Part shown: in pieces, positions 1 through 64,000 of the stretch
Position numbering within the stretch: position 1 is the stretch's first letter
How the letters are laid out: every line of letters begins with the position of its first letter
Origin: Cyanophora paradoxa CCMP329
Taxonomy: Eukaryota > Plantae > Glaucophyta
Direction of reading: 5' to 3'
Length of the DNA: 64,000 nucleotides
Assembly (NCBI GenBank): GCA_004431415.1
Contig: QPMI01000507.1
Location: 1 to 64,000, forward strand
Notes under the pieces: model-generated
What the model saw: the letters and a program-made list of their open reading frames with translations, nothing else
Told to the model about the DNA's origin: nothing
Database searches by the model: none
Made by a program: the position numbers and the translations under genes

Positions 1-1949
1 AGAGCCGGGGGAGCCCTCCAAGGGGGTTGCTGGAGTACTGCTCCGCAATGCGTCCACGTACCCCCGGAGCTTCCTCATCATACTCCCGCCCGAAGTTGAC
101 CACATGCTTCCAGATCTCCTTCAAGTCCTCATTGCATTCCTTGAACATCTCGTCCCGCAGCATCCTGAGCGTGAGGAAGCTTGATAAACAATGAAGGGAG
201 TGCCCGGGGCAGGTAATTTCACACCGGAGAGTCGTGCGGGGTTCGTCAAAGACGACGAAGTCGGGCTCAACGGGGTCCTTCATGCGGCTGTCAAGGACCG
301 AGCCGTTGACAGAGCCGCCCCTCTGGTTGTGGATATCCTTCATTTCCGTCCACTCTGGCAGGTTGAACATCAGAGGCCGCATGTAGTTCATGTTCTCGCG
401 CCTGCACCCGGGCCCAGTGAGCTGGGACCAGCACAATTTAAAGAACAGGGAACAGGTGCCGCAGTGCATACCACCAGTCTGGCCTGCCGTTCTGCCCCCC
501 GTCTCCTTGGAGCCTGAATTCACGTGGTGGTTCCAGCTGTTCTTCGCGATGGCGAGGCCGTACTCCATCACGTACATGGTCGCCTTCGCCATGGCAAACA
601 GCTGTTGAGGGTCGAGTCTGAATGCAAGCGGAGAATAATAAGCATGCATGCCAAGTGAATTCGAATGCACGCATGCAAATTAAGAGCTCTTAATTTGGCA
701 AGTCTCAGCCAGAAGTAACTGATTGTAGCCTTCCAACATGTACATAGGGATGGCCATCATGGTCTGTAGCTGTCATCGACTGGCGGGTCGCACGAAGGGC
801 ACCTGTTGTACCACTCGAGCATCTCCAGCATCACAGCCGCATCCACGATGGGCTTCGTGACCTTGACATTCACCCACCTGCCCATGGAGTGTTACCGGAG
901 AGAGCAAATACAGAAGGAATGCGTGGGGGAGAGGGCGTGTCCATCACCTCCAATTCTTCTCGACCTTCGGGTTCCGGTAGGATGGGCCCACCATGACGGC
1001 GTCGCGCAGGTCGTTGGGATCTTCGAAGTTGAGCCTCCGCCAGGGAAGGCCGGTGGTGGGGTCCGTGATGTTGCCCTTCGCAATTTCCTCGTCGATCAGC
1101 CGCTCGGTTTCCTCCAGCACGAGCGCCTTTCGGTGGCCGCGCCCCGGGGGTCAGGTGCGGCGCAGGTGAGCAAGAGGAGTGGGAGGGAGCACACGTGGGC
1201 TGTCCAGGTCAGCCGGTTCTCTGCGCCGCAGTCCGAGGAGACCGTGTCGAAGACCCCGAACTCCTCCACGACCGACCTGCAGCTCTGGGGTCACGGAGCA
1301 CGCAGCTGCGAGGCGTGTGCCCCTCGCGCGCACTTGTACAGTTTGTAGCCTTGTATAGTGGAGCGAGCAAGCCCGCAATGCAAGTCCAGGATGAATGTGG
1401 ACGTATTCTCCACGGCCGCGAAGATGTAGACGTTCGTGTACGGCACCGCCTTCTCGTTCTGGTCGAAACCGACACTCCAGCCGAAGAACTTCCTGCGCAC
1501 AAGGCGTGCGTCAGCGCGGCGCGGCGGTGCGGCACGGGCGGCGTGGCGGCGCGGACCCGTAGAAGGTCGAGCGGTGGATGGACCTGCGCTTTTTCGCGAA
1601 CTCGCCCAGGCGAACGTTGCGTCCCGTCGGATCCAGCTCCGCGAGGGCGTGCTGAATCCTAGACTTCGCCACAGTGATGCCGCGGCCCTGAGCGCCCGCG
1701 GATCGCGTCGTAGCCGTATCCGTCGCCGCACAAAGTCGCCGCTTCTTCTACGACATCGTAAACTGCCTCCTTTGAGAGAGAGTAGTCCGTCGAGAGGTCG
1801 AGGTCGCTGAGCTTGTAGCGCAGGGCGCGCATCGAAATCTGGATTTGGTGCTCCTCGTGCAGCAGAGCCACGATCTCCCTCGCCTTTCTCTTCTGAGCCA
1901 CATACTCCTCCAGAATCTCCGGGTCGATGTAAATCTCGAAGCCGCTCAT
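1..1949 (-). mobile_element. Intron-containing DDE integrase-core transposase (IS3EU-like / rva_4-type); 3' end runs off the window
   Basis: Manually joined exons: N-terminal HTH-like MSGFEIYID..GYGYDAIRG / GITVAKSRIQHALAELDPTG, then WSVGFDQNEK..YIFAAVENTS (D1), VVEEFGVFDTVSSDCGAENRL (D2), GPSYRNPKVEKNWR (E), WVNVKVTKPI and AKNSWNHH. Two 1-nt indels near 1680-1700. Element termini not identified. Confidence 0.75.
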
Positions 1950-2633
1950 TGCGAGGCGAACCGCAATGAGCGCCCGCAGCTCCGTGCACTAGGCTATCGC
2001 TGTTTTGGCCGGCTGGGGCGGCTCTCCGGCGGTCTGCCGCCGGCTGTTCCCGCGGTCGAAAAATTCACTGCACCCCCCCTCCCTTGACGCTGTCGTCAAA
2101 ACCGAGTGCTGGGCCGCGTCGGGCGCGCGCAGCATCTTCAGCGACCTAGCATCGCATCCGTGGTAGGTTTGAGCGCTGCCGGCATGCATCTGAGTGCCCG
2201 AGCTGGCGCCCGCACGCTCGACGGGCGCGCGTCCAGGGCAGCGCGCGCGCAGCCCGCCGGCCACACGAACCACTTGTATGTATGATACAAAGACCTCTTA
2301 CGCTACTAGCTCGCCGGCGCCGCGCCCCGGGCTCCTGTTCACTATGCCAGGATCGGCTGCCAGGGACTGCCTGCCTGGCCGCTGCCATGCCCGGTGCATG
2401 TGCCTACGTATTTGTTCCACCAAGGAGCGCCCCGCTCGCCGCCCCCTGCCTTGCACCATGACCATATACAACAATCCCTCCGGGAATTGAAGCAAATGCT
2501 CCTGGGGGGGGTGCACACCAAGGGCCCTGACACTCGGCGGCTTTCGCGCAATCTTTTATATGAAATAAGATCCTAATTATAAGCTCGAATCTTGACCCCG
2601 TAGCTGGTCGCGCCGGCGCCCCCGCGCGCGCAG

Positions 2634-5600
2634 TGAACCGTGTGTCGGCGGGGGCGTTCGGCGCGGACGCCGGGGAGGGCGTCCTGTGCTTCGTCGCCTC
2701 CCCGAAGGACGGGTCCCTCATCGCCGCCGTCGGCGACCCGTCCGCCGCGAATTCGAAGGACTCCCACCTCGTCAAGGTGCACTTTGCGCGGTCGCTCAAG
2801 GCTGCCGCATGTGCACGCGGGCGGGCCGCTGACTCGCGCCACCGCCCGGCTCCGCGATCGATATCGCTTGCGATCGCAGCTCAGCGCGCCGACATGGACG
2901 ACGGTGGCGGCGACGTCGCGGGAGCTCGGCCTGACGCAGGCGGAGGTCGAGGGCGGCCCCAAGGTCCTCCAGAAGGGCGCCATGAACTGCACCATCGACG
3001 CCGCAGGTGCGCATAATTGAATAGAATATAAATATATATTGTACATGTGCTCGCGCTCGAGCAGCTCTTGACGGCGCGTGCGCTGCAGGGCAGTACGCGT
3101 ACTTCGCGAGCTCGCGGGAGGTGATTCAGGTCGACGCCGCCACGCTCGCGACGACCGCCACCTACCAGCTCGATCCGGACAGGGCCTACGGCGTCGTTGC
3201 GATCCACGCCGCCGGCAATCATGTGCGTCTGGCCCCTCGCCATTGGACAATTCATATTAATAATTTTGCGAACTGTATCACAGGTTTACGTCGTCGCTTC
3301 CCGCCGAAGCGCAGTGAGCATGAGCGGCGACAGCCCCGTCGGTCGTGTCGATCGCCTCAATACTGCGGCGGTCTCGGCCCCGACCTCGGGGGCCATGAAG
3401 CGGGACCTGCGTGCCGTGGCCATGCGCCTCGCCGTCAACCAGTCGGTCGATCTCCCCGCGACCCTCGGCCGGCCGCGCGCGTCGGTCCTGGCGCCCACGG
3501 CGGGCCTCCTCTTCGTGGCCGGCGACGGCCTCGGGGCGCGGGTGCTCCGCCTCGACGACATCACCGTCCACGCCGACGCGCCGCGGATCACGGAGGGCAG
3601 CGCCGCGATGGAGGGCCCGTACAGCGGGGCCGTCGTGGAGAAGGACGGGCGCCTCTACGTCCTCTCCCTCCCCAACCCGCCCCCGACCCCGACGCCGTCC
3701 CCAAGCCCTAGCCCGAGCCCGTCCCCTTCCGCGACGCCGAGCCCGACTCCGGCTCCCGTTTGCAATCCCTGCATGTTCAGACGGGCCTTGCTCGCGGCCG
3801 CGGGGGGCGCCGGCGCTCGCGAGGAGCACGGGCGGTCGCTGCTCTCCTTGCCGAGCTGCGGCAATTGCGCGGGCGGACAGCTACCTGCGGGGCAGTCGTG
3901 CACGCAGTGCTCTGCTCCTGCTCCTTATTGCCCACCCGGGGTAATTGGCTGCGGCCCTCCTCCCATGAGAATTCGCCGCTCTAGATCTCTCCTTTCGGAC
4001 GCTGCGGGCGCGCACGCCCTCCTCACGCTCTTCCACTTCGGAGTTTCTGGTAGCTCGTGCGCTTATGCATATATATGTTTACGATTGTTTTCGTTTCTTT
4101 CCATTCATGTGCATGATACCCCGGTATCGTGCTGTTTGCAGCGTGACGATCTCGCGCAATGACACGTATCGCGCTGAGCTCTCGGTGCGCCGAATCGCAC
4201 TTTTGTTAATAAAAAACAAGTCCGACGTGCACATCAACATGTTAATGCTTGATGTCGCTGCGCAGGCCTCCTCTCCGTCCTCCTCGAGCCTGCCCTTCCT
4301 CTTCTTCCCCTGCGCCTCCGTCATCCCCGGCGCCAACGCCGCCCCGACTGACGCGCGCGCCTACGCCATCGTCCCCTCGGAAGGCGGCCACGGTGCTTTT
4401 GCACGCGTTTCTCGGTTTCACTTGCGGAATTCGAAGGACGCTCATCGCTGACCAGCGGCCGCTTGCGCATAGCGATCGCGGCCTTCTCGCTGTATCCCTC
4501 GCTGAGCAAGGTCGGGACCGCCAGCTCGATCAACGGCAACCTCTCGAAGGTCCTGCAGGTGCGACTCGCAATTCGCTTCAGCAACGCTGGCGCCATCTCC
4601 GGTTTTTCCGGCTCTCAAATTCGACTGCCCTTCAGGTGGTCCGCGCGGGGCCGAACAGCGCCACCGTCTTCATGGGGGTCCCGGGGGTGCCGACCCCCAC
4701 GCCGTCGCCCAGCCCGAGCCCGTCGCCGTCTGCGACCCCGAGCCCGACCCCGTCTGCGACGCCGAGCCCGTCGCCGACGCCGATCCCGTTGACGACGCCG
4801 AGGCCTTGCACACTCTCAGAGTCTGCTTTGAAAACAAACGCCACTCTAGATCTCGAGCTCGATCTTTGTCAGCGGGCATTCCCATGTGCGCGAACTGCGT
4901 TGCCAACGCCCTGGCGGATGGAGCAGCGTGCGAGCAGTGCTACCAATGCGTTTCTTGCAACACCCCTTGTCGGAAACGTGCACTGCTTGAGGAGAAGAAC
5001 GTTAACGCGTCGACGGCTGCGGTAACGATCGCAAACCCGACGCACAGGCGCCTATTGGCGGAAGGTGACGGCGGCATTGTGCTCTGTCCGGGATGCAGAT
5101 TGTCGGCCGATTGTGATACGTCAATTGGATTTGTGAGATCAGGAGGCTCCTGTGGCGGTTGCCCCAGCACTAGTCGGCATTCACGTTCAATTCTTGACTA
5201 CGAGAGAGATACTGACACAGGCGAGTGCGATGACTGAGAACTCGAATGACGTGCACGTTACATTAACGTATATTTTTTTTTCAGGATAGCCCAATTCTTG
5301 GGCGGTGGTTGTATTCTCAGACCACTGACTTCATCGTATGCACTACCGGTTCGGAATAGGCCGAACTCTGGGTCAGCTCATGACCTGTGGCCGGTACACA
5401 GGGATAGGCGCTTCGACGCTAACTCTAAGCGTTCAGTGTGGCCTTGGGGGATAGCTTGGGCGGGGCGTCCTTCTTGGGCTCGCGTTGGCGGTACGTTGTC
5501 GGTAGGGGGGGTGGGGGGGGGTGGGGTGGGGTGGGGGGTAGTACAGGCCTAGGGCGGTTGCACGTCCCCCTATCGTTGGGCGTGAGAGGCGCGGGGCGGG

Positions 5601-8600
5601 TGTCCCGGGGGGGCCGGGATGGGGCTCGGTACGTAAGGGAGGGGTGAGCACGGGCTAGGTGGTGGCCCAGCAGGGCCGGGGCTAAGGTGTGGGGCGAGGG
5701 GCAAGGGTGGCCTGATCGGGGGTCTTGAGCGCGCGCCTGGCATTGCTTCACATAGCGTACATGACAGCTGTGTGTCTCGCCCGGGAGGGGAGCCAGGCCT
5801 TGAGGCCGCTCAGGGAAATAGAAAATGATTAAATGAAAGAAAGAAAGAAAGGGGTGGCCGGAGGCCCCAGCTCTAGGAGGGTCCTAGAGAGTCTACGCCG
5901 CTACGTTGTCCGCTGCCGCGGCGCGGCGGCCGGCGAGGTAGGCCTCTACGGCGGCGGGGCCGCCGATGGCCGCCGTGAGCTCGGTGAGGAGCTTCTGGGT
6001 GGCCTGGTAGTTGGCGAGCGTGATGTTGGCCGGGGCGGGGCCGGGGGCGGGGGCCTGGCCCGGAGCGGGTGCTGGGGCGGCGATCGGCGCGGGGGCGGCG
6101 GCGGCTGCCGCGGCCGCGGCGCTGGCGGCGGCGGGGTGGGGCGCGGGGGCGGCCGGGGCGGCGGGGGCGGCGGCGAGACTATTCGTCTTTCATCTCCTGA
6201 AGAGACTCTGGAGGGCACGGGAGGAAGGCGGCGGCGTACATGTTGACGGACGCGATGATGGCCGTGGCGATGTATACGCGCTGGTGGACGCGCATCCCTC
6301 GCAGGTTCCAGCGTGCGCGGCGGCTGCGCATGCCGTCAACGCGCTTAGCCCAATAGGGGCGAGCATCAAAGTCACCATGTGGGCCGAGGGGGATGCCCAG
6401 CGTGGACGTCGTCTTGACCCAGCGGATCGGGATGGACTGGGTCCATTCCGGGAGCACCGTTGGTTGGCCGGGTCGCTTTACCGGTGCTGCTGCGCCCGCC
6501 AGCATGCCCTCGGTTTTGCCCAGGTTGAGCGAGGAACCGTTGTATTTCCCCGCTTTCCGGTACTTAGCTATGGTCTTCTTGACCGGGCGGCCGGGATCGG
6601 GGCTGCGGTGATCGATCTTGAGCGAGTGCGCCGCGTCGTCTGCATATTGGACTAGCTTGGATTCGATCCGGGGTTCTCGGGGGGCGGGTACACCGGTAAT
6701 TTCCGGGTCGGCGAGGATGTCGCGTGTGGTGGGCTCCTGTTGCGTGTTGAAGAACATACAAGCGAAGGGGTCGCCCTGAAGCGCGCTGCGTGTCACTGGG
6801 ATGATGATGGGGAAGATGGTCCCGTTGATCATCAGTTTTGATCTCGCGCCTTTCGTGACGGCGCGGACGTCGGCTAGGAATTCCAGTGGGAATCCCTGTA
6901 CTGCGAGGACGCGGAGTGCATAGAGGTGCTCCACACGGTCGTACGCTTTCTCGAAGTCGGTGTTCAGAATGACTACGTGCATGCCCTGCCGATCCGCATG
7001 ACGGATTACGGCTTGCATCTGCCAGACGTTGTCTGAGCCGCAGCGGTCCTGCATAAAGCCCGTCTGCACGGAGCTGATCGTGTGCTGGCATGCGGGTGCA
7101 ATGCGCTTGGCTAGGACCGCCCCGAATAGGCGGCGGTCGATTTGCAGGAGGGTGATCGGGCGCCAGTTCTGTATCTTATCGCGGTCGCCCTTCTTATAGA
7201 GCAGTTGGATCAGGCCCGTGCGCTGGCGCTCGGAGAGGGTGCCCAGGGCCCGTGCGCAGTTATAGCTCTCCGTGACTATCGGGCCGAGGATGTCCCAGAA
7301 CGTGATATAGAATTTAACGGTGATGCCGTCCTCGCCCGGCGCCGTGGACTTATTCATGTCTTTAAGGCACGTCTCGACTTCGCCGACCGTATAGGGGGCG
7401 CGCATCGGGGGACGCAAGTGCGGGGGCGCTGTGTCAGTGCAGCGGGAGAGGAGCTCCGCCTCCTCGTGGGAGAGGGGGTCCTCGGGCGTGAGGAGGTAGG
7501 CCGCGCGGAGCTTGGCCACCACCTCCGGGAAAGCCTCGGCGGCTTCCGGGGTCACGTCCACTGGGCCCGAGAGCCCTGTGTTCGTTCTCGGGCGAGCGTC
7601 GTCCGGCTCAGACCCCGATGCATGCGAGCGAGCGCCGTCTGGCTCAGACCCCGCGGGTGTAGCTGGGCGAGCATAGGAATGCTCTTGCGCCCGTGGAGCT
7701 GGCGGGGCCGGCGGATTCGACCGCAGTGGCGGAGGCTGCGGCAGGGTCGCTGGGAGGTCGGGGGGGAGCGGACGCTGTGCCGTGAGGAGCTCGGTGTAGT
7801 ATGCGCAGGCGTAGGCCGCCATGTCCTCCTCCGTCGTCGCCGCGGGGGTACCCTCGCTGGGGGGGTACGGCTGCAGGGAGCGCATGCGGTTGTCAGCCGA
7901 AGAGTACTTGATGTGGCGGGCGAGGTCCGGGGGGACGGTGTGCGCGTGCGCTAGGGAGCGCTCTAGGTGCTTGCGAGAGCTAAGAGCGGCGTCGGCGGCG
8001 TCTAGCGCGGCTTCCTGAACGGTGAGGTAGCCCATGTCGGCGATGACGTAGTCTTCTTCAGTCGTGTTTGGCTCGGCGTCTTGGAGCGCCTGTTCCGCGT
8101 CGCGCCAGAGGCCTGCATTCGTATCGCGCGCTTCGCGGCGGGCCGAGTCAGCGTGCGGGCGGGATCGGCGGGCGAGCTCCCTGTACTCGGCGAAGAGGTC
8201 ATCGAGCCATCGCTGCCAATCTGCGGTGTTACGGGCCGGCTGGCGCTGGAGCGCGGCGGCCGTGAGCTTCCGGACTTCCCTCTGGAAGTCGGGCAGGCGG
8301 AGAACGCTGTCGAGGAGCCGGAAGCGGGACTTGCGGGGCTCCAGCACGGCGTCGGTATGCAGGCGCGCGTAGACGGCGTCGTGGTCGGGGCGTGGGGCCG
8401 CGCCCGCCGTGCGGAGGATGCCGACGCGTTCTGCGGCTACGCACAGGTCAGCCGAGAGGAAGACGTGATCGAGGCGCGCCGCGTTCTGGTCGAAGCGGTT
8501 CGTCTTGCGGTGCCAGCGCGTGTAGATGCGGTCGCGGGGACGCCGGCGTCGGTGCTCATCAAACAGGTTCAGGTCTGCGAGGAGGGTTTTCCAGTGCCCG

Positions 8601-11460
8601 AACGGGGGCGGGGCGCCGGCGCGGCGCCGGCTCTCTAGATGCGGGAGTGCGTAGGCATTGAGATCGCCTCCGAGGATGAGGGCGTCGTCCGGGGGGATCG
8701 CCAGGGATTCGATCGCAAGGGTTGCGCCCTCCGCTAGGCGCTTCTGCGAGGCAGCGTCGTTAGGCGCATATACGCAGATGATATGATACGCGTTTGTATC
8801 GCTTTCTAGGCGCAGGACTGTGACGTCGTGCGGCGCGACGCCGGGCGTGGAGGGGAGGGGGACGAGCGCCGCGGTCGCTCCCGGGAGAGCCGGGATGTTC
8901 TTGCGGACGAGGAAACCCGTTCCTCTGCTCCAGATGTTGGGTTTGAGCTCTGCGGCCGGCGGAATGAGCACTCGCCAAGCGGGTTCGATGCGCTGGGCAA
9001 AGTTCGCGATCTGGCGCGGGCGGAGTCGGTGGTCTATGATGCCCAGGACGTCCACTTTGGTGCGTTTGAGCCAGCCTGCGAGCCAGATGCGGCGAGATAT
9101 GCCTGCGAGGCTTTCGACATTCAAAAAGGCGACCGTGAGGAGGGGGCGGGTCGTCGGGGCGTCCTGGGGCGCTTCCGACGTGGTTGCTGCCTCTGTGGCG
9201 GTACTTGCCGCCATGGGAAGGCGGCTGGGCGGCTGGGGGAGGCTGCAGCTCGCGTTCGGTTGAACTAAGCTACGGAGCGTCGGCCGCGCGAGTTTTGGGA
9301 CCAGCCACGTGCAGTGCTAGCGGGCACCCGCGTTTGGGAAGCCCCACTGCGCCGGCTTACTCGCTCGCGGGCCTTCGCTCAATTTTCCGGGGTACCGGAA
9401 TCCACATTAACGTATATATACGTATGCAAATGCAGGACGCTCACGTCGCTCTCTGTTGGAGGGAGTAACCACCTGTTCCGGGGCCATGGCCAGCTGCCCG
9501 TCGATCGTCCAGTTTTCGCTTCCCGGTGATTGCACATTCAAAGATGCTCATCGCTTTCATAACACTCGAGCGACTGACCATTTCATATTTTTGCTTTTCT
9601 TTCAAACTCGCCAGACTCCTGCTGCAAGCTTGGTATGACGCTCATAATCAATAATCAGTTATCTATAAAACTAATCATGCTCCTATTCATTTGTAATTGC
9701 GCAGACGTCACGTGGGGCGCGATCTCGCCGGTCAACAGCAGCTCGCTGGACGGCACGGTCGCCCGCACGATCGCCGGCGCCGGGTTCCCCACCGACGACC
9801 CCGCGCTCTCCCTCGCCGTCGGGAGCGTCGTCGTGTCGAACCTCGCCGTCGCCTCCAACGGCTCCCTCCTCAGCTTCCTGATCCCCGCCCCGTCCCAGAA
9901 CCCCAGCAACACCGCCGCCGTCGGTTCGAATTCGCGCTGCCGTGAAATGCCATTTCGCCACTGGCCATGGATTCACCCATTCGGACTTTTCGCAGAGACG
10001 CTCTATGACATCGTGCTGAACACGTCGTGCGGCGTGGCCACCTTGCCCAAGTCGTACATCTTCTTCCTCCCGGTATTTTTCCCCGCCGAGCCGACCAAAC
10101 CCTCGTCCGACGGTCATTGTAAATTTGCGCATATGAATTGTTCTTGCAGGGCGGCACTGGGAGCCGGCTGCAGGTCATCGGGATCCGCAAGCGGGTGCCG
10201 GTCGTCAGCAACGAGACAGTCGCCATCAGCTGCACGGTTCGGGTCGTTGGACTGCAGATGAAGTCGTTCGACTCACGATCGCTCCGGACTGCGCATGCAG
10301 GGCTGCAACTTCGACCCGAATGATTTCGTCGAGGTGCTTTAGTTTGTAGCTTTCAGATCGACTTCGATCCCATTCGAAATGGAATTCCGAATTTCGCGAC
10401 GGCGACGCAGGTGTACATCCAGATCCCGGCGGCGAACAGCCGGGGCTGGGTCATCCCGGGGCCGGCCGGCTCGGGCGCGTACATCTACCGCGGGCCGGCG
10501 GGGACGTGCGGCATGAAGGCCCCGAACGCGACCGTCGTCTCCGGCTCGCAAGTCGACTTCGCGTCGCCCGTCTTCAGCGCCGCGTGCATCAAGGACAACT
10601 TCCGCCGCTCCGCGCTGCAGGCGGACCAGAGGGCGCTCAACACCCCCTACGGTGCGCTCGCGATCGAATCTTAAGCTAAATATAAATTTAAACTTGCAGG
10701 AATACATCTAAATGCATCTAGATCTACATTACTCTTGCAATTGTCTCTGACGAATCCCCTGCAGACGTGGTGCTGGTGTCCGCGCAGCAGGGCCCCTTCT
10801 TCATTCCTGCGGTGGGTCACGCACGGCTATCTTCTAATTTCCCATTGAAAATCTGCGCGCTCTAATCATGCGTGGAATTGCCGTTTCGCAGGCGTTCGAG
10901 TGGTTTGATGTGCCGGTGGGCGTTCCCACGACCTTCGCCCCGTACCAGTCCATCGAGACGAACGTGCGCACACTCGCGCAACGTACTACGGTATGATCGC
11001 AAAACTCGCCTGATCTGGGGCCGCGCAGGGCCTACCGGGGTACGCGCCGGCGGTGATCATCCCCGTGGTGCTCGTCATCTGCCTGGTGGGGGTCTTCACC
11101 TACCGCCGCCGCTGGCGCCGCCTCCGCGAGTTCGTCGACGTCCAAGTCGCGTTCGCCGGGCGGGCGCCCGGGGCGGAGAGCGTCGCGGCGGCGATCGCGT
11201 CGTCGCTGCGGGCGCCGCGGGTGGCGGCGGTCGGGCTGAAGGGCGACGGGCGGGGGGCGGTGGTGCGGGTGCACGACGCGCAGCACCGGTCGACGGGCGA
11301 GGTGCGCCGCGTCACCGAGGAGGTCCTCGCGTGGGCGGCCAAGGCCGGGCCCGGCTCCTCCCTCGCCGGGCGCGAGGTCGCCTCTGTCCAGCTCCTCGGC
11401 CAGCCCGCCGCCCTCGACGGCCTCGAGGGCGGCTTCTTCGTCAACCGCGTCTCCATCTAG
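2634..11460 (+). CDS. Type-I membrane surface protein, copy 1 (beta-rich ectodomain, two Pro/Ser hinges with Cys-rich cassettes, IPT/TIG-like domain, TM, cytoplasmic tail); possibly disabled
   Basis: Exon-by-exon match to 31572-36458 on the minus strand. PTPSPSPS hinges at ~3680-3755 and ~4690-4800. IPT-like AISPVNSSSLDGTVARTIAGAGF at ~9715. TM IIPVVLVICLVGVFTY-RRRWRR at ~11055. Frame shift at ~4815, LINE in the 5221-9435 intron, and no signal-peptide exon seen upstream of 2634. Confidence 0.7.
5273..9403 (-). mobile_element. Non-LTR retrotransposon (L1/Tx1 clade), antisense inside an intron
   Basis: Poly(A) tail seen as T-run 5273-5281. TSD ACATTAACGTATA at 5260-5272 and 9404-9416. Contains an APE+RT ORF. 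Confidence 0.93.
6179..9214 (-). CDS. LINE ORF2: APE endonuclease + reverse transcriptase (1011 aa; C-terminus appears truncated)
   Basis: APE motifs FLNVESL, VYAPN, LGGDLN, RLDHVF, PDHDAV. RT motifs APGEDG, LLYKKGD..NWRPITLL, DFEKAYDRV, QGDP, YADD. No C-terminal CCHC domain. Confidence 0.95.
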   Translation of the reverse strand: MAASTATEAATTSEAPQDAPTTRPLLTVAFLNVESLAGISRRIWLAGWLKRTKVDVLGIIDHRLRPRQIANFAQRIEPAWRVLIPPAAELKPNIWSRGTGFLVRKNIPALPGATAALVPLPSTPGVAPHDVTVLRLESDTNAYHIICVYAPNDAASQKRLAEGATLAIESLAIPPDDALILGGDLNAYALPHLESRRRAGAPPPFGHWKTLLADLNLFDEHRRRRPRDRIYTRWHRKTNRFDQNAARLDHVFLSADLCVAAERVGILRTAGAAPRPDHDAVYARLHTDAVLEPRKSRFRLLDSVLRLPDFQREVRKLTAAALQRQPARNTADWQRWLDDLFAEYRELARRSRPHADSARREARDTNAGLWRDAEQALQDAEPNTTEEDYVIADMGYLTVQEAALDAADAALSSRKHLERSLAHAHTVPPDLARHIKYSSADNRMRSLQPYPPSEGTPAATTEEDMAAYACAYYTELLTAQRPLPPDLPATLPQPPPLRSNPPAPPAPRAQEHSYARPATPAGSEPDGARSHASGSEPDDARPRTNTGLSGPVDVTPEAAEAFPEVVAKLRAAYLLTPEDPLSHEEAELLSRCTDTAPPHLRPPMRAPYTVGEVETCLKDMNKSTAPGEDGITVKFYITFWDILGPIVTESYNCARALGTLSERQRTGLIQLLYKKGDRDKIQNWRPITLLQIDRRLFGAVLAKRIAPACQHTISSVQTGFMQDRCGSDNVWQMQAVIRHADRQGMHVVILNTDFEKAYDRVEHLYALRVLAVQGFPLEFLADVRAVTKGARSKLMINGTIFPIIIPVTRSALQGDPFACMFFNTQQEPTTRDILADPEITGVPAPREPRIESKLVQYADDAAHSLKIDHRSPDPGRPVKKTIAKYRKAGKYNGSSLNLGKTEGMLAGAAAPVKRPGQPTVLPEWTQSIPIRWVKTTSTLGIPLGPHGDFDARPYWAKRVDGMRSRRARWNLRGMRVHQRVYIATAIIASVNMYAAAFLPCPPESLQEMKDE

Positions 11461-11881
11461 GCGGCCCGCCAGCCGCCGAGCTGTAGATGCAGCAGGCCAG
11501 GGTCGAGAACTACTTGCAAATTGGCTTTAATTTGACGGTTTGCAATTGATCGTGCTATAGCTAGCGCTCATATTTCTGGTAACTAAGCATGCGCATGCCC
11601 TGCAGCTGGTAGTTTCGAGTTCGTATGTTTCGCATCGATGGTAGTTTCGAGTTCGTATGTTTCGATCGTACGTATACGTATACCGGCACCATGCATATGC
11701 ATATGGCAGCAGCTATATATATATATGTGTACACATGTATATATATACACGCAGGCCTAGCCTACTAGGCTAGTAGCTATAGGCAATTGCAATTGCAACC
11801 TGAGGGATTTTAAATTTCGTTCTTTTCGAATTCGACAACTAGGCAATTTCGACTTCAAATAAATTTGCATCCCGCGGCCGG

Positions 11882-12162
11882 TGTCGCGTGCGAGATTAGT
11901 GTGTCTAATCGTGCGCGCGGGAAGCCCGTGCGGAGTGCAAGCTCGGCAGGGCGGGGAATGGCGAGTGTCGCTGCTGTAGTCGCTAAGATCCAACTCACTG
12001 GGTGTACCCGTCCAGATACGGCGTACCCCGACACAAATACAAGTGACCGCGGCGCTCTAACTAGCCTAGGCGCCGTCGGTCCAGCAGCTCGAAGGCTGAC
12101 GTGATCTAGAGCCCTAGCGGCTCACATATAAATGAGCATCCGCTATAATGTCGGATGCGACA
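11882..12162 (-). repeat. 3' LTR (281 bp)
   Basis: Appears identical by eye to 16824-16981 plus 17854-17976; TG...CA termini with a 6-bp inverted repeat. Confidence 0.93.
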
Positions 12163-12177
12163 ACTCCTCCTCTCGGA
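12163..12177 (-). other. Polypurine tract of the LTR element
   Basis: Minus strand TCCGAGAGGAGGAGT directly abuts the 3' LTR. Confidence 0.85.
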
Positions 12178-14781
12178 TCCCGCGTCCGCGCGGGTCTAAA
12201 TAAATACATATCGACCGGCTACTGCCGGGAATCGAAAAAGGCTCAACGTCCGTCCGTGTCCGGCAACTGCCGGGAATAGAAAAGACACCAAGTCCGGCTA
12301 TGTACATGTCCATGGCCGCGGCGTTGACTGCCGGGAATAGAAAAGACTGATACCCGGCAAGTGCCGGCACGACTCCAGAGTGTACGTAGTGCCCAGGGGG
12401 CGAGGTCCAACTTCGGGCCGGCGGCCCAGGCAACCCGCACGAGGCGAGCGGAAGGGGACGGAAGCCGAGGGGGCCCTGCCCTCATCGCGATTGTGCAGCA
12501 CGTTAGCTGCAAAGGCACACGCTGCAACAGCAACGCGGGGCGCAGCGCTCGCGACAGCGCTCAGCAGCCCACAGCGAAATGCCCGTCCCAAAACTTAGGG
12601 CTAAGCAGCTCGACTAGCGCCGCTGCTCAGGCAAACACCGTGCCTTCACTGCATTATCACGGCGTCGGATCGGGAATCCCCCGACGGCGGTGGAGCTAGA
12701 ATCTCCAGGGCGAGGCTAGACGCCGCCCACAAGGTGCCCTTCCACGCCATTGCGCGACGGGAGGTACCCTGCCCGACCCGCGGGTGCACATCTATTAAAA
12801 GGGGACGTGGCCCTCTCAGGCGGCCCGCCACCAAGCGTCCCTGGTGCGGAGCCCTGCTGGGGGTATTTTTGCTTCCCCGTCGTCGTACCCGGGGCAGGAA
12901 CCCGGCGTCACGACCGCCTGCGTGTACCCCTGCCGGCGCAAGGCGCGCCCTGGTACCACGCCAGGTCTTACATGGAGGGGGAATTTGTCATCCCCTGTCG
13001 CTGTACCCGGGGCAGAACCCGGCGTCACAGCCGCCCACCGACCCTTCTGCAGACGCAAGGCGCGTCCTAGGGCTCGGCTAGGTCTTTGCAAGGGTCTCCC
13101 GCCCTGTCACCGCGCCGAGCTGTGCTCAAGGCTTACGGCCGCCCGCGGCTCATCCTTCCGCTCGGGACTTACTGAGGGACGCTTGCCCTGTCGCCGTGCC
13201 GAGCTGTGCTCAAGGCCCCCGGCCGCCCGTGGCTCACCCTTTCTGCCCGGGACTTTCGCGATGTTTCGCGGGGCTCGGAGGCCCGTCTCAGCCCAACCCT
13301 TCACGGGTGGCCTCTTGTGCTCGCGCTGCTCGGAGGCAGGTATCGCCGCTTCTTGTCCTCGCCCTCGTGTGGGGCCGGGACGCGGCTGGGAGCCGGCTTT
13401 CTCAAGCCGCTCCTGGCCAGGACCACCCCCCGTCACGACCGCCCTGGGGCCGGACCGGCCACATGCGAGACGGGACTCACAATCATGGGTGTCCTTCTGG
13501 CGCCGCCTCAACAGGCTGGCCGCCGGGTCTCAAAGCTCTTAGCTTGTGAGCAGGGCTCGCAGCCCGTCGCACCACTCGGCCTGCCGCAGTGCAGCCGCAG
13601 TGTGCCGCCTGGATGCCAACTCGTCGGGCAGTTCACCAGGTCTTTGGGCTGGGCACTGGGCCCCTCGCCCCGCTAACGTTCAGTCCGGATTTCGGAACAG
13701 ACACGCGCGGCCTGGGCGCCAACTTGGCGGGCGTCACCAGGACTTGAGTTCAAAGAACTGCAAAGCTCATGGCAGAGCCTGCTATTGCCTGGCCGCTTCG
13801 GGGCGCGCCGGGACTTTATTTCAGGGCTCGAGCTCTCGAGGGCACCGTGTGCTCAAGCTCGGAGGCTCACGATTTTTGCAGGGGCTCACGGGCCGCCTGT
13901 CAAGCTCACGGCATGCCATCAGGCGCTTGCTGGCCGGGCGTCGTGCCTCAGGCATCGAGCTTCTCTTGAGAGTGTTTTCCGGGCTCAAGGCTCCGCGGAT
14001 TACATCTCATTTTGCAGCGGCAGCTAGGCCGCTCGCAGGCCATGGCCAAGGGGCTCACAGCATTGGCTGCCGCGGGGGCCAGCTTCAGCTGGGGCTCAGG
14101 CTCAAGCTCTGACTGCAAAGCCTGAGGCCACTTTTCTGGATTTCGCAAGGCCCGTGGCCGCACTCAGCGATTGCAGTGCGCCGCGCGAAATCGCAGGCTT
14201 TCGACGAGAGAATCTCGGAGGTACTCCTCCTCTCGGAAAGACTGGTACCCGCTCGGGTTTGAGATCAGATTTGGGCCACCGGCCACAGATCTAGATTGAG
14301 GCAAGCAGAAGTGCTCGCAATAGCGGCACCGGCGCCTCTTCGCAGCTTTGCAAAAGAGGTACTCCTCCTCTCGGAAAGAGGGGCACCCGTGGCCGCTCAG
14401 GGTGCTCGACAGCACTCGATTGAGGCTCTCTTTCGCGAGTGCTATTTGATCTTGGCTATTTGATCTTGGCCAGCGGCCACAGATCCAGGCAAGCCTCGGG
14501 GCGGGAGGGCGAGCGGCAGCGCTTGCACTGCTCGTGCAGCATGCCCGTGCTCACTCCTCCTCTCGGAAGACGTCGTCCCCGACGTCTGAAATTATGTACA
14601 AATGTACAAATATACACCCTGCTCAGAGGCAGGTATATTGGCCGCTTATTACAGCGACACACGGGGCTCTCGCAGGGGATCGGAGGCCCAGGCTCCGCGA
14701 AAAATCGGATCGCGGTTACAGCAGGGCTTTTTCTGGCGGCTGCCCAAGCCAGCCAGACCCTAGTGCAGCTGGTGCACTTGC

Positions 14782-16347
14782 TCACTCACGCTCCACCGCA
14801 GGGCGCGCGGGTGGAGCCGCTGAGCTCGAGGGCACGGGAAGCGCGGGGCGAGCAGCCCGTGTAGGGGGGTCGGAGCAAGCACTGTGGTGGTGCCCTGCCT
14901 CGCCGCAGCGACCGCAGACTTCGTCTGGGTCCTGTTTTCCCTCGTCGGACCAGTACTCTTGCTCATCGGCGGCATCCTCTTGGGAGCGCTTTTGCCGATA
15001 GTACTGGCCGCGGCGGACCCAGGGGCGTACTGGGGCGAACGGGGTGCGCTTGGGGCACACATTTGCCCAATGACGCCGCGCCTCAACGGGGACGCTGGGG
15101 TCATCCGAGCACCCGTAGCAGTCTGAGGGGGGGTACTCCGGGTACCCGAGCTCAGACATGCGCCGCAGCACCTCCGCAACAGCGGCAGGCGAGCGGGACT
15201 GCACGGCCCAAGAGGACCCGCGTGCAGAAATTGAGGGCTGGGCCCTGGAATTTGCATCCCGAGGCTCAGCAGGGCCAGGGGAGCTCGAGGCTCGTGCAGC
15301 GGCAGGGGTGCCGGCTGACGAGGACTCATCCTCGGCAAACTGTGCCTGCAGGATACGGGTCCGTTTTGCCTCGGGCAGCTCGCGATCGGCAGCTGCCAGC
15401 GCAGGCGGGAACACGGCGCAGCAGCCGTGGCGCTTGCACTGCTCGACGAAAATATTGTCAAGCTCAAGCGGCGAGATAGCGCCGTTATTGGCGAGGAGGC
15501 GCTGCCGCAGCGCCGTGAGGAACTCGCGCAGCGTGCGCTCGTTCGCCTGGGCGAACCCGGCCATCCGAACATCAAGGTTCTGATATTCAGGGTCCTCGCT
15601 CGTCGAGCGGGCCTCGAGCGCGGTGCGCAGGCAGTCCGCGTAGTACGCAGCAAACTGCTGGCCCGGCGGCAGCGTGTGCCGTACGAGGGGCAAGAACCAG
15701 TCATGCCACGAGCGGGGGTCCTCGCCCGTGTACGGCTCAGTGAGAGCCCGGCGGGCCGCGTGCGGGCGGGTCTCATGAATCCACGCAGTGATCGTGTCAA
15801 GCAGCCCGGGGGCACGCAAGTACGAGTCGCGCACGGCCAGGATTGAGGCCTGATCACGCACGCAGCTCTGCTGCAGCGCGAGGATAGCAGCATCATCCTC
15901 GGCGGACCGCAGGTCTGCCGGGACAGCCTCGAGACGAGCGAGCCTGGCGCGGTCATGCTCGAGGGCAGTGACAGAGGCCTCATAGAGGTCGCGCTTGCGC
16001 TCAATCTCAGCGCGGAGAGCTCCGGGGCGGATCCGCCCGACAATCACTCCGGCGAGCGCCTCTGACTTTGAGTACTCTTGGCTACCGGCAGAATCCGGTC
16101 CAAACAAGTACTTCGTCGGCAGGGACGACTGGAAGTTCCGCACGTCCTTCCGGAACCGGTCGCCATCGGCGAGGCGCGGATTTGCAGGCAGGAATGCGAT
16201 CCGCACGGGATCATCATCCGCCGCAGCGGAGCCAGCAGCGAGTTGCTGCACATGCACAGCAGCATAGCCCTGGGCGGGCTCGATGTGCGCGAGGGCAGAC
16301 AGCCGGCTACGGACTTCAGAACTGATCAGTTCAGAAGTGTTCGACAT
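14782..16347 (-). CDS. gag: Gag-like protein with zinc knuckle(s)
   Basis: CGRCGEAGHHHSAC is CX2CX4HX4C; a second atypical knuckle CYGC-X12-HWANVC. First ATG at 16347, downstream of the PBS. Confidence 0.85.
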   Translation of the reverse strand: MSNTSELISSEVRSRLSALAHIEPAQGYAAVHVQQLAAGSAAADDDPVRIAFLPANPRLADGDRFRKDVRNFQSSLPTKYLFGPDSAGSQEYSKSEALAGVIVGRIRPGALRAEIERKRDLYEASVTALEHDRARLARLEAVPADLRSAEDDAAILALQQSCVRDQASILAVRDSYLRAPGLLDTITAWIHETRPHAARRALTEPYTGEDPRSWHDWFLPLVRHTLPPGQQFAAYYADCLRTALEARSTSEDPEYQNLDVRMAGFAQANERTLREFLTALRQRLLANNGAISPLELDNIFVEQCKRHGCCAVFPPALAAADRELPEAKRTRILQAQFAEDESSSAGTPAAARASSSPGPAEPRDANSRAQPSISARGSSWAVQSRSPAAVAEVLRRMSELGYPEYPPSDCYGCSDDPSVPVEARRHWANVCPKRTPFAPVRPWVRRGQYYRQKRSQEDAADEQEYWSDEGKQDPDEVCGRCGEAGHHHSACSDPPTRAARPALPVPSSSAAPPARPAVERE

Positions 16348-16798
16348 ATTGCTCTCTTTGCAGCGTATAGCCACGAGAACAGAATGCCAGGGCGCAAGAT
16401 TTGATCTGCAGCGCACTGCAGATCCGGGACACGGTCTTCTCGTGGCGTGCGAGAACCGACTCAGGGACACTCAGAGAACTGCCGCTGGCAGACTCCGGGG
16501 CACAGTTTGCGACGCGAAGCGTGCAACCGGCGAAGGGACACAGACAATGATTGAGACTCTCGCGAGAGCTCGTGCGTGCGCTTCGGTCTGGGGATGCACC
16601 GAAGCCCGCGAGGGACACTAGAGTCACTTCCGAAGCACAATCAGCCCGCCCAGAGGCGACGCGGCCGAAGTGTGCAGCGTAGCACGCCACAAGTGGCGGT
16701 CGCCCGGAAAGCTCGTCCCAGATCTCTCTAAGCTTATGCGAGGCGGCGCGGCGAGGCGCGCGGCGCGGGCAGAGCCTGGAAGTCCAGCGACCCTTGAA

Positions 16799-16823
16799 GG
16801 TTCGATTCCGGCAGAATGGCGCC
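16799..16823 (-). other. Primer-binding site, complementary to a tRNA 3' end with tRNA-Sec-like geometry
   Basis: Plus strand reads GG-TTCGATT-CCGG-CAGAATGGC-G-CC immediately inside the 5' LTR. Confidence 0.8.
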
Positions 16824-17976
16824 TGTCGCGTGCGAGATTAGTGTGTCTAATCGTGCGCGCGGGAAGCCCGTGCGGAGTGCAAGCTCGGCAGGGCGGGGAA
16901 TGGCGAGTGTCGCTGCTGTAGTCGCTAAGATCCAACTCACTGGGTGTACCCGTCCAGATACGGCGTACCCCGACACAAATACTAGCACGCCGGCGGCCTG
17001 TGCTCGCGATCGGGTTTTGACTGGGTCGGCCGCCGGATGGAAACGGGGTAGGAAGTCTATTTAGCTAGGGACAGCGAGGGGCCCGCGCGCGGCGTCGCCG
17101 AGCTCGAGTCGGGTGCCGCGAACGCGCGCGCAGTGCTAGCGCTAGCGCTAGCGCTGCGCGCGCGTTCGCGCAGCTGCAGCTGCACGCGCATGCGCAGCCT
17201 GGCAGCACTGCGGCAGCTGGCGCCGCCATGGCCACGCGCCCAGGCGTGGCCCGCGGCCGGCCGCCGCGGCGACGTCGACGGCGCCGGCGCCGCGGCCGGC
17301 GCGGCAGCGCGCGGCCGCGGGCGGCGCCGGCGTGCGCGCGCCAAAGTCCAGCAAGCCACTAGCCGGCGCCGGAGCTCACCTAGCTACGCTGGCCAGCTAG
17401 CGAGCCTGTCGGCTAGCTTGCCGGCTTAAAGCACGGGTACTGCAACACGATTGGCTCCATTCCCCCCTGCTCGAGTCTCGATGCGCCTCCAACTCTCAGG
17501 AGCGCTTTTTTTCCGCATTCGGTACAACAGGTACTTGATGCGGCCTAGCGCGCCACGCGCTGCTTCCCGAGCACTGGCATGTAGGACAAGCTTTGCCGAG
17601 CATCGCAAGAGCTTTCTTATGCACTTGGTCCGGTCCCTATACGAGCACAGGATCAGGCGCTGCAAGGGATAGTTCAGGAAAGGGTCCGGTCCTTTTTTCA
17701 GCGCTGCATTCCGCTCTTCCCGGGTTCTGACAACGAATTCCGGGCTCTCATGCATGCAATAACACTCGGTTAAGAGCTCGGAGCTGGATCGGGAGATGAG
17801 CAGACTCGTCATTTTGCAAGTGACAGGAAACGGGGGCCCTACCCCGTTTCCAACAAGTGACCGCGGCGCTCTAACTAGCCTAGGCGCCGTCGGTCCAGCA
17901 GCTCGAAGGCTGACGTGATCTAGAGCCCTAGCGGCTCACATATAAATGAGCATCCGCTATAATGTCGGATGCGACA
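16824..17976 (-). repeat. 5' LTR interrupted by an 872-bp insertion
   Basis: LTR halves 16824-16981 and 17854-17976 match the intact LTR. Confidence 0.9.
16982..17853 (-). mobile_element. Non-autonomous Helitron/Helentron-like element nested in the LTR
   Basis: Minus strand 5'-TT...CTAG-3'; no TSD is needed against the empty site in the other LTR. Perfect 15-bp subterminal IR at 17038-17052 / 17838-17852. 5' palindrome 17826-17851; 3' stem 16990-16998 / 17028-17036. Confidence 0.8.
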
Positions 17977-18334
17977 GCCGGCCCGTCGTGGCCAGCCGCA
18001 GTGCGCTGTGAAATTTAATCGAATAAATCGCACCCACAATTGCAACTGCAGCCAGCGGTACCGGTAATTATAATCAAGGAGCAGGCACTAGATGCAGGCC
18101 TAGGGTAACCACGTGCGAGCTGTACATGTCAGACAGCTGCAGCCGTAGCTGTACGTATATATATATATATATATATACGTATACGGTACGTTAAAGAGCC
18201 TACGGTGCCACGGTGCACGTGGGAGCTCGAGGCAGGTGGCCTACGTATACAGTGTGGGGGTCTGATTCAGGTACGAGGGCCCATCGATATCTTTTCTTTC
18301 ACTGAGTCAAGTCCATTAAATATTGGCCAGATTA

Positions 18335-19318
18335 CTAGGTCTTCGACTCGCCCCCGCCCCCGCTCGTCTCAGGAGGTGCAAGGTGGGGTCTAAAGTAGAG
18401 ACGCTGACAGAATACAACAACTAATTATAAGTAACTTAGTAATCCTCAGCCCGGAGAGCTGCTCTGCCGCCCACCGTGCCTCCGCCCCGCCCGGCGAACC
18501 GCACCGCCGCCCGCGCGCCGGTGCCCGGAGAGCTGCGCCGCCGCCCCGCTCGCCGCGCGCGCCTTCGCCCCGCGCGGCCCCCGCGCCCCGAGCCGCGCCT
18601 CTGCCCACGGGCCGCGCCCACGTCCCGCCTGCCGAGCCGCGCCGCCGCCTGCCGAGCCGTGCCGCCGCCTGCCGCGCAGCTGAGCTGCCACGCGCGCGTC
18701 GCGCCTCCGAGGCCCCTTCCCGCTTGGCGACTCGGCGAGCCGCGCCGACCGCTACCCGACCGCCCCGCCCGTCATATGCATGGCGCCGGCCTCGCGTCGC
18801 GCAGCCGCTGAGCCGGCCGCTGCGCACTCCCGCGTGCCGCGCCTGGGCCGGGTTAGCGACATGTCCAGCTGGGGCCGCGCGGGCCAGGCGCGGGGATCCG
18901 GACCGTCGGACACGGGAGCTCGAGCTCGAGGGCGGTGGCGCGCGCGGCTCGCGCGCTGGCAGAGCGGAGCGCGCGCGCGCGGCGCGACGCCCCGGCCGCG
19001 CGCGGAGGCGCGGCGGGCGGCGGCGCGGGCTGTAGGCTGCAGCTGCCGCAGGCATGCAGCTGCAGGCTGGCTGCGGTTGCACATGCCCCGGGCCTTCGTT
19101 GTGGCGGCGGCAAGTCGTCGGCGGCGGCAAGGAGCCTTGCGCGGGATACAGCAAAAAGAGACGTCCGGCGGCGCCGGCCTTATCCACAGCGGGGTACCAC
19201 AAAAAGACTTATCGCCGACGGAAAAAAAGACCGACTTGCGAACTGGCCGACTTGGACAGCGTGACAGACAATCCGACGGGTAGCAAGGGGGGTTTGAGCA
19301 GCTGACCCCCCCTTGCAA
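18335..19318 (-). mobile_element. Second non-autonomous Helitron/Helentron-like element (different family)
   Basis: Minus strand 5'-TT...CTAG-3' between A and T. Subterminal IR TGCAAGGTGGGGTC (18377-18390) vs 19304-19317, 13/14 match. 5' palindrome 19283-19316. Confidence 0.6.
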
Positions 19319-19789
19319 TAAACACCACGGCACAGGTATCAATGTTCTACGTGACGTGCCCTTCAAAGGTTTCGATCAATTCCGACCGATCAACTTGTAC
19401 GCTGAAGGTGCTAGCTAGTTGCCGGCCATGGGTTGCTCAATATGTATCGTGGGAGGTTCGCCCGAGTGGGGGAGACATGGTTTAATTTTCGGTGATAGCC
19501 GTAACCAGTCCCGCGCGCCCACCCCTTGATCAACTCCTCCATCCCCCATGAGCCCTGAGCGGTCTATGGAGGCCGCGGAGCAGCGAACTTCGGAAGGCAG
19601 AGGCGCACAGCTGCATGCGCAGGCGCAGCCATTCGGGTGCATGCGCACGTGCACGTGTGTAAGCTTGAATCGACTTGGTGGCCTAGATTTCATTGAAAGC
19701 GGCAATTCGAATTGCAAATCAAATGCTCTCAATCTCGCTGGAGCAGGGGGGAGGCCCGAGGGGGGCTGGGGCCGAACATCTAGCCAGAG

Positions 19790-21622
19790 CTACAGGACGG
19801 TGTAGAGGTGGATGCGGCGGAACTCGTCCTGCTCGTCCATCTCGCTCGCCCCGCCCCGCCCGCAGCCGCCCCCCTCGCCCGAGCACTCCGCCCCGCCCCC
19901 GCCGCACCCGCCCTTCTCCTTCCGCGCCCGCTTCGCCTCGCGCTCCTCGCAGCCGCCGCCGGCGCAGCACGCCGCGCCCTCCCCGCAGCCGCCCTCCTCC
20001 TCCTCGCATGGCGGGCGCGGGGGGTACTCGATCGTCTCCTCCTTGACCCAGCCCGAGAGCCAGGCCTCGACCTCGGCGGGGCTCCAGGCGGGCCGCGCCG
20101 CCGCGACGCTGGCCCGCAGCGACGGCACCGTCACCAGCCGCTGGCCCGGCTTCTTGCAGTTCTCCCGCACCGCCTGCCGCCACGGCCCCAGCTCGGGGGT
20201 GCACGGCACGAATCAGCCGCCGGCGGCGCGGGGGGGGCCCGCACCTGCCACTCCTTCCAGAGCGCATCTACCCCCTTCGAGAAGAACTGCGGGGCGGGGT
20301 GCGAGTAAAGCGGAGGTGGGGTGGGATGGGGAGGAGGCGGGGTGGGGCGGGGTGCGCGGGGGCGCCTGGAAGACGTTGTTGAGGACGACGACGTCGGCGC
20401 GCTGCAGGGCCCTCGCCCCCTCCCCCTCCTTCGCGTCCCCCGCCACCACCTGCCCCCCCCGCGCGCCCCCGCCAGGCGTCGGCCGGGGCGGGGGCCGGGG
20501 CCGGGGCTCGGGCTCGGGCTCGAGGGGACCTTGACGCGCTTCTCGAGGCGGAACTTCTTCGCGATCGTCGCCTGGAGCGCCGCGAACGCCGCGTTCCTCT
20601 GCGGCGCCGCGCGGGGCTCAGAGGGCCCGGGCGGGGTCGGAGGGCGCAGACGGCGGGGGCCCAGGGGCCGCGCCTCGATGCCGACGGCCTCCTTGGCGTC
20701 GGAGAGGACGGCGGCGGAGAAGGTGACGGCCCCGATGCGGCTACCCACGTCCGCCACCACCTTCCCCTTCAGCTCCCCCAGCACCTGCCGCCCCCCCGCC
20801 CCCTCCCGTCCAGCACGCCCCGCCCCGCCGCCCGGCCCGGCCCGGCGCGGCGCACCTTCGGGCCGAAGATGAACCGGACCTGGTCCAGGCTCGCGCTGTG
20901 CGAAACGAAGTCTGCGCGCCGCGCGGCGGGGCGGGGCGGGGCGGGGCGCCGGCGTGAGCGGGGCGGCTCGGGAGGGGCGGGGCGGGGCGGGCGCACTGAG
21001 GGGCTTGATCTGGCGGCTGCCGCAGGCGGTGCAGTAGAAGCGGTGGAGGACGCCCTCGTCGATGGCGTCGTCGAGCTCCTCGTCGTTGTTGTAGAGGAAG
21101 GCGTCCACGTTCTGCGTGTTCTCCTTCGTCCAGTCCTTGAAGTCCCCCCCCTCCGGGATCGTCGTCTCCTCGTCCGGCGCGTCCGCCGTCGGCATCTCCC
21201 GGCGGATCTCCTGCCGGATCGCCTGCAGCACGTCCTCCTTCTTCTCGTCCACCATCGCAAAGTAGTCTGCGGCGCGGCGGGCGATCGCGCGTCACGTACA
21301 GCGCCTGGCGCCGCTTGCGAACTAGATACGAGCGCTCGGCGGCGCCTGCGCACGCCGCGCGTGCCCGTAGCTAACTCGGCGGGCTCGGGAGCGCCGGGCG
21401 ATCGGCGGCGCGGGGGCCAGCGGTGTCTGGTGCACCTTTCTCGTCGACCTCGCCGCCAGCAGAGGATCCCTCGCCGCCGTCCTCCGAGCCCTCCTTCTCC
21501 AGCACGGCGTGAAAAGCTTCCGCCAGGGCTTTGTTGAACGCTTCCTGCGTCTTCGCGGGCGCCTTCGCCGCCTCCTCTACGAGAGCCGCGAGCCGCTCCG
21601 CGAGGCTTTCCTTCTTTCCCAT
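19790..21622 (-). CDS. Conserved uncharacterised class I SAM-dependent methyltransferase-like protein (multi-exon)
   Basis: Exons VDAFLY..EG..HRFYCTACGSRQIKPL / FVSHSAS / VADVGSRIGAV / ADVVVLNNVFQFF / LVTVPSL / IHLYTVL*. Confidence 0.8.
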
Positions 21623-21792
21623 CTCTTCCGCTGCAAGTTCTGCTCGGTCCGGCGGGTACAAGAAACCTCGGCAGCCCGATCAAATTTGCGAAATCGGCGC
21701 GGGTTTCGACTTCCAGACGGTGAGCGATGCGCGAGGGCGGTGCAAAATGCATCTCCACGCCAAGCCGAGCGCACGCGCAGGTCGCGACAACG

Positions 21793-23511
21793 ATGCTCAC
21801 GTTTGCCATGCCTCTCGCGGTGACGGCGCCGTCCGCTCTATCGGCCGGATCGGACGGGCTTGTCTCGACGCTCTCTGTACCTTCAGTCTTGGCCGCGCGC
21901 GGCTTTCCCGCGCGGCTTCTCTCCCGGCGGCGGCCGGCGCTCGTCCGCGCGCCGTCGGACTCGCGATCGCTGGCGCACTTTGGGGCGCAGCGGCAGTTCT
22001 ACTTCGAAATGCGGAGCGCCGGGAAGAGCTCGCCGGAGCCGGGGCCGGAGCCGGGAAGAGCTCGCCGCCCAGCGAGCTCTTCTGCGGGGCCGGAGGCGCG
22101 CATGGCGGATCGGGAGGGCGATCGCAGGGACTGGATCTCGCCCGCGCTGCGGAACGCGCTGCAGGCGCTCGGCGCGCTGACGCGGGCGATCGTCGCCCCG
22201 GCGGCGGGTCTCCCGCTCTGCATCTTCGTCTCAGTGTCCCTCGAGTGCGCCGCGGCCGTCCTCTCCTCGACGCCCGCGCATGCCGCGGCCGCCGCGGGCA
22301 GTGAGTCCCCTCCGCCTCCCCGGGCCCCCCCGTGCTCCCTGGCTGATCTTGAACCGAGCGCGGTGTGGGCGGGGCCGCAGGGCGCGCCGCCGGCGCCTCG
22401 AGCCGGGGAGCGCAGCGGACTCTGATGGAGCGCGTCGCCCGCTTCGCCGCCGACGTCGGCCGCGGTGCGCTCGCGAGGGCCGCCGCCCCTGCCGCCCCTC
22501 GCCGCCCGCACTCGAGCCTCGCGGGCCGGGGCGGGAGCAGCGCAGGCACGCTCCTCGCAGACGCTCCAGGAGGGCTTCCTCGCCCTGCTGAGGCGCCGCC
22601 CCGCCCTCGCCCTCCTCGTCCCGCTCCTCTGCTACGCCCTCGTCGGTGCAGCCTCCAGCTCTCCCCGCCCGCCCCGCCCCGCCCGAGCGCGCATCACGCC
22701 GGCATGGCCGGGCAGGCGCGGTGCTGGCCGTGCTCTCCGCGTCGGCGGCGGCCCTGCAGGAGCGCCGGCGGCCGCGCCCGCCCCGCGCCTTCGACTACCA
22801 CGCCGCCTGCGAGGCGCCCCTCCCCCCCCGAGCCAGCTCCGGCGGCCTCTGAGGCGGGGGCAGGAGCTGGGGCGGCTGCGGCGGGAGGCGGGGCGCCCGG
22901 GGGACCTCTGCGCCCTCTGCTTCGAGCCCGTCGAGGCGCCCGACGAGGCGCTCCTCGCCTGCGGCCACACGCCCGCACCTCCCCTCCCTCCCGGGCCCTT
23001 CGGGCGAGCGTCGGCGCCCTCTAGTGCTGAGTGTCGCCGGCAGGTTCCACCGCGGGTGCCTGGAGGAGCGTGGCCTGAGCGAGGAGTCGAACCCCGAGGA
23101 GTGCCCCGTCTGCGGTGCCCCCTCCCGCTCCCACCGAGCCGCCGTCTCGTGCCCGGCGGAGGCGGATCGATGGGGCGCTGGGGCGCAGAGGGGACGGGGC
23201 GGGCGACGGGGGAGTACGCGAGGCTCGCCCGGCGCTTCCTCGCCGTGCGCGGCCTCGCCGGGGCCCTCGCCGCCCTCCCTCTCCCTCTCACCCTCGAGCG
23301 CGCGGGGCGGGGCAGGAGCGGTACACGGCGATGGCCGCGGCGGCCGCGATCGCCGCCGAGCGCGAGGCCCGCCGCCTCGAGGCGGCGGCGGCGGCGCCGG
23401 CGGCCCCGCCCCCCCGTCGACGGCGCCGGCGGCCGGCGCGGGGCCGGCGCCGCCCGGGGAGCTCCAGGAGGGGCGCACCGGTACCCCCGCCGACTCGACC
23501 TCCGGCCTCTA
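21793..23511 (+). CDS. RING-finger protein with hydrophobic segments (putative membrane E3 ligase); boundaries approximate
   Basis: Spliced RING-H2: CALCFEP..LACGH / RFHRGCL..ECPVC at ~22915-23115, with hydrophobic exons upstream. Confidence 0.6.
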
Positions 23512-23657
23512 GGCGCCGCCCGCGCCGGCGCGAAGGAACCGGCTGCCCGGAGACCGCCCGGCGCCCATGGCGCGGCAGAGCAGCGAGCGCTTCTGCTCCG
23601 TGCACGTGTAGCTGCTGTGTTTGTAAATAGATCGGGCGAGCATGCGGGTGCGGGGCG

Positions 23658-25380
23658 TCAGGAGAGGGAGCAGTTGTTGCAGGCGGCGCTCCACACGACG
23701 GAGGCGAGCCCCTCGGCCTCCGCCTCGGCCGACCTGCGCCGACCGTGAGGCCCCGGCGCGGGGGCGGGAAAGGGCCGGCGGGGGCCGGGGTGCGGACATC
23801 TGGACGAGGCGGGCGCAGATGGCGGAGAAGGGGGGGCGGGCGGCGGGGTCGGGGGAGAGGCACTCGGCGACCAACGCCGCCATCGACGCCGAGCAGTTCA
23901 GGCTCGCCTGCGCCCCGCCGGCCGTCAGGAAAGGGGAGGGGCAGGGGGAGAGGGGGGGGGGGGGGGGAGGGGGGGGTGCGGGGGAGGCACGGCGAGGGGC
24001 CGGAGGCGGGCGTTTCGGTGCGCGACGGCCTCGCAAATGTTGTCCATCGCTGAGGGCGGGTAAGGCGTCGGACCGGTGGGGTGGATGGGAGGAGGGCGGT
24101 TCGTAGGGGGGCGGGGGGAAAGGGGGGTACGCACGCTCAAGACCCGCGTGCGGCAGCTCCCCCGTGATCACTGGGGGGCAGAGGAGTCGGAAAGGGGCAC
24201 AGGAGCGAGCGGGGCCGGGCGGTGCGCACTCTCCCACATGCAGGCGCCGTAGCTGTACACGTCGCAGGAGCGGTAGTAGCGGTCCCCCCGCAGCACCTCC
24301 GGCGCCGCCCACCGGTACGACCTACCCGCCCCCCTTCAGCTCAGCCGCCCGCCGGAAGAGCCCCTGGTGTACCCCCTCCGCACCCTGTCCTGGGCTGCGC
24401 GGAGGTCAGGCGGGGAGGGGCGGGGGAGGGGGAGGGGGGCAGGCGAACGGTCATCTTGCCGTCGGGGGCCTCTTCCCTCGCGAGGCCGAAGTCGAGCAGG
24501 ATCAAATTCTGGTTGCCGTCCATCACCAGGTTCTGGCTCTTGAGGTCCCTGCGCCACGCTCGGGCTGGGCCGAGCGAGGAGGAGAGGGCGGCGCGCGGAG
24601 CCGGCGCGCCTGTGGACGATGTTGCGTGCGTGGAGGTAGCACATCGCGTCTGCTAGATGCAGCGCCACGCGCACGATCTCCCGCCGGCTCCAGAAGCCGC
24701 GCTCCTCCCGGTGCAGCACCCGCCAGAGGTTGCTCGCCTCCTGCCGGCGCGCGCTCGCCGGCTCGGGCAGCGCCGGCGCCAGGAAGGCGCGCGGCTGACT
24801 GACAGCGGCACGCACGATAAGGTCGAGGGCGATCCAAGGCTGCTCCACGTCCAGGCACGTCCCGTGCATCCGCCTGCGCACGCGAATCGGGACCCGGGGA
24901 CCGGTGCGGCGGAGCTGGCGCGTACACGATGTGCGGGTGACGGATCCGCCGGAGTAGCGCGGCCTCGCTCCGCAGCTCAGACACCGCCTCCTCGTACGTC
25001 GTGTGCTTGCAGTGAGAGCGCGGCTTCACGCGCTGCAGCGGAACGCGCAAGGTCAACGCTCGACTGCGGTCAAGGCTCGCACGGCAGCGTCTCTGCGGCG
25101 ATCGCATAGCCGTAACGAAGCGTGCACCTTGAGCGCGACCGGCTTGCCCCGCAGCGTAGCCCGGAAGACTGTGCTCCCGCCGCCTGAGACGCGCGTCAGA
25201 TCTAGAGATGCTGCGGCGCGGAGAAGGGATCCGAGCACCCTCGTTGATCGGCTCGCCGATAACCACGTCCTCGGGCCGCAACTCGGGCACACTCTCAATC
25301 TCATCGTCCGAGGCGTGGGACGGGCCGGCGCTGTCCAGTCGCAGCTCAACGTGCGAAGCGTCTATTGTCGCGGCGGGCAT
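23658..25380 (-). CDS. Tyrosine-kinase-like (TKL) Ser/Thr protein kinase
   Basis: INEG/GGSTVFRA..VALK, E..LLRRIRHPHIV, IVHR/DLKSQN, LLDFGLARE, YMAPE..DVYS, ITGELP, CLSPDPAARPPF. The spliced last exon ends ..NNCSLS*. Confidence 0.9.
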
Positions 25381-25469
25381 CTCTAGTCCCCTTCGTCGGG
25401 TCTTCCGACCGTCTTCGACGGGGGGGGGGGTACGAGTCCGGCGGACGGCATTCCACCGCGAGAAAAAAG

Positions 25470-28400
25470 ATGGAGCTCGAGCAGCGGCGTGAGGCCTGGC
25501 TGCGCGAGGTCTTCGAGCTGGAATCAGAACCGTGCGCCCTCCCCCCGACCGCCGCCGCGGCCTCGCACCTCACACTTTTCGCAGCGGGCGCGTTGACATG
25601 CAGGGTCTCCAGGCTCTCCTGCAGGCGAAGCTCGAGCGAATAAGCGCAGCCAAGCCCGCCGCAGCGGACGGCGGCAGCGCCGTCTTGCACGCGGACCCAA
25701 TGGCCCTGGATGACAGCGCCGAGCGCAATGCCGGGGGGTCGGGCGCGGCGGACGCGCACTCCTCGACGTCGGAGCTGTCGGCCGCGGCGGCGGCGGTGTG
25801 CTCCAAATGGGGAGGCATCCCGGGTCGCCTGGGGCCGCGCCGGGCTCGTATGGACTGGCCCCGGAACGCGTCGGGCAGCGTTCAGATGCGTGGGCCTGCA
25901 GACCTTGAGGTGATGCGTTCTGGACGCAGCGCCGCCCCTCCGCGCGCCCCGGGCCGTTCGCCCTTCCGCCCCGCCGACCGGAGCCGCGGCGGGCGCAGAT
26001 GGAGTCGCACAGCAACTTCACGAGCTGTAGGGCGAACGTGTGCGTCTACCAGGGCAAGTGGATGTACGAGGTCATCCTCGGCACCGGTGGCGTCATGCAG
26101 CTCGGCTTCTGCACGATGAACTGCCCCTTCACGAACGGTGCGCCCCGCACCTCGCGCCGCGCGCCCGCCAAGCGCTTAGCGCGCGCGAGCGCAGAGGAAG
26201 GCGTGGGTGACGCGCCCGACTCGTACGCGTACGACGGGAAGCGCATGAAGAAGGTGCGGGGCCGCCGGACGCCGCCCCCGCCCCCGCCCCCGCCCCCGCC
26301 GCGTCGCGCCGCAGGGCGGGGCTGAGAGGGGGTGGCGGGTGCGCAGTGGAACGTGTCGTGCGTGCCGTACGGGGAGGAGTGGGCGGCGGGGGACGTGATC
26401 GGCATCTGCGTCGACTGCGACAACCACCAGATCTCCTACTTCCGCAACGGCGCCTCCCTCGGCGTCGCTTTCTCCCACATCCGCTCCGGCGCCGCCTACT
26501 TCCCCGGTCCGCCCCGCGCCGGGCCCCCCCGGGCCCCCGCGCTCCTTTTCCTTTCTTTTGCCGACCTGTGCGGGCGCCGCCTCCCGCCTGCAGCCGTCAG
26601 CCTGAGCTACGGGGAGCGCGCGCTGATCAACTTCGGAACGTTCCCCTTCATATATCCTTTGCGCCCTCCCCGCGACGCCTCCCCGCCCCGCCCCGCCCCG
26701 CTTCGCGCGGCGACCCTTGACGGCGGGGCACCCACCCGGTGTCGGGTTTCAGCCCTATCCAGCCGGCGCCGCCGGCCGCCGACGTCGCGCGGCTGCAGTA
26801 CCTCTTCCGCAGCTACCTCCGCGCCCTCCCCTGCCTCGTCTCCGCCGGCCAGGCCCGCCCGCCCGCCGCGCCGGCACCGGCGCTCCTCCGCGGCGCTGAC
26901 GCCGCGCCGGCACGCAGGCGGATACGCCCTGGCTGAGCGCCGCGGACGGGGCGGCGGTCGGGGCGACGGTGGTGGAGGCGGCGGCGCCGGTGATGGGGGC
27001 GGGGCCCGAGGCGGAGGGCCTGCACCTGGTGGGGAGCGAGCTGCTGCCGGTGCTGCTGCAGCTGGACGCGTGCCACCCGCCGGCGCACATGCGCGCGCTG
27101 CTGCACCACCTCGCCTCCTTCCTGGAGGGCTACGAGCTCTCCGCCCTCGTCTCCTCCCTCTTCGCCCTCCTCGCCCTCCGCTGCCGCGCCGCCCCCGTCC
27201 GCCCCGACCCCCGCTCCGGGCCCCAGGCCTACCTCTCCCTCGCCATCCACCTCCTCCGCGCCTCCCGCCCCGTCCTCGCCGCCTGGATCCGCTCGCCGCT
27301 CTTCCAGCCCACCCTCGAGGGCCTCCTCGCCATGAAGCAGCCCTCGGCCGCCGACACGCCGGCCCTCTTCCCCACCGTGCCCTGGCCGGGGTGCCCCGAC
27401 GCCGCGGGGGCCGAGCGCGCGGTGCGGCAGGCCGTGCGGCAGGCCACGGCGGCCGTCTCCGCCTGCGAGGCCCTCCACGCCGCCCTCCTCCGCCTCCTCC
27501 TCGACGACCCCGCGCCCCTGCCCGCCCCCCCGCCTCCCCGCCTCCGTCCCGACCCCGCCCGCCCTCCCCCGCCCCCGCCACGCCCTCACGCCACCCCACC
27601 CCACGCCCACCCGCCCCTCTCGCCGCCTTCCGGATCCCGGCGCGGCGGCCACGCGCCCCACTCCTCGGCGGCGCCCCCGCACGGCCCGCCGGAGGGCCCC
27701 CGCGGGGCCCGGGGCGGCGGCGGCGGCGGCGGACGGGAGCGCGCAGGGGGCGCTGCGGGCCTTCGTGCGGGGCCTGGTGGCGAAGAACCGGCACGCGACG
27801 CGGAACGTGCCGCCGCCGGGGCTGACGGACCCGACGGCCCTCGCCTCCCTCTTCTTCGCCCTGCTCGAGGCCTCCCAGGGCCTCCTCTCCGACCCCGCCG
27901 CCGCCCTCGACCCCCGCCTCTTCTTCGACCCCGCCGGCACCGCCGCCGAGCTCGCCGCCAACCGCCTCGGCGGCGCCTTCGGGCACCTCCGCAAGGCCTC
28001 CCCGCCCCCGCCCGAGGCGGCGTTCGATCCCGCGGCGGCGGGCGCGCTCCCCTCGGAGCTGATGGACGCGGCCGTCGTGCTCTACCACCTGGCCGTCGGG
28101 CAGCGCTACAAGCTCGCCTCGCAGCTCCTGCAGGGCCACTCGCAGGCCTCCGCGCACCTCGAGGAGGCCGCCCGCCGCGCCGCCTCCGCCCCGCCCGAGC
28201 AGCGCCCCGCCCTCGAGGCCGCCGCCCACGCCCTCGAGGAGGAGGTCGTGGAGAAGGCGCGCGCCTGCGCGTGGCGCCGCGCCGCCCTCTACTCCGACCG
28301 CAAGAAGGAGCTGCTGTACAGCTTCAGCCGCCTCGTGCTGCGGACGGTGCAGGAGCTGGGCGAGCGGACGGACGCGCTGGGCGCCGCCTACGCGTACCTC

Positions 28401-30506
28401 CCCGAGTACTACGTCGAGGCCGCCATCGACGCCTTCCACGCCGTGCGCCGCAGCGCGCAGCGCGCGTTCCCTTGCGGGGGCCGGCGCTCAGGGCGGGGGC
28501 AGGTGCGGCGGGCGGACCCGGCGCTGCCGCTGACGCGGGAGCCGTACCGGGAGGGCCTGCACGCGGTCGTCGCCTTCCTCGTCGCGCGCTTCCACGCCGA
28601 CGCCCGCATCGTCAACCCCGACCTCCGCGACTTCCTCCTCCAGGCCCGCCCGGGGCCCCCGCCCCCGCCCCGCCCCGCCCCTGCTGAGGGTGGCGGGCGG
28701 GGCGCAGAGCGTGAGCGTGCTGCTGCAGTACGGGGAGTTCCTGGCGGAGTTCGAGGCGAACGGGACGGCGCGGGAGCTGCTCGTCCCCGCCCTCCTCGAG
28801 CACTTCGACTTCCGCTTCTGGATCCCCATCACCAACGTCGTCCTCCGCATCTGGCGTGGCGTCGGCTTCGGCTCCGGCGCCGGCGCCAGGCCCCAGTGCC
28901 CCGCCCCCGCCTTCCGCGACTCCCTGCGGCAGACCTGGGAGCGCCGCCCCGAGCTCGCCGCCGCCTTCGTCAACAAGGCCCGCCCCGCCCGCCCCGCCGG
29001 CCCGCCCCGCCGGCCGGCCGGCGCGCTGAGGGGGGGGCGCAGCTGCTGAACAACATCAACTGGACGCTGACGGAGCTCGGGGTGGCGATCAAGGACGTGC
29101 TGGCGGGGGCGGGGCGGCGGGGGCAGGGGGTGGCGGCGGGGGCCGAGGCGGCGCAGCAGGAGCGCAAGTGCGCGATCATGTTCGAGCTCTCCGTCTCCGC
29201 CCTCTCCGTCCTCGAGGTCGTCGCCCTCGAGGCCCCTGACGCCTTCCTCGCCGACCGCGTCCGCCCCCGCCCCCCGCGCCCCCCGCCCCCCGCAACCCCT
29301 CTCTGAGCCCCCGGCGGCAGAACGAGGTGAGCGGGCAGCGCATCGCCGAGCTCCTCGTCTACGTCGTCAACCACGCCACCGCCGGGCCCGACTCCCAGGC
29401 CCGCCCGCCGACCCTCCCGCCCCCCGGCCCCCCTCTCGTCCGACGCGTGGGCGGCAGCCGCTGGAGCGTGTCTCGCGGCTCGGGGCGGCGGCGCTGGAGA
29501 AGGTGACGCGGACGGCGCTGCTGCGACCGGCGGTGGGCGCCCTCCTGAACCTCGCGGCGGGGGGGCCCGCGGCGCTGGCCCGCCTCGCCCGCATCGTCGC
29601 CCAGGAGCCGGCCTTCCGCCCCGAGAACTTCCAGCACCTCGCCGACGACGTCGAGTCCGCCCCCGCCGCCCCCGCCTCCGCCCCGGCGCCCCGCGGGCGC
29701 TCACCGGCCGATCGCGATCGCGACGCGGCGCAGCTGGGCGGCGGCGGCGGCGGCGGCGGCGGGCCGGACGCGGTGCAGCCGGTGGCGGCGGCGCGGCTGG
29801 ACGAGCTGCGGGCCCTCGTGCAGGCCCTCCAGGGCGAGCACCAGGCCGTGCGCCCCGCCCCCGCCTCCGACCCCGCTCCGCGCGCCCCGCCCCGCCCGAC
29901 GCGGCGCGGCGCGGCAGGCGCGGTCGCGGCCGAAGCGGGGCACGCCGTCGGCGGCGCCGCTCTCCATCCCGCGGCGGCGGCGCGAGGGCGAGGCCTCCCG
30001 GCGGGGCCCCTCGGCCCCGGGACCTCCACCTCGCCCCTGCAGCTCGGCCCGGGCTCCCCGCGGGAGCCCCGCGACGGCCGGCCGCTGGGCCGCCGGCCTC
30101 TGCGCCGCCGAGGCCTCCCCCTCGCACGCCGAGGCCGCCCCCGCGGGGGCGGCGGGGGCGGCGGGGGCGGGGGATGGGATGGAGACGGACGGGGGCGGGC
30201 GGGGCGATGGCGGGGCGGCGGGGGGCGAGGAGGCGGAGGAGGAGGAGGGCCCCGTGTGCAGCATCTGCTACGCGAGCCCCGAGGACACGAGCTTCGAGCC
30301 CTGCGGGTGCCCCCGCCCCGCCCCCCGGCCCCGCGCGGTCGTCCCGCGCTGAGGGCGCGGGGCGCGGGGGCAGGCACCGGTCGTGCCACCGGTGCATCCA
30401 GCGGCACCTGCTGAACGCGAAGCGCTGCTTCTTCTGCAACGCGGAGATCACGGCCGTGCGGGACGACGCCGACGAGGACGAGCCCGTCCTCCACTTCGAG
30501 CTCTAG
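25470..30506 (+). CDS. RNF123: E3 ubiquitin ligase RNF123/KPC1 (plant RKP) with SPRY domain and C-terminal RING
   Basis: SPRY ESHSNFTSCRANVCVYQGKWMYEV..EEGVGDAPDSYAYDGKR..WAAGDVIG. Central [82 protein letters not shown]. Confidence 0.93.
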
Positions 30507-31571
30507 CCCCGCCCCCCGGCCCCCGGCCCCGCGGCCGGCCCCGGCGTCGCGTGGTCACGATGAACTTGACTGGAAACACTGAGGAGATCTTCGTATGCCA
30601 TCGTCTATGAATTGGATGCACATGCGATGTGACGGCGTCGTCGCATTCGCGCCGCCTGTGTGACTTCAGATCTAGAGACAGATCGACATATATATGCATC
30701 CATGGCCAGAAACGACAAAGACCGTCGAGAGAAGACGAAAATTGAAGTCGTGCAACAGCGCTAGCACGTGCACGTGCTCGCGCGAACCGTTGAACGACTC
30801 TTCGCGGCCGTGCCCTTTGTATTTAGATGCGGACATGTACAGGTAGGGACGCGTGCATGCGCATGAATTCGGACGGAATTCAAAAACTGATCATGATCAT
30901 GAAACCCACTGCCAGCTGGCCACGCGGTCGCGCGGGGCTAGCGGGGCGCGCGCGGGATGATGCCGGAATATTAATATACTCCCTATCGCGGTTCACACAA
31001 GGGATCGCGCGCGCTAGCGCTACCGGTGCGAATCATGCAATGATTTGAAAATTTCAATTGAGGTGTTTTTACGCTGCATCATATTCAGACAGATGCATGC
31101 GCGAGCTCGAGGCATGGACTCGAAAGTCCAGCGCTATCAGTTTTCAAGTTTATTCTCAGCAGAGTAGAAAGCTGGCGGGCTTAAATTTATTCGAAATCCT
31201 GCCAGGTACCGGTTGTCTACGCTAGCGCTAGCGCTGGCTGCACTGGCTGCACTTGTAGCTGCAATCAATTAAATATTTGCGTAGTTCACCAAGCCCTCGA
31301 TCAGCTTTAATTTATGGAAGTCGAAACAGAAAGAAATGTATCTCCCCCCAAGGCTGACCGTCGGACTACTGTAGCTGCGATGCAAAACAATATATTCGAA
31401 ACTATTTGGGCAGAAACATCTATAAGAACCAGATATAAGCAATCTATGGGTAACACGAAAGTTCGAAATTCAGAGACGCGAACTCGCGAATTCAGGGGAT
31501 CAAATTGTCAAATTAAAGCCAAGTAGTTACCCTGGCCCGCTGCATCTACAGCTCGGCGGCTGGCGGGCCGC

Positions 31572-34500
31572 CTAGATGGAGACGCGGTTGACGAAGAAGC
31601 CGCCCTCGAGGCCGTCGAGGGCGGCGGGCTGGCCGAGGAGCTGGACGGAGGCGACCTCGCGCCCGGCGAGGGAGGAGCCGGGCCCGGCCTTGGCCGCCCA
31701 CGCGAGGACCTCCTCGGTGACGCGGCGCACCTCGCCCGTCGACCGGTGCTGCGCGTCGTGCACCCGCACGACCGCCCCCCGCCCGTCGCCCTTCAGCCCG
31801 ACCGCCGCCACCCGCGGCGCCCGCAGCGACGACGCGATCGCCGCCGCGACGCTCTCCGCCCCGGGCGCCCGCCCGGCGAACGCGACTTGGACGTCGACGG
31901 ACTCGCGGAGGCGGCGCCAGCGGCGGCGGTAGGTGAAGACCCCCACCAGGCAGATGACGAGCACCACGAGGCAGCCGCCGAGCACCACGGGGATGATCAC
32001 CGCCGGCGCGTACCCCGGCAGGCCCTGCGCGGCCCCAGATCAGACGAGTTTAATAATTTTGCGCGTCAATCAAATTTCGCGCGAGTGTGCGCACGTTCGT
32101 CTCGATGGACTGGTACGGGGCGAAGGTCGTGGGAACGCCCACCGGTACCGGCACATCGAACCACTCGAACGCCTGCGAAACGGCAATTTCACGCATGATC
32201 AGAGCGCGCAGATTTTCAATGGGAAATTAGAAGATAGCCGTGACCCACCGCAGGAATGAAAAAGGGGCCCTGCTGCGCGGACACCAGCACCACGTCTGCG
32301 AGGGATTCGTCAGAGACAATTTCAAAAGAATTTTACATTAAACCGGCCAGTTAAAATTTATATTTAGCTTCAGAATCGATCGCGAGCGCACCGTAGGGGG
32401 TGTTGAGCGCCCTCTGGTCCGCCTGCAGCGCGGAGCGGCGGAAGTTGTCCTTGATGCACGCGGCGCTGAAGACGGGCGACGCGAAGTCGACTTGCGAGCC
32501 GGAGACGACGGTCGCGTTCGGGGCCTTCATGCCGCACGTCCCCGCCGGCCCGCGGTAGATGTACGCGCCCGAGCCGGCCGGCCCCGGGATGACCCAGCCC
32601 CGGCTGTTCGCCGCCGGGATCTGGATGTACACCTGCGTCGCCGTCGCGAAATTCGGAATTCCATTTTGAATGGGATCGAAGTCGATCTAGATCTGAAATA
32701 TAGAAAGCACCTCGACGAAATCATTCGGGTCAAAGTTGCAGCCCTGCGTGCGCAGTCCGGATCCGGAGTGATCGGAAATCGAACAACTTAATATGCATGC
32801 GCAGCGACGTCGACAATTGCAATCCAAAGATTCGAACCGTGCAGCTGATGGCAACTGTCTCGTTGCTGACGACCGGCACCCGCTTGCGGATCCCGATGAC
32901 CTGCAGCCGGCTCCCAGTGCCGCCCTACAGAAACGATTCACACGTACAAATTGATGGAAATATAAATTTGGTTGGCGCGGAAATACCGGCAGGAAGAAGA
33001 TGTACGACTTGGGCAAGGTGGCCACGCCGCACGACGTGTTCAGCACGATGTCATAGAGCGTCTCTGCGATAAGCCCGACTGGGTGAATCCACAGCGAGTG
33101 GCGAAATGGCATTTCACGGCAGCGCGAATTCGAACCGACGGCGGCGGTGTTGCTGGGGTTCTGGGACGGGGCGGGGATCAGGAAGCTGAGGAGGGAGCCG
33201 TTGGAGGCGACGGCGAGGTTCGACACGACGACGCTCCCGACGGCGAGGGAGAGCGCGGGGTCGTCGGTGGGGAACCCGGCGCCGGCGATCGTGCGGGCGA
33301 CCGTGCCGTCCAGCGAGCTGCTGTTGACCGGCGAGATCGCGCCCCACGTGACGTCTGCGCAATATTCAGTACAAAGAAGAAGGCACCATGATCATGAGCT
33401 GAGATCAAGGTGCCTACCGAGCTTGCAGCAGGAGTCTGGCGAGTTCGAAAGAAAAGCAGAAATATTAAATGGTCAGTCGCTTGAGTGTTCTGAAAGCGAC
33501 GAGCAAAATTTAGATGTGCAATCACCGGGAAGCGAAAACTGGAAGATGGAGGGGCAGCTGGCCCCGGAACAGATTCCTCCCTCCAACAGGGAGCGTCGCG
33601 AGCGTCCTGCGCGCGCTCGGGGAAAATTCCCTCAGAGCGATCATCTGTAATATAGATATCGTATCCCCAGAGCGCTCACCTGTATTTCCGGATCCATCAC
33701 CACGATTGATTTCGGAGCCCGCGACCGACAACAAACGCGAATGCCGAGCGGGTACCGGTGTTGTTGCGGGGCAACCGCCGCAGGAGCCTCCCGATCTGAC
33801 AAAGAAACCAACGCAATCGACCGACATCCTGCGGTTGCAGGGCGCGACTGCGGGACACTGTAAAATCGCGCCGTCGCCCTCCGCCAGCAGGCCCCTTGCC
33901 GTAGACCGCGAGAGCACCGCAGCTGCCTCCGACGCGTTCTTGTCCTCGAGCAGGCCGCGGCCGCGTTTGAACACGGGCTGCGGCGCCGGCGTGCACGTGA
34001 CGCACTGCTGGCATTCAAAGCACTGCTCGCACTCCGCTCCGCTCGGCAACACGCGTGTGCCGGTGCTGGGGCAGTTCGCGCACATAGGAGTCGAAATCGC
34101 TGAAAGCGACCGAGAGTGACGCTTGCTCGCAGTGCAAGGTTCGCAAGGCCTCGGCGTCGGCGACGGGCTCGGGGTGGCAGACGGGGTCGGGCTCGGGGTC
34201 GCAGACGGCGACGGGCTCGGGCTGGGCGACGGCGTGGGGGTCGGCACCCCCGGGACCCCCATGAAGACGGTGGCGCTGTTCGGCCCCGCGCGGACCACCT
34301 GAAGCGCAGTCGAATTTGAGAGCTTGAATTAACCATGGCCTCTGGGCCATGGGCCATGGCCAGGGATCGCGTTGCGGAAGCGAATTGCAAGCCGCACCTG
34401 CAGGACCTTCGACAGATTGCCGTTGATCGAGCTGGCGGCCCCGACCTTGCTCAGCGAGGGGTACAGCGAGAAGGCCGCGATCGCTGTGCGCAAGCGGCCG

Positions 34501-37135
34501 CTGGTTAGCGATGAGCGTCCTTTGAATTCCGCAAGTGAAACCGAGAAACGCGTGCAAAAGCACCGTGGCCGCCTTCCGAGGGGACGATGGCGTAGGCGCG
34601 CGCGTCGGTCGGGGCGGCGTTGGCGCCGGGGATGACGGAGGCGCAGGGGAAGAAGAGGAAGGGCAGGCTCGAGGAGGACGGCTGGGAGGCCTGCCGAACA
34701 CGCGTTAGTTGCGAGTGAATACATATATAATCAATTCAGCCCCGCGGCCGTGCACGTGCACGTGTATGCGCATGCGGTAGTGCATACCGGGAGTTCAGCC
34801 AGGTATGAGTCGTTGCGGGAGAGAGTCAGACTGCGGCCGCGGACCAGAAACAGAACCGTTTAACGCGGTCAGGGCCATTATTCCACAGACTGAACTGCGC
34901 ATGCGCTCTTTGGAAACGCACGAGCTTCCGGAGCCTCCGAAGTGGAAGAGCGTCACAAGGGCGTTCGAACTCGCCGCGTCCGATCGCGAGAGACCGCCGC
35001 GAAGACCGCGACGGCCAATGCCCGGACAGCAAATGGAGAGCATCCGTCGACGAACGGGACCTGGTGGACACACTATGCAGGCAGGAGAGCTAACGACCGG
35101 GGGAGAGCTGATGACCGGGGGAGAGCTGATGACCGGAGGAGAGCTGACGACCGGGGGAGAGCTGACGACCGGAGGAGAGCTGATGACCGGGGGCGAGCTG
35201 ACGACGGGGGGAGAGCTCGGGGACGGGCTGGGCGAAGGCGTCGGCGTCGGAGATGGCGTTGGCGCCGGCGTCGGGCTCGGCGTGGGGGATGGTGACGGGC
35301 TCGGGCTTGGCGATGGGGACGGCGTCGGCGTGGTGAGCGGGTTGGGGAGGGAGAGGACGTAGAGGCGCCCGTCCTTCTCCGCGACGGCCCCGCTGTACGG
35401 GCCCTCCATCGCGCCGCTGCCCTCCGTGATCCGCGGCGCGTCGGCGTGGACGGTGATGTCGTCGAGGCGGAGCACCCGCGCCCCGAGGCCGTCGCCGGCC
35501 ACGAAGAGGAGGCCCGCCGTGGGCGCCAGCACCGACGCGCGCGGCCGGCCGAGGGTCGCGGGCAGCTGCACCGACTGGTTGACGGCGAGGCGCATGGCCA
35601 CGGCACGCAGGTCCCGCTTCATGGCTCCCGAGGTCGGGGCCGAGACCGCCGCAGTATTGAGGCGATCGACACGACCGACGGGGCTGTCGCCGCTCACTGC
35701 GCCTCGGCGGGATGAGACGACGTAAACCTGCGATACAGTTCACACAATTATTTTTAAAACATTGTAAATGATCATGATCATGAGCGGCGAGGGGCCATGG
35801 CCAGACGCACATGATTGCCGGCGGCGTGGATCGCAACGACGCTGTAGGCCCTGTCCGGGTCGAGCTGGTAGGTGGCGGTCGTCGCGAGCGTGGCGGCGTC
35901 GACCTGAATCACCTCCCGCGAGCTCGCGAAGTACGCGTACTGCCCTGCAGCGCCCGCGCCGTCAAGAGCTGCAGATCTAGACCCGGTGGACAGCTCGAGC
36001 GCGAGCACAATATACATACAATAATATTAATATTAATATTATATTTCATTATGCGCACCGGCGGCGTCGATGGTGCAGTTCATGGCGCCCTTCTGGAGGA
36101 CCTTGGGGCCGCCCCCGACGTCCGCCTGCGTCAGGCCCAGGTCCCGCGACGTCGCCGCCACCGTCGTCCATGTCGGCGCGCTGAGCTGCGATCGCGAGCG
36201 ATCGATCGCGCGCGAAGCCGGGCGGTGGCGCGAGTCAGCGGCCCGTACGCGAGCACATGCGGCAGCACTCGGCCCGGCACGAGGCCGCGCGCGCAATCTT
36301 TAATTTAAATGCAAATGCACCTTGACGAGGTGGGAGTCCTTCGCGGCGGACGGGTCGCCGACGGCGGCGATGAGGGACCCGTCCTTGGGGGAGGCGACGA
36401 AGCACAGGACGCCCTCCCCGGCGTCCGAGCCGAACGCCCCCGCCGACACACGGTTCACTGCGCGCGGGCCAGGGTCCGATGGTCAATCTCAGGAGACTCT
36501 TGAAGAGTCAAGAAATCGAATTCTGGATATGCACATGGTACATGGCCGAGCTACTGCGCATTCATACATAATCACATGCAGATGTACGTATACGTATACG
36601 TATACATATATGGCCCCAGCGGCACTCGTCTAGATCTAGACCTGTACGTATACTTGTGTCGCGATCGCTAACTTATAATTAGTATATATATACGTAAACG
36701 CTATAGCCAGGCTTAAACGGGAAACTGCAGCTGGAGACGCCGCTGAGGCCTCGCGTTATATTCTTCGTTCGTGATCATCTGCAGCTACGCCGGCTCTCGC
36801 AGCTCCGTTCGCGCGGAGGCCGCGTTTCCGCCAAGCGGAAAATTATGCGCAAGGGTAAAATTAAATGGCCTTATGCATATGCATAGCAAACCTAGCCATA
36901 TAGCCTTTAAGCAGAAGCCGATGATCATGAGCACACGTGCACCGCGGCCGGCTGAAAACGCACCTCCCAGCGGGCCGCTGACGAGGCCGCCGTCGAAAGT
37001 GCCGTCCGCGAAAACCGCCGACGACGCGACGAGCGCCGCCAGCAGCAGGCCTAGGGCGCCGAGGCCTAGGGCTCTAGAGACCGCGGCGCCGGCCGTCCGC
37101 GAGCGCGAGGGACGAATCCGAACGCTCATCGACAT
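31572..37135 (-). CDS. Type-I membrane surface protein, copy 2 (inverted paralog of 2634-11460)
   Basis: Near-identical constant exons and TM/tail. Probable first exon with signal peptide MSMSV..ALGLGALGLLLAALVASSAVFA at ~36940-37135 (linkage inferred). SSPPV[VI] hexapeptide repeats at ~35095-35215. Confidence 0.75.
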
Positions 37136-37440
37136 CGTCGCCCGATGCTTCTCTGCAGCTGCTGCGGCTCTAGTTTCACCTGCTGCTGCAGGCTGCATGC
37201 TGCTGCGTGCGATTGCCCCAGTGCGCACTGCCAGCTGCACTGCGGGCCAGCCGCCAGCTGCTCTGGGGGGTAGATTGTATGGGACGACTGACCGCGGCGC
37301 CGGCGCCGCGCACGACTCTGCGGCACGAGCAGCAGGACTCCCGGGAGCGATCCCGGACTCCGGAACTTTTTTTTGGACCGGAAGTCCGATCGAGTTGCCA
37401 GCTGCAGACGGCGACTCGTCGGCGAGAGGCTGCGACGCTA

Positions 37441-37829
37441 CGAGTTATGGGCCTTAGGCGGAGTTTCCTGGCGAACTGGGGCCAAACTCCAGGGGCCTGA
37501 AGCGGCTGGCAGATCTTGCCCTTATGTAAATTAGCTACCGGGTAGGTTCTAGTAGCCTCCTGGTACAGTCCTAGTAACCGCCGGCTAGTAAGTTAGCAGT
37601 AACTGCCAACAGCAGCTTTTATATAGCATGTGAAATATACCGGCACGTGCCCAATCGGAAAACACTGGCATTTTCAAGTCGAATTAGTACGGGGACCTCG
37701 ACGGTCCCAGCGCAGTACTAATTTGAGTCAAAAGGTGTTCCCAGTCTAAAACTCGGCCGAGTTTTAGTCAATCGACTTGACTCGGAAAAAGTTTGTATGG
37801 CGGAAACTGCGCCTAAGGCCCATAACTCG
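37441..37829. mobile_element. Tc1/mariner-type MITE (389 bp)
   Basis: 28-bp TIR CGAGTTATGGGCCTTAGGCG(G/C)AGTTTCC with one mismatch, flanked by TA on both sides. Confidence 0.85.
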
Positions 37830-37968
37830 TAGCGCGAGCCTGCGACGTCGACGCCGGGCGTCGCCGGCAGGGAAATACTAGCCTAGTAGGGAGAGCCGCG
37901 CTGAGCAGGCTCCGTGGACTCGGCCGCCTCGGCGTAGAGCAGGAAAATACTGCACGCAGAAAATTAGT

Positions 37969-38023
37969 GGAGCCCGAAATTAGTGGACCGAAAACTTGAG
38001 TCAGTCCACTAATTTCGGGCTCC
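37969..38023. repeat. Perfect 20-bp inverted repeat, 15-nt loop
   Basis: GGAGCCCGAAATTAGTGGAC ... GTCCACTAATTTCGGGCTCC. Confidence 0.9.
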
Positions 38024-39681
38024 AGTTTTCGAATTCCCTGCCGCAGTGCTGGGCCACTGCTGGCACTGTGCTGCTAAGCTGCCCTATACATGTACGTACA
38101 GTACTAGTACCCCCGGCCCAAAATTACCGCCCCATACATATGCATAGCATATGGTCGGGGTCCGGGAAAAAATTTAAAAACGCACTAATATCGTGCGAAC
38201 TAATATTGTGTTTTACGGTAAGTTATATGTGGCAGCGCGGAAATTATAAGACGCCGTTACTACTGGCCCGTAGCATAAAACACGGTACCCGGTACGAAGA
38301 ATTCCAGGAGAACTAGTTGATTTAGCATGTATGCATGATGCATGAGTGATTGGGCCGAGGCCCGGCGCCATGGCCGCCACTGCCACGTGGCCACTGGCCA
38401 CTGCGCATGCCACTGGGCCACTGCCGGCGCCACTGGCCAGTGGCAGTGGCGGACGCGCGCGCCGGCGGCGCGCCGCGCGCGCGCGATCGATATATATATA
38501 TATCGGTGCGAACTCGGAATCCCGGATCTAGTACTAGAGTACCAGACTACTACTAGTCCACGGCGACTCCACGCGTCGCCACGCGATCGATCATCGATAT
38601 CGCGAATTTCCGCGATCAAAATTGAAATTGTTTTTAAAACGTCGGACGTCGTCGTCGACGTTCGACTCTCCAAGGAGTCTCAACACAGCTCGTTTTTTTT
38701 CCTAATCGACCCAACACGGCCCGGATATGGGCAAGGGTAGCCGGCGATCGCGATAACTTTTCACCCGAAGCTAGGCGGCTAGCGCCCAAGCTACAGGTTG
38801 TAGCCGGCATGCTAGCGGGTAGATTGCACTAGCTTGCGCCGGGGAATTCCTAATACCCGAGGGGAATTTTACAAAACCGGATATTCGGCCGTGTCGGGTC
38901 GACCGGTAAAAAAAACGAGCTGTGCAATCGCCAACAATTGCAAGCTTAAGTCTCCGTGACAGGCTCCTAGAGAGTTCTGCAGACTCCTACTCCGATGATC
39001 GGCTCCGACTGTTGCCTCCGAGGAGCCGGGGGTCTGGGTGCCGGGGGCCGGGGGCCGGGGCGCGGCCTGGCCATGGGGCCCTGCTGATGCGATGATGGGG
39101 GCCCGCAGCCGGGGCCCGGCCCCCCGGGGGGCGGGCCCGGGCGGCGGGCGGCGGGCCGCGGCCCGCGGCACGCCGCCGGCCGGCCGGCCTGGGCTCAGCG
39201 GCTGGCCCGGCTACCGCTGGTCGGGCCCGGCGGGTGGGGGCCGGGGGGTGGCGGGCGCGGGGCCCGGCGCGCGGCCCCGCCCCCCGAGCCCGGCCGCCGC
39301 GCACGGGCCCGTGGCCGGGGGCCGAGGCCGGGCCGGGGCCAGCTGGCGCCGGTTCGAATTCGCGATCTAGGAGGGCGGCCAGCTGGCTCGTATCACGACT
39401 CCGGCAGGGAGTCTGCTTTGGCGGCGCGGCCTCTACCCTCAGGCCCTTCGCCCAACACGTGCACCCCATATGCATGGCCACGACCTCTCCGCAACACCCC
39501 CCCCCCCCCCCCCCCCACCCCCCCACCCCCCCCTCCCCTCCCCAGCTGCAGGCCCTCCCTCCACCGACCCTCCCCCGCGGCCGGCCGGGCGAGCCTGGGG
39601 CAGGCCCGGAGCTAGCGCTGCGAGGGCGTGGCCGTACTGCCGCCACAGGCCGGGGCCATGCAGGGACGAACATCGGGCTCG

Positions 39682-42600
39682 CTAGGCGACCTGGGCGGCC
39701 CTCTCGTAGACCCTCCAAAACTGGCTGCGGTCCATGCGGCTCCACTTGCGCCGCCGCCGCTCCCGCCACTCCAGGTCCTCCTCCATCCGCCGTCCGAAGG
39801 GCGCCATCTGCGTCGCATGAGCGGGTCGGAGCCGGGAGCGGGACGGGGGCGGGCGGGGCGCGGCGCGGCGGGGCGGGCCTTGCGGGTGCGGGCGAGCTCC
39901 TGGGAGCGCTTGGAGAGGGCGGGCGCGAAGGTGCACTCGGCCAGCTCCCCGCGCTCGAAGGCCGTGTCGGGCGGCCGCCGCTCCTGGCACCGCCACGTCG
40001 AGAAGGCGCAGAGGCGGGCCGGCGGGGGCGGGCGGGCGCACGGCGGGCCCCGCGGGCTGGTAGAAGAGGCGCTCGTGCGCCGGCTGCTTCAGGTACTGCG
40101 CGCGGCCCCCGCCCCCGCACCAGGGTCGGAACGACACGCGCGCGGCAGGCGAGAGGGGGGGATCGGGGCGCGCACGGCCTTCAGCCGCTCGGACTCGGCA
40201 GCGGCGCTGCGGGCTTTCCCTCAGGCGGGGCGGCGGGCGGGCGGGCGGGGCGGGCGCGCACGAGGAGGGGCGGGCGGGGCGGGGCGGGAGGGGCTGCGGG
40301 AGGCGGGGGGCTCTGGGAGGGCCCCCCGCCAGCCTGTCCCACGGCCGCTCGCCCCCGGGCTCCTCCCCCGGCTGGCGCGCGAGCTCAGGGCCCAGCGGGG
40401 GCGGGGCCGGGGCGGGCGGCGCGGGCGCGCACGGGGGCTCGGGGAGGCGGCGCGGCGCTTGGCGAGGTCCTCCTCCAGCCGCTGCGCGCCCCGGCAGCGG
40501 CCGCCTCAGAGGAGGAGAGGGCGGCGGCGGGGCGCGCACCCGCATGAAGCGGTCGGCGCTCTTCGCGAAGCCGACGCGGGCGGCGTGCTCCTCCAGCCGC
40601 TGCCGTGCCGCAAGCGCTCGGGGGTCGGCGCGCGGCTCGAGCAGCGCTCGGCGCTCGGCGGGGGCGGGCGGGGGCGGGCCTGCATGTGGAGGGCGTTGGC
40701 GAAGTCGGGGCGGGCGCGGAAGGCGCGGCGGAGGAAGGAGGCGTAGAGGGCGAGGCGGGCGGCGATCTCGCGCCCCGTGAAGCGCCCCCCGAGGAGGGCC
40801 TCCAGCGCCGCGTACGAGCCGACCGCCCCGCCGGCCGCCTTCAACGCCCCGATCAGCTTCTCGTCGTCCCCGTCCCGCCACCGCTCCTCCTTCCCCGCCT
40901 CTGCGCAGCCGCCGCGGCCCGCTCGCGCCCTCTCCCTCTTCCTCGCGCGAGGCCGGCTGGGAACGCACGGGGCGGGGCGGCCGAGGCGAGGCGGGCGGGG
41001 TCGCTGCGGCGGCGGATGTCCTCCTGGAGGCGGGCGAGGAAGGGGGCGGGGGCGGGGCCCATGATGCGCCGCGTCCCCGCGCTGATCGCCGGCTTGAAGG
41101 GGAAGAGGTCGTTCCGCACGTCCCCCTTCGGGAACGGCATCGCCGGGGGCGCCCTCGGCACCGCCGCCCGTCCCGGCGGCGGGGGCGGGGCGGAGGGGGC
41201 AGCAGGGGCAGGGCGCGGCTGCGGCGGCGGGGCGGCCGCGCGGGCGGCGGCGGCGGCGGCGGCGGCCGAGCGAAGGAAGGGGCGTGGCGGCCCTCAGCCT
41301 CCGCGGCCGCCGCCCGGGCCGCCGCGGCCGCCGCCTCAGCTGCCTCGGCGGCCTCGCGGGCGCGCGCCTGGGCCCGCCGGGCGAGCAGGAGGGCGCGCCC
41401 GTCCCCGTCCTCCTCCCCCGTCGCGCTGCCGCCCGCCCCGCTCCATTCCGCGAGCGAGGGGGGAAGAAGTGGAGGGGGGTAGCGGCACCTGATCTGAAGG
41501 CGCGCGTACGCGGCGGCGAGGTCGCCCTTCAGCGCCGCGGCCTCTGCGGGGGCCGTCGCGACGCAGCCCGTACCCCGCTCCGAGGGGGCACGGCACCGGG
41601 CCCCTCGAGGAGCTTGACGAGCTGCGCGAGGCCCCTCTCGTCCTGCGGCGCCAGCGGTCGGGGGGGCGAAGAGGCCCCGGAGGGGGAGGGGGGTACGGGA
41701 GCGCCTCGATGGGGAGGGGCCGGACGGCGCCGAAGCGGGAGGCGGACGCCGGGGCGCGGGGCGGGGCGGCCTCGACGCGGACGATGCGGCCGGCGGCGCC
41801 GAGGAGCAGGCCGCGGCCCTCCACCGCCCCCGCCCGCCACGAGCACTGCGAGAGCAGAGGGGCGGCCCGTCAGTCGCCCCACGGGACCGGGGCGAGGGGC
41901 GAGAGGGCGCGCCTCGTATCGCTCGCCCGAGGCCGTCGTGTAGACGCCGGCGCCCGTCATCGCGTCCCCGCCCCACTCCCCCTCGTACCCCTCCCCCGCC
42001 CCCGTCTCCAGGCGCCCGAACCCGCTCCGCCCGTCCGCCGCCCACCCGCCGGCGTACCGCGAGCCGTCCGGGTACACGCACACCCCGGGGCCCGTCCGCC
42101 GGTCCATCGCCCACGTCCCCTCGTGCCGCGAGCCGTCCGCACCCCGCAGCGCCCCCGCCCCGCACCGCGCGTCCTGCGTGCCCGCCGCTCAGGTGAGCGC
42201 GCGCCGGGGGCGGGGGGCGGGGCGGGGGGCGGGGCGGGGGCGCACGGCGGCGAAGCGGCCGCAGTAGACGGAGCCGCCGGGCAGGGCGAGGGCGCCCGAG
42301 CCGTCCGCCTTCCCCTCCCGCACCTCGCCCTCGTACTGCGCCCCGTCCTTCCGCTTCAGCCTCCCCACCGCCCCCGCCGCTGCAGCCGCCGCCGCCACAG
42401 CTGCTGCGGCCGTCCCCGCTGGCGCCGGCGCCGCGGCGGAGGCGGAGGTGACGGAGGCGCGCCGGACGCTGGCGGAGGCGGGCCGGGGCCGGACGGAGGC
42501 CTTGGGCGGCCCGCCGTCCTCGCGCGCCACGATGGCCACCACGCTCGTGCGCTCCTCGGCCGTCGCCCGCTTCAGCGCCTCGACCTTCGCCGCCTCCTCC

Positions 42601-42728
42601 ACCCGCTTCGCCGGCGCCGAGGCCGGCCGCCCGTGCTCGGGCTTCAGCGGCGCGGCGAGCGCGACCTCGGCGTCTAGCTCCGCGTCGTCGCCCGTGTCAT
42701 TCGCGACATCCTCTCCGTTCTCGTGCAT
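39682..42728 (-). CDS. MORN-repeat protein with C-terminal FxP-type repeats (possibly cytoskeletal or flagellar)
   Basis: MORN repeats QYEGEVREGKADGSG, RYAGGWAADGRSGFG, YEGEWGGDAMTGAG. Later motifs FPFKPAIS and ECTFAPALS. Confidence 0.8.
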
Positions 42729-43394
42729 CGCCGCTCAGCGGGGCGCCCCGCAGCTCGCTGCCTGGTCTAACTTGGCCCGCGCCGGCCCTCGGGCGGCTGG
42801 GACGATCGACCTCGCCTTGGCTCTGCTGGAGCCTGTGCTTGCCTACGGGCTGGGTCGACCAGCCTGGGCCTAGCCGCGAGAAGCCGCACTCAAACTTCGA
42901 CTCGGTTAGACTCGGAAGTGACTCGGGGAAGAGGGCTTGGTGTAGGAATCACAGTAGGACGAGCTTTCTGGAGCGATAACTAGTCCGAGGCCGGCGAGGC
43001 GCTCCCGCGACACCCCCACCTCCTTCGGGCCTCCCAGGTTCGACTCCCTTCGAAGGGACTTTCAAGTTTCACCGAGCGCACCCGCTTCAAGGTCCGTCGC
43101 GATGCCCGGCTCGCCGAGCAGCGATCGCGAGGAGGACGCTCAAGCTGCACGGGCGCCGCTGCTAGGCGGGCTCGGCAATGGCAAGGTGCGACCCGTGAGG
43201 GCCGTGACGCCGGCACCGCCGGCTGGCAGGCAGTGGCGCCGGCGTGCGGGAATGTAGCTCTAATTAGGTTGCTAGGCCGCTCGCTGCGCCTCGAGGGCCG
43301 TCGTGCGCTCGCGCGTCCGCGCTGCGTACGTAGACAAGCCCGGCGCGGTCTAGAGGGGACGTGCGGGCCAGCAGCGACGCTCGTGCGACGCTTC

Positions 43395-45931
43395 ATGGAC
43401 CCAGCGTGAATTCTCTGGCGTCTAGTCCCCCGCGCCGGCCCGCGGCGCGCGCAGGCCGCCCGATGTCCCTTCGCGCTGACTGCTTCCGGCCGGGGCGCGG
43501 CGCGCGGCGCGCAGCGGAACAGCTTCGCGGTGTACCGGACGATGGGGGACGGTTCGGTGCGCGGGGGCGTGCTCTTCCTGAACGACGACATCCGCCTCTA
43601 CGCGCGCCGCTGGCTCGTCCTCGCCCTCTTCTCCCTCGCCGTGCGCCGGCCCAGAGCTGCCGCGGGCTCTCAAGCTCGGCTTGGCTTAGCCGGGGCCTTC
43701 GCCGCAGAGCGCGACGAACAACGTGATCAGCTTCCAGTACAGCCCCGTCGCCCACGCCGCGCGGGAGTTCTTCGACGTGCGCGTACCCCGCCCCCAACGC
43801 GATCCTGCGCCCCGCCCACGCCCTCCGTCGTACTCCCACCGCAGTGCTCCTCCGGCGGCGTGCACCTGCTCGTCCTGGGTACGCTGTCTTAACTTCGTGC
43901 TTTGTTTGCTCTCGTTGCCCGTGCCCGGCCGAGCACCCCGCCTCGCCGCACCCCCAGTTCACTTCGTGGCCTACATGGCGCTCTCGACGGTCGGCTCGTA
44001 CCTCGTGACGGCGGCGGGTCTGTACCCCGTGGTGTGCGGGGGCGCGCTGCTGCAGGCCGGCGGCGCCTGGATCCGCGTCTGGGGCTCGGGCTTCGAGCGG
44101 AGCCGGGCCGAGCGCTACGGGCTCGTGCTCCTCGGCCAGACCGTCGCGAGCGCCGCCGCGCCGGCCTTCGTCAACCCGCCCCCGCTCCTCTCCTCCCTCT
44201 GGTTCGACGAGCGCGGCCGCACGCTCGCCACCGCCGCCTCCGTGCAGGCAAACTTCATCGGTTCGCGTACCCCCCGCTTTTTCCCCGCCCTGTACCCCGC
44301 CAAGCGCGCGCGGAACGGCAGGCATCGCGCTCGCGTTCGTGCTGTCCCCGCACGTGGTTCGGTACCCCGGCGACATCCCCGTGCGCCGCGTACCCCCGGC
44401 CCCTCTTCCCCCGCCCCCCGATTCGAGTACCCCCCGACCAGGCGCTGGACTTTTACGTTGCCGTGTGGTCCTCCCTCCTCGCCGTCGCCACCCTCGCCTT
44501 CTTCGCCGAGCGGGTGCCGTACCCCCGCCTTGTCCCCCCCCCCTTCTTTTAACCTCCCGCCCCAGCCACCCTCGCCGCCGACCCTCCGCGCCGCCGTCGC
44601 TGAGGCCGACCCCGACCCGTGCGCGTACCCCCGCGCCGCTCTCTCCTCAGACTTGTGCCCCCGATTCCGATGCCCGCGACAGGCGCCCCAACCTGCGCGA
44701 GACCTTCAGGCAGTCCCTCGGCCTCTTCCGCAGCCCCGTTCGCGTCGGCATCGATTGTGTGCCCCGCCCTCCCTCACCCGCATCCCCCGCAGGCCTTCAG
44801 CCTGACTGTCGTCGCCTTCGCTGCCGCCGAGACCAGTGCGCTCCCCTCCTACCCCCCTCCCGGCCTCCCCTTTGCCCCCGAGCGACCCCGCCTCCGCAGT
44901 CTTCAACGTGGTGCCCATCTTCCTGAACCAGAGCCTCGTCCCCGAGGGCTTCTCCCCCCAGTTCGTCGGTCCGCCCCCGCCCCTCCATCCCCCCCCCTCG
45001 CTCCCCTCACCGTTCGCCTCTCGCCCGGGCCCAGGCTGGCTGGGGGCCGGCTTCATCGTGGCGGGCGGCGCGGGCGGCTTCCTGGGCGGCCTCGCCGTCG
45101 ACGCCACCGGCGCCCACAAGGCCCGCCCCGCCGCCCGCCCGCACCCTCGCCCCCGCTCGCGCCCGCCAGGGTCGCCATGAGACCGCTAGGAGACTCACGG
45201 CGCCCCCTCTTCTCTGCTTCGTCCCCCCGCTGAGGCTCCGCAGCTGGCGATGGTGGCGAGCCTGGCGGCGGCGGCGGCGGGGATGGGCTCCTTCGCGGCG
45301 GCGGCCGCCGGGGCGCGCCACCGCGCCGCCGTCGTCGCCGCCGTCCTCTCCGCTGGCTTCTTCCTCGGCCCCGTCCGCAGCGCCGCAGCGCCCCGCCTCG
45401 GGCTCCTGCCCCCGATCGATCGTCGGGCATGGCCAGGTGGAGCCGATCGGGGCGGAGCTGGGGTGCGAGGCGACGGCGCCGGCCCCGGAGGCGACCGTCT
45501 GCGCCCTCCAGAGCCTCCTGTGCGGCCCACCCCCCTCTCCGATGCGGGGGCGCGGGGTGCGAGGGGGCGTGCAGGGGCCAGGTCTGCTCGCTGCTCGCCG
45601 TGCCGGCGATGGAGGCGCTGCGGGACCCGCACACGGGCTCCATGCGCCTCCCCAACGCCGCCGCCGCCGCCGCCCTCGCCGCCGCCGCCCTCCTCTTCGC
45701 CCTCTACCGCCCCCGCGCCGCCCCGGCGGCGGCCTCCTCGTCGTCCCCCTCGCCCCCGACGCCGAGGCCGCCCCGGCGCTCGGCCCGGGCCCGCCCCCGC
45801 CCCCTCATGATCACCTGCCCGCGCCCCCGGGCACGCCGGCCGGCCCCGCGCCCGCGCCCGCGCGCTCGCAGCCGGCCGCGGCGCGCGGCCTCGAGAGGGC
45901 CATCTCCTACGCCGCCGCCGTCCACCGCTGA
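43395..45931 (+). CDS. MFS transporter, SLC49/FLVCR-like; boundaries approximate
   Basis: RLYARRWLVLALFSL, LLQAGGAWIR, LLGQTVAS..PPLLSSLWF..RTLAT, GFLGGLAVD, E.GAELGCE; many TM exons. Confidence 0.85.
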
Positions 45932-46853
45932 CGGGAAACGTGCACGTCGCTCGGACGGGAGGCAAATTGTGGCCGATCGCGCTGGCCTCGCTGAACGCTA
46001 GCTGCGGTTCGCCCCGCCGTAGTTTCTCAAAAACAAGTGAGCCGCGCCCCCGCTGCACGGGCACCGGTACCGACCGATGCCCTTCGAATTCATGGCTCCC
46101 AGAAAAATGTACATGTGCAAGAGACTCTGAGATCTAAAGGTTTAGCCTAGTAGAAGAAAACACTTGCGCATGCATGCATGCATACGCAGCAGACTTTGAC
46201 GGCCGGCTTCGATAGATCATCGGATCCGAACGTTGGGCCGAGCGCGGGCCGCGATCGGGCCGACGACGGACCCGGGATTCGATGATCAGGGGTAGGGGCA
46301 GCTGGTGTCAAATTACGCAGGTCCTGCCTGCTGCCAGGCTGCCAGGCTGCTCTAACTGCATCATGATGAGTTGCATTGTGAAGCACTGAAACTGCTGAAT
46401 AGTGGTCGATGATTGCATATGCTCCACATGTACACATGCATGATGCATTGGGTTTGGTATATCTTCCTCGAGTTTCTTGAATTTTGCCGTTGAGGTGCAC
46501 CGTGGCAGATACGCACAAGTCATGATCATCCCTTTCTCTTAGTGCTCTTCACGTGAAGTTGGCTCAAGCATTCACGTTTCCTCGGATCGATCCATATGCA
46601 TGCATATGGCACTCGATCGCAAACCTTGAAGCCTCGGAAGGCCATGACGCGTGGTCATGATCATCCATCATCCAGTTCCAATCTATTCGGGGTAGGACTC
46701 TCCGGGAGCTGATATCTATAGCTAGCTATCTGCTTAATTTTTATATGCTTGCAAGTTGGATACGGCCGCGGGCAGCTCGCCGGGGGGCGCGACTGGTGCA
46801 GCGTGGGGCGGGGCGGGGGTGCCGGGGGCCCGGGCGGCCGGGCGGGGGCGGGC

Positions 46854-48563
46854 TCAGCTGGGGCGGCGCAGGACGATGGCGATCCAGCGCTGGAGGATGC
46901 GCTGCACGCCGGGGGGCCGGTAGTAGTGCTCCACCTCTGCCCCCGCCCCCGCCCCCGAGTCAGGCGTGGCGGGGCGGGGCGGGGGTGGAGGAGGCGGTGC
47001 GGGGCGGGGGCGGGGGTGCGGGGCCACCCTCGAGGCCGGCGTCGAGGGCGTAGGCGCGCCACTCCTCGTAGTCCATGAAGTTGCCGTACCTGCCCCGCCC
47101 CGCCCCGCCCCGCCTCACTGCCCCGGCGGGCGCGAGGAGCTCGGGGAGCGGGGGCCTCGGAAGGCGCACCGCTCGTCCTCGGGGCGCGGGCCCTCGAAGC
47201 CGTCGCCCCGCGGGTTCGACATGAAGAGCACGCCCCCGGGCCTGCGCGCACGGCTCGCGCGCCGCGACAAGGCCTCCGCGGCGGAAGGGGGGGGGGGGGG
47301 GGGGGAAGGGGGGGGAAAGGGGGGGAGGGGAGGGGCGGGGGCGGGAGGGTGGGTTGGGGGGGGGGGGATGTGTGGTTTATTTTCAAGTGGGGATGGCGGG
47401 GGTACAGCTTACTTGAGGGAGGCTCGCAGCTCGCGGAGGACGCGGGGAAGCTCGCGCCGGGGTACGTGGAAGAGGCTCGCGTTCGCAAAAATGCCTGCGA
47501 GGGGGTACTGTTGGTTCCTGCAATCGCTGGGGTACGAGCCGGGACGGGCGGTGAGGGGAATGGGGTACCGTCGAAGGTCGATTCGGGAAGCAGGGCGCTG
47601 AGCATATCCTGCGGACCGTTCGGAGGGTACCGCGAGTGAGCACGGGGGTACGGCGCACCTGGTGGAGAACCTTGGCCTTGGGGGCGATGTCGGCGGCCAT
47701 GCGAACGAACTCACGGGACCCCTCTGCAAGGAGCGTCGGGGGCAGAGGAGGCGATCCGACGGAATCAAGGGGGGTACGGGCGCACCGAGGCCGAAGACGG
47801 TGTGTCCCTGCTCGGAGAAGAACGCGAGGTCGCGCCCGGGGCCGCAGCCGTAGTCCAGGATCAGTGCGGGGCGGGTCGGTCAAGGCGCCGCACTCGGTCA
47901 TCCTGGAGCCTCGTGGGCGCGCGGGGCGGCGGAGGCGGCGACGGCCCAAGGATATCGAAGGGCGCCTCCCGGCCGCCGGCCGCAATCGCACGCAGCAGAG
48001 CATCGCGGTTCTGGCTCACGTCGTGGTCCTGCATGCCCCCGCGCCCCCGAGCATTTGTGAGCGACGCGCGGGGCGGGGCGGGGCGGGGCGGGGCGGGGCG
48101 GGCGAGACAAGCGGGCGCGGCCGACCTTCGTGCTCTCCCAAAACTCGTTCGCAAGGCCGTCGTAGTGCGCCAGCGTCCGCCTGCGCTCGGCGAAGAGGAG
48201 CGCTCAAACCAAATGAATGCGGCGCGCGCGCCGCGAAGCCGAAGAGCCCCGCTGCGTCGGCACGCACCTGCTCAGCTGCTGCAGCTCCTCGCTCGAGTAC
48301 TCCTTGGCCGGGAGCAGCGAGCCCTCCGCGTGCGGGCCGCTCCACTGCCGCTCGGTCTCCACGTCGAACCGCGGCCGGCGCGCCTCCATCTCGAAGCGCG
48401 GTACGGCGCGTCTGAGGCTGTTGACACGCGGGGAAGCCGACGTCGACGTGCACGGCGCACGAGAGCAAGCCCCTCGAGCCCGGGGCGGCGTCGCGTGCAC
48501 GTGCTGAGCCCGCCACGCTACGACGGGTCCGGTTGGCAGTGCAACGTAAGCCGAAACCCGCAT
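46854..48563 (-). CDS. Class I SAM-dependent methyltransferase of bacterial type with an N-terminal transit-peptide-like extension
   Basis: Spliced TLAHYDGLANEFWESTK/DHDVSQNRDALL..ILDYGCGPGRDL..G/SREF..FDG/IFANASLFHVPRRELPRVL..LK/PGGVLFMSNPRG..YG..EHYYRPPG..WIAIVLRRPS*. Confidence 0.88.
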
Positions 48564-48991
48564 GCTGCTCCGGCCGGCAGGCGCTGTTGTGAGGTGATAC
48601 CCCCACAACGTGAAGGACTCAGAAGGAGCTGAAGGAACGAGGGCAGCAGCGCTCGCGATACGCGCACCGATGAAGCGCGTAAACGCGTTTGCGCCTGCCG
48701 GAGCGGTGGGCGGCCTGCAGCTTGTCGCGCGGCCGCTCTCTAGCTGGGGCGCCCCGCGGCCGGGCCGGATATCGATCCTAGCAGGCCTGCGAACAGCTTC
48801 GAGCTTCCCGAGGCGAGATCGCGCTATTCGGCCAGCAAATCCCCTGAGGCTCGGCGTGTTGTCGGTTCGAGCTCCCGGCCGCTGGGCTGCGGCAGGAGCG
48901 CGTCGCGTGCCGCAGATCGGCGCGGTCACGTCGTGCGCCGCACACGCGTCGTCTCTCGGAGGTGCGGCATTCGCTCGGCGATCCTGAGCCT

Positions 48992-50282
48992 ATGCGATCG
49001 CCGTTTATGGCGTACGCGTGCGCATGCTGACGCTGCACGGCACGCAGCGTCGAGCGGCGTCGACGCAGGGCCTGCGTGGGGCGACCAGCGCGAGCGGGAG
49101 GCGCAGGCGGCGCCGCCCCCGAGGGCGGCGGGCGCCTGCCGGCCGATCGGGGGCCTGTCGGAGGTGGCGCACCTGTACCGCGGGTTCGTCGTGGACCTCT
49201 GGGGCTGCCTCCACGACGTGCGCGTGCTCCAGCTCGGTTCCCATAGCGTGCCCAGCACGCTGACGGACCGCGCAGGGCGTGAAGCCGTTCGAGACGGTGC
49301 CGGAGTGCCTGGCGCGCATGCGGGAGGACGGGCGGCAGCTCCTCTTCGTCTCCAACTCGACGCAGCCGCGGGAGAGCATCTCGCGGGTGCCCCGCGCCGC
49401 CCGCGCCTCCTCCCGGGGCGCCGCGTGAGAGGCGGGGCCCGGGCAGCACCTGGTGAAGATGGGCATCGTGGTGCCGCCGGAGGAGGTCCTCACCTCGGGC
49501 GACGTCGTGCGGGAGCAGCTCGCGCGCCCCGCGGACCCCGTCTTCCTCCAGAGCGCCCGCCGCGTCTTCCACCTCGCCCGCCCCGAGATGGGGCGCGGCG
49601 GGCGGGGGCACGGGATGGTGGAGGGGCCCCTGGCGGCCCCCGTCGAGCTCGTCGACAGCGTGGCGGATGCGACGCTCGTGCTCCTCTCCTACTTCGGGGA
49701 CGAGGACGAGGACCACGCCCCCGTCCTCGCCGCCCTCCAGGCCCGCCCCGCCGCCCCCGCGTCACACGCGAGCGAGCCTCCTCGCCGCCGCCCCTGACGC
49801 CGGGCGCAGGAGGCGCAGCGGCGGGGCCTGCCGGTGGTGTGCACGAACCCCGACCGGCTGAGCTACAACGGGGACAAGAAGCGCTTTCCCGCCGGCCACT
49901 ACGCGGCGCTGTACGAGCGGATGGGCGGCCGCGCGGTCTACTACGGGAAGCCGCACGCGCCCATCTACGCCGCCGCCCTCCGCCGCCTCCGCGCCCGCGG
50001 CGTCCCCGACCCCTCCGCCGTCCTCGCCGTCGGCGACAGGCCCGCCCGCCCGCCCGCCGCCTCGCCGGCACCGCGGCTCAGGCGGGAGCGCGCAGCCTGG
50101 AGACGGACGTGGCCGGGGGCGCGACGCAGGGCATGGCCGGGCTGCTGCTGGCGTGCGGGGTGCACCAGGACGTGCTGCGGCCGGCCCCCGACTTCTCCAC
50201 CTTCGACGCGGCGGCCGCGCGGCCCCTCTGCGAGCGCCACGGCGTCTGGCCCGAGTACCTCCTCCCCGTCCTCCGCTGGTGA
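48992..50282 (+). CDS. HAD-superfamily hydrolase, subfamily IIA (TIGR01459-like); start uncertain
   Basis: GFVVDLWGCLHD/G, FVSNS, VLTSG, VCTNPD, YYGKPHAPIY, LAVGD/SLETDVAG, GVH. Confidence 0.9.
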
Positions 50283-50546
50283 CCCCGCTCCCGCCCCGGC
50301 TCCGGCTCCGTCCGGCCGCGCCCCGGCCCCGCCTCGGCCCCAGCCCCGCCAGCACGGCCCCCGACCCGCCCCCACTTCCGCCCCGCCCCCGCCCCCGCCC
50401 CCGCCCCCGGCCCCGCTGCAGCTGCGTCCCCGCTTCCGGCCAAGCCTCCACCCTCCGTCCTCCGTGCACGCTCTGCGCCTATCCTTTGAAACCTAATCTA
50501 GCAACTGCACTGCACCGCGCGGGGCGGGGGCCCCCGGGGGGCGCTC

Positions 50547-51382
50547 TCAGTGGCACTTGGCCTTGTCCTCGGGGGTGGGGCGCTCGAGGGTGACCCACTT
50601 GAAGCCGCCGGCCTTCAGCTTGCGCTTGCAGGAGCACTGCGAGTTCGTGAACCAGCCCGAGATCAGGCTCGCCGTCTGCGCGCCCAGCGTCGGTCGCCGC
50701 TCGGACCCGCGCGCCGGCCCCCGCGTTCGAAGGGGAGATCTAGAGGCGGCAGGGCGCACGCCGTGGAGCTTCTTGTCGATGCTGGGGAGCGCCGTCTTGA
50801 CGTCCTTCAGAAAGTCCGCGTCGCACTTGCAGTTCAGGTACTTCCCGCCCTGGTTCGCGTCGTAGCACCGGTCGTGCCTGCAGCGCGGGGCGTGCGGTCA
50901 GCGCGGCGAAGCGCTAGCTGCATACGGAAGGAGACGATGCGCTGGCTAGCTTTCTCTTGACGGGAGCGACGGGCGCGAGCTAGCCACGGAGGCACACTCT
51001 CCGGAAGTTTCGAGGCGGGCCACTCACTCCATGCACGCGCGGTCGAGTGCGTCGACGGGCTCCGTTTCGTAGGTGCCATCGCCGTGGTTCGGCCCGCACT
51101 GCGCGCGCGAGTCAGGCCCGCGGGCTGACAGGTCCGCCGCGCCGCCAGCTAAGCAACCGCCCCGCGCGCGGGGGCAGCTATCGCGCTCGTTGCGGCCAAC
51201 AGAAGATCCGCTACCGCTCTGATCGCTAGGGAGCTCCGCGGCGAGACGGCTAGCTATCGGGAGCTGTGTTCGCGCACGTAGTGACCGTGCAGCTTCATGG
51301 TGAACCCGCTGAAAGGGTTGTCATTCGCCGCGGCGAGCGAGAGCACCGCGAGGCCCAGGAGGAGAACCACGGCGGCGCGCAT
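50547..51382 (-). CDS. Secreted phospholipase A2 (sPLA2 fold)
   Basis: Signal peptide MRAAVVLLLGLAVLSLAAA. Ca-loop LHGHY/CGPNHG. Catalytic PVDALDRACME/HDRCYD. LNCKCDADFL. Confidence 0.9.
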
Positions 51383-51646
51383 CACTTGCTTGAGGTAGGA
51401 CTACCCTGGCCCGGTGACCCCCCCCACCCCCGTCTATCTTTCGTTCGCACTCGAGCTCCTTCAGCATCGCGCCGGCGCCAGCGTCGCCTCGCGCACCCTC
51501 GAGCTCCGCTAGACCTGATATTATCTATAGCCGCTTCACTACCGACCCGTGCTAGCGGGCTCTCTAGATCGCGGCTAGCGCTCGTGCACGCGTACGTGCG
51601 AAGGCCGAAAAATTTCTAGTCGAATGGGGCCGGCCCGGCGGGTCGA

Positions 51647-52935
51647 TCAGGCGCGGGTGCCAAGGAGGGCGAGGACGGCGGCGAAGTCGCTCCTCTTGAA
51701 CGGCTGCCGGCGCCCGTCAGCGCGATGGAGCCCTCGGAGGGGCTGCAGCTGCAGGCCCTAGGGGGCCGGGCCCTCAAGATCTAGATTTAAAGCTTCGTTT
51801 CCAGCCGCGGCCGCGACGCCCTGGAACTAGCACTAGATCTGGATCGGACCCGCCCGCGGCCGCCCTATATATATATAGCTAGGCGCAGGGCCCCGGCCCG
51901 GGCCCCGGGCGCCCCGCGCTCGCCTTGGAGATGTAGGCGCGCATCCCCGCCCGCGTGTGGGCCCCGCGCGCCCCGCGCTCGCCTTGGAGATGTAGGCGCG
52001 CATGCCGGCCCGCGTGCACTCCTCCTGCACGCCCCCGACCTGCCGCCCCGCCCCGCCCCGCTCAGCACTCGCGCGCCGCTAGCTGCAGCTCGCCGGGGCG
52101 GGCGGGGGCGGGCGCACGACGTCGGCGGTGACGGCGCAGACGAGGGGCGGCGGGCGCCCGATCGCCGCCGCGTGTGCCAGGATGCGCTGCGTCGCCTCGA
52201 TGCCGCCCATCACCGGCCTGGTCGCGATCGCCGGCCCCGCGCCCCGCCGGCGTCAGGCACGGGAGGAGAGCGCCGGGGAGGGGAGGGAGGGAGGGGGCTG
52301 ACATGTGGAGGTCCATGAAGACGAGGCGGGCGGCCGCCGGGTCCCGCCGGTACGCCTCCACCGCCTCCGCACCTGCCCGGGCCTCGGCGCCGGCGGGGCG
52401 GCGCGGGGCGGGCGGCGGAGGACCGTTGGAGTGGACGGCGACGGTGCGGCAGCCGAGCGCCGCGAGGAGCTTCGCGATCAGCTGCCGGCCCGTCAGCGCG
52501 GCCGCGCCGCCCCGCGCCGCCCCGAGCGGGCCGCCGCGGAGGCGCGGGGCACCTTCTGGTTGACGGCGTTGTCCTCCACGACGAAGACGCCGACGCCCTT
52601 GCCCTCGCACGCCGCCTCGGGGGCCGCCGCCGGCCCGCGGGGGCGGCGGCACCCGGCGGCTGCTCCTCCTCCGGGCGGGGAGGATGCGCGCGAGGGCGCG
52701 CCGCAGCTTGGCGAGGGTCAGCGGCTTGCGGCACCTGCGCCTTGGTCAGGGCGGGGCGGGGCGGCAGGGGGGCGGGGGCGCGCCATGTGGTCGGAGGGGC
52801 GGGGCGAGGCCTCCTCGCGTTCGCGCTCGGCGGCCCCGCCGGCGGCGGACCGGCCGCGGAGACGAGACGGACGGCGCCGTCGTCGCAGCTCGCGATTGCC
52901 GGGCCCGGCGGAGGCGCGGCGGGCGGCGGTGGCAT
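51647..52935 (-). pseudogene. Partial duplicate of the histidine-kinase 3' end: stand-alone receiver-domain gene or pseudogene
   Basis: ~51640-52850 is nearly identical to ~59320-60380, introns included ([28 protein letters not shown]). It has a different 5' end, a 2-nt loss at ~52733 and a tandemly duplicated exon end at ~51908-52003. Confidence 0.7.
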
Positions 52936-53702
52936 GGGGCTCGCCGGATCCGGACGGGGCGTTTTTGCAGGCGCGGCGGGCGGCGGCGGGGCTCGCTATA
53001 CATGCGGGCGGAGGCGCGCGGCGAGCCCTTTTCTTTGTTAACGTTCAACCTCAGATAGATTCGAGTTTGAATCATTGCAATTTGCAAGTGAATATTGATT
53101 TATAATGATATAATGAGCAGCTGCAGGCCTAGGCCTAGGCCTGGACCTCGAGCTTCTCGGGGGCACTATAGCTAGGCTAGCGCTGCGCCGGGGCGGCGCG
53201 GCCGAGCCCAATTTCAACTGCCAGCTGCAGCCGGGCCTAGCAGATGGCCCGGGCGGCCATGGGAGGGAATCGAAGGGGGGGGGGGAGGGGGGAGGGGGAG
53301 GGGGGAGGGGAGGGGGAGGGGGGGGGAAGGGGGGAGGGAGCGGGGGCGTCAGGCAAGGGCGGCCTCGTAGGCATCGGGGAAGTAGTAGGAAAGGACGGAG
53401 GCGTAGCGGTGCACGGCCCCGTACGCGATCACCACCGGTGGAATGAACCTGCCCAACGCCCGCGCGCGCGCAGCTCAGGTGAGCCGAGCCAGGCGACAGA
53501 GCGGCGAGGCCGGTTGCCGCGGCCGGGCCGGGCCGGGGTGCAAGCTCCAACACTAGAGCTAATCTTAATTTGCGAAGCGCGTGCACGCACATGCAGGCCA
53601 GGATCCACTTGTTGGCGACGAGGAACCCCCACCCCGTGGACCCCTGTTCGAGCAGGCGGCGTCGGACACAACGTCAGGCTGCAGCTCGTGATCGAGCTGA
53701 AA

Positions 53703-56700
53703 TCAAAACCGGCGCCGGCGCGGGGGAATCGGCACCATCGGCAGCGCGCGGGCGGCCTTCAAGCGGAGCTCGCGATCGCGCGCGGTTTCCGAGGCCTCCG
53801 GATCCGGGTCCGGCTCCGGATCCGGGCTAGCGCTGGGGCGGAAGTAGAGAGCGGCGGCGAGCCAGACGACGGCGACGACGAGGATCGAGGCGCAGGCCGC
53901 GCCGGCAATGGCCGCCGCCTGCTGCTCGGGGAGCACAGCGGGGCCGTAGGGCCACAGGAAGCGCGCGGGGCCGTAGCGGCAGGCCGCCAGCCACAGGAGA
54001 AAGTGCACGGCGGCCAGGATGCTGATGACGGCCTGCGCGTATGCATGCAGGCGGCGCCTCGTGAGGAGGGGCGGGATGCGGTGGGGAGATTGGAGGGCGT
54101 GGGAGGTCGCCTGGATGAGGAAGACGGAGTAGCCGGCCTCGGCGGCGAGGGCGCGCGAGAGGGGAAGCTCCTCACCCTCGAGCCCCGCGCTCCCTGCGGC
54201 GCCGGCGCCGCATCGTGAGCTCGGGCTCGAGCCGGAGCAGGCGGGCGGGCGGCGGGCGGGGGAGGGGGGGGGGGGGGGCGGGGCGGGCGGGGCGAGGTGG
54301 GGGCGAGGGGGGCACCGGCCGCGGGGCGCCGGGCGCGCCCGAGGAGCACGGAGGCGAGCTCGCGGAGGACGCGGAGGACGTGGCGCCGCGCAAAGAGGCG
54401 CCCGAAGAGCGGCAGCACCAGCACCGCCACGTCCTGCACCCCGCCCCGGCCCCAAACCGCCGCGAGACCGACTCGTCGTCAGCGATAACATCGCGATCAA
54501 GCAAGCAATATAAGATCTTATAATATTATGTTGAATTTTGGATTAGGACGTGAAGGGGGCGAGGGCGGGGGGCCGCGATCGCGAGGGGCGCAGCCGCGCG
54601 CGGCGGGCCGGGGCGAGGGGGCGGGCGCGCGGGCCGGGGGCGGACCGTGGCGACGGAGACGGCGAGGACGGCGGGGTCTCCCGCCTTGAAGGAGATGGCA
54701 AACCGGAAGCTCTTGTGGAGGTACTGCGCGATCGCGAGGCGTTGGCGCGAGGGGCGGTAAGAGTGAGAGGGACGAGTGTAGAGGCAGGCACCATGAAGGT
54801 GGCGGCGACGATGAGGGGGGCCTGGCCGGCGGGGAGGAGGCCGGCAAGGTACTCGCGGAAGGCGCGCAGCAGGGCGAGCGAGAGGAGGAAGAAGGCCGCG
54901 TTGTAGGAGAGGTTGATCACCACCTGCGCGGCGAGCGGTGCGAAATTGTGATTATAGTTAATTCAATACTCGTCGAACGCTGATCGATCATCATGATCGT
55001 GAATGCTGAATTAGAACCGAACGCCGAGCGCGCGGCCGCGAAATCTAGAGCACCTGGACGACGGGCAGGGCCCGGGGCGGAGCAGGCCGCAAAGAGCGCC
55101 ACGTAACTGCCGGTCAAGGGACACCGGTGGGCCGCGGCGGGCACGAGCGCGCTCTAGATCTTCTCTCTTTTAAAAAGGTTTGTAAACATAGCATTCGACC
55201 CAATTTAATTTATCCAGGGTTCGAAATCGAATTCGTAATTATTTGATTTCTCTGGGCCCGTGCGCACGAGAACTGGAAGTAGACGGTGAGGTTGATCGCT
55301 GTGGTAAGGTGTGGAAGCAGACGGTGAGGTGTGGAAGAAGAGTTTAAATCGAAGTTTAAGCATAAGCTCCAGGTCAGGGGTCGGACCCGTGTGGAAGGTG
55401 GCGAAGGTGATCGTGTAGCGCAGCGGGTCCGCCGGCGGCCACGGCGCCGCCGCGGCAGAAGCGGCGGCGGTACCGGTGGCGGAGGTACCGGTGCGCGGCT
55501 CGAGCTCTCGATCGGGGGCGGGGGCGGGGCGGGGGCGGGGCGGGGCGGGGAGCTCGAGGGGCGGCCCGGGGCTGCCGGCGCTCGAGCTGCAGGGGCGGCG
55601 GCGGGGGCCGGGGCGGCGAGGAGGGCGAAGGCCGCCTGGAGGGCCTCCAGGTCCCACACCAGCGACGCCCGCCGCTCCCGCTCCCCCGCCCGGCCCCGCC
55701 TGCCAGCCCGCCCCCGAGAGCAGCGCCGAGAGCGGCCCCGCGCCGCCGCCCTCGGCCTCGCTCGGGACGGGCGACGGCGGGGCGAGCTCCGGACCCCCTA
55801 GGCCTTCCTCCAGCGGCACTCGCGGGGCGATCGCGAGGGCCCCGCCCGCGCCCCCCTCGAGCTCGCCCTCTCCCTCGCTGCTGCAGCTGCCGCCGGCCGC
55901 GGTACGTGTACCCTCCAAATCGGCCACGTGCACGCGCCGGCGAGACGCACCCGCCGTCCGATCTGCACGCAACGGGCCGCTGCCGCTGCCGCTGCCGCTG
56001 CCGCTGCCGCTGTCTGGGGATCCGGCCGCGGGCCCGGGCGGGAGGCGGCTGCCGGCCGGGCTGATTGTCAAATGAAGGAGGCGGGAACCTGAGGCGCCGC
56101 GGGCCCGGGCGCCGGCGCTCGAGCTCGTCGCGATCGGGATGGAGGGCGAATGCGAGGGCTCGGGGGCGACTGCGGCGGCGGGGGCGGCGGCGGGGCGGGG
56201 CCGGCCCCAGAAGGCGAGGTACGAGAAGAAGACGACGCATGTGACGGCGCCGGTGATCCAGGCCGTGCTGATGACCATGCCGAGGAGGGGCAGGCGCGTG
56301 AACCCGGGGACGACCCCCACGAGGAGGCGCATGGAGAGGAGGATGAGGGCGGCGATGAAGAGGTCGCTCCCCGCCGACTTGGCGATCGTCTCGCGGGGCG
56401 ACCAGCGCAGCGCCAGCGACATCAGCACGTTCAGCATCAGCGACGCCTGCGAGCCCGAGGGCGAGGGCGCGCCATGGATCAACTTCGAATTCGGCGGTGA
56501 TGCGGAGGGGCCGGGGGCGGGCCCGGGGCGTCGCACGGAGGAGGCCGAGCAGGCGAGGAGGGGGAAGGCCCAGGGCTCGGGGAGGAGGTGGTAGGGGACG
56601 AGGGCCCAGAGGACGAGCTGCAGCAGCGGCATGGCGAACAAGAGAGCGATCGTGCTCGCCTTGGCCCGGCCCGTTGCCCCGGCCTGCGTCTGCAAGGGGG

Positions 56701-57142
56701 CGACGGCGACGGCCGCTGCCGCTGCCGCTGCGGGGCCCCCGGCCAGCTGCAGGTCCACCTCGAGGGGCACGCCCAGAAGCATGGAAGGCGGGCCCGCGGC
56801 GTTGATCCGCGAGGCCGGCCGCGGCGGGGATCGCGATCGCGAGCTGGAGCGCGCGCCGCCGACGCCGCCCGACGCCGCGGAGCTGCAGGCTGCCTCGCTG
56901 GAGCTCGCAGCAACGTTGACGGGCCCCGTATTTGCATATGCATGGCCACATGCATCGACCTCCTCATGAATGTTGTGATCGATATCGCGGGCACGCGGCG
57001 GTCTGGAGTCCACGGCCAGCTCCTCGTCCAGCTCCACAACTGCGGCAGGGCCCGGGAGCCCCGGCAATCCATCTGACTCTAGATCTGCTGCAGCTGCAGC
57101 TGCCGCGGTACTGCCCAAGCCATTTGGCCGCGGGGGCATCAT
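53703..57142 (-). CDS. Multi-pass membrane protein of unknown function; boundaries approximate
   Basis: Hydrophobic helices in several exons, e.g. IALLFAMPLLQLVLWALV, LFIAALILLSMRLLVGVV, AWITGAVTCVVFFSYLAFW, AAFFLLSLALL, AVISILAAVHFLLWLAA, SILVVAVVWLAAALYF. Confidence 0.6.
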
Positions 57143-57578
57143 GATCAAGGCCGGAGAAGGCAGCCCCCAGCTGCATGCAGCTGCAGCTGCAGGCCTTGCA
57201 ATTGGCGCCGGCGGGTTGCAATCGCGTTGCAAAAACTTGCAATCGCAATTGCATAAATCTGATCATGAGCTCACGCCCGGCTGTACACGTACATGTACAT
57301 GTGCACGTGTGCAATTGCAAGCGGCGACATGCACAGATGCGCTACTCACGATGGTTGTCCGACGGATCCCGGATAAAGCGCGCGCTGGCTACGTTCCAGC
57401 CGTTTTACCGCGGCCGGATCCCGCCGGGCCGGAATCGGGATCTCGCGCGAGCCGCGGCGCCTCGCGATCGGCTCACAGGCTACCAGTAGCTATAGAAGGA
57501 CATGCACAGCCCGGCAGGCGATGGCCGCGCAGCTACGTATACAGCCGCGCCACTGCCATGCTGCGCGCGCCAGCTGTA

Positions 57579-57960
57579 CGGTAGACGACTTATATACCGC
57601 GCTGACTTAACTACTGCGCTACCAAATTACCGCGCTCGCGAACCCTCGTGGTTCCCGATACTGTGACTTGTATCCTCGTTGTGTACTACGAGTGGGTACG
57701 CCCACCGTAGATTTTTTAAAAAAAACAATTAAAAAATTACCGCGCTCAAAACTTTAATTTATAACGCGGTAATTATAATTTGGTAGTGCGGTAATTATAA
57801 TATTGTCTTTTGCTTAGATTTGCTAAGACTTTTGTATGGACCGTACCCCAAATTGATGAAAACGCGCTAATTTGGTGCCGCGCTAATTTAAAGCGCGCGC
57901 CTACCGGCGCCGAAATTTTAGAACGCGGTAATATGTGGCGCGGTATTTAAGTCGTCTACG
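57579..57960. mobile_element. Tc1/pogo-type MITE (~380 bp)
   Basis: TIR (G)TAGACGACTTA(T/A)ATACCGCGC at both ends, TA flanks, AT-rich interior with repeated AATTACCGCG in both orientations. Confidence 0.78.
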
Positions 57961-58447
57961 TATACGGTACTGCCACTGGGCCAGGGGCTGTCACAGTGTC
58001 TTTACGTATACACTGTGACATGTGCACCAGCTGCAGCCTGCGCATGCAGCAGCTCCGATCGCGATCGCGAGGCCTGCTAGCGCTGAGCTGATCCGAGGCT
58101 GATCCGATGATCATGATCATGATCAACTGCGCGTGCATATATATATGCATGCATATGCATGTGTGCAACACACTACTATGTGCACATGCCGGCGGCCGCC
58201 GGGCCGGCGCCTAGCTATATATAGCTGCTGCCAGCCTCAGAAGCTAAAGGGCCTGCTGACGTCGACGGGCAGCTGCCAGCTGACCATGGAGGCTGCAGCT
58301 GCTGCGCGGCATGCAGTGCACGTGCGCGGCGCTGCATGCCACTGATGCCAGGCTGGCGCCAGCTGGCGAAAATCACGCCTTCGAATCCCGCGGCATTAAT
58401 ATTCCCGCCCGCTCCACATAATTCAGATCGATCATGTCCCACGGACC

Positions 58448-58865
58448 CAGGGCTGTTAGCCGGAATATTCCAGCCTGGAACGTTCCCGGAATATTAGAAA
58501 ATTTCGAGAAAATTTTCGCGTCCCGTTTGCAGGGGGAAAATTTTAGGAAATTGAATATAATTTAATGATTATTTATTCATTTTCATCCCTTTTCTGCGCC
58601 CCCTCCCCCCCCTTCTGACCCCACCAGGGGCCTTGCATTTCCGTCTCCAAGCTCCAGAAGGCTGTATACTGTCTCTCAGAATGCTTAGTGTGATGTTATA
58701 AATTATCTTAGTGCTTCGCAGCTTTGAACGTGTGTCTGCGGTGCGCAACGCACGGTATTGAGAATTTTCCAGGATTTTGTGTGGTGGAATATTCCGGGAA
58801 CGTTCCCGGAATATTCCTCAAAATTTTCTGGTCCATTTTGGGGGGGTAAAATTTTGACAGCCCTG
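58448..58865. mobile_element. hAT-type MITE (418 bp)
   Basis: TIR CAGGGCTGT(T/C)A. Perfect 8-bp TSD CACGGACC at 58440-58447 and 58866-58873. Subterminal GGAATATTCC/GGAACGTTCC palindromes at both ends. Confidence 0.92.
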
Positions 58866-59322
58866 CACGGACCCGGGACCGTCGGACTCCCACCTTGCCT
58901 GTCACTGTAATACGTGACTGTATATATATACGCCCCCGCAGACTGGGCCGCAGTGCTGGAGTAGACTACCGGTATATATATAGCTAGAGGCTGTGGCCGA
59001 TAATTCACCAAAAAAAAGCCAGCTGGCGAAATTAAAAACAACCATGATCATGCAATTTCGTATTACCCGGGAAATCCCCCCCCCCATGGGGTTAGCAAAA
59101 ACAAAACACATATGCATCGAAATTTCACATTTTTCAGTTGATTTCCAGATTATATATGGTGCGAATTGATTTGTGGTTGCTTAGTTGACTTATAATATTA
59201 CTACGTACTCATGCAGGATACCTACGATTCACACAATTCGCGCTCACACACAATCGCGATTTAAAATTTGGGCCGGGGCCGGGGCGCGGCCGCCGCTCAC
59301 ACAATCGCCGTCGGGTCGATGA

Positions 59323-62300
59323 TCAGGGGTGGGCGCCGAGGAGGGCGAGGACAGCGGCGAAGTCGCTCCTCTTGAACGGCTGCCGGCGCCCGTCAGCGGG
59401 ATGGAGGGACTGCAGGGGGCCCTCTAGATCTACATCTAAAGTTTCGGCTCCAGCCGCGATGCACTGGCCCTGGCACTAGATCTGCAGCTGGAGCCGCCCC
59501 TGGCGCAGGGCTCCGGACCCCGCGCGCCCCGCGCTCGCCTTGGATATGTAGGCGCGCATGCCGGCCCGCGTGCACTCCTCCTGCACGCCCCCGACCTGCC
59601 GACCCGCCCCGGCCCGCCCCGCTCAGCACTCGCCGCCAGCTCGCCGGGGCCGCCGGGGGCGGGCGCACGACGTCGGCGGTGACGGCGCAGACGAGGGGCG
59701 GCGGGCGCCCGATCGCCGCCGCGTGTGCCAGGATGCGCTGCGTCGCCTCGATGCCCCCCATCACCGGCCTGCCCGCCGGCCCCGCGCCCCGCCGGCGTCA
59801 GGCACGGGAGGAGAGCGCCGGGGAGGGGGGGGGCCCACATGTGGAGGTCCATGAAGACGAGGCGGGCGGCCGCCGGTCCCGCCGGTACGCCTCCACCGCC
59901 TCCGCACCTGCCCCGGGCCTCGGCGGCGGCGCGGCGCGGCGCGGAGGGGCGGGGACCGTTGGAGTGGACGGCGACGGTGCGGCAGCCGAGCGCCGCGAGG
60001 AGCTTCGCGATCAGCTGCCGGCCCGTCAGCGCGGCCGCGCCGCCCGCGCCGCCCCGAGCGGGCCGCCCCGGAGGCGCGGGGCACCTTCTGGTTGACGGCG
60101 TTGTCCTCCACGACGAAGACGCCGACACCCTTGCCCTCGCACGCCGCCTCGGGGGCCGCCGCCGGCCCGCGGGGGCGGCGGCACCCGCCGGCTGCTCCTC
60201 CTCCGGGGCGGGGAGGATGCGCGCGAGGGCGCGCCGCAGCTTGGCGAGGGTCAGCGGCTTGCGCAGCACCTGCGCCGCGGTCAGGGGCGGGGCGGGGCGG
60301 CAGGGGGCGGGGGCGCGCCATGTGCTCGGAGGGGCGAGGCGAGGCCTCCTCGCGGTCGCGCTCGGCGGCCCCGCCGGCGGAGGAGGCGGCCGACGCGGCG
60401 GAGGGGCGGCGGGCGGCGGGGGCGGGCCCCGGGGCGCCCGAGGCGAGGAGGAGGACGCGGGCGGCGCGGCAGCCCGGGAGGGAGGAGGCGACGAAGGCGG
60501 CGAGGGCGGGCGCCGGGTGGCTGGCGGCGACCCCCAACAGCACGGCCCGCACCTCGGGCCGCCCCGCCGCCTCGTGCTCCTCCTCCCAGTGCGCCAAGCT
60601 GCGGGGCAGAGGAGCTCAGAGCAGAGCAGAGCCGAGAAAGGGAGAGGGCGAAGTGCGGGCCTGGGGACGGCGTGCACGGTGGCGCCCATCTCGCGCAGCA
60701 GCGCCGCGCACATCTCCCGCACCTGCGGGTACGCGAGCGTTGGGGGGGGGGTGGAGGGTGGGGGGGGGGAGGCGGAGTGGGGGAGGGGTACTTTGGGGGA
60801 GGCGTCGGCGACGACGACGGGGCAGGGGGCCGGGAGGGCCCCGGGGCGGGGGAGGACGACGGGGGAAGACGACGAGGGGCCCCGGCCCGGGCCCGGGGCG
60901 GCGCCGAGGGCGAGGCGGGCGGTGAAGTAGAAGACGGAGCCGACGCCCTCCTCGCTCTCGCACCTGCGCGCCCGGGGTCAGAGGGGCCGGCGGGGAGGCG
61001 GGCGCGCGGGGGCGGGGGCGGGGCGGGCCAGATGTCGCCGGCCATGGCGCGGCAGAGGGCACGGGAGATGGAGAGGCCGAGGCCGGAGCCGCCGTGCCGC
61101 CGCGTCGCCGAGTCGTCCACCTGGGCGAACGGCCGGAAGAGCTTCGGGATCTGCCCCGAGGGGATCCCGATCCCTGCCGCCCCGCGCGGTGAGCGGCCGG
61201 GGCGGGCGCCCGCGTCGAGCCTGGGGCGCGGGGCGGGGCGGACCCTGGTCGTGCACGGCGAAGAGGAGCTCCACCGAGTCGGCGGGGGCGGGGGCCCCGG
61301 CGGGGGCCGCTGGGCGCACGCCGGCGGCGGGCGAGGGCGGGCCCGAGGCCGGCCCCCGCACCGAGACCCGCACCCACACGTCCCCCCGCTCGCTGAACTT
61401 GAGCGCTGCGCCCGCCGCCTAAGCCGAGCAGCCCGGGCGCGGAGGCGGCGCGGGGCCGGGGGGTACCGTTGGAGAGGAGGTTGATGAGGACCTGCTTGAG
61501 GCGCACCTCGTCCCCCACCAGCTCCCGGGGCACCCCTGCGCTGCCTCAGGGGGGGCCCGGGTGTGGGGCCCGAGGGGGCGGGGCGGAACCGGGGTCGATG
61601 AGGAAGGAGAGCTCGACGGGGGGCCGCAGCTGCGCGCGCCCCTCAGAGCGGGCGGGGCGGGGGCCCGCGGGGGGCCCTCCCCGCCGCCCCGGGCTTCTAA
61701 TCTAGGTTGCAGGGAGAGCTGTGGAGGTGCTCTAGGTGGCGACATCGAGGAGGGGCTCGAGGAGGGGCTCGAGCTCGAGTCGGGGCAGCGGGGCGGGGCG
61801 GGGGCGGGGCACCTGGGAGGCGACGACGCCGACGGCGGCGTCGAGGAGGGCGGGGAGGTCGAAGGGGCGCGACGCCAGCTCCACCCCCGCGCTCTCGATC
61901 TGCCCCCGCCCCCCAGCCCCGGTCAGCGGCCGGGCGGGACGCCGCGCCCCACCTCCCCCGCAAAACGCGCCTTGGCGTAGTCGAGGATGTTGTTGACGAG
62001 GGCGAGCAGCGCCTGCCCGGGGGTGAGGGCGGGGGCGGGGACGGGGGCGGGGGGGGGGGGGGGGGGGGGGCGGCGGGGCGGGCCTCGCCGCAGGAGGCGA
62101 GGGTGTCGACGAGCTCGCGGGCCTCGTCGGAGAGGCCCGGCTCCCCCGCCAGCAGCGCCGCGCTCCCGATCGTCCCGTTCAGCGGCGTCCTCATCTCGTG
62201 GGAGATGACCGAGAGGAAGCGGGACTTGGCGCGGGAGGCCTCCTCCCTGCCCGCCCCGTCCCCGCTCGGACCAAGCGGGGCGGGGCGGGGCGGGGCGGGC

Positions 62301-64000
62301 GGGGCGGACGCGGCGTGGAGGGCTGTGACGTCGCGGCAGACGACGAAGACCGTCTGCACGGCCTCCGAGCCCGGCGAGGCGGGGCACGCGCTCGCGTCCG
62401 GCCACACCGGCTCCGCGTGGATCTGCAGCCGCAGCGCCCGCCCCGCCCGGCTCGTCGCCGCCGTCTCCACCTGCGGCGAGGGGAAGGGTGAGGAGGGGGG
62501 GGGGGGGGAGATCCTGGGGCGGCGCGGACCTCGGCGCGCTCGCGGCGCTCGAGGGCGAGGGCGAGACGCTCGGCGGCCTCGGGGGGAAGGAGCCCCGGCG
62601 GGGGGAAGCGCCGCCCCAGGATCTCCCCCTTCTCCCACCCCGTCACCCCCTGCGCGCCCCGCCCCCGCGCCTCAGCGGATCGGAGGCGAGCGCGGCGGAG
62701 GGGAGCGCCGAGAGCAGGGCAGGACTAGAGGGCGTGTGGAGAAAGCGGGTGGGCTATGAAATGAAATGGGGCGGGGGCGGGGGCGGGGCGGGGCGGGGCG
62801 GGGCGGGCCGTCCAGGCGCGGTTGGAGTAGACTGCGGCGCCGTCGCGCGGGTCCACCACCGCGATCGCGTCCGAGAAGGCGTCCAGCGCCCTGCGCCCCC
62901 CCCGTGAGCACAAGGGTCGCGGCCCGGGGGGCGAGCCCTCGCCGCGGGGCGGGGCAGCACCTGAGGAGGACGCGCTCGGTGCGCTCGTTGGAGACGAGGC
63001 GCGCCTCCTGCGCCGCGATCGTCCGCTCCCGCGCCGCCAGCGCCTCCTCCCCCGCCCGCCGCTCTGCCCCGCCACGCCCCCGCCGTGAGCGGGCCGCTGC
63101 TCGCTCCTCGCAGCGCGCCCGCCGGGGCCGCGCCGGGCCGGGCCGCACCGTAGAGCTGGCCCAGGAGGGAGGCGATCGCCGCCAGCGTCCCCGCGTCTGC
63201 CCCGCCCCCGCCCTCAGGCGACGGCGGCGGGGCGGGGGCGGGGGCGAGCGGACCGGTCTCGCAGAAGCAGGCGACCCCGCAGCGCTCCGCCTCGATGGAG
63301 AGGGGGCCGGGCGCCCCGGCCCCCGCCGGCAGCACCTCCGCCCTGCCCGCCCGGCCCTCAGCGAGCGCGTCGGGGGCGCCGGGGCGGGCGCGCGGGGGCG
63401 GCACCGTGTGCGGTGGCGGCGGGCGGTGCAGGCGCCGACGCCGCGGGCGGCGCGGAGGGCGGCGCAGTCGCAGTGGGCGGGGCCTCGACCTCGCCGCCGG
63501 CGGGGCCGGGGGGCGGGGCGGGCCGGCCTCCAGGAGGCGGACCGAGTCGCAGGGGAGGGACTCGCGGGCCCCCTCGAGGCACGCCGCCACCGCCTCCTCG
63601 AACCCCTGCCCGCCCCCGGGCCGCCACGCCGCCACCAGCCGCTGCAGCCGCCCCACCGCCTGCCCCCCGGCCCCTCAGGCGCGGCGCGGCGCGGCGCGGG
63701 GCGGGGCGGGGCGGGGCGGACGCGGTGCTGGGCCTCGGCGCGCTGGGCGCGGCGGGCCTGCGCGGACTGCGCCATCAGCTGCACCGCCACCTGCGCACCG
63801 CCCCGAGCGCGCGCGCGCCGCGTCAGCGGCCGGGTTCTCGCCGGCTCGCGCGGGGCGGGGGCCCTCGCCTGGCCCATGTCCTCCAGCGCCTTCACTTGCT
63901 CCTCGCTCAGCTTCCGCGGCACTGCGCGCGCGCGCCGTCGCCATCGATTCGAGTCAGGTTTCGCGCCTTCTCGAGCTCGCCGCGGAGGTTGCGGAATGTT
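59323..64000 (-). CDS. Hybrid sensor histidine kinase (GAF end, PAS-like, HisKA, HATPase, pseudo-REC, REC); 5' part beyond the window
   Basis: [15 protein letters not shown] (GAF end). DAIAVVD..YSNRAW (PAS-like). [91 protein letters not shown]. Confidence 0.95.

Follow-up and report, generated by a model that had tools for sequence, protein, structure and literature searches.

Short palindrome-building indels in Cyanophora paradoxa as a possible 3-bp inverted triplication process

In a 64-kb stretch of the Cyanophora paradoxa CCMP329 genome (contig QPMI01000507.1, positions 1 to 64,000; hereafter the window) intergenic DNA is rich in short palindromes, and short palindrome-building indels separate the copies of two young duplicate pairs. 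The question is whether one mutational process writes both. The first-pass annotation had spoken of a mutator which extends palindromes; palindromes are indeed built, but this wording is too vague, as the exact rule is a micro inverted triplication with a unit of three nucleotides. The reading favoured here, with a probability of about 0.6, is that this GC-rich algal genome is subject to a mutational process, recurrent and sequence-unspecific, which converts a trinucleotide X to X·rc(X)·X, where rc is the reverse complement (XrX below). The event is a 6-bp palindromic insertion which shares half of its sequence with the flank, and amounts to a spacerless inverted triplication of 3 bp.

Indels between two young duplicate pairs

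Both duplicate pairs, one inverted and one direct, are real. In the alignments (self-BLAST and MAFFT) 123 of 3,798 well-aligned columns carry substitutions (3.2%). The LINE which interrupts one copy contains a reverse transcriptase plus endonuclease ORF at 6179–9214.

2625–4783, forward strand: paralogous copy a, first part, exons plus introns of a surface-protein gene, aligned with 36466–34151
9432–11503, forward strand: copy a, second part, aligned with 33610–31529; split from the first part by the LINE insertion, which copy b lacks
31529–36466, reverse strand: paralogous copy b, which duplicates copy a in inverted orientation; contigs of four public runs have it without change
51959–52856, forward strand: direct duplicate pair B, copy 1
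59515–60392, forward strand: direct duplicate pair B, copy 2

The rule is simple: the short allele is X (3 nt), the long allele is XrX and the net difference is +6 nt. It fits 8 of about 10 6-nt indels between the copies (six without deviation, the other two apart from one or two additional substitutions), and such indels are found at a rate of about one per 12–15 substitutions in the young pairs. Two abutting units of a single 12-nt difference also obey it, and three further units lie inside a 24-nt insert. In every event the middle unit is the reverse complement of the flanking X, and the X·rc(X) junction is loop-free, with the palindromic bases contiguous with the flank. The motif is met in introns, in intergenic DNA and, in frame, in exons.

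2749–2757, forward strand: X=GAA (GAATTCGAA), exonic, adding Asn-Ser; copy a long, copy b (36336–36348) with only GAA; polarity ambiguous
35795–35803, reverse strand: X=TGG (TGGCCATGG), GGCCA to GGCCATGGCCA, intronic; copy b long, copy a (3228–3239) short
9484–9492, forward strand: X=CCA (CCATGGCCA), GGCCA to GGCCATGGCCA; copy a long, copy b (33555–33567) short
32686–32694, reverse strand: X=AGA (AGATCTAGA), AGATC to AGATCTAGATC; copy b long, copy a (10353–10362) short
32756–32764, reverse strand: X=GGA (TCCGGA to TCCGGATCCGGA); copy b long; one-unit slippage would also account for it
32141–32149, reverse strand: X=GGT (GGTACCGGT), exonic, adding Pro-Val; copy b long; polarised as an insertion
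52222–52230, forward strand: X=TCG (TCGCGATCG); pair B copy 1 long, two substitutions nearby
52080–52088, forward strand: X=CAG with one C>T change (TAGCTGCAG), adjoining a GCGC insertion
4845–4860, forward strand: two abutting units, X=TCT and X=CTC; copy a +12 nt relative to copy b (34110–34118), alignment less secure here
32790–32825, reverse strand: 24-nt insert in copy b, three units (TTG, GTC, TGC) plus 6 unexplained nt
11512–11525, forward strand: copy a longer by 7 nt, the X=TTG form with an additional A

Most of the changes singled out by the first-pass annotation could be recognised among these events. The AGATC indel and the 12-nt gain at CACTCT..TTT are present, the latter in the less secure part of the alignment, and the two-codon changes announced for exons are the Asn-Ser and Pro-Val events. 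The GGCCA change, thought to have occurred twice independently, exists at two sites, but X is CCA at one and TGG at the other. The CTTGGC (~11513) and GCCAGCT (~52079) indels contain the motif apart from the extra A and the C>T change respectively, whereas the CCCTGG indel at 51863, placed in the same class, is a 15–16-nt (TA)n/TAGCTA difference to which the simple rule does not apply. Outside the rule there are also TGAGCA (3315), a CACG tandem duplication (10818), a 21-nt tandem repeat and (GGGA)n slippage.

The expectation that the long forms would be carried by independent sequencing data was borne out. They occur without any difference in contigs or unitigs of four independent public runs (a unitig covering 32637–32883, with the X=AGA event, is identical in all four), and an assembly artefact is therefore excluded. 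No indel polymorphism was seen among the four runs, hence there is no sign in them that the process is active now.

Over-representation of the motif and of palindromic arrays

All enrichment counts cover the 64-kb window alone. The direct-inverted-direct order of adjacent units found in ten indel events is repeated in 379 9-mers of the window, compared with 52.0 ± 6.4 in local dinucleotide shuffles (7.3x) and 84 expected from hexamer counts (4.5x), with the excess present in all GC classes; the suspicion that these sequences are more palindromic than composition predicts is thus confirmed. The density is about 6 per kb over the whole window, and nearly all X are used with no target preference among them. 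Of these 379, among which dinucleotide runs are not counted, 281 are isolated, and a decay tail is visible, since one-mismatch forms number 1,576 vs 955. The densest stretch outside an 870-bp insert in an LTR is the following.

36500–39000, no strand assigned: intergenic DNA with 13.6 XrX per kb, 21x the shuffled value

The excess is specific to the arrangement and to the length of the unit. Control arrangements (X-X-rc, X-rc-rc) and partial forms stay at 0.8–1.4x; among the latter, X followed by one palindromic (P) nucleotide and X gives 1.3–1.4x, and with two such nucleotides 1.15–1.2x, against shuffles. The two-sided form X-rc-rc-X reaches 2.1x (n=10). In the window no excess was found for units of two nucleotides (1.04x) and no order-specific excess for units of four (3.1x vs 3.5–3.6x for control orders), while units of five and six give 12 matches each, apparently palindromic hexamer arrays, which were not separated out in these counts. 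Self-BLAST of the window returned no larger inverted-plus-direct triplets, and a nested-event test gave no signal (4 vs 5.1 in controls). It can be said that the register is fixed at 3 nt, and that switch points and fragment lengths do not vary.

Hexamer palindromes outside XrX number 1,385, against 1,370 ± 27 expected, from which it follows that the entire excess of hexamer palindromes lies within XrX motifs. The spacing between palindromes has a sharp peak at offset 3. Among perfect period-6 tracts, 18 of 47 have palindromic units, and none do for periods 5 and 7–12. The palindromic products which had been noticed in intergenic DNA are all present, as are the palindrome runs at 36520–36700 and 38370–38505 and that listed last below.

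17135–17155, no strand assigned: (GCTAGC)n array, part of a 56-nt palindrome which is near-perfect and lies in the 870-bp insert in an LTR
35768–35783, no strand assigned: (TGATCA)n array in a copy-b intron; copy a lacks it
58107–58125, no strand assigned: (TGATCA)n array
53125–53142, no strand assigned: (AGGCCT)n array
57176–57192, no strand assigned: (CAGCTG)n array
11669–11798, no strand assigned: intergenic run of overlapping palindromes with (TACGTA)n, (ATGCAT)n and (CAATTG)n

These observations support the view that the XrX indel class accounts for the palindrome-rich non-coding DNA and for the palindromic hexamer arrays.

Polarity and other explanations

Polarity, which had been assumed, is only partly resolved by comparison with further paralogs. 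The Pro-Val event (X=GGT) is an insertion, as judged by one moderately good outgroup, the paralog P0009, in which both residues are missing. The LINE paralog P0004 has two-residue insertions of its own: one, giving Leu-Glu-Leu, is absent from the nearest relative P0005 and three other copies, and one, giving Glu-Leu-Glu, is absent from the three copies which extend that far (P0005 stops short of it). In-frame CTC-GAG-CTC and GAG-CTC-GAG would encode just these residues. The Asn-Ser event (X=GAA) is ambiguous and may be a deletion, given that paralog P0007 reads Ala-Asn-Thr-Thr-Lys there. Probably the majority of the events are insertions; whatever their polarity, the enrichment requires a process that creates XrX.

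The best placed of the other explanations, though an unlikely one, is that the indels are precise, palindrome-specific deletions in which slippage from one direct copy of X to the other, over a hairpin-prone centre, reduces XrX to X; XrX itself would have a separate source. Inverted triplications are known to be excised precisely via slippage over a hairpin (PMC13334657), the 21-nt indel outside the rule is itself a deletion between direct repeats, and Asn-Ser may be ancestral, as P0007 has Asn at that place. Against this, pure loss would deplete a motif which is 4.5–7x over-represented and holds all of the palindrome excess, the Pro-Val event polarises the other way, and a 6-nt palindrome is too short for a stable hairpin to guide deletion. 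Generic microhomology deletion could not yield a proportion of 8 in about 10 either, because only 11% of X-N3-X 9-mers (456 of 4,102) have rc(X) in the middle.

Somewhat less probable again are excision footprints of cut-and-paste transposons, in which a 3-bp target duplication would be joined by three P nucleotides from a flank hairpin opened three bases from its tip. The sum of the two parts is exactly X·rc(X)·X, flanking-DNA hairpin intermediates are established for hAT, Transib and RAG, and elements with terminal inverted repeats occur in the window (37436–37834). Footprints vary in length, yet forms with zero, one or two P nucleotides and the two-sided form are enriched only 1.15–2.1x vs 7.3x for the exact motif; moreover X shows no target preference, and none of the polymorphic sites showed an element still in place. 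A density of 6 per kb for the window as a whole, rising to 13.6 in intergenic DNA, also sits badly with a genome for which a low repeat content and little, if any, recent expansion are reported (PMC6704402).

A slightly smaller chance still is given to ordinary slippage in microsatellites whose hexamer units are palindromic by accident. Slippage of this kind would suit the arrays of 2.5–3.5 palindromic units that exist, the excess of arrays among XrX (98 of 379 vs 28 expected) and the GGA event, which is a clean gain or loss of one unit, but whole units of a pre-existing tandem are involved only in that event and in the arrays. Elsewhere the short allele is mostly X alone, which is only half a unit and offers slippage no repeat; the many isolated motifs and the confinement of reverse-complement symmetry to period 6 among periods 5–12 are left unexplained. 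Finally, chance, base composition, codon structure, selection for palindromic sites or assembly artefact may be dismissed as highly improbable, and this reading is refuted for the window within the controls used: some motifs of GCC-GGC-GCC type do arise in GC-rich coding DNA and in E. coli the same motif is weakly in excess, 1.6x, at low counts (12 vs 7.5 expected), but shuffle and hexamer expectations both miss by 4.5–7x in all GC classes while control arrangements remain near 1, nearly all X are used, and the sequences are carried by four independent runs.

Relation to known systems and a possible mechanism

The conversion of X to XrX is a 3-bp, spacerless version of small inverted triplications and short template switches, which are the closest known things. 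Small inverted triplications arise when replication goes wrong at the junctions of Okazaki fragments (Lei et al. 2026, PMC13334657), with two template switches of a 3' flap as proposed origin and reversal through slippage between direct copies leading to a dynamic equilibrium (PMC13334657). They have the same direct-inverted-direct architecture, and such gain and loss fits the mixed polarity of XrX indels. Their dimensions are different (~148/160/148 bp with a ~30-bp spacer and 6-bp junction homology, against 3/3/3 bp with neither), and they are rare and linked to FEN1 loss (PMC13334657), whereas XrX is fixed in a wild-type genome at ~6 per kb. In the four-point model of short template switches (Loytynoja and Goldman 2017, PMC5453318) a nearby stretch is copied in reverse complement before the original template is resumed, which creates or perfects inverted repeats and mutation clusters. 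The new XrX sequence is likewise the reverse complement of adjacent sequence. Template-switch events have no constant size or place and mostly substitute new sequence for old, unlike XrX, where the 3 nt just made are always copied, with return to their start and a net gain of 6 nt. Large DUP-TRP/INV-DUP rearrangements and origin-dependent inverted-repeat amplification (PMC11293582, PMC10766183, PMC4689423) also yield inverted triplications, through repeated switching of templates at replication forks, but proceed at kilobase to megabase scale, mediated by pre-existing inverted repeats.

Two end-processing systems are more distant. In P-nucleotide addition (V(D)J coding ends, hAT and CACTA footprints) the added bases are also the loop-free reverse complement of the adjoining flank. 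P tracts are short, variable and accompanied by deletions and untemplated bases, while in XrX the tract never departs from 3 nt and a second X invariably follows; the barely enriched partial forms (1.15–1.4x) argue against sloppy P-nucleotide addition. Polymerase theta (snap-back, alternative end joining) also makes insertions templated from the flank, some of them inverted. Its snap-back synthesis requires a loop and microhomology and leaves heterogeneous fillers, often with deletions; XrX would be set apart by its exact 3+3 rule.

XrX resembles a known replication error in miniature and seems to be undescribed, and no such mutational signature was found for any organism in the searchable literature. 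The mechanism which we infer would operate during DNA synthesis, in Okazaki-fragment maturation or repair, through two strand switches three bases apart: a 3' end would copy its last three bases backwards, off a same-sense strand or a closed fold-back, and would then return to the start of X. A loopless fold-back on a 3-bp stem is sterically implausible, so a template in trans or a covalent hairpin would be needed. XrX may sometimes be lost again through slippage between its two direct copies of X, and hexamer palindromes may grow into (X·rcX)n arrays by repeated events or ordinary slippage. Of the mutator proposed earlier, a specific, recurrent class of palindrome-building indels thus stands, while hairpin opening, fold-back synthesis and template switching are inseparable by sequence alone.

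A tentative proposal, given slightly less than even odds, is that DNA synthesis or end processing in this lineage involves an activity which always turns around after 3 nucleotides, continually writing X·rc(X)·X at about one event per 12–15 substitutions. If true, every short palindrome, the microsatellites with palindromic hexamer units and many two-codon protein insertions would go back to one elementary mutation type.

Length differences between duplicated copies

GC content of the window ranges from 60 to 81% (2-kb windows), exons being GC-rich and introns and spacers lower in GC. Two duplications are present, one inverted and one direct, and both of them are young; 123 of 3,798 positions are substituted between duplicates (3.2%, well-aligned columns only).

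Duplicated segments and the interrupting element
2625-4783 and 9432-11503, plus strand: copy a of the inverted pair, a surface-protein gene
36466-34151 and 33610-31529, minus strand: copy b of the inverted pair
51959-52856 and 59515-60392: pair B, direct duplicates
6179-9214, minus strand: intact LINE open reading frame (reverse transcriptase and endonuclease; region 5000-9400), interrupting copy a

The LINE is absent in copy b and was thus inserted after the duplication. Its protein matches EukProt models with names of the type tig000..._g....t1, the scheme used for the 2019 assembly of Cyanophora paradoxa. At 51895-52016 the first member of pair B has a segment of about 60 nt twice in tandem, of which the second member (59509-59572) has a single unit.

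Alignments of the duplicates were read and every gap was then scored. The 6-nt indels between copies obey one rule: where the short allele has a trinucleotide X, the long one has X followed by its reverse complement and X again (XrX).

XrX differences between copies
2749-2757: exact 6-nt indel, X = GAA
35795-35803: exact 6-nt indel, X = TGG
9484-9492: exact 6-nt indel, X = CCA
32686-32694: exact 6-nt indel, X = AGA
32756-32764: exact 6-nt indel, X = GGA
32141-32149: exact 6-nt indel, X = GGT
4845-4860: 12-nt difference, two exact units side by side, TCT and CTC
52222-52230: X = TCG, two substitutions beside the unit
52080-52088: X = CAG, one C>T within the unit
11512-11525: 7-nt insert, X = TTG plus one additional A
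32790-32825: 24-nt insert, three units plus 6 nt unexplained

Long alleles are carried by copy a as well as by copy b. Indels of other kinds comprise TGAGCA at 3315, a CACG tandem duplication, a 21-nt tandem repeat, (GGGA)n slippage and homopolymer steps. The seven indels offered in the first-pass annotation as palindrome-extending are all real, and five of them are pure XrX, single or paired; its case at 11513 is the TTG insert with the extra A, and that at 51863 is a (TA)n/TAGCTA indel which falls outside the rule.

Contigs from four runs, representing different samples and years, were placed on 31480-36500. Every run shows the long forms unchanged, and unitigs covering 32637-32883 carry the AGA, GGA and chain events, so that these alleles, for which raw reads had been proposed as a check, are indeed present in independent read sets. 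No indel differences were seen in copy b among the four runs. An apparent loss of 6 nt at 32141 and gain of CGTG at 32238 are not polymorphisms, being due to copy-a contigs placed over copy b, on which four substitutions match copy a exactly. Contigs of three runs join 33264 back to 33179 with 34 identical extra letters between; this probably reflects a further paralog or a rearranged version of that exon.

Excess of XrX in the window

When mono- and dinucleotide runs are left out, 379 XrX 9-mers are found in the window against 52.0 +/- 6.4 in dinucleotide-preserving shuffles made inside 100-nt blocks. The window's own hexamer counts, which already absorb any general preference for palindromes, lead to an expectation of 84, that is a 4.5-fold excess, and the ratio to this expectation is 5.0 in low, 4.0 in middle and 3.6 in high GC. 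Fifty kilobases of E. coli used as a control contained 12 against 7.5. Nearly every trinucleotide serves as X, without clear sequence preference.

In the window, the same pieces reordered as X-X-rc or X-rc-rc reach 0.8-1.1 times expectation, partial forms in which two X flank a single palindromic base or a pair of them 1.15-1.4 times, and X of two bases 1.04 times; longer X showed no excess tied to the X·rc(X)·X arrangement. Two-sided palindromic forms stand at 2.1 times (10 cases). A complement-only middle gives 4.7 and a reverse-only middle 2.6 times; both figures include the cases in which the end bases of X match, so that the motif is at the same time X·rc(X)·X or X·X·X, respectively. The 4-nt palindromes GGCC, GATC, CCGG and TCGA at paralog events had first suggested a preference for existing palindromes of this length; the idea was dropped, as in the window the 2-nt extension class lies at baseline (43 versus 42) and enrichment is limited to full arrays.

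Non-trivial hexamer palindromes number 2,082 against 1,370 +/- 27 expected; 697 lie within XrX and the other 1,385 are at expectation, so the entire palindrome excess of the window is XrX. Palindrome spacing has a sharp peak at 3 nt, with 379 pairs where the remaining offsets have about 80-135. Perfect XrX makes up 4.7% of the whole window; for low-GC DNA the share is 8.6%. One-mismatch derivatives amount to 1,576 against 955, as expected of a long-running process followed by decay through point mutation. The palindromic arrays reported in the first-pass annotation were also recovered, since 18 of the 47 perfect tracts of period 6 have reverse-complement-symmetric units, and such units are absent from tracts with periods of 5 and of 7-12.

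Perfect palindromes with unique arms, of 32 nt and 22 nt, lie at 58786-58817, 37746-37767 and 676-697. Such arms cannot be made by repeated XrX, and it follows that the genome has, in addition, either hairpin elements or a process of inverted duplication that acts over a longer range.

Origin and direction of the indels

Only 4 perfect XrX, and about 5 with a single-base difference in one copy, are common to both copies, versus about 9 that differ by a 6-nt indel. Together with the strong over-representation this requires a process creating XrX, whatever the direction of single events. It is considered probable, at roughly 0.6, that such a process is real; the implication of any particular enzyme is far less likely.

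The architecture of XrX is that of an inverted triplication, and small inverted triplications (SITs) are the nearest known system. SITs occur in yeast rad27 (FEN1) mutants and in cancers, measure about 150 bp and contain a spacer; they are attributed to a 3' flap that invades or folds back, followed by a second template switch, and are removed by slippage over the hairpin (PMC13334657). The preferred reading of XrX formation is a micro-version of this process, with two template switches separated by three bases while a gap is filled or an Okazaki fragment matures, or else with an equivalent closed fold-back intermediate. Two-way behaviour like that of SITs would fit the mixed polarity of the indels. 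When each XrX was collapsed, another XrX with a different X came to light in 4 cases, and mock removals gave 5.1; this underpowered comparison speaks neither for nor against nested events.

Variable hairpin opening, which was among the mechanisms first put forward, and transposon footprints are disfavoured by the exact 3+3 register and by the absence of both a loop and partial forms. Footprints are further disfavoured by the low repeat content reported for the genome, for which the paper on the 2019 assembly (99.9 Mb, probably haploid) gives little or no recent expansion (PMC6704402). Generic microhomology deletion is unable to explain the indels because rc(X) is the middle of just 11% of X-N3-X 9-mers. 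Ordinary slippage cannot start, having just half a unit to begin from.

Direction was approached by outgroup comparison at the protein level with exons queried singly. The product of the duplicated gene (2633-4783 and 9705-11460, with its copy at 31529-36458) is a single-pass membrane protein whose spacers are rich in Pro, Ser and Thr, and the other members of its small family (P0006, P0007, P0009 and P0010) are only EukProt models on other contigs. P0009, with an identity of 84% over the C-terminal exon query and 77% inside the exon of the GGT event, has neither residue of Pro-Val, hence this pair was gained by copy b. At the Asn-Ser (GAA) site P0007 has three additional residues, with Asn at the matching place, and P0006 has one, so that a loss in copy b is possible. 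Polarity, which was assumed in the first-pass annotation, is settled in part by these comparisons. In the transmembrane exon a 21-nt indel outside the rule (copy a 11064 versus copy b 31989-32009) is long in P0009 and P0010; copy a has thus lost 7 residues between direct repeats. The LINE-protein paralog P0004 has private two-residue insertions. The one making Leu-Glu-Leu is missing in its nearest relative P0005 and in three further copies, and the one making Glu-Leu-Glu in all three copies spanning that stretch, P0005 stopping earlier. These residues are as would be expected of in-frame CTC-GAG-CTC and GAG-CTC-GAG (protein-level comparison only).

In the literature searched no description of the XrX motif was found for Cyanophora or elsewhere, nor did anything on palindromes in either Cyanophora or Aureococcus come up. 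If true, the process would be a mutational signature that is clean and can be counted, indicative of an unusual replication or break-repair step in a deep-branching alga. It would explain why introns and spacers abound in palindromes resembling restriction sites and in palindromic hexamer repeats, and predicts tripeptides of codon, reverse-complement codon and codon, such as Leu-Glu-Leu or Ala-Gly-Ala. The size range of inverted triplications would be extended from the ~150-bp and kilobase scales to 3 bp, constraining models of both template switches. Such events are prone to mis-scoring by aligners and indel models, and may be markers for dating duplicates.

Mobile elements and splice sites

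An LTR retrotransposon with identical LTRs occupies 11882-17976, its second LTR holding an 870-bp insert (16983-17852). XrX density is low in young retroelement coding regions (1.0-1.5 per kb; LINE open reading frame 1.0 per kb), and the richest stretch of the window is this very recent insert, at 21.8 per kb. Density therefore tracks lack of constraint and not residence time; dating XrX by transposon age was rejected, density being no guide to polarity. The insert has a hairpin at its end, and a (GCTAGC)n array within it is enclosed in a nearly perfect palindrome of 56 nt. Two short elements with inverted repeats of 33-38 nt, 37436-37468 / 37802-37834 (97% complementary) and 38684-38721 / 38887-38924 (87%), may be miniature transposons. 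In the duplicated gene, the 5' splice sites at 2776, 3005, 3220, 10650 and 10963 read GTGCGC or GTGCAC, a conserved motif of unusual length.

Follow-up and report, generated by a model that had tools for sequence, protein, structure and literature searches.

We found that the 64,000-nt window, i.e., the whole stretch of Cyanophora paradoxa DNA analysed here, contains two paralogs, arranged tail to tail (convergent), of a type I membrane protein with 17-18 exons. Our preferred reading, to which we give about an even chance of being right as a whole, is that copy 1 and copy 2 encode a lineage-specific Cyanophora type I transmembrane (TM) surface glycoprotein with old, constrained Cys-rich modules flanked by RxLL sites. 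The order of parts would be a signal peptide, an all-beta and probably propeller-like ectodomain, an IPT/TIG-like stalk, a TM helix, and a cytoplasmic tail. One type of two-part insert would occur twice, once interrupting the ectodomain and once after it, and would consist of a Pro/Ser/Thr spacer (probably O-glycosylated and extensin-like) and a small disulfide-rich module. Below, the spacers are called hinges and the modules cassettes.

RESULTS

Gene models and locus layout

The features of the locus are listed below. P0001 and P0003 are EukProt models of Cyanophora paradoxa and represent distant paralogs.

2634-11460, + strand: copy 1 (phase-consistent translation)
2634-2776, 2880-3006, and 3089-3222, + strand: copy 1 exons 2-4, N-terminal all-beta scaffold (phase-consistent translation; 96-98.5% identity to copy 2)
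3284-4056, + strand: copy 1 exon 5, a single open frame (translation)
3284-3667, + strand: scaffold part of exon 5, 128 aa, the best-conserved piece of the family (96% identity to copy 2, 65% to P0001)
3668-3757, + strand: hinge 1, Pro/Ser/Thr-rich spacer, extensin/HRGP-like (translation; similarity to copy 2 stops inside the hinge at 3756)
3758-3997, + strand: cassette 1, Cys-rich, with CxPC, RRALL, GRSLL, CxNC, CxxC, CPPG, and SRSLL (open frame; module alignment)
3998-4184, + strand: part of a deeply diverged block, with the next scaffold strands; exon 5 tail (3998-4056), intron 5, and mini-exon 5b of 43 nt (4142-4184)
4266-4392, 4473-4558, and 4636-4692, + strand: exon 6, exon 7, and the head of exon 8, last scaffold strands (95-97% identity to copy 2)
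4693-4809, + strand: hinge 2, Pro/Ser/Thr stretch at 4693-4797, with PRPC at the end of the hinge (dS 0.045 and dN 0 versus copy 2)
4810-4835, + strand: frameshift zone, in which copy 1 has 8 nt more than copy 2
4836-5220, + strand: cassette 2, with CxNC, a CxxC cluster, KRALL, RRLL, CPGC, SCGGCP, and RSIL (+2 frame)
5221-9435, + strand: copy 1 intron 8, 4215 nt (73 nt in copy 2), containing an antisense LINE
6179-9214, - strand: LINE open reading frame in copy 1 intron 8, intact, 1011 aa, endonuclease and reverse transcriptase
9436-9525, + strand: exon 9, a 90-nt phase-preserving mini-cassette with RRSLL and two Cys (in-frame 9-nt length difference from copy 2)
9705-11460, + strand: copy 1 exons 10-17, IPT/TIG-like domain, beta-rich exons, TM helix, and a cytoplasmic tail of ~110 aa (97-100% identity to copy 2)
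37135-31572, - strand: copy 2, the intact paralog, whose 18 exons form an open reading frame of 1188 codons (phase-consistent model)
35343-34981, - strand: copy 2 hinge 1, in which SSPPV[VI] is repeated seven times, and a short cassette 1
34241-33680, - strand: copy 2 hinge 2 and cassette 2
33606-33526, - strand: copy 2 exon 9

The blastn similarity between the copies begins at 2625, and the translation of copy 1 ends with a stop codon at 11458-11460. The translation of copy 2 starts with a signal-peptide-like exon 1 and has a TM helix followed by RRRWRR, which supports a predicted membrane anchor for this protein. The mini-cassette of exon 9 was absent from the original description of the locus.

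Transcription and splicing

In copy 2, 13 of the 17 introns were confirmed in spliced RNA contigs (canonical CT..AC joints), including the introns that match the region of copy 1 exons 6-8, and the acceptor of exon 9 was confirmed by the joint 33605/33679. RNA contigs span 33680-34295 except for 5 nt, indicating that cassette 2 of copy 2 is retained in the mRNA; the cassettes are exonic and remain in the spliced RNA. In copy 2 cassette 1, the central 112 nt (34955-35066) lie outside all RNA contigs of the four runs. Mini-exon 5b was confirmed by RNA joints in both copies. Copy 1 is transcribed and spliced as well: letters specific to this copy occur in RNA contigs, contigs cross its exon-2 acceptor, and a contig with its mini-exon reaches 21 nt 5' past the aligned exon-5 tail, toward the 3' end of cassette 1.

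Probable damage in copy 1

The distance from the PRPC codons to the MCANC codons is 74 nt in copy 1 versus 57 nt in copy 2, and the DNA alignment places 8 extra nucleotides in copy 1 at ~4811-4830. Owing to this 8-nt indel, copy-1 cassette 2 is not in frame with hinge 2, whose frame stops at 5023-5025. The original prediction had treated the two as continuous, which does not hold for the assembled sequence, and the cassette-2 peptides it described are those of the +2 frame. In that frame, the cassette lies in an open reading frame at 4806-5237, with 138 codons without a stop, and also carries RSLS; its exon ends at 5220 with a GC donor instead of GT. A tiny intron that would restore the frame was considered and rejected since plausible splice sites are absent within 26 nt. 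A homolog of the signal-peptide exon 1 of copy 2 was not found upstream of copy 1 exon 2. All copy 1 exons other than the frameshifted one are intact upon translation. With a frameshift, a missing signal-peptide exon, a GC donor, and a LINE in intron 8, copy 1 is probably a defective duplicate; the frameshift itself could be an assembly error.

Divergence between the copies

The comparison comprised four family members, copy 1, copy 2, P0001, and P0003. The exons flanking the cassettes are 95-100% identical between copy 1 and copy 2, and most introns are 64-97% identical; introns 5 and 5b, at 44% and 42% identity, are unalignable. Cassette 1 of the two copies gave no blastn alignment, and cassette 2 can be aligned at the protein level only, with its Cys and basic sites conserved. 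Near-identical flanks, an unalignable cassette 1, and a cassette 2 that keeps its Cys frame had all been noted before. This description stands except for cassette 1, which was found to share a CxPC...CxNC...CxxC module with cassette 2 and the two distant paralogs.

The further claim, that the cassettes are hypervariable and rapidly diversifying, was not supported by the substitution rates. Between the copies, cassette 2 shows a dN of 0.37 and a dS of 1.08, which is saturated, giving a dN/dS of ~0.34, and is thus under net purifying selection. The exon 5 tail (dS 0.76, dN 0.13) and mini-exon 5b (dS 1.25, dN 0.19) compare with a dS of 0-0.15 for scaffold exons. Divergence is just as high in the introns adjoining cassette 1, so that amino-acid change does not demonstrably exceed neutral change. 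The GC content at third codon positions (GC3) was 0.91-0.97 in the scaffold versus 0.51-0.70 in the cassettes of both copies; in copy 1, it was 0.68 for cassette 1 and 0.55 for cassette 2. Together with the single shared module, these data point to cassettes that are old conserved modules, located in blocks that escaped when other parts of the gene were homogenised. In the homogenised zone, introns are ~17% diverged and silent sites ~4%, therefore simple long-tract DNA gene conversion alone is insufficient, and GC3 must in addition be under strong constraint. The locus would also be a clean case of mosaic concerted evolution, with exons of GC3 0.95 beside blocks of GC3 0.55 in one reading frame.

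RxLL sites and the Cys module

The arrangement described earlier, a Pro/Ser/Thr hinge followed by Cys-rich units with RxLL sites, was confirmed: in copy 1, hinge 1 is followed by RRALL, GRSLL, and SRSLL, and hinge 2 by RSLS, KRALL, RRLL, and RSIL. The 247 residues of the copy-1 cassettes contain 6 R.LL motifs versus 0.17 expected, a number reached by 0 of 5000 composition-matched shuffles, and the copy-2 cassettes contain 3 versus 0.12 expected (p = 2e-4); no R.LL was found in 782 and 846 scaffold residues. With the broader pattern [RK].[LIVM][LF], there are seven sites in the copy-1 cassettes, four in those of copy 2, and none in the scaffold. Nearly every CxxC unit has an RxLL site 4-9 residues ahead of it. 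Alignment of cassette 1, cassette 2, P0001, and P0003 revealed a common module of CxPC, HxRxL, CxNC, 8-13 residues, CxxC, and RxRxLL, with a degenerate motif in P0001/P0003 (RGLF, RLFD, or RTALF).

The sites are a real feature conserved between the paralogs, and their sequence agrees with the earlier assignment to the S1P-type motif, (R/K)-x-hydrophobic-(L/F/K/T). The signal peptide and TM helix would place them on the luminal side, and judged from the motif, cleavage by an S1P-like subtilase is plausible. In plants, RRLL/RKLL sites in pectin methylesterase precursors are cut by subtilases (PMC13477033), and a survey with Cyanophora paradoxa among its species reported SKI-1-like subtilases (SBT7) from all across Archaeplastida (PMC6713707).

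Family and domain searches

An exhaustive search of 1.84 billion protein representatives with a profile of the exon-5 scaffold returned only P0001 and P0003 (E values of 1.6e-59 and 2.5e-46). Word searches with exon 5, P0001, and cassette 2, within length windows, gave no relatives beyond these two; they did not retrieve the copy 1 and copy 2 models either, probably owing to the length filter. A metagenome scan with the scaffold profile gave no matches, and a literature search on the gene ids of P0001 and P0003 yielded nothing, as did an exact look-up of their loci. In the alignments, all four members have the conserved exon-5 scaffold block followed by the CxPC...CxNC...CxxC module. Based on these sequence searches, the family is a Cyanophora-specific orphan, with no relative found elsewhere.

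Pfam searches with P0001, P0003, and the individual exons of cassettes and scaffold gave nothing except a sub-threshold TIG match. This match, of PF01833 (IPT/TIG) to copy 2 exon 10, had an E value of 0.0047 and 17.3 bits versus a cut-off of 20.9, and covers profile positions 5-58 of 84; it comes from exon 10 alone, and the remaining domain is in the next exon. The DNA of exon 10 is 100% identical between the copies. A profile search of the PDB gave one weak match, to the LRP2 YWTD domain (E value of 0.0066). Blade-like periodicity of the sequence, together with this match, suggests that the scaffold may be propeller-like. AlphaFold2 models based on 6-row alignments were unusable for both cassette 2 (pLDDT 41.6) and P0003 (pLDDT 33.6). 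ESM Atlas matches serve as leads only: P0003 resembled bacterial propeller-type DUFs at 0.83-0.85, below the level that shuffled sequences also score, and cassette 2 resembled TNFR/Ephrin_rec_like domains at 0.75-0.78, within the range of shuffled sequences.

DISCUSSION

According to our preferred reading, the near-identity of the scaffold would reflect concerted evolution, presumably by gene conversion, combined with a strong constraint that maintains GC3. The cassette blocks and their adjoining introns would have remained outside this homogenisation and kept a silent-site divergence that is saturated and a GC3 that is low and unbiased, with the protein still constrained. The cassettes would appear hypervariable because these are old paralogs whose scaffold was kept nearly identical. 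The basic-x-Leu-Leu sites ahead of almost every Cys unit would most likely be used for luminal processing by a subtilase of the S1P/SKI-1 type, and cleavage may then result in a multi-chain ectodomain or in shed knobs.

The main alternative is that RxLL is an uncleaved structural element of a repeated Cys sub-unit, e.g., a helix or strand packing on the disulfide knot, that was spread by internal duplication. The fixed distance before the CxxC pairs is what tandemly duplicated sub-repeats would give, duplication alone can produce the enrichment, and the motif is degenerate in the distant paralogs. However, conservation extends to the upstream basic residues (RR, KR, RSR), a typical trait of convertase sites, and the motif is wholly missing from ~800 scaffold residues; we consider this explanation less likely than not. 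If the sites are cut, the protease might be an ER/Golgi aspartic protease instead of a subtilase, acting on PEXEL/TEXEL-like sites (RxLxE/Q/D or RRLxx), motifs that were defined from apicomplexan export signals. RALLE, RSLLE, RGLLE, and RSILD fit RxLxE/D, but RALLA, RSLLS, and RRLLA do not, and we know of no PEXEL-type pathway in Archaeplastida; on sequence grounds, this option appears extremely improbable.

The original prediction envisaged a membrane-anchored polyprotein from which rapidly diversifying disulfide peptides are released by S1P at RxLL, for recognition, defence, or mating. The close spacing and strong enrichment of RxLL before almost every CxxC unit, the conservation of the sites between paralogs with variable spacers, and the presence of cassettes in mRNA are in line with this model, and the difference of the cassette blocks amid a homogenised gene could reflect selection for difference. 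Nevertheless, the low dN/dS of cassette 2 with its saturated dS, the equal divergence of the introns beside cassette 1, and the fixed module common to the cassettes argue against rapid diversification, and cutting at every site would split the scaffold too, making this model unlikely. A variant that we judge quite unlikely is that a constant, conversion-homogenised scaffold displays cassettes kept different by selection, which an S1P-like subtilase would excise at RxLL to give paralog-specific disulfide peptides or knobs. Finally, the cassette divergence might be pseudogene decay of copy 1, given its frameshift, GC donor, LINE-filled intron, missing signal-peptide exon, and the low GC3 of its cassette 2. 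This is very unlikely, as the cassettes of the intact copy 2 are equally low in GC3, copy-1 cassette 2 is open over 138 codons at a constrained dN/dS, and the remaining copy-1 exons are all intact.

The predicted layout of the protein resembles that of Sema-PSI-IPT receptors (plexin, MET/RON, semaphorins), with the same order of a putative propeller-like head, Cys module, putative IPT/TIG stalk, single TM helix, and cytoplasmic tail. In MET and plexins, a subtilisin-type convertase cleaves a loop of the propeller, and the proteins remain multi-chain. The Cyanophora protein differs in having RxLL instead of furin RxxR sites, in its Pro/Ser/Thr hinges, and in a Cys module inside the head. The Sema domain (PF01403, a seven-bladed propeller) gave no Pfam match at E values up to 10 with the scaffold exons, P0001, and P0003, in an exon-by-exon search, which weakens the test, and PSI (PF01437) gave none on cassette 2. 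The CxxC...CxxC spacing of cassette 2 loosely recalls PSI. CxxC-rich protist surface proteins and Ephrin_rec_like/TNFR-type repeats likewise have CxxC and CPxG motifs densely packed in the ectodomain; Pfam gave no match to them on cassette 2. The hinges, including the seven SSPPV[VI] repeats of copy 2, resemble the (Ser/Thr-Pro)n rods between globular parts of green algal and plant HRGPs (extensin, pherophorin); pherophorin and extensin domains gave no Pfam match.

Plant S1P/subtilase substrates, i.e., type I pectin methylesterases with RRLL/RKLL and RALF and CLEL/GLV propeptides, share the luminal basic-x-Leu-Leu site in an archaeplastid secretory protein (PMC13477033, PMC6713707). In these precursors, a propeptide is removed at one or two sites, in contrast to 6-7 sites across the Cyanophora ectodomain, and sequence homology is absent. 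Diatom RXL proteins (silaffins, cingulins, SAPs, and silicanin) likewise have several RXL sites and Ser-rich regions, and SAPs have a type I anchor (PMC5647440). Fragments of SAPs are documented in that study, which describes processing at RXL as a hypothesis awaiting proof (PMC5647440). Diatom RXL proteins differ from the Cyanophora protein in their unrelated lineage, biosilica function, and lack of homology.

Glaucophytes are one of the three primary plastid-bearing lineages, and to our knowledge, almost nothing is known about their cell-surface proteins. Here, an orphan Cyanophora family has a predicted layout that mirrors animal receptors, with head, Cys-knob, putative IPT stalk, and TM helix, and carries S1P-type motifs at an unusual density. 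If these sites are cut, the maturation of surface proteins or signal peptides by subtilases would reach back to the base of Archaeplastida. Should the reading of a homogenised scaffold with excised cassettes be true, a glaucophyte would have a recognition system built on a membrane-tethered polyprotein, and peptide signals made by subtilases would have an early precedent among archaeplastids.

Two copies of an orphan surface protein gene

A self-comparison of the window revealed that 2625-5165 and 9432-11542 on the plus strand recur inverted at 36466-33768 and 33610-31501. These regions belong to two tail-to-tail paralogs of a membrane surface protein, copy 1 (2634-11460, plus strand) and copy 2 (37135-31572, minus strand). 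The DNA is eukaryotic: its exons are GC-rich, its GT..AG introns are short and more AT-rich, and it contains LINE and LTR elements. Both gene models were built by hand, and the codon phase was tracked through every exon. The copy 2 model comprises 1188 codons in 18 exons with an uninterrupted reading frame, and exons 2-17 of copy 1, on the plus strand, are the same set. In the list below, cassettes 1 and 2 are the Cys-rich stretches directly after the Pro/Ser/Thr hinges 1 and 2, and the scaffold is the remaining protein.

Layout of copy 2
Exon 1, minus strand: signal-peptide-like, then five scaffold exons
Exon 5, end, minus strand: hinge 1 and cassette 1
Mini-exon, minus strand: 43 nt, after exon 5; two further scaffold exons next
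Exon 8, minus strand: hinge 2 and cassette 2
Exon 9, minus strand: 81 nt, starts with GRSRRSLL, two Cys
Last eight exons, minus strand: IPT/TIG-like domain, TM helix followed by RRRWRR, tail of ~110 residues

The self-comparison also showed two pairs of direct repeats, 51635-52876 versus 59308-60411 and 11882-12162 versus 16824-17976; one pair is 92% identical over ~0.9 kb, and the other is 99-100% identical and split by an insertion.

A word search matched exon 5 to a database protein, P0001, at 48% identity. An exhaustive profile search of 1.84 billion representatives, using an alignment of a scaffold block without the hinge, returned only P0001 (E 1.6e-59) and P0003 (E 2.5e-46), which are the EukProt Cyanophora paradoxa models tig00020564_g11415.t1 and tig00021221_g19338.t1, a model naming in use in Cyanophora papers. 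Since only these two were returned, and a metagenome scan found no relative of the family, the scaffold is, as judged by sequence, an orphan family. Pfam, searched exon by exon, gave TIG on exon 10 only, below threshold (E 0.0047), and in a PDB profile search the LRP2 YWTD propellers matched weakly (E 0.0066). Visual inspection of the scaffold shows a recurring hydrophobic strand, D/G turn and hydrophobic strand, which would fit a propeller-blade pattern.

RxLL motifs and a common Cys module

R.LL motifs were counted within single-exon pieces and compared with 5000 composition-preserving shuffles. The 247 cassette residues of copy 1 contain six against 0.17 expected, a number reached in 0 of 5000 shuffles, and the 214 cassette residues of copy 2 contain three against 0.12 expected (p = 2e-4), so that the S1P-type motif originally noted between the Cys-rich units is truly enriched. 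None were found in the scaffold of copy 1 (782 residues, 0.25 expected) or copy 2 (846 residues, 0.46 expected).

An alignment was made of both copy-1 cassettes, copy-2 cassette 2 and the matching parts of P0001 and P0003, and all rows have a common skeleton: CxPC, a basic stretch to HxRxL, CxNC, 8-13 residues (often with LPxG) and CxxC, after which come further Cys residues, RxRxLL and D/E. By this alignment, the cassettes are one module, which within the window is confined to the copy 1 and copy 2 genes. In copy 2, cassette 1 takes a shortened form, preceded by seven SSPPV[VI] repeats. P0001 and P0003 are without the Pro/Ser hinge and carry degenerate forms of the motif (RGLF, RLFD, RTALF).

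Transcription of the cassettes

Contigs from four runs taken to be RNA were aligned to copy 2. Because 14 of the 15 listed contig joints skip 62-230 nt, 12 of these with CT..AC ends (GT..AG on the gene strand), the contigs are spliced RNA. Of the 17 introns in the copy 2 model, 13 are confirmed by joints, introns 3 and 4 only in contigs with copy-1 letters; introns 1, 9, 12 and 13 have no listed joint in the contigs of the four runs. The mini-exon is flanked by joints at 34830/34922 and 34689/34787, and exon 8 by joints at 34295/34395 and 33605/33679. RNA covers 33680-34295, which holds cassette 2 of copy 2, except for 5 nt and with zero mismatches; this cassette is thus kept in spliced mRNA and is not spliced out. 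For cassette 1 of copy 2, RNA covers 35067-35414, with the hinge, the SSPPV repeats and the opening codons, and also the final 33 nt of exon 5. The 112 nt in the middle (34955-35066) are in no contig of the four runs, nor is there a joint that skips them.

Transcripts of copy 1 were recognized by a TTCGAA insertion, diagnostic substitutions, their own exon-5 start and a 42-43-nt mini-exon of their own. Contig X3 record 16 runs 21 nt past the aligned exon-5 tail, in the direction of the cassette 1 3' end in copy 1, with letters not shown. Another contig (X2 record 12, on 35072-36466) switches from copy-1 letters, at 35563 and above, to copy-2 letters below 35530, and is probably an assembly chimera formed across a stretch identical in both copies, which calls for caution with contig-based, paralog-specific expression calls.

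At the Pro/Ser hinges (34174-34364 and 35129-35319), contig depth is 5-10x higher, and contigs continue into sequence that is unrelated; one false joint is listed there, at 34235/35295. Evidently, a (Ser/Thr-Pro)n coding repeat is common to many other transcripts of the organism.

Condition of copy 1

From the PRPC codons (4798-4809) to the MCANC codons, copy 1 measures 74 nt against 57 in copy 2, and a DNA alignment places 8 extra nt at ~4811-4830. The hinge frame meets a stop at 5023-5025, and cassette 2 reads through only in the +2 frame, which is free of stops over 138 codons and joins correctly to exons 9-17. Intron 8 has a GC donor instead of GT and measures 4215 nt, against 73 nt in copy 2. 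It contains an antisense LINE (6179-9214, minus strand) whose intact 1011-aa ORF encodes both an Exo_endo_phos endonuclease and an RVT_1 reverse transcriptase; the element looks recently active. Similarity to copy 2 starts 9 nt ahead of exon 2, and no exon-1 homolog was found in the 2.6 kb upstream by comparison with copy 2. Two spliced contigs bearing copy-1 letters match across the exon-2 acceptor and extend further upstream, where the same frame has a stop at 2561-2563 and lacks an ATG ahead of exon 2. Because of the frameshift, the GC donor and LINE-bearing intron, the missing exon 1 and the upstream stop without ATG, copy 1, the copy originally flagged, is probably an expressed but defective duplicate. 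It is possible that the frameshift is an assembly indel, and also that copy 1 uses an undetected exon far upstream.

At the expected site of exon 1 and intron 1 of copy 1 lies an unrelated ORF on the opposite strand (1291-1989, minus strand; 232 aa, or 96 aa from an inner ATG). The 5' end of copy 1 may have been lost through a rearrangement or insertion to which this ORF belongs.

The 9-mer TCTAGATCT occurs at 15 sites in the window against 0.11 expected from dinucleotide-preserving shuffles, including 3980-3988, 4845-4853, 10717-10725, 32686-32694, 35973-35981 and 36629-36640. The sites fall in introns and intergenic DNA, and two are within the copy-1 cassettes, coding there for Ser-Arg-Ser; the matching places of copy 2 are without the 9-mer. 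A small mobile element may have left it as a footprint or may use it as a target.

Mosaic divergence between the copies

Copy 1 and copy 2 were compared per in-frame exon piece by the Nei-Gojobori method.

Divergence of copy 1 from copy 2
Scaffold exons: 95-100% identity; dS 0-0.15, dN 0-0.03
Most introns: 64-97% identity
Introns 5 and 5b: 44% and 42% identity, unalignable
Mini-exon 5b: 70% identity; dS 1.25, dN 0.19
Exon 5 tail: dS 0.76, dN 0.13
Hinge 2: dS 0.045
Cassette 2: 120 aligned codons; dS 1.08, dN 0.37, ratio ~0.34
Exon 9: dS 0.34
Exon 10: 9705-9923 (copy 1, plus), 33354-33136 (copy 2, minus)
Exon 14: 10411-10651 (copy 1, plus), 32632-32392 (copy 2, minus)

Exons 10 and 14 (219 and 241 nt) are 100% identical in DNA, and the adjoining introns are 8-26% diverged and rich in indels. 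Conservation at silent sites far exceeds that in introns, which suggests either very strong GC3 constraint or exon-limited homogenisation. GC3 is 0.91-0.97 in all scaffold segments of both copies; in cassettes 1 and 2 it is 0.68 and 0.55 for copy 1 and 0.51 and 0.70 for copy 2, with GC1, GC2 and GC3 nearly equal. The cassette blocks are deeply diverged at silent sites and in adjoining non-coding DNA, and their compositional regime differs from the rest of the gene; the signature is therefore mosaic. The paralogs are old and have scaffolds that stay alike, which would reflect gene conversion together with strong constraint holding GC3 high; the cassette blocks would fall outside that process. 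Constraint is invoked beside conversion because introns in the scaffold zone are ~17% diverged, against ~4% at silent sites.

The original prediction described the cassettes as hypervariable and rapidly diversifying. They are indeed more diverged than the scaffold, but so are their silent sites and adjoining introns (introns 5 and 5b are equally unalignable), and the dN/dS of cassette 2 points to net constraint on its amino-acid sequence. In this comparison of two genes, the mosaic divergence is not evidence for fast adaptive change, and that description is not supported.

Possible role of the RxLL sites

Alongside the observed architecture, transcription, motif enrichment and conservation, and mosaic divergence, we propose that the hinges may be O-glycosylated spacers that keep disulfide knobs off a propeller-like head, and that RxLL may be a luminal processing site of an S1P-like subtilase. 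RRLL/RKLL in pectin methylesterase precursors is cut by plant subtilases (PMC13477033), and the SKI-1-like SBT7 has been reported across Archaeplastida (PMC6713707). Like the Cyanophora surface protein with its multiple RxLL sites, diatom wall proteins carry multiple RXL sites that are thought to be processing sites (PMC5647440). Additional basic residues precede the RxLL sites and the residue downstream is small or acidic; nearly every site is followed after 4-9 residues by a CxxC pair. Any cleavage at the sites is possible, though somewhat less likely than not. The main rival, in which RxLL belongs to the structure of a duplicated Cys sub-unit, we consider somewhat unlikely, and the release of free, diversifying peptides from the cassettes, as first proposed, would be improbable. 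The surface-protein family itself is real, expressed and lineage-specific.
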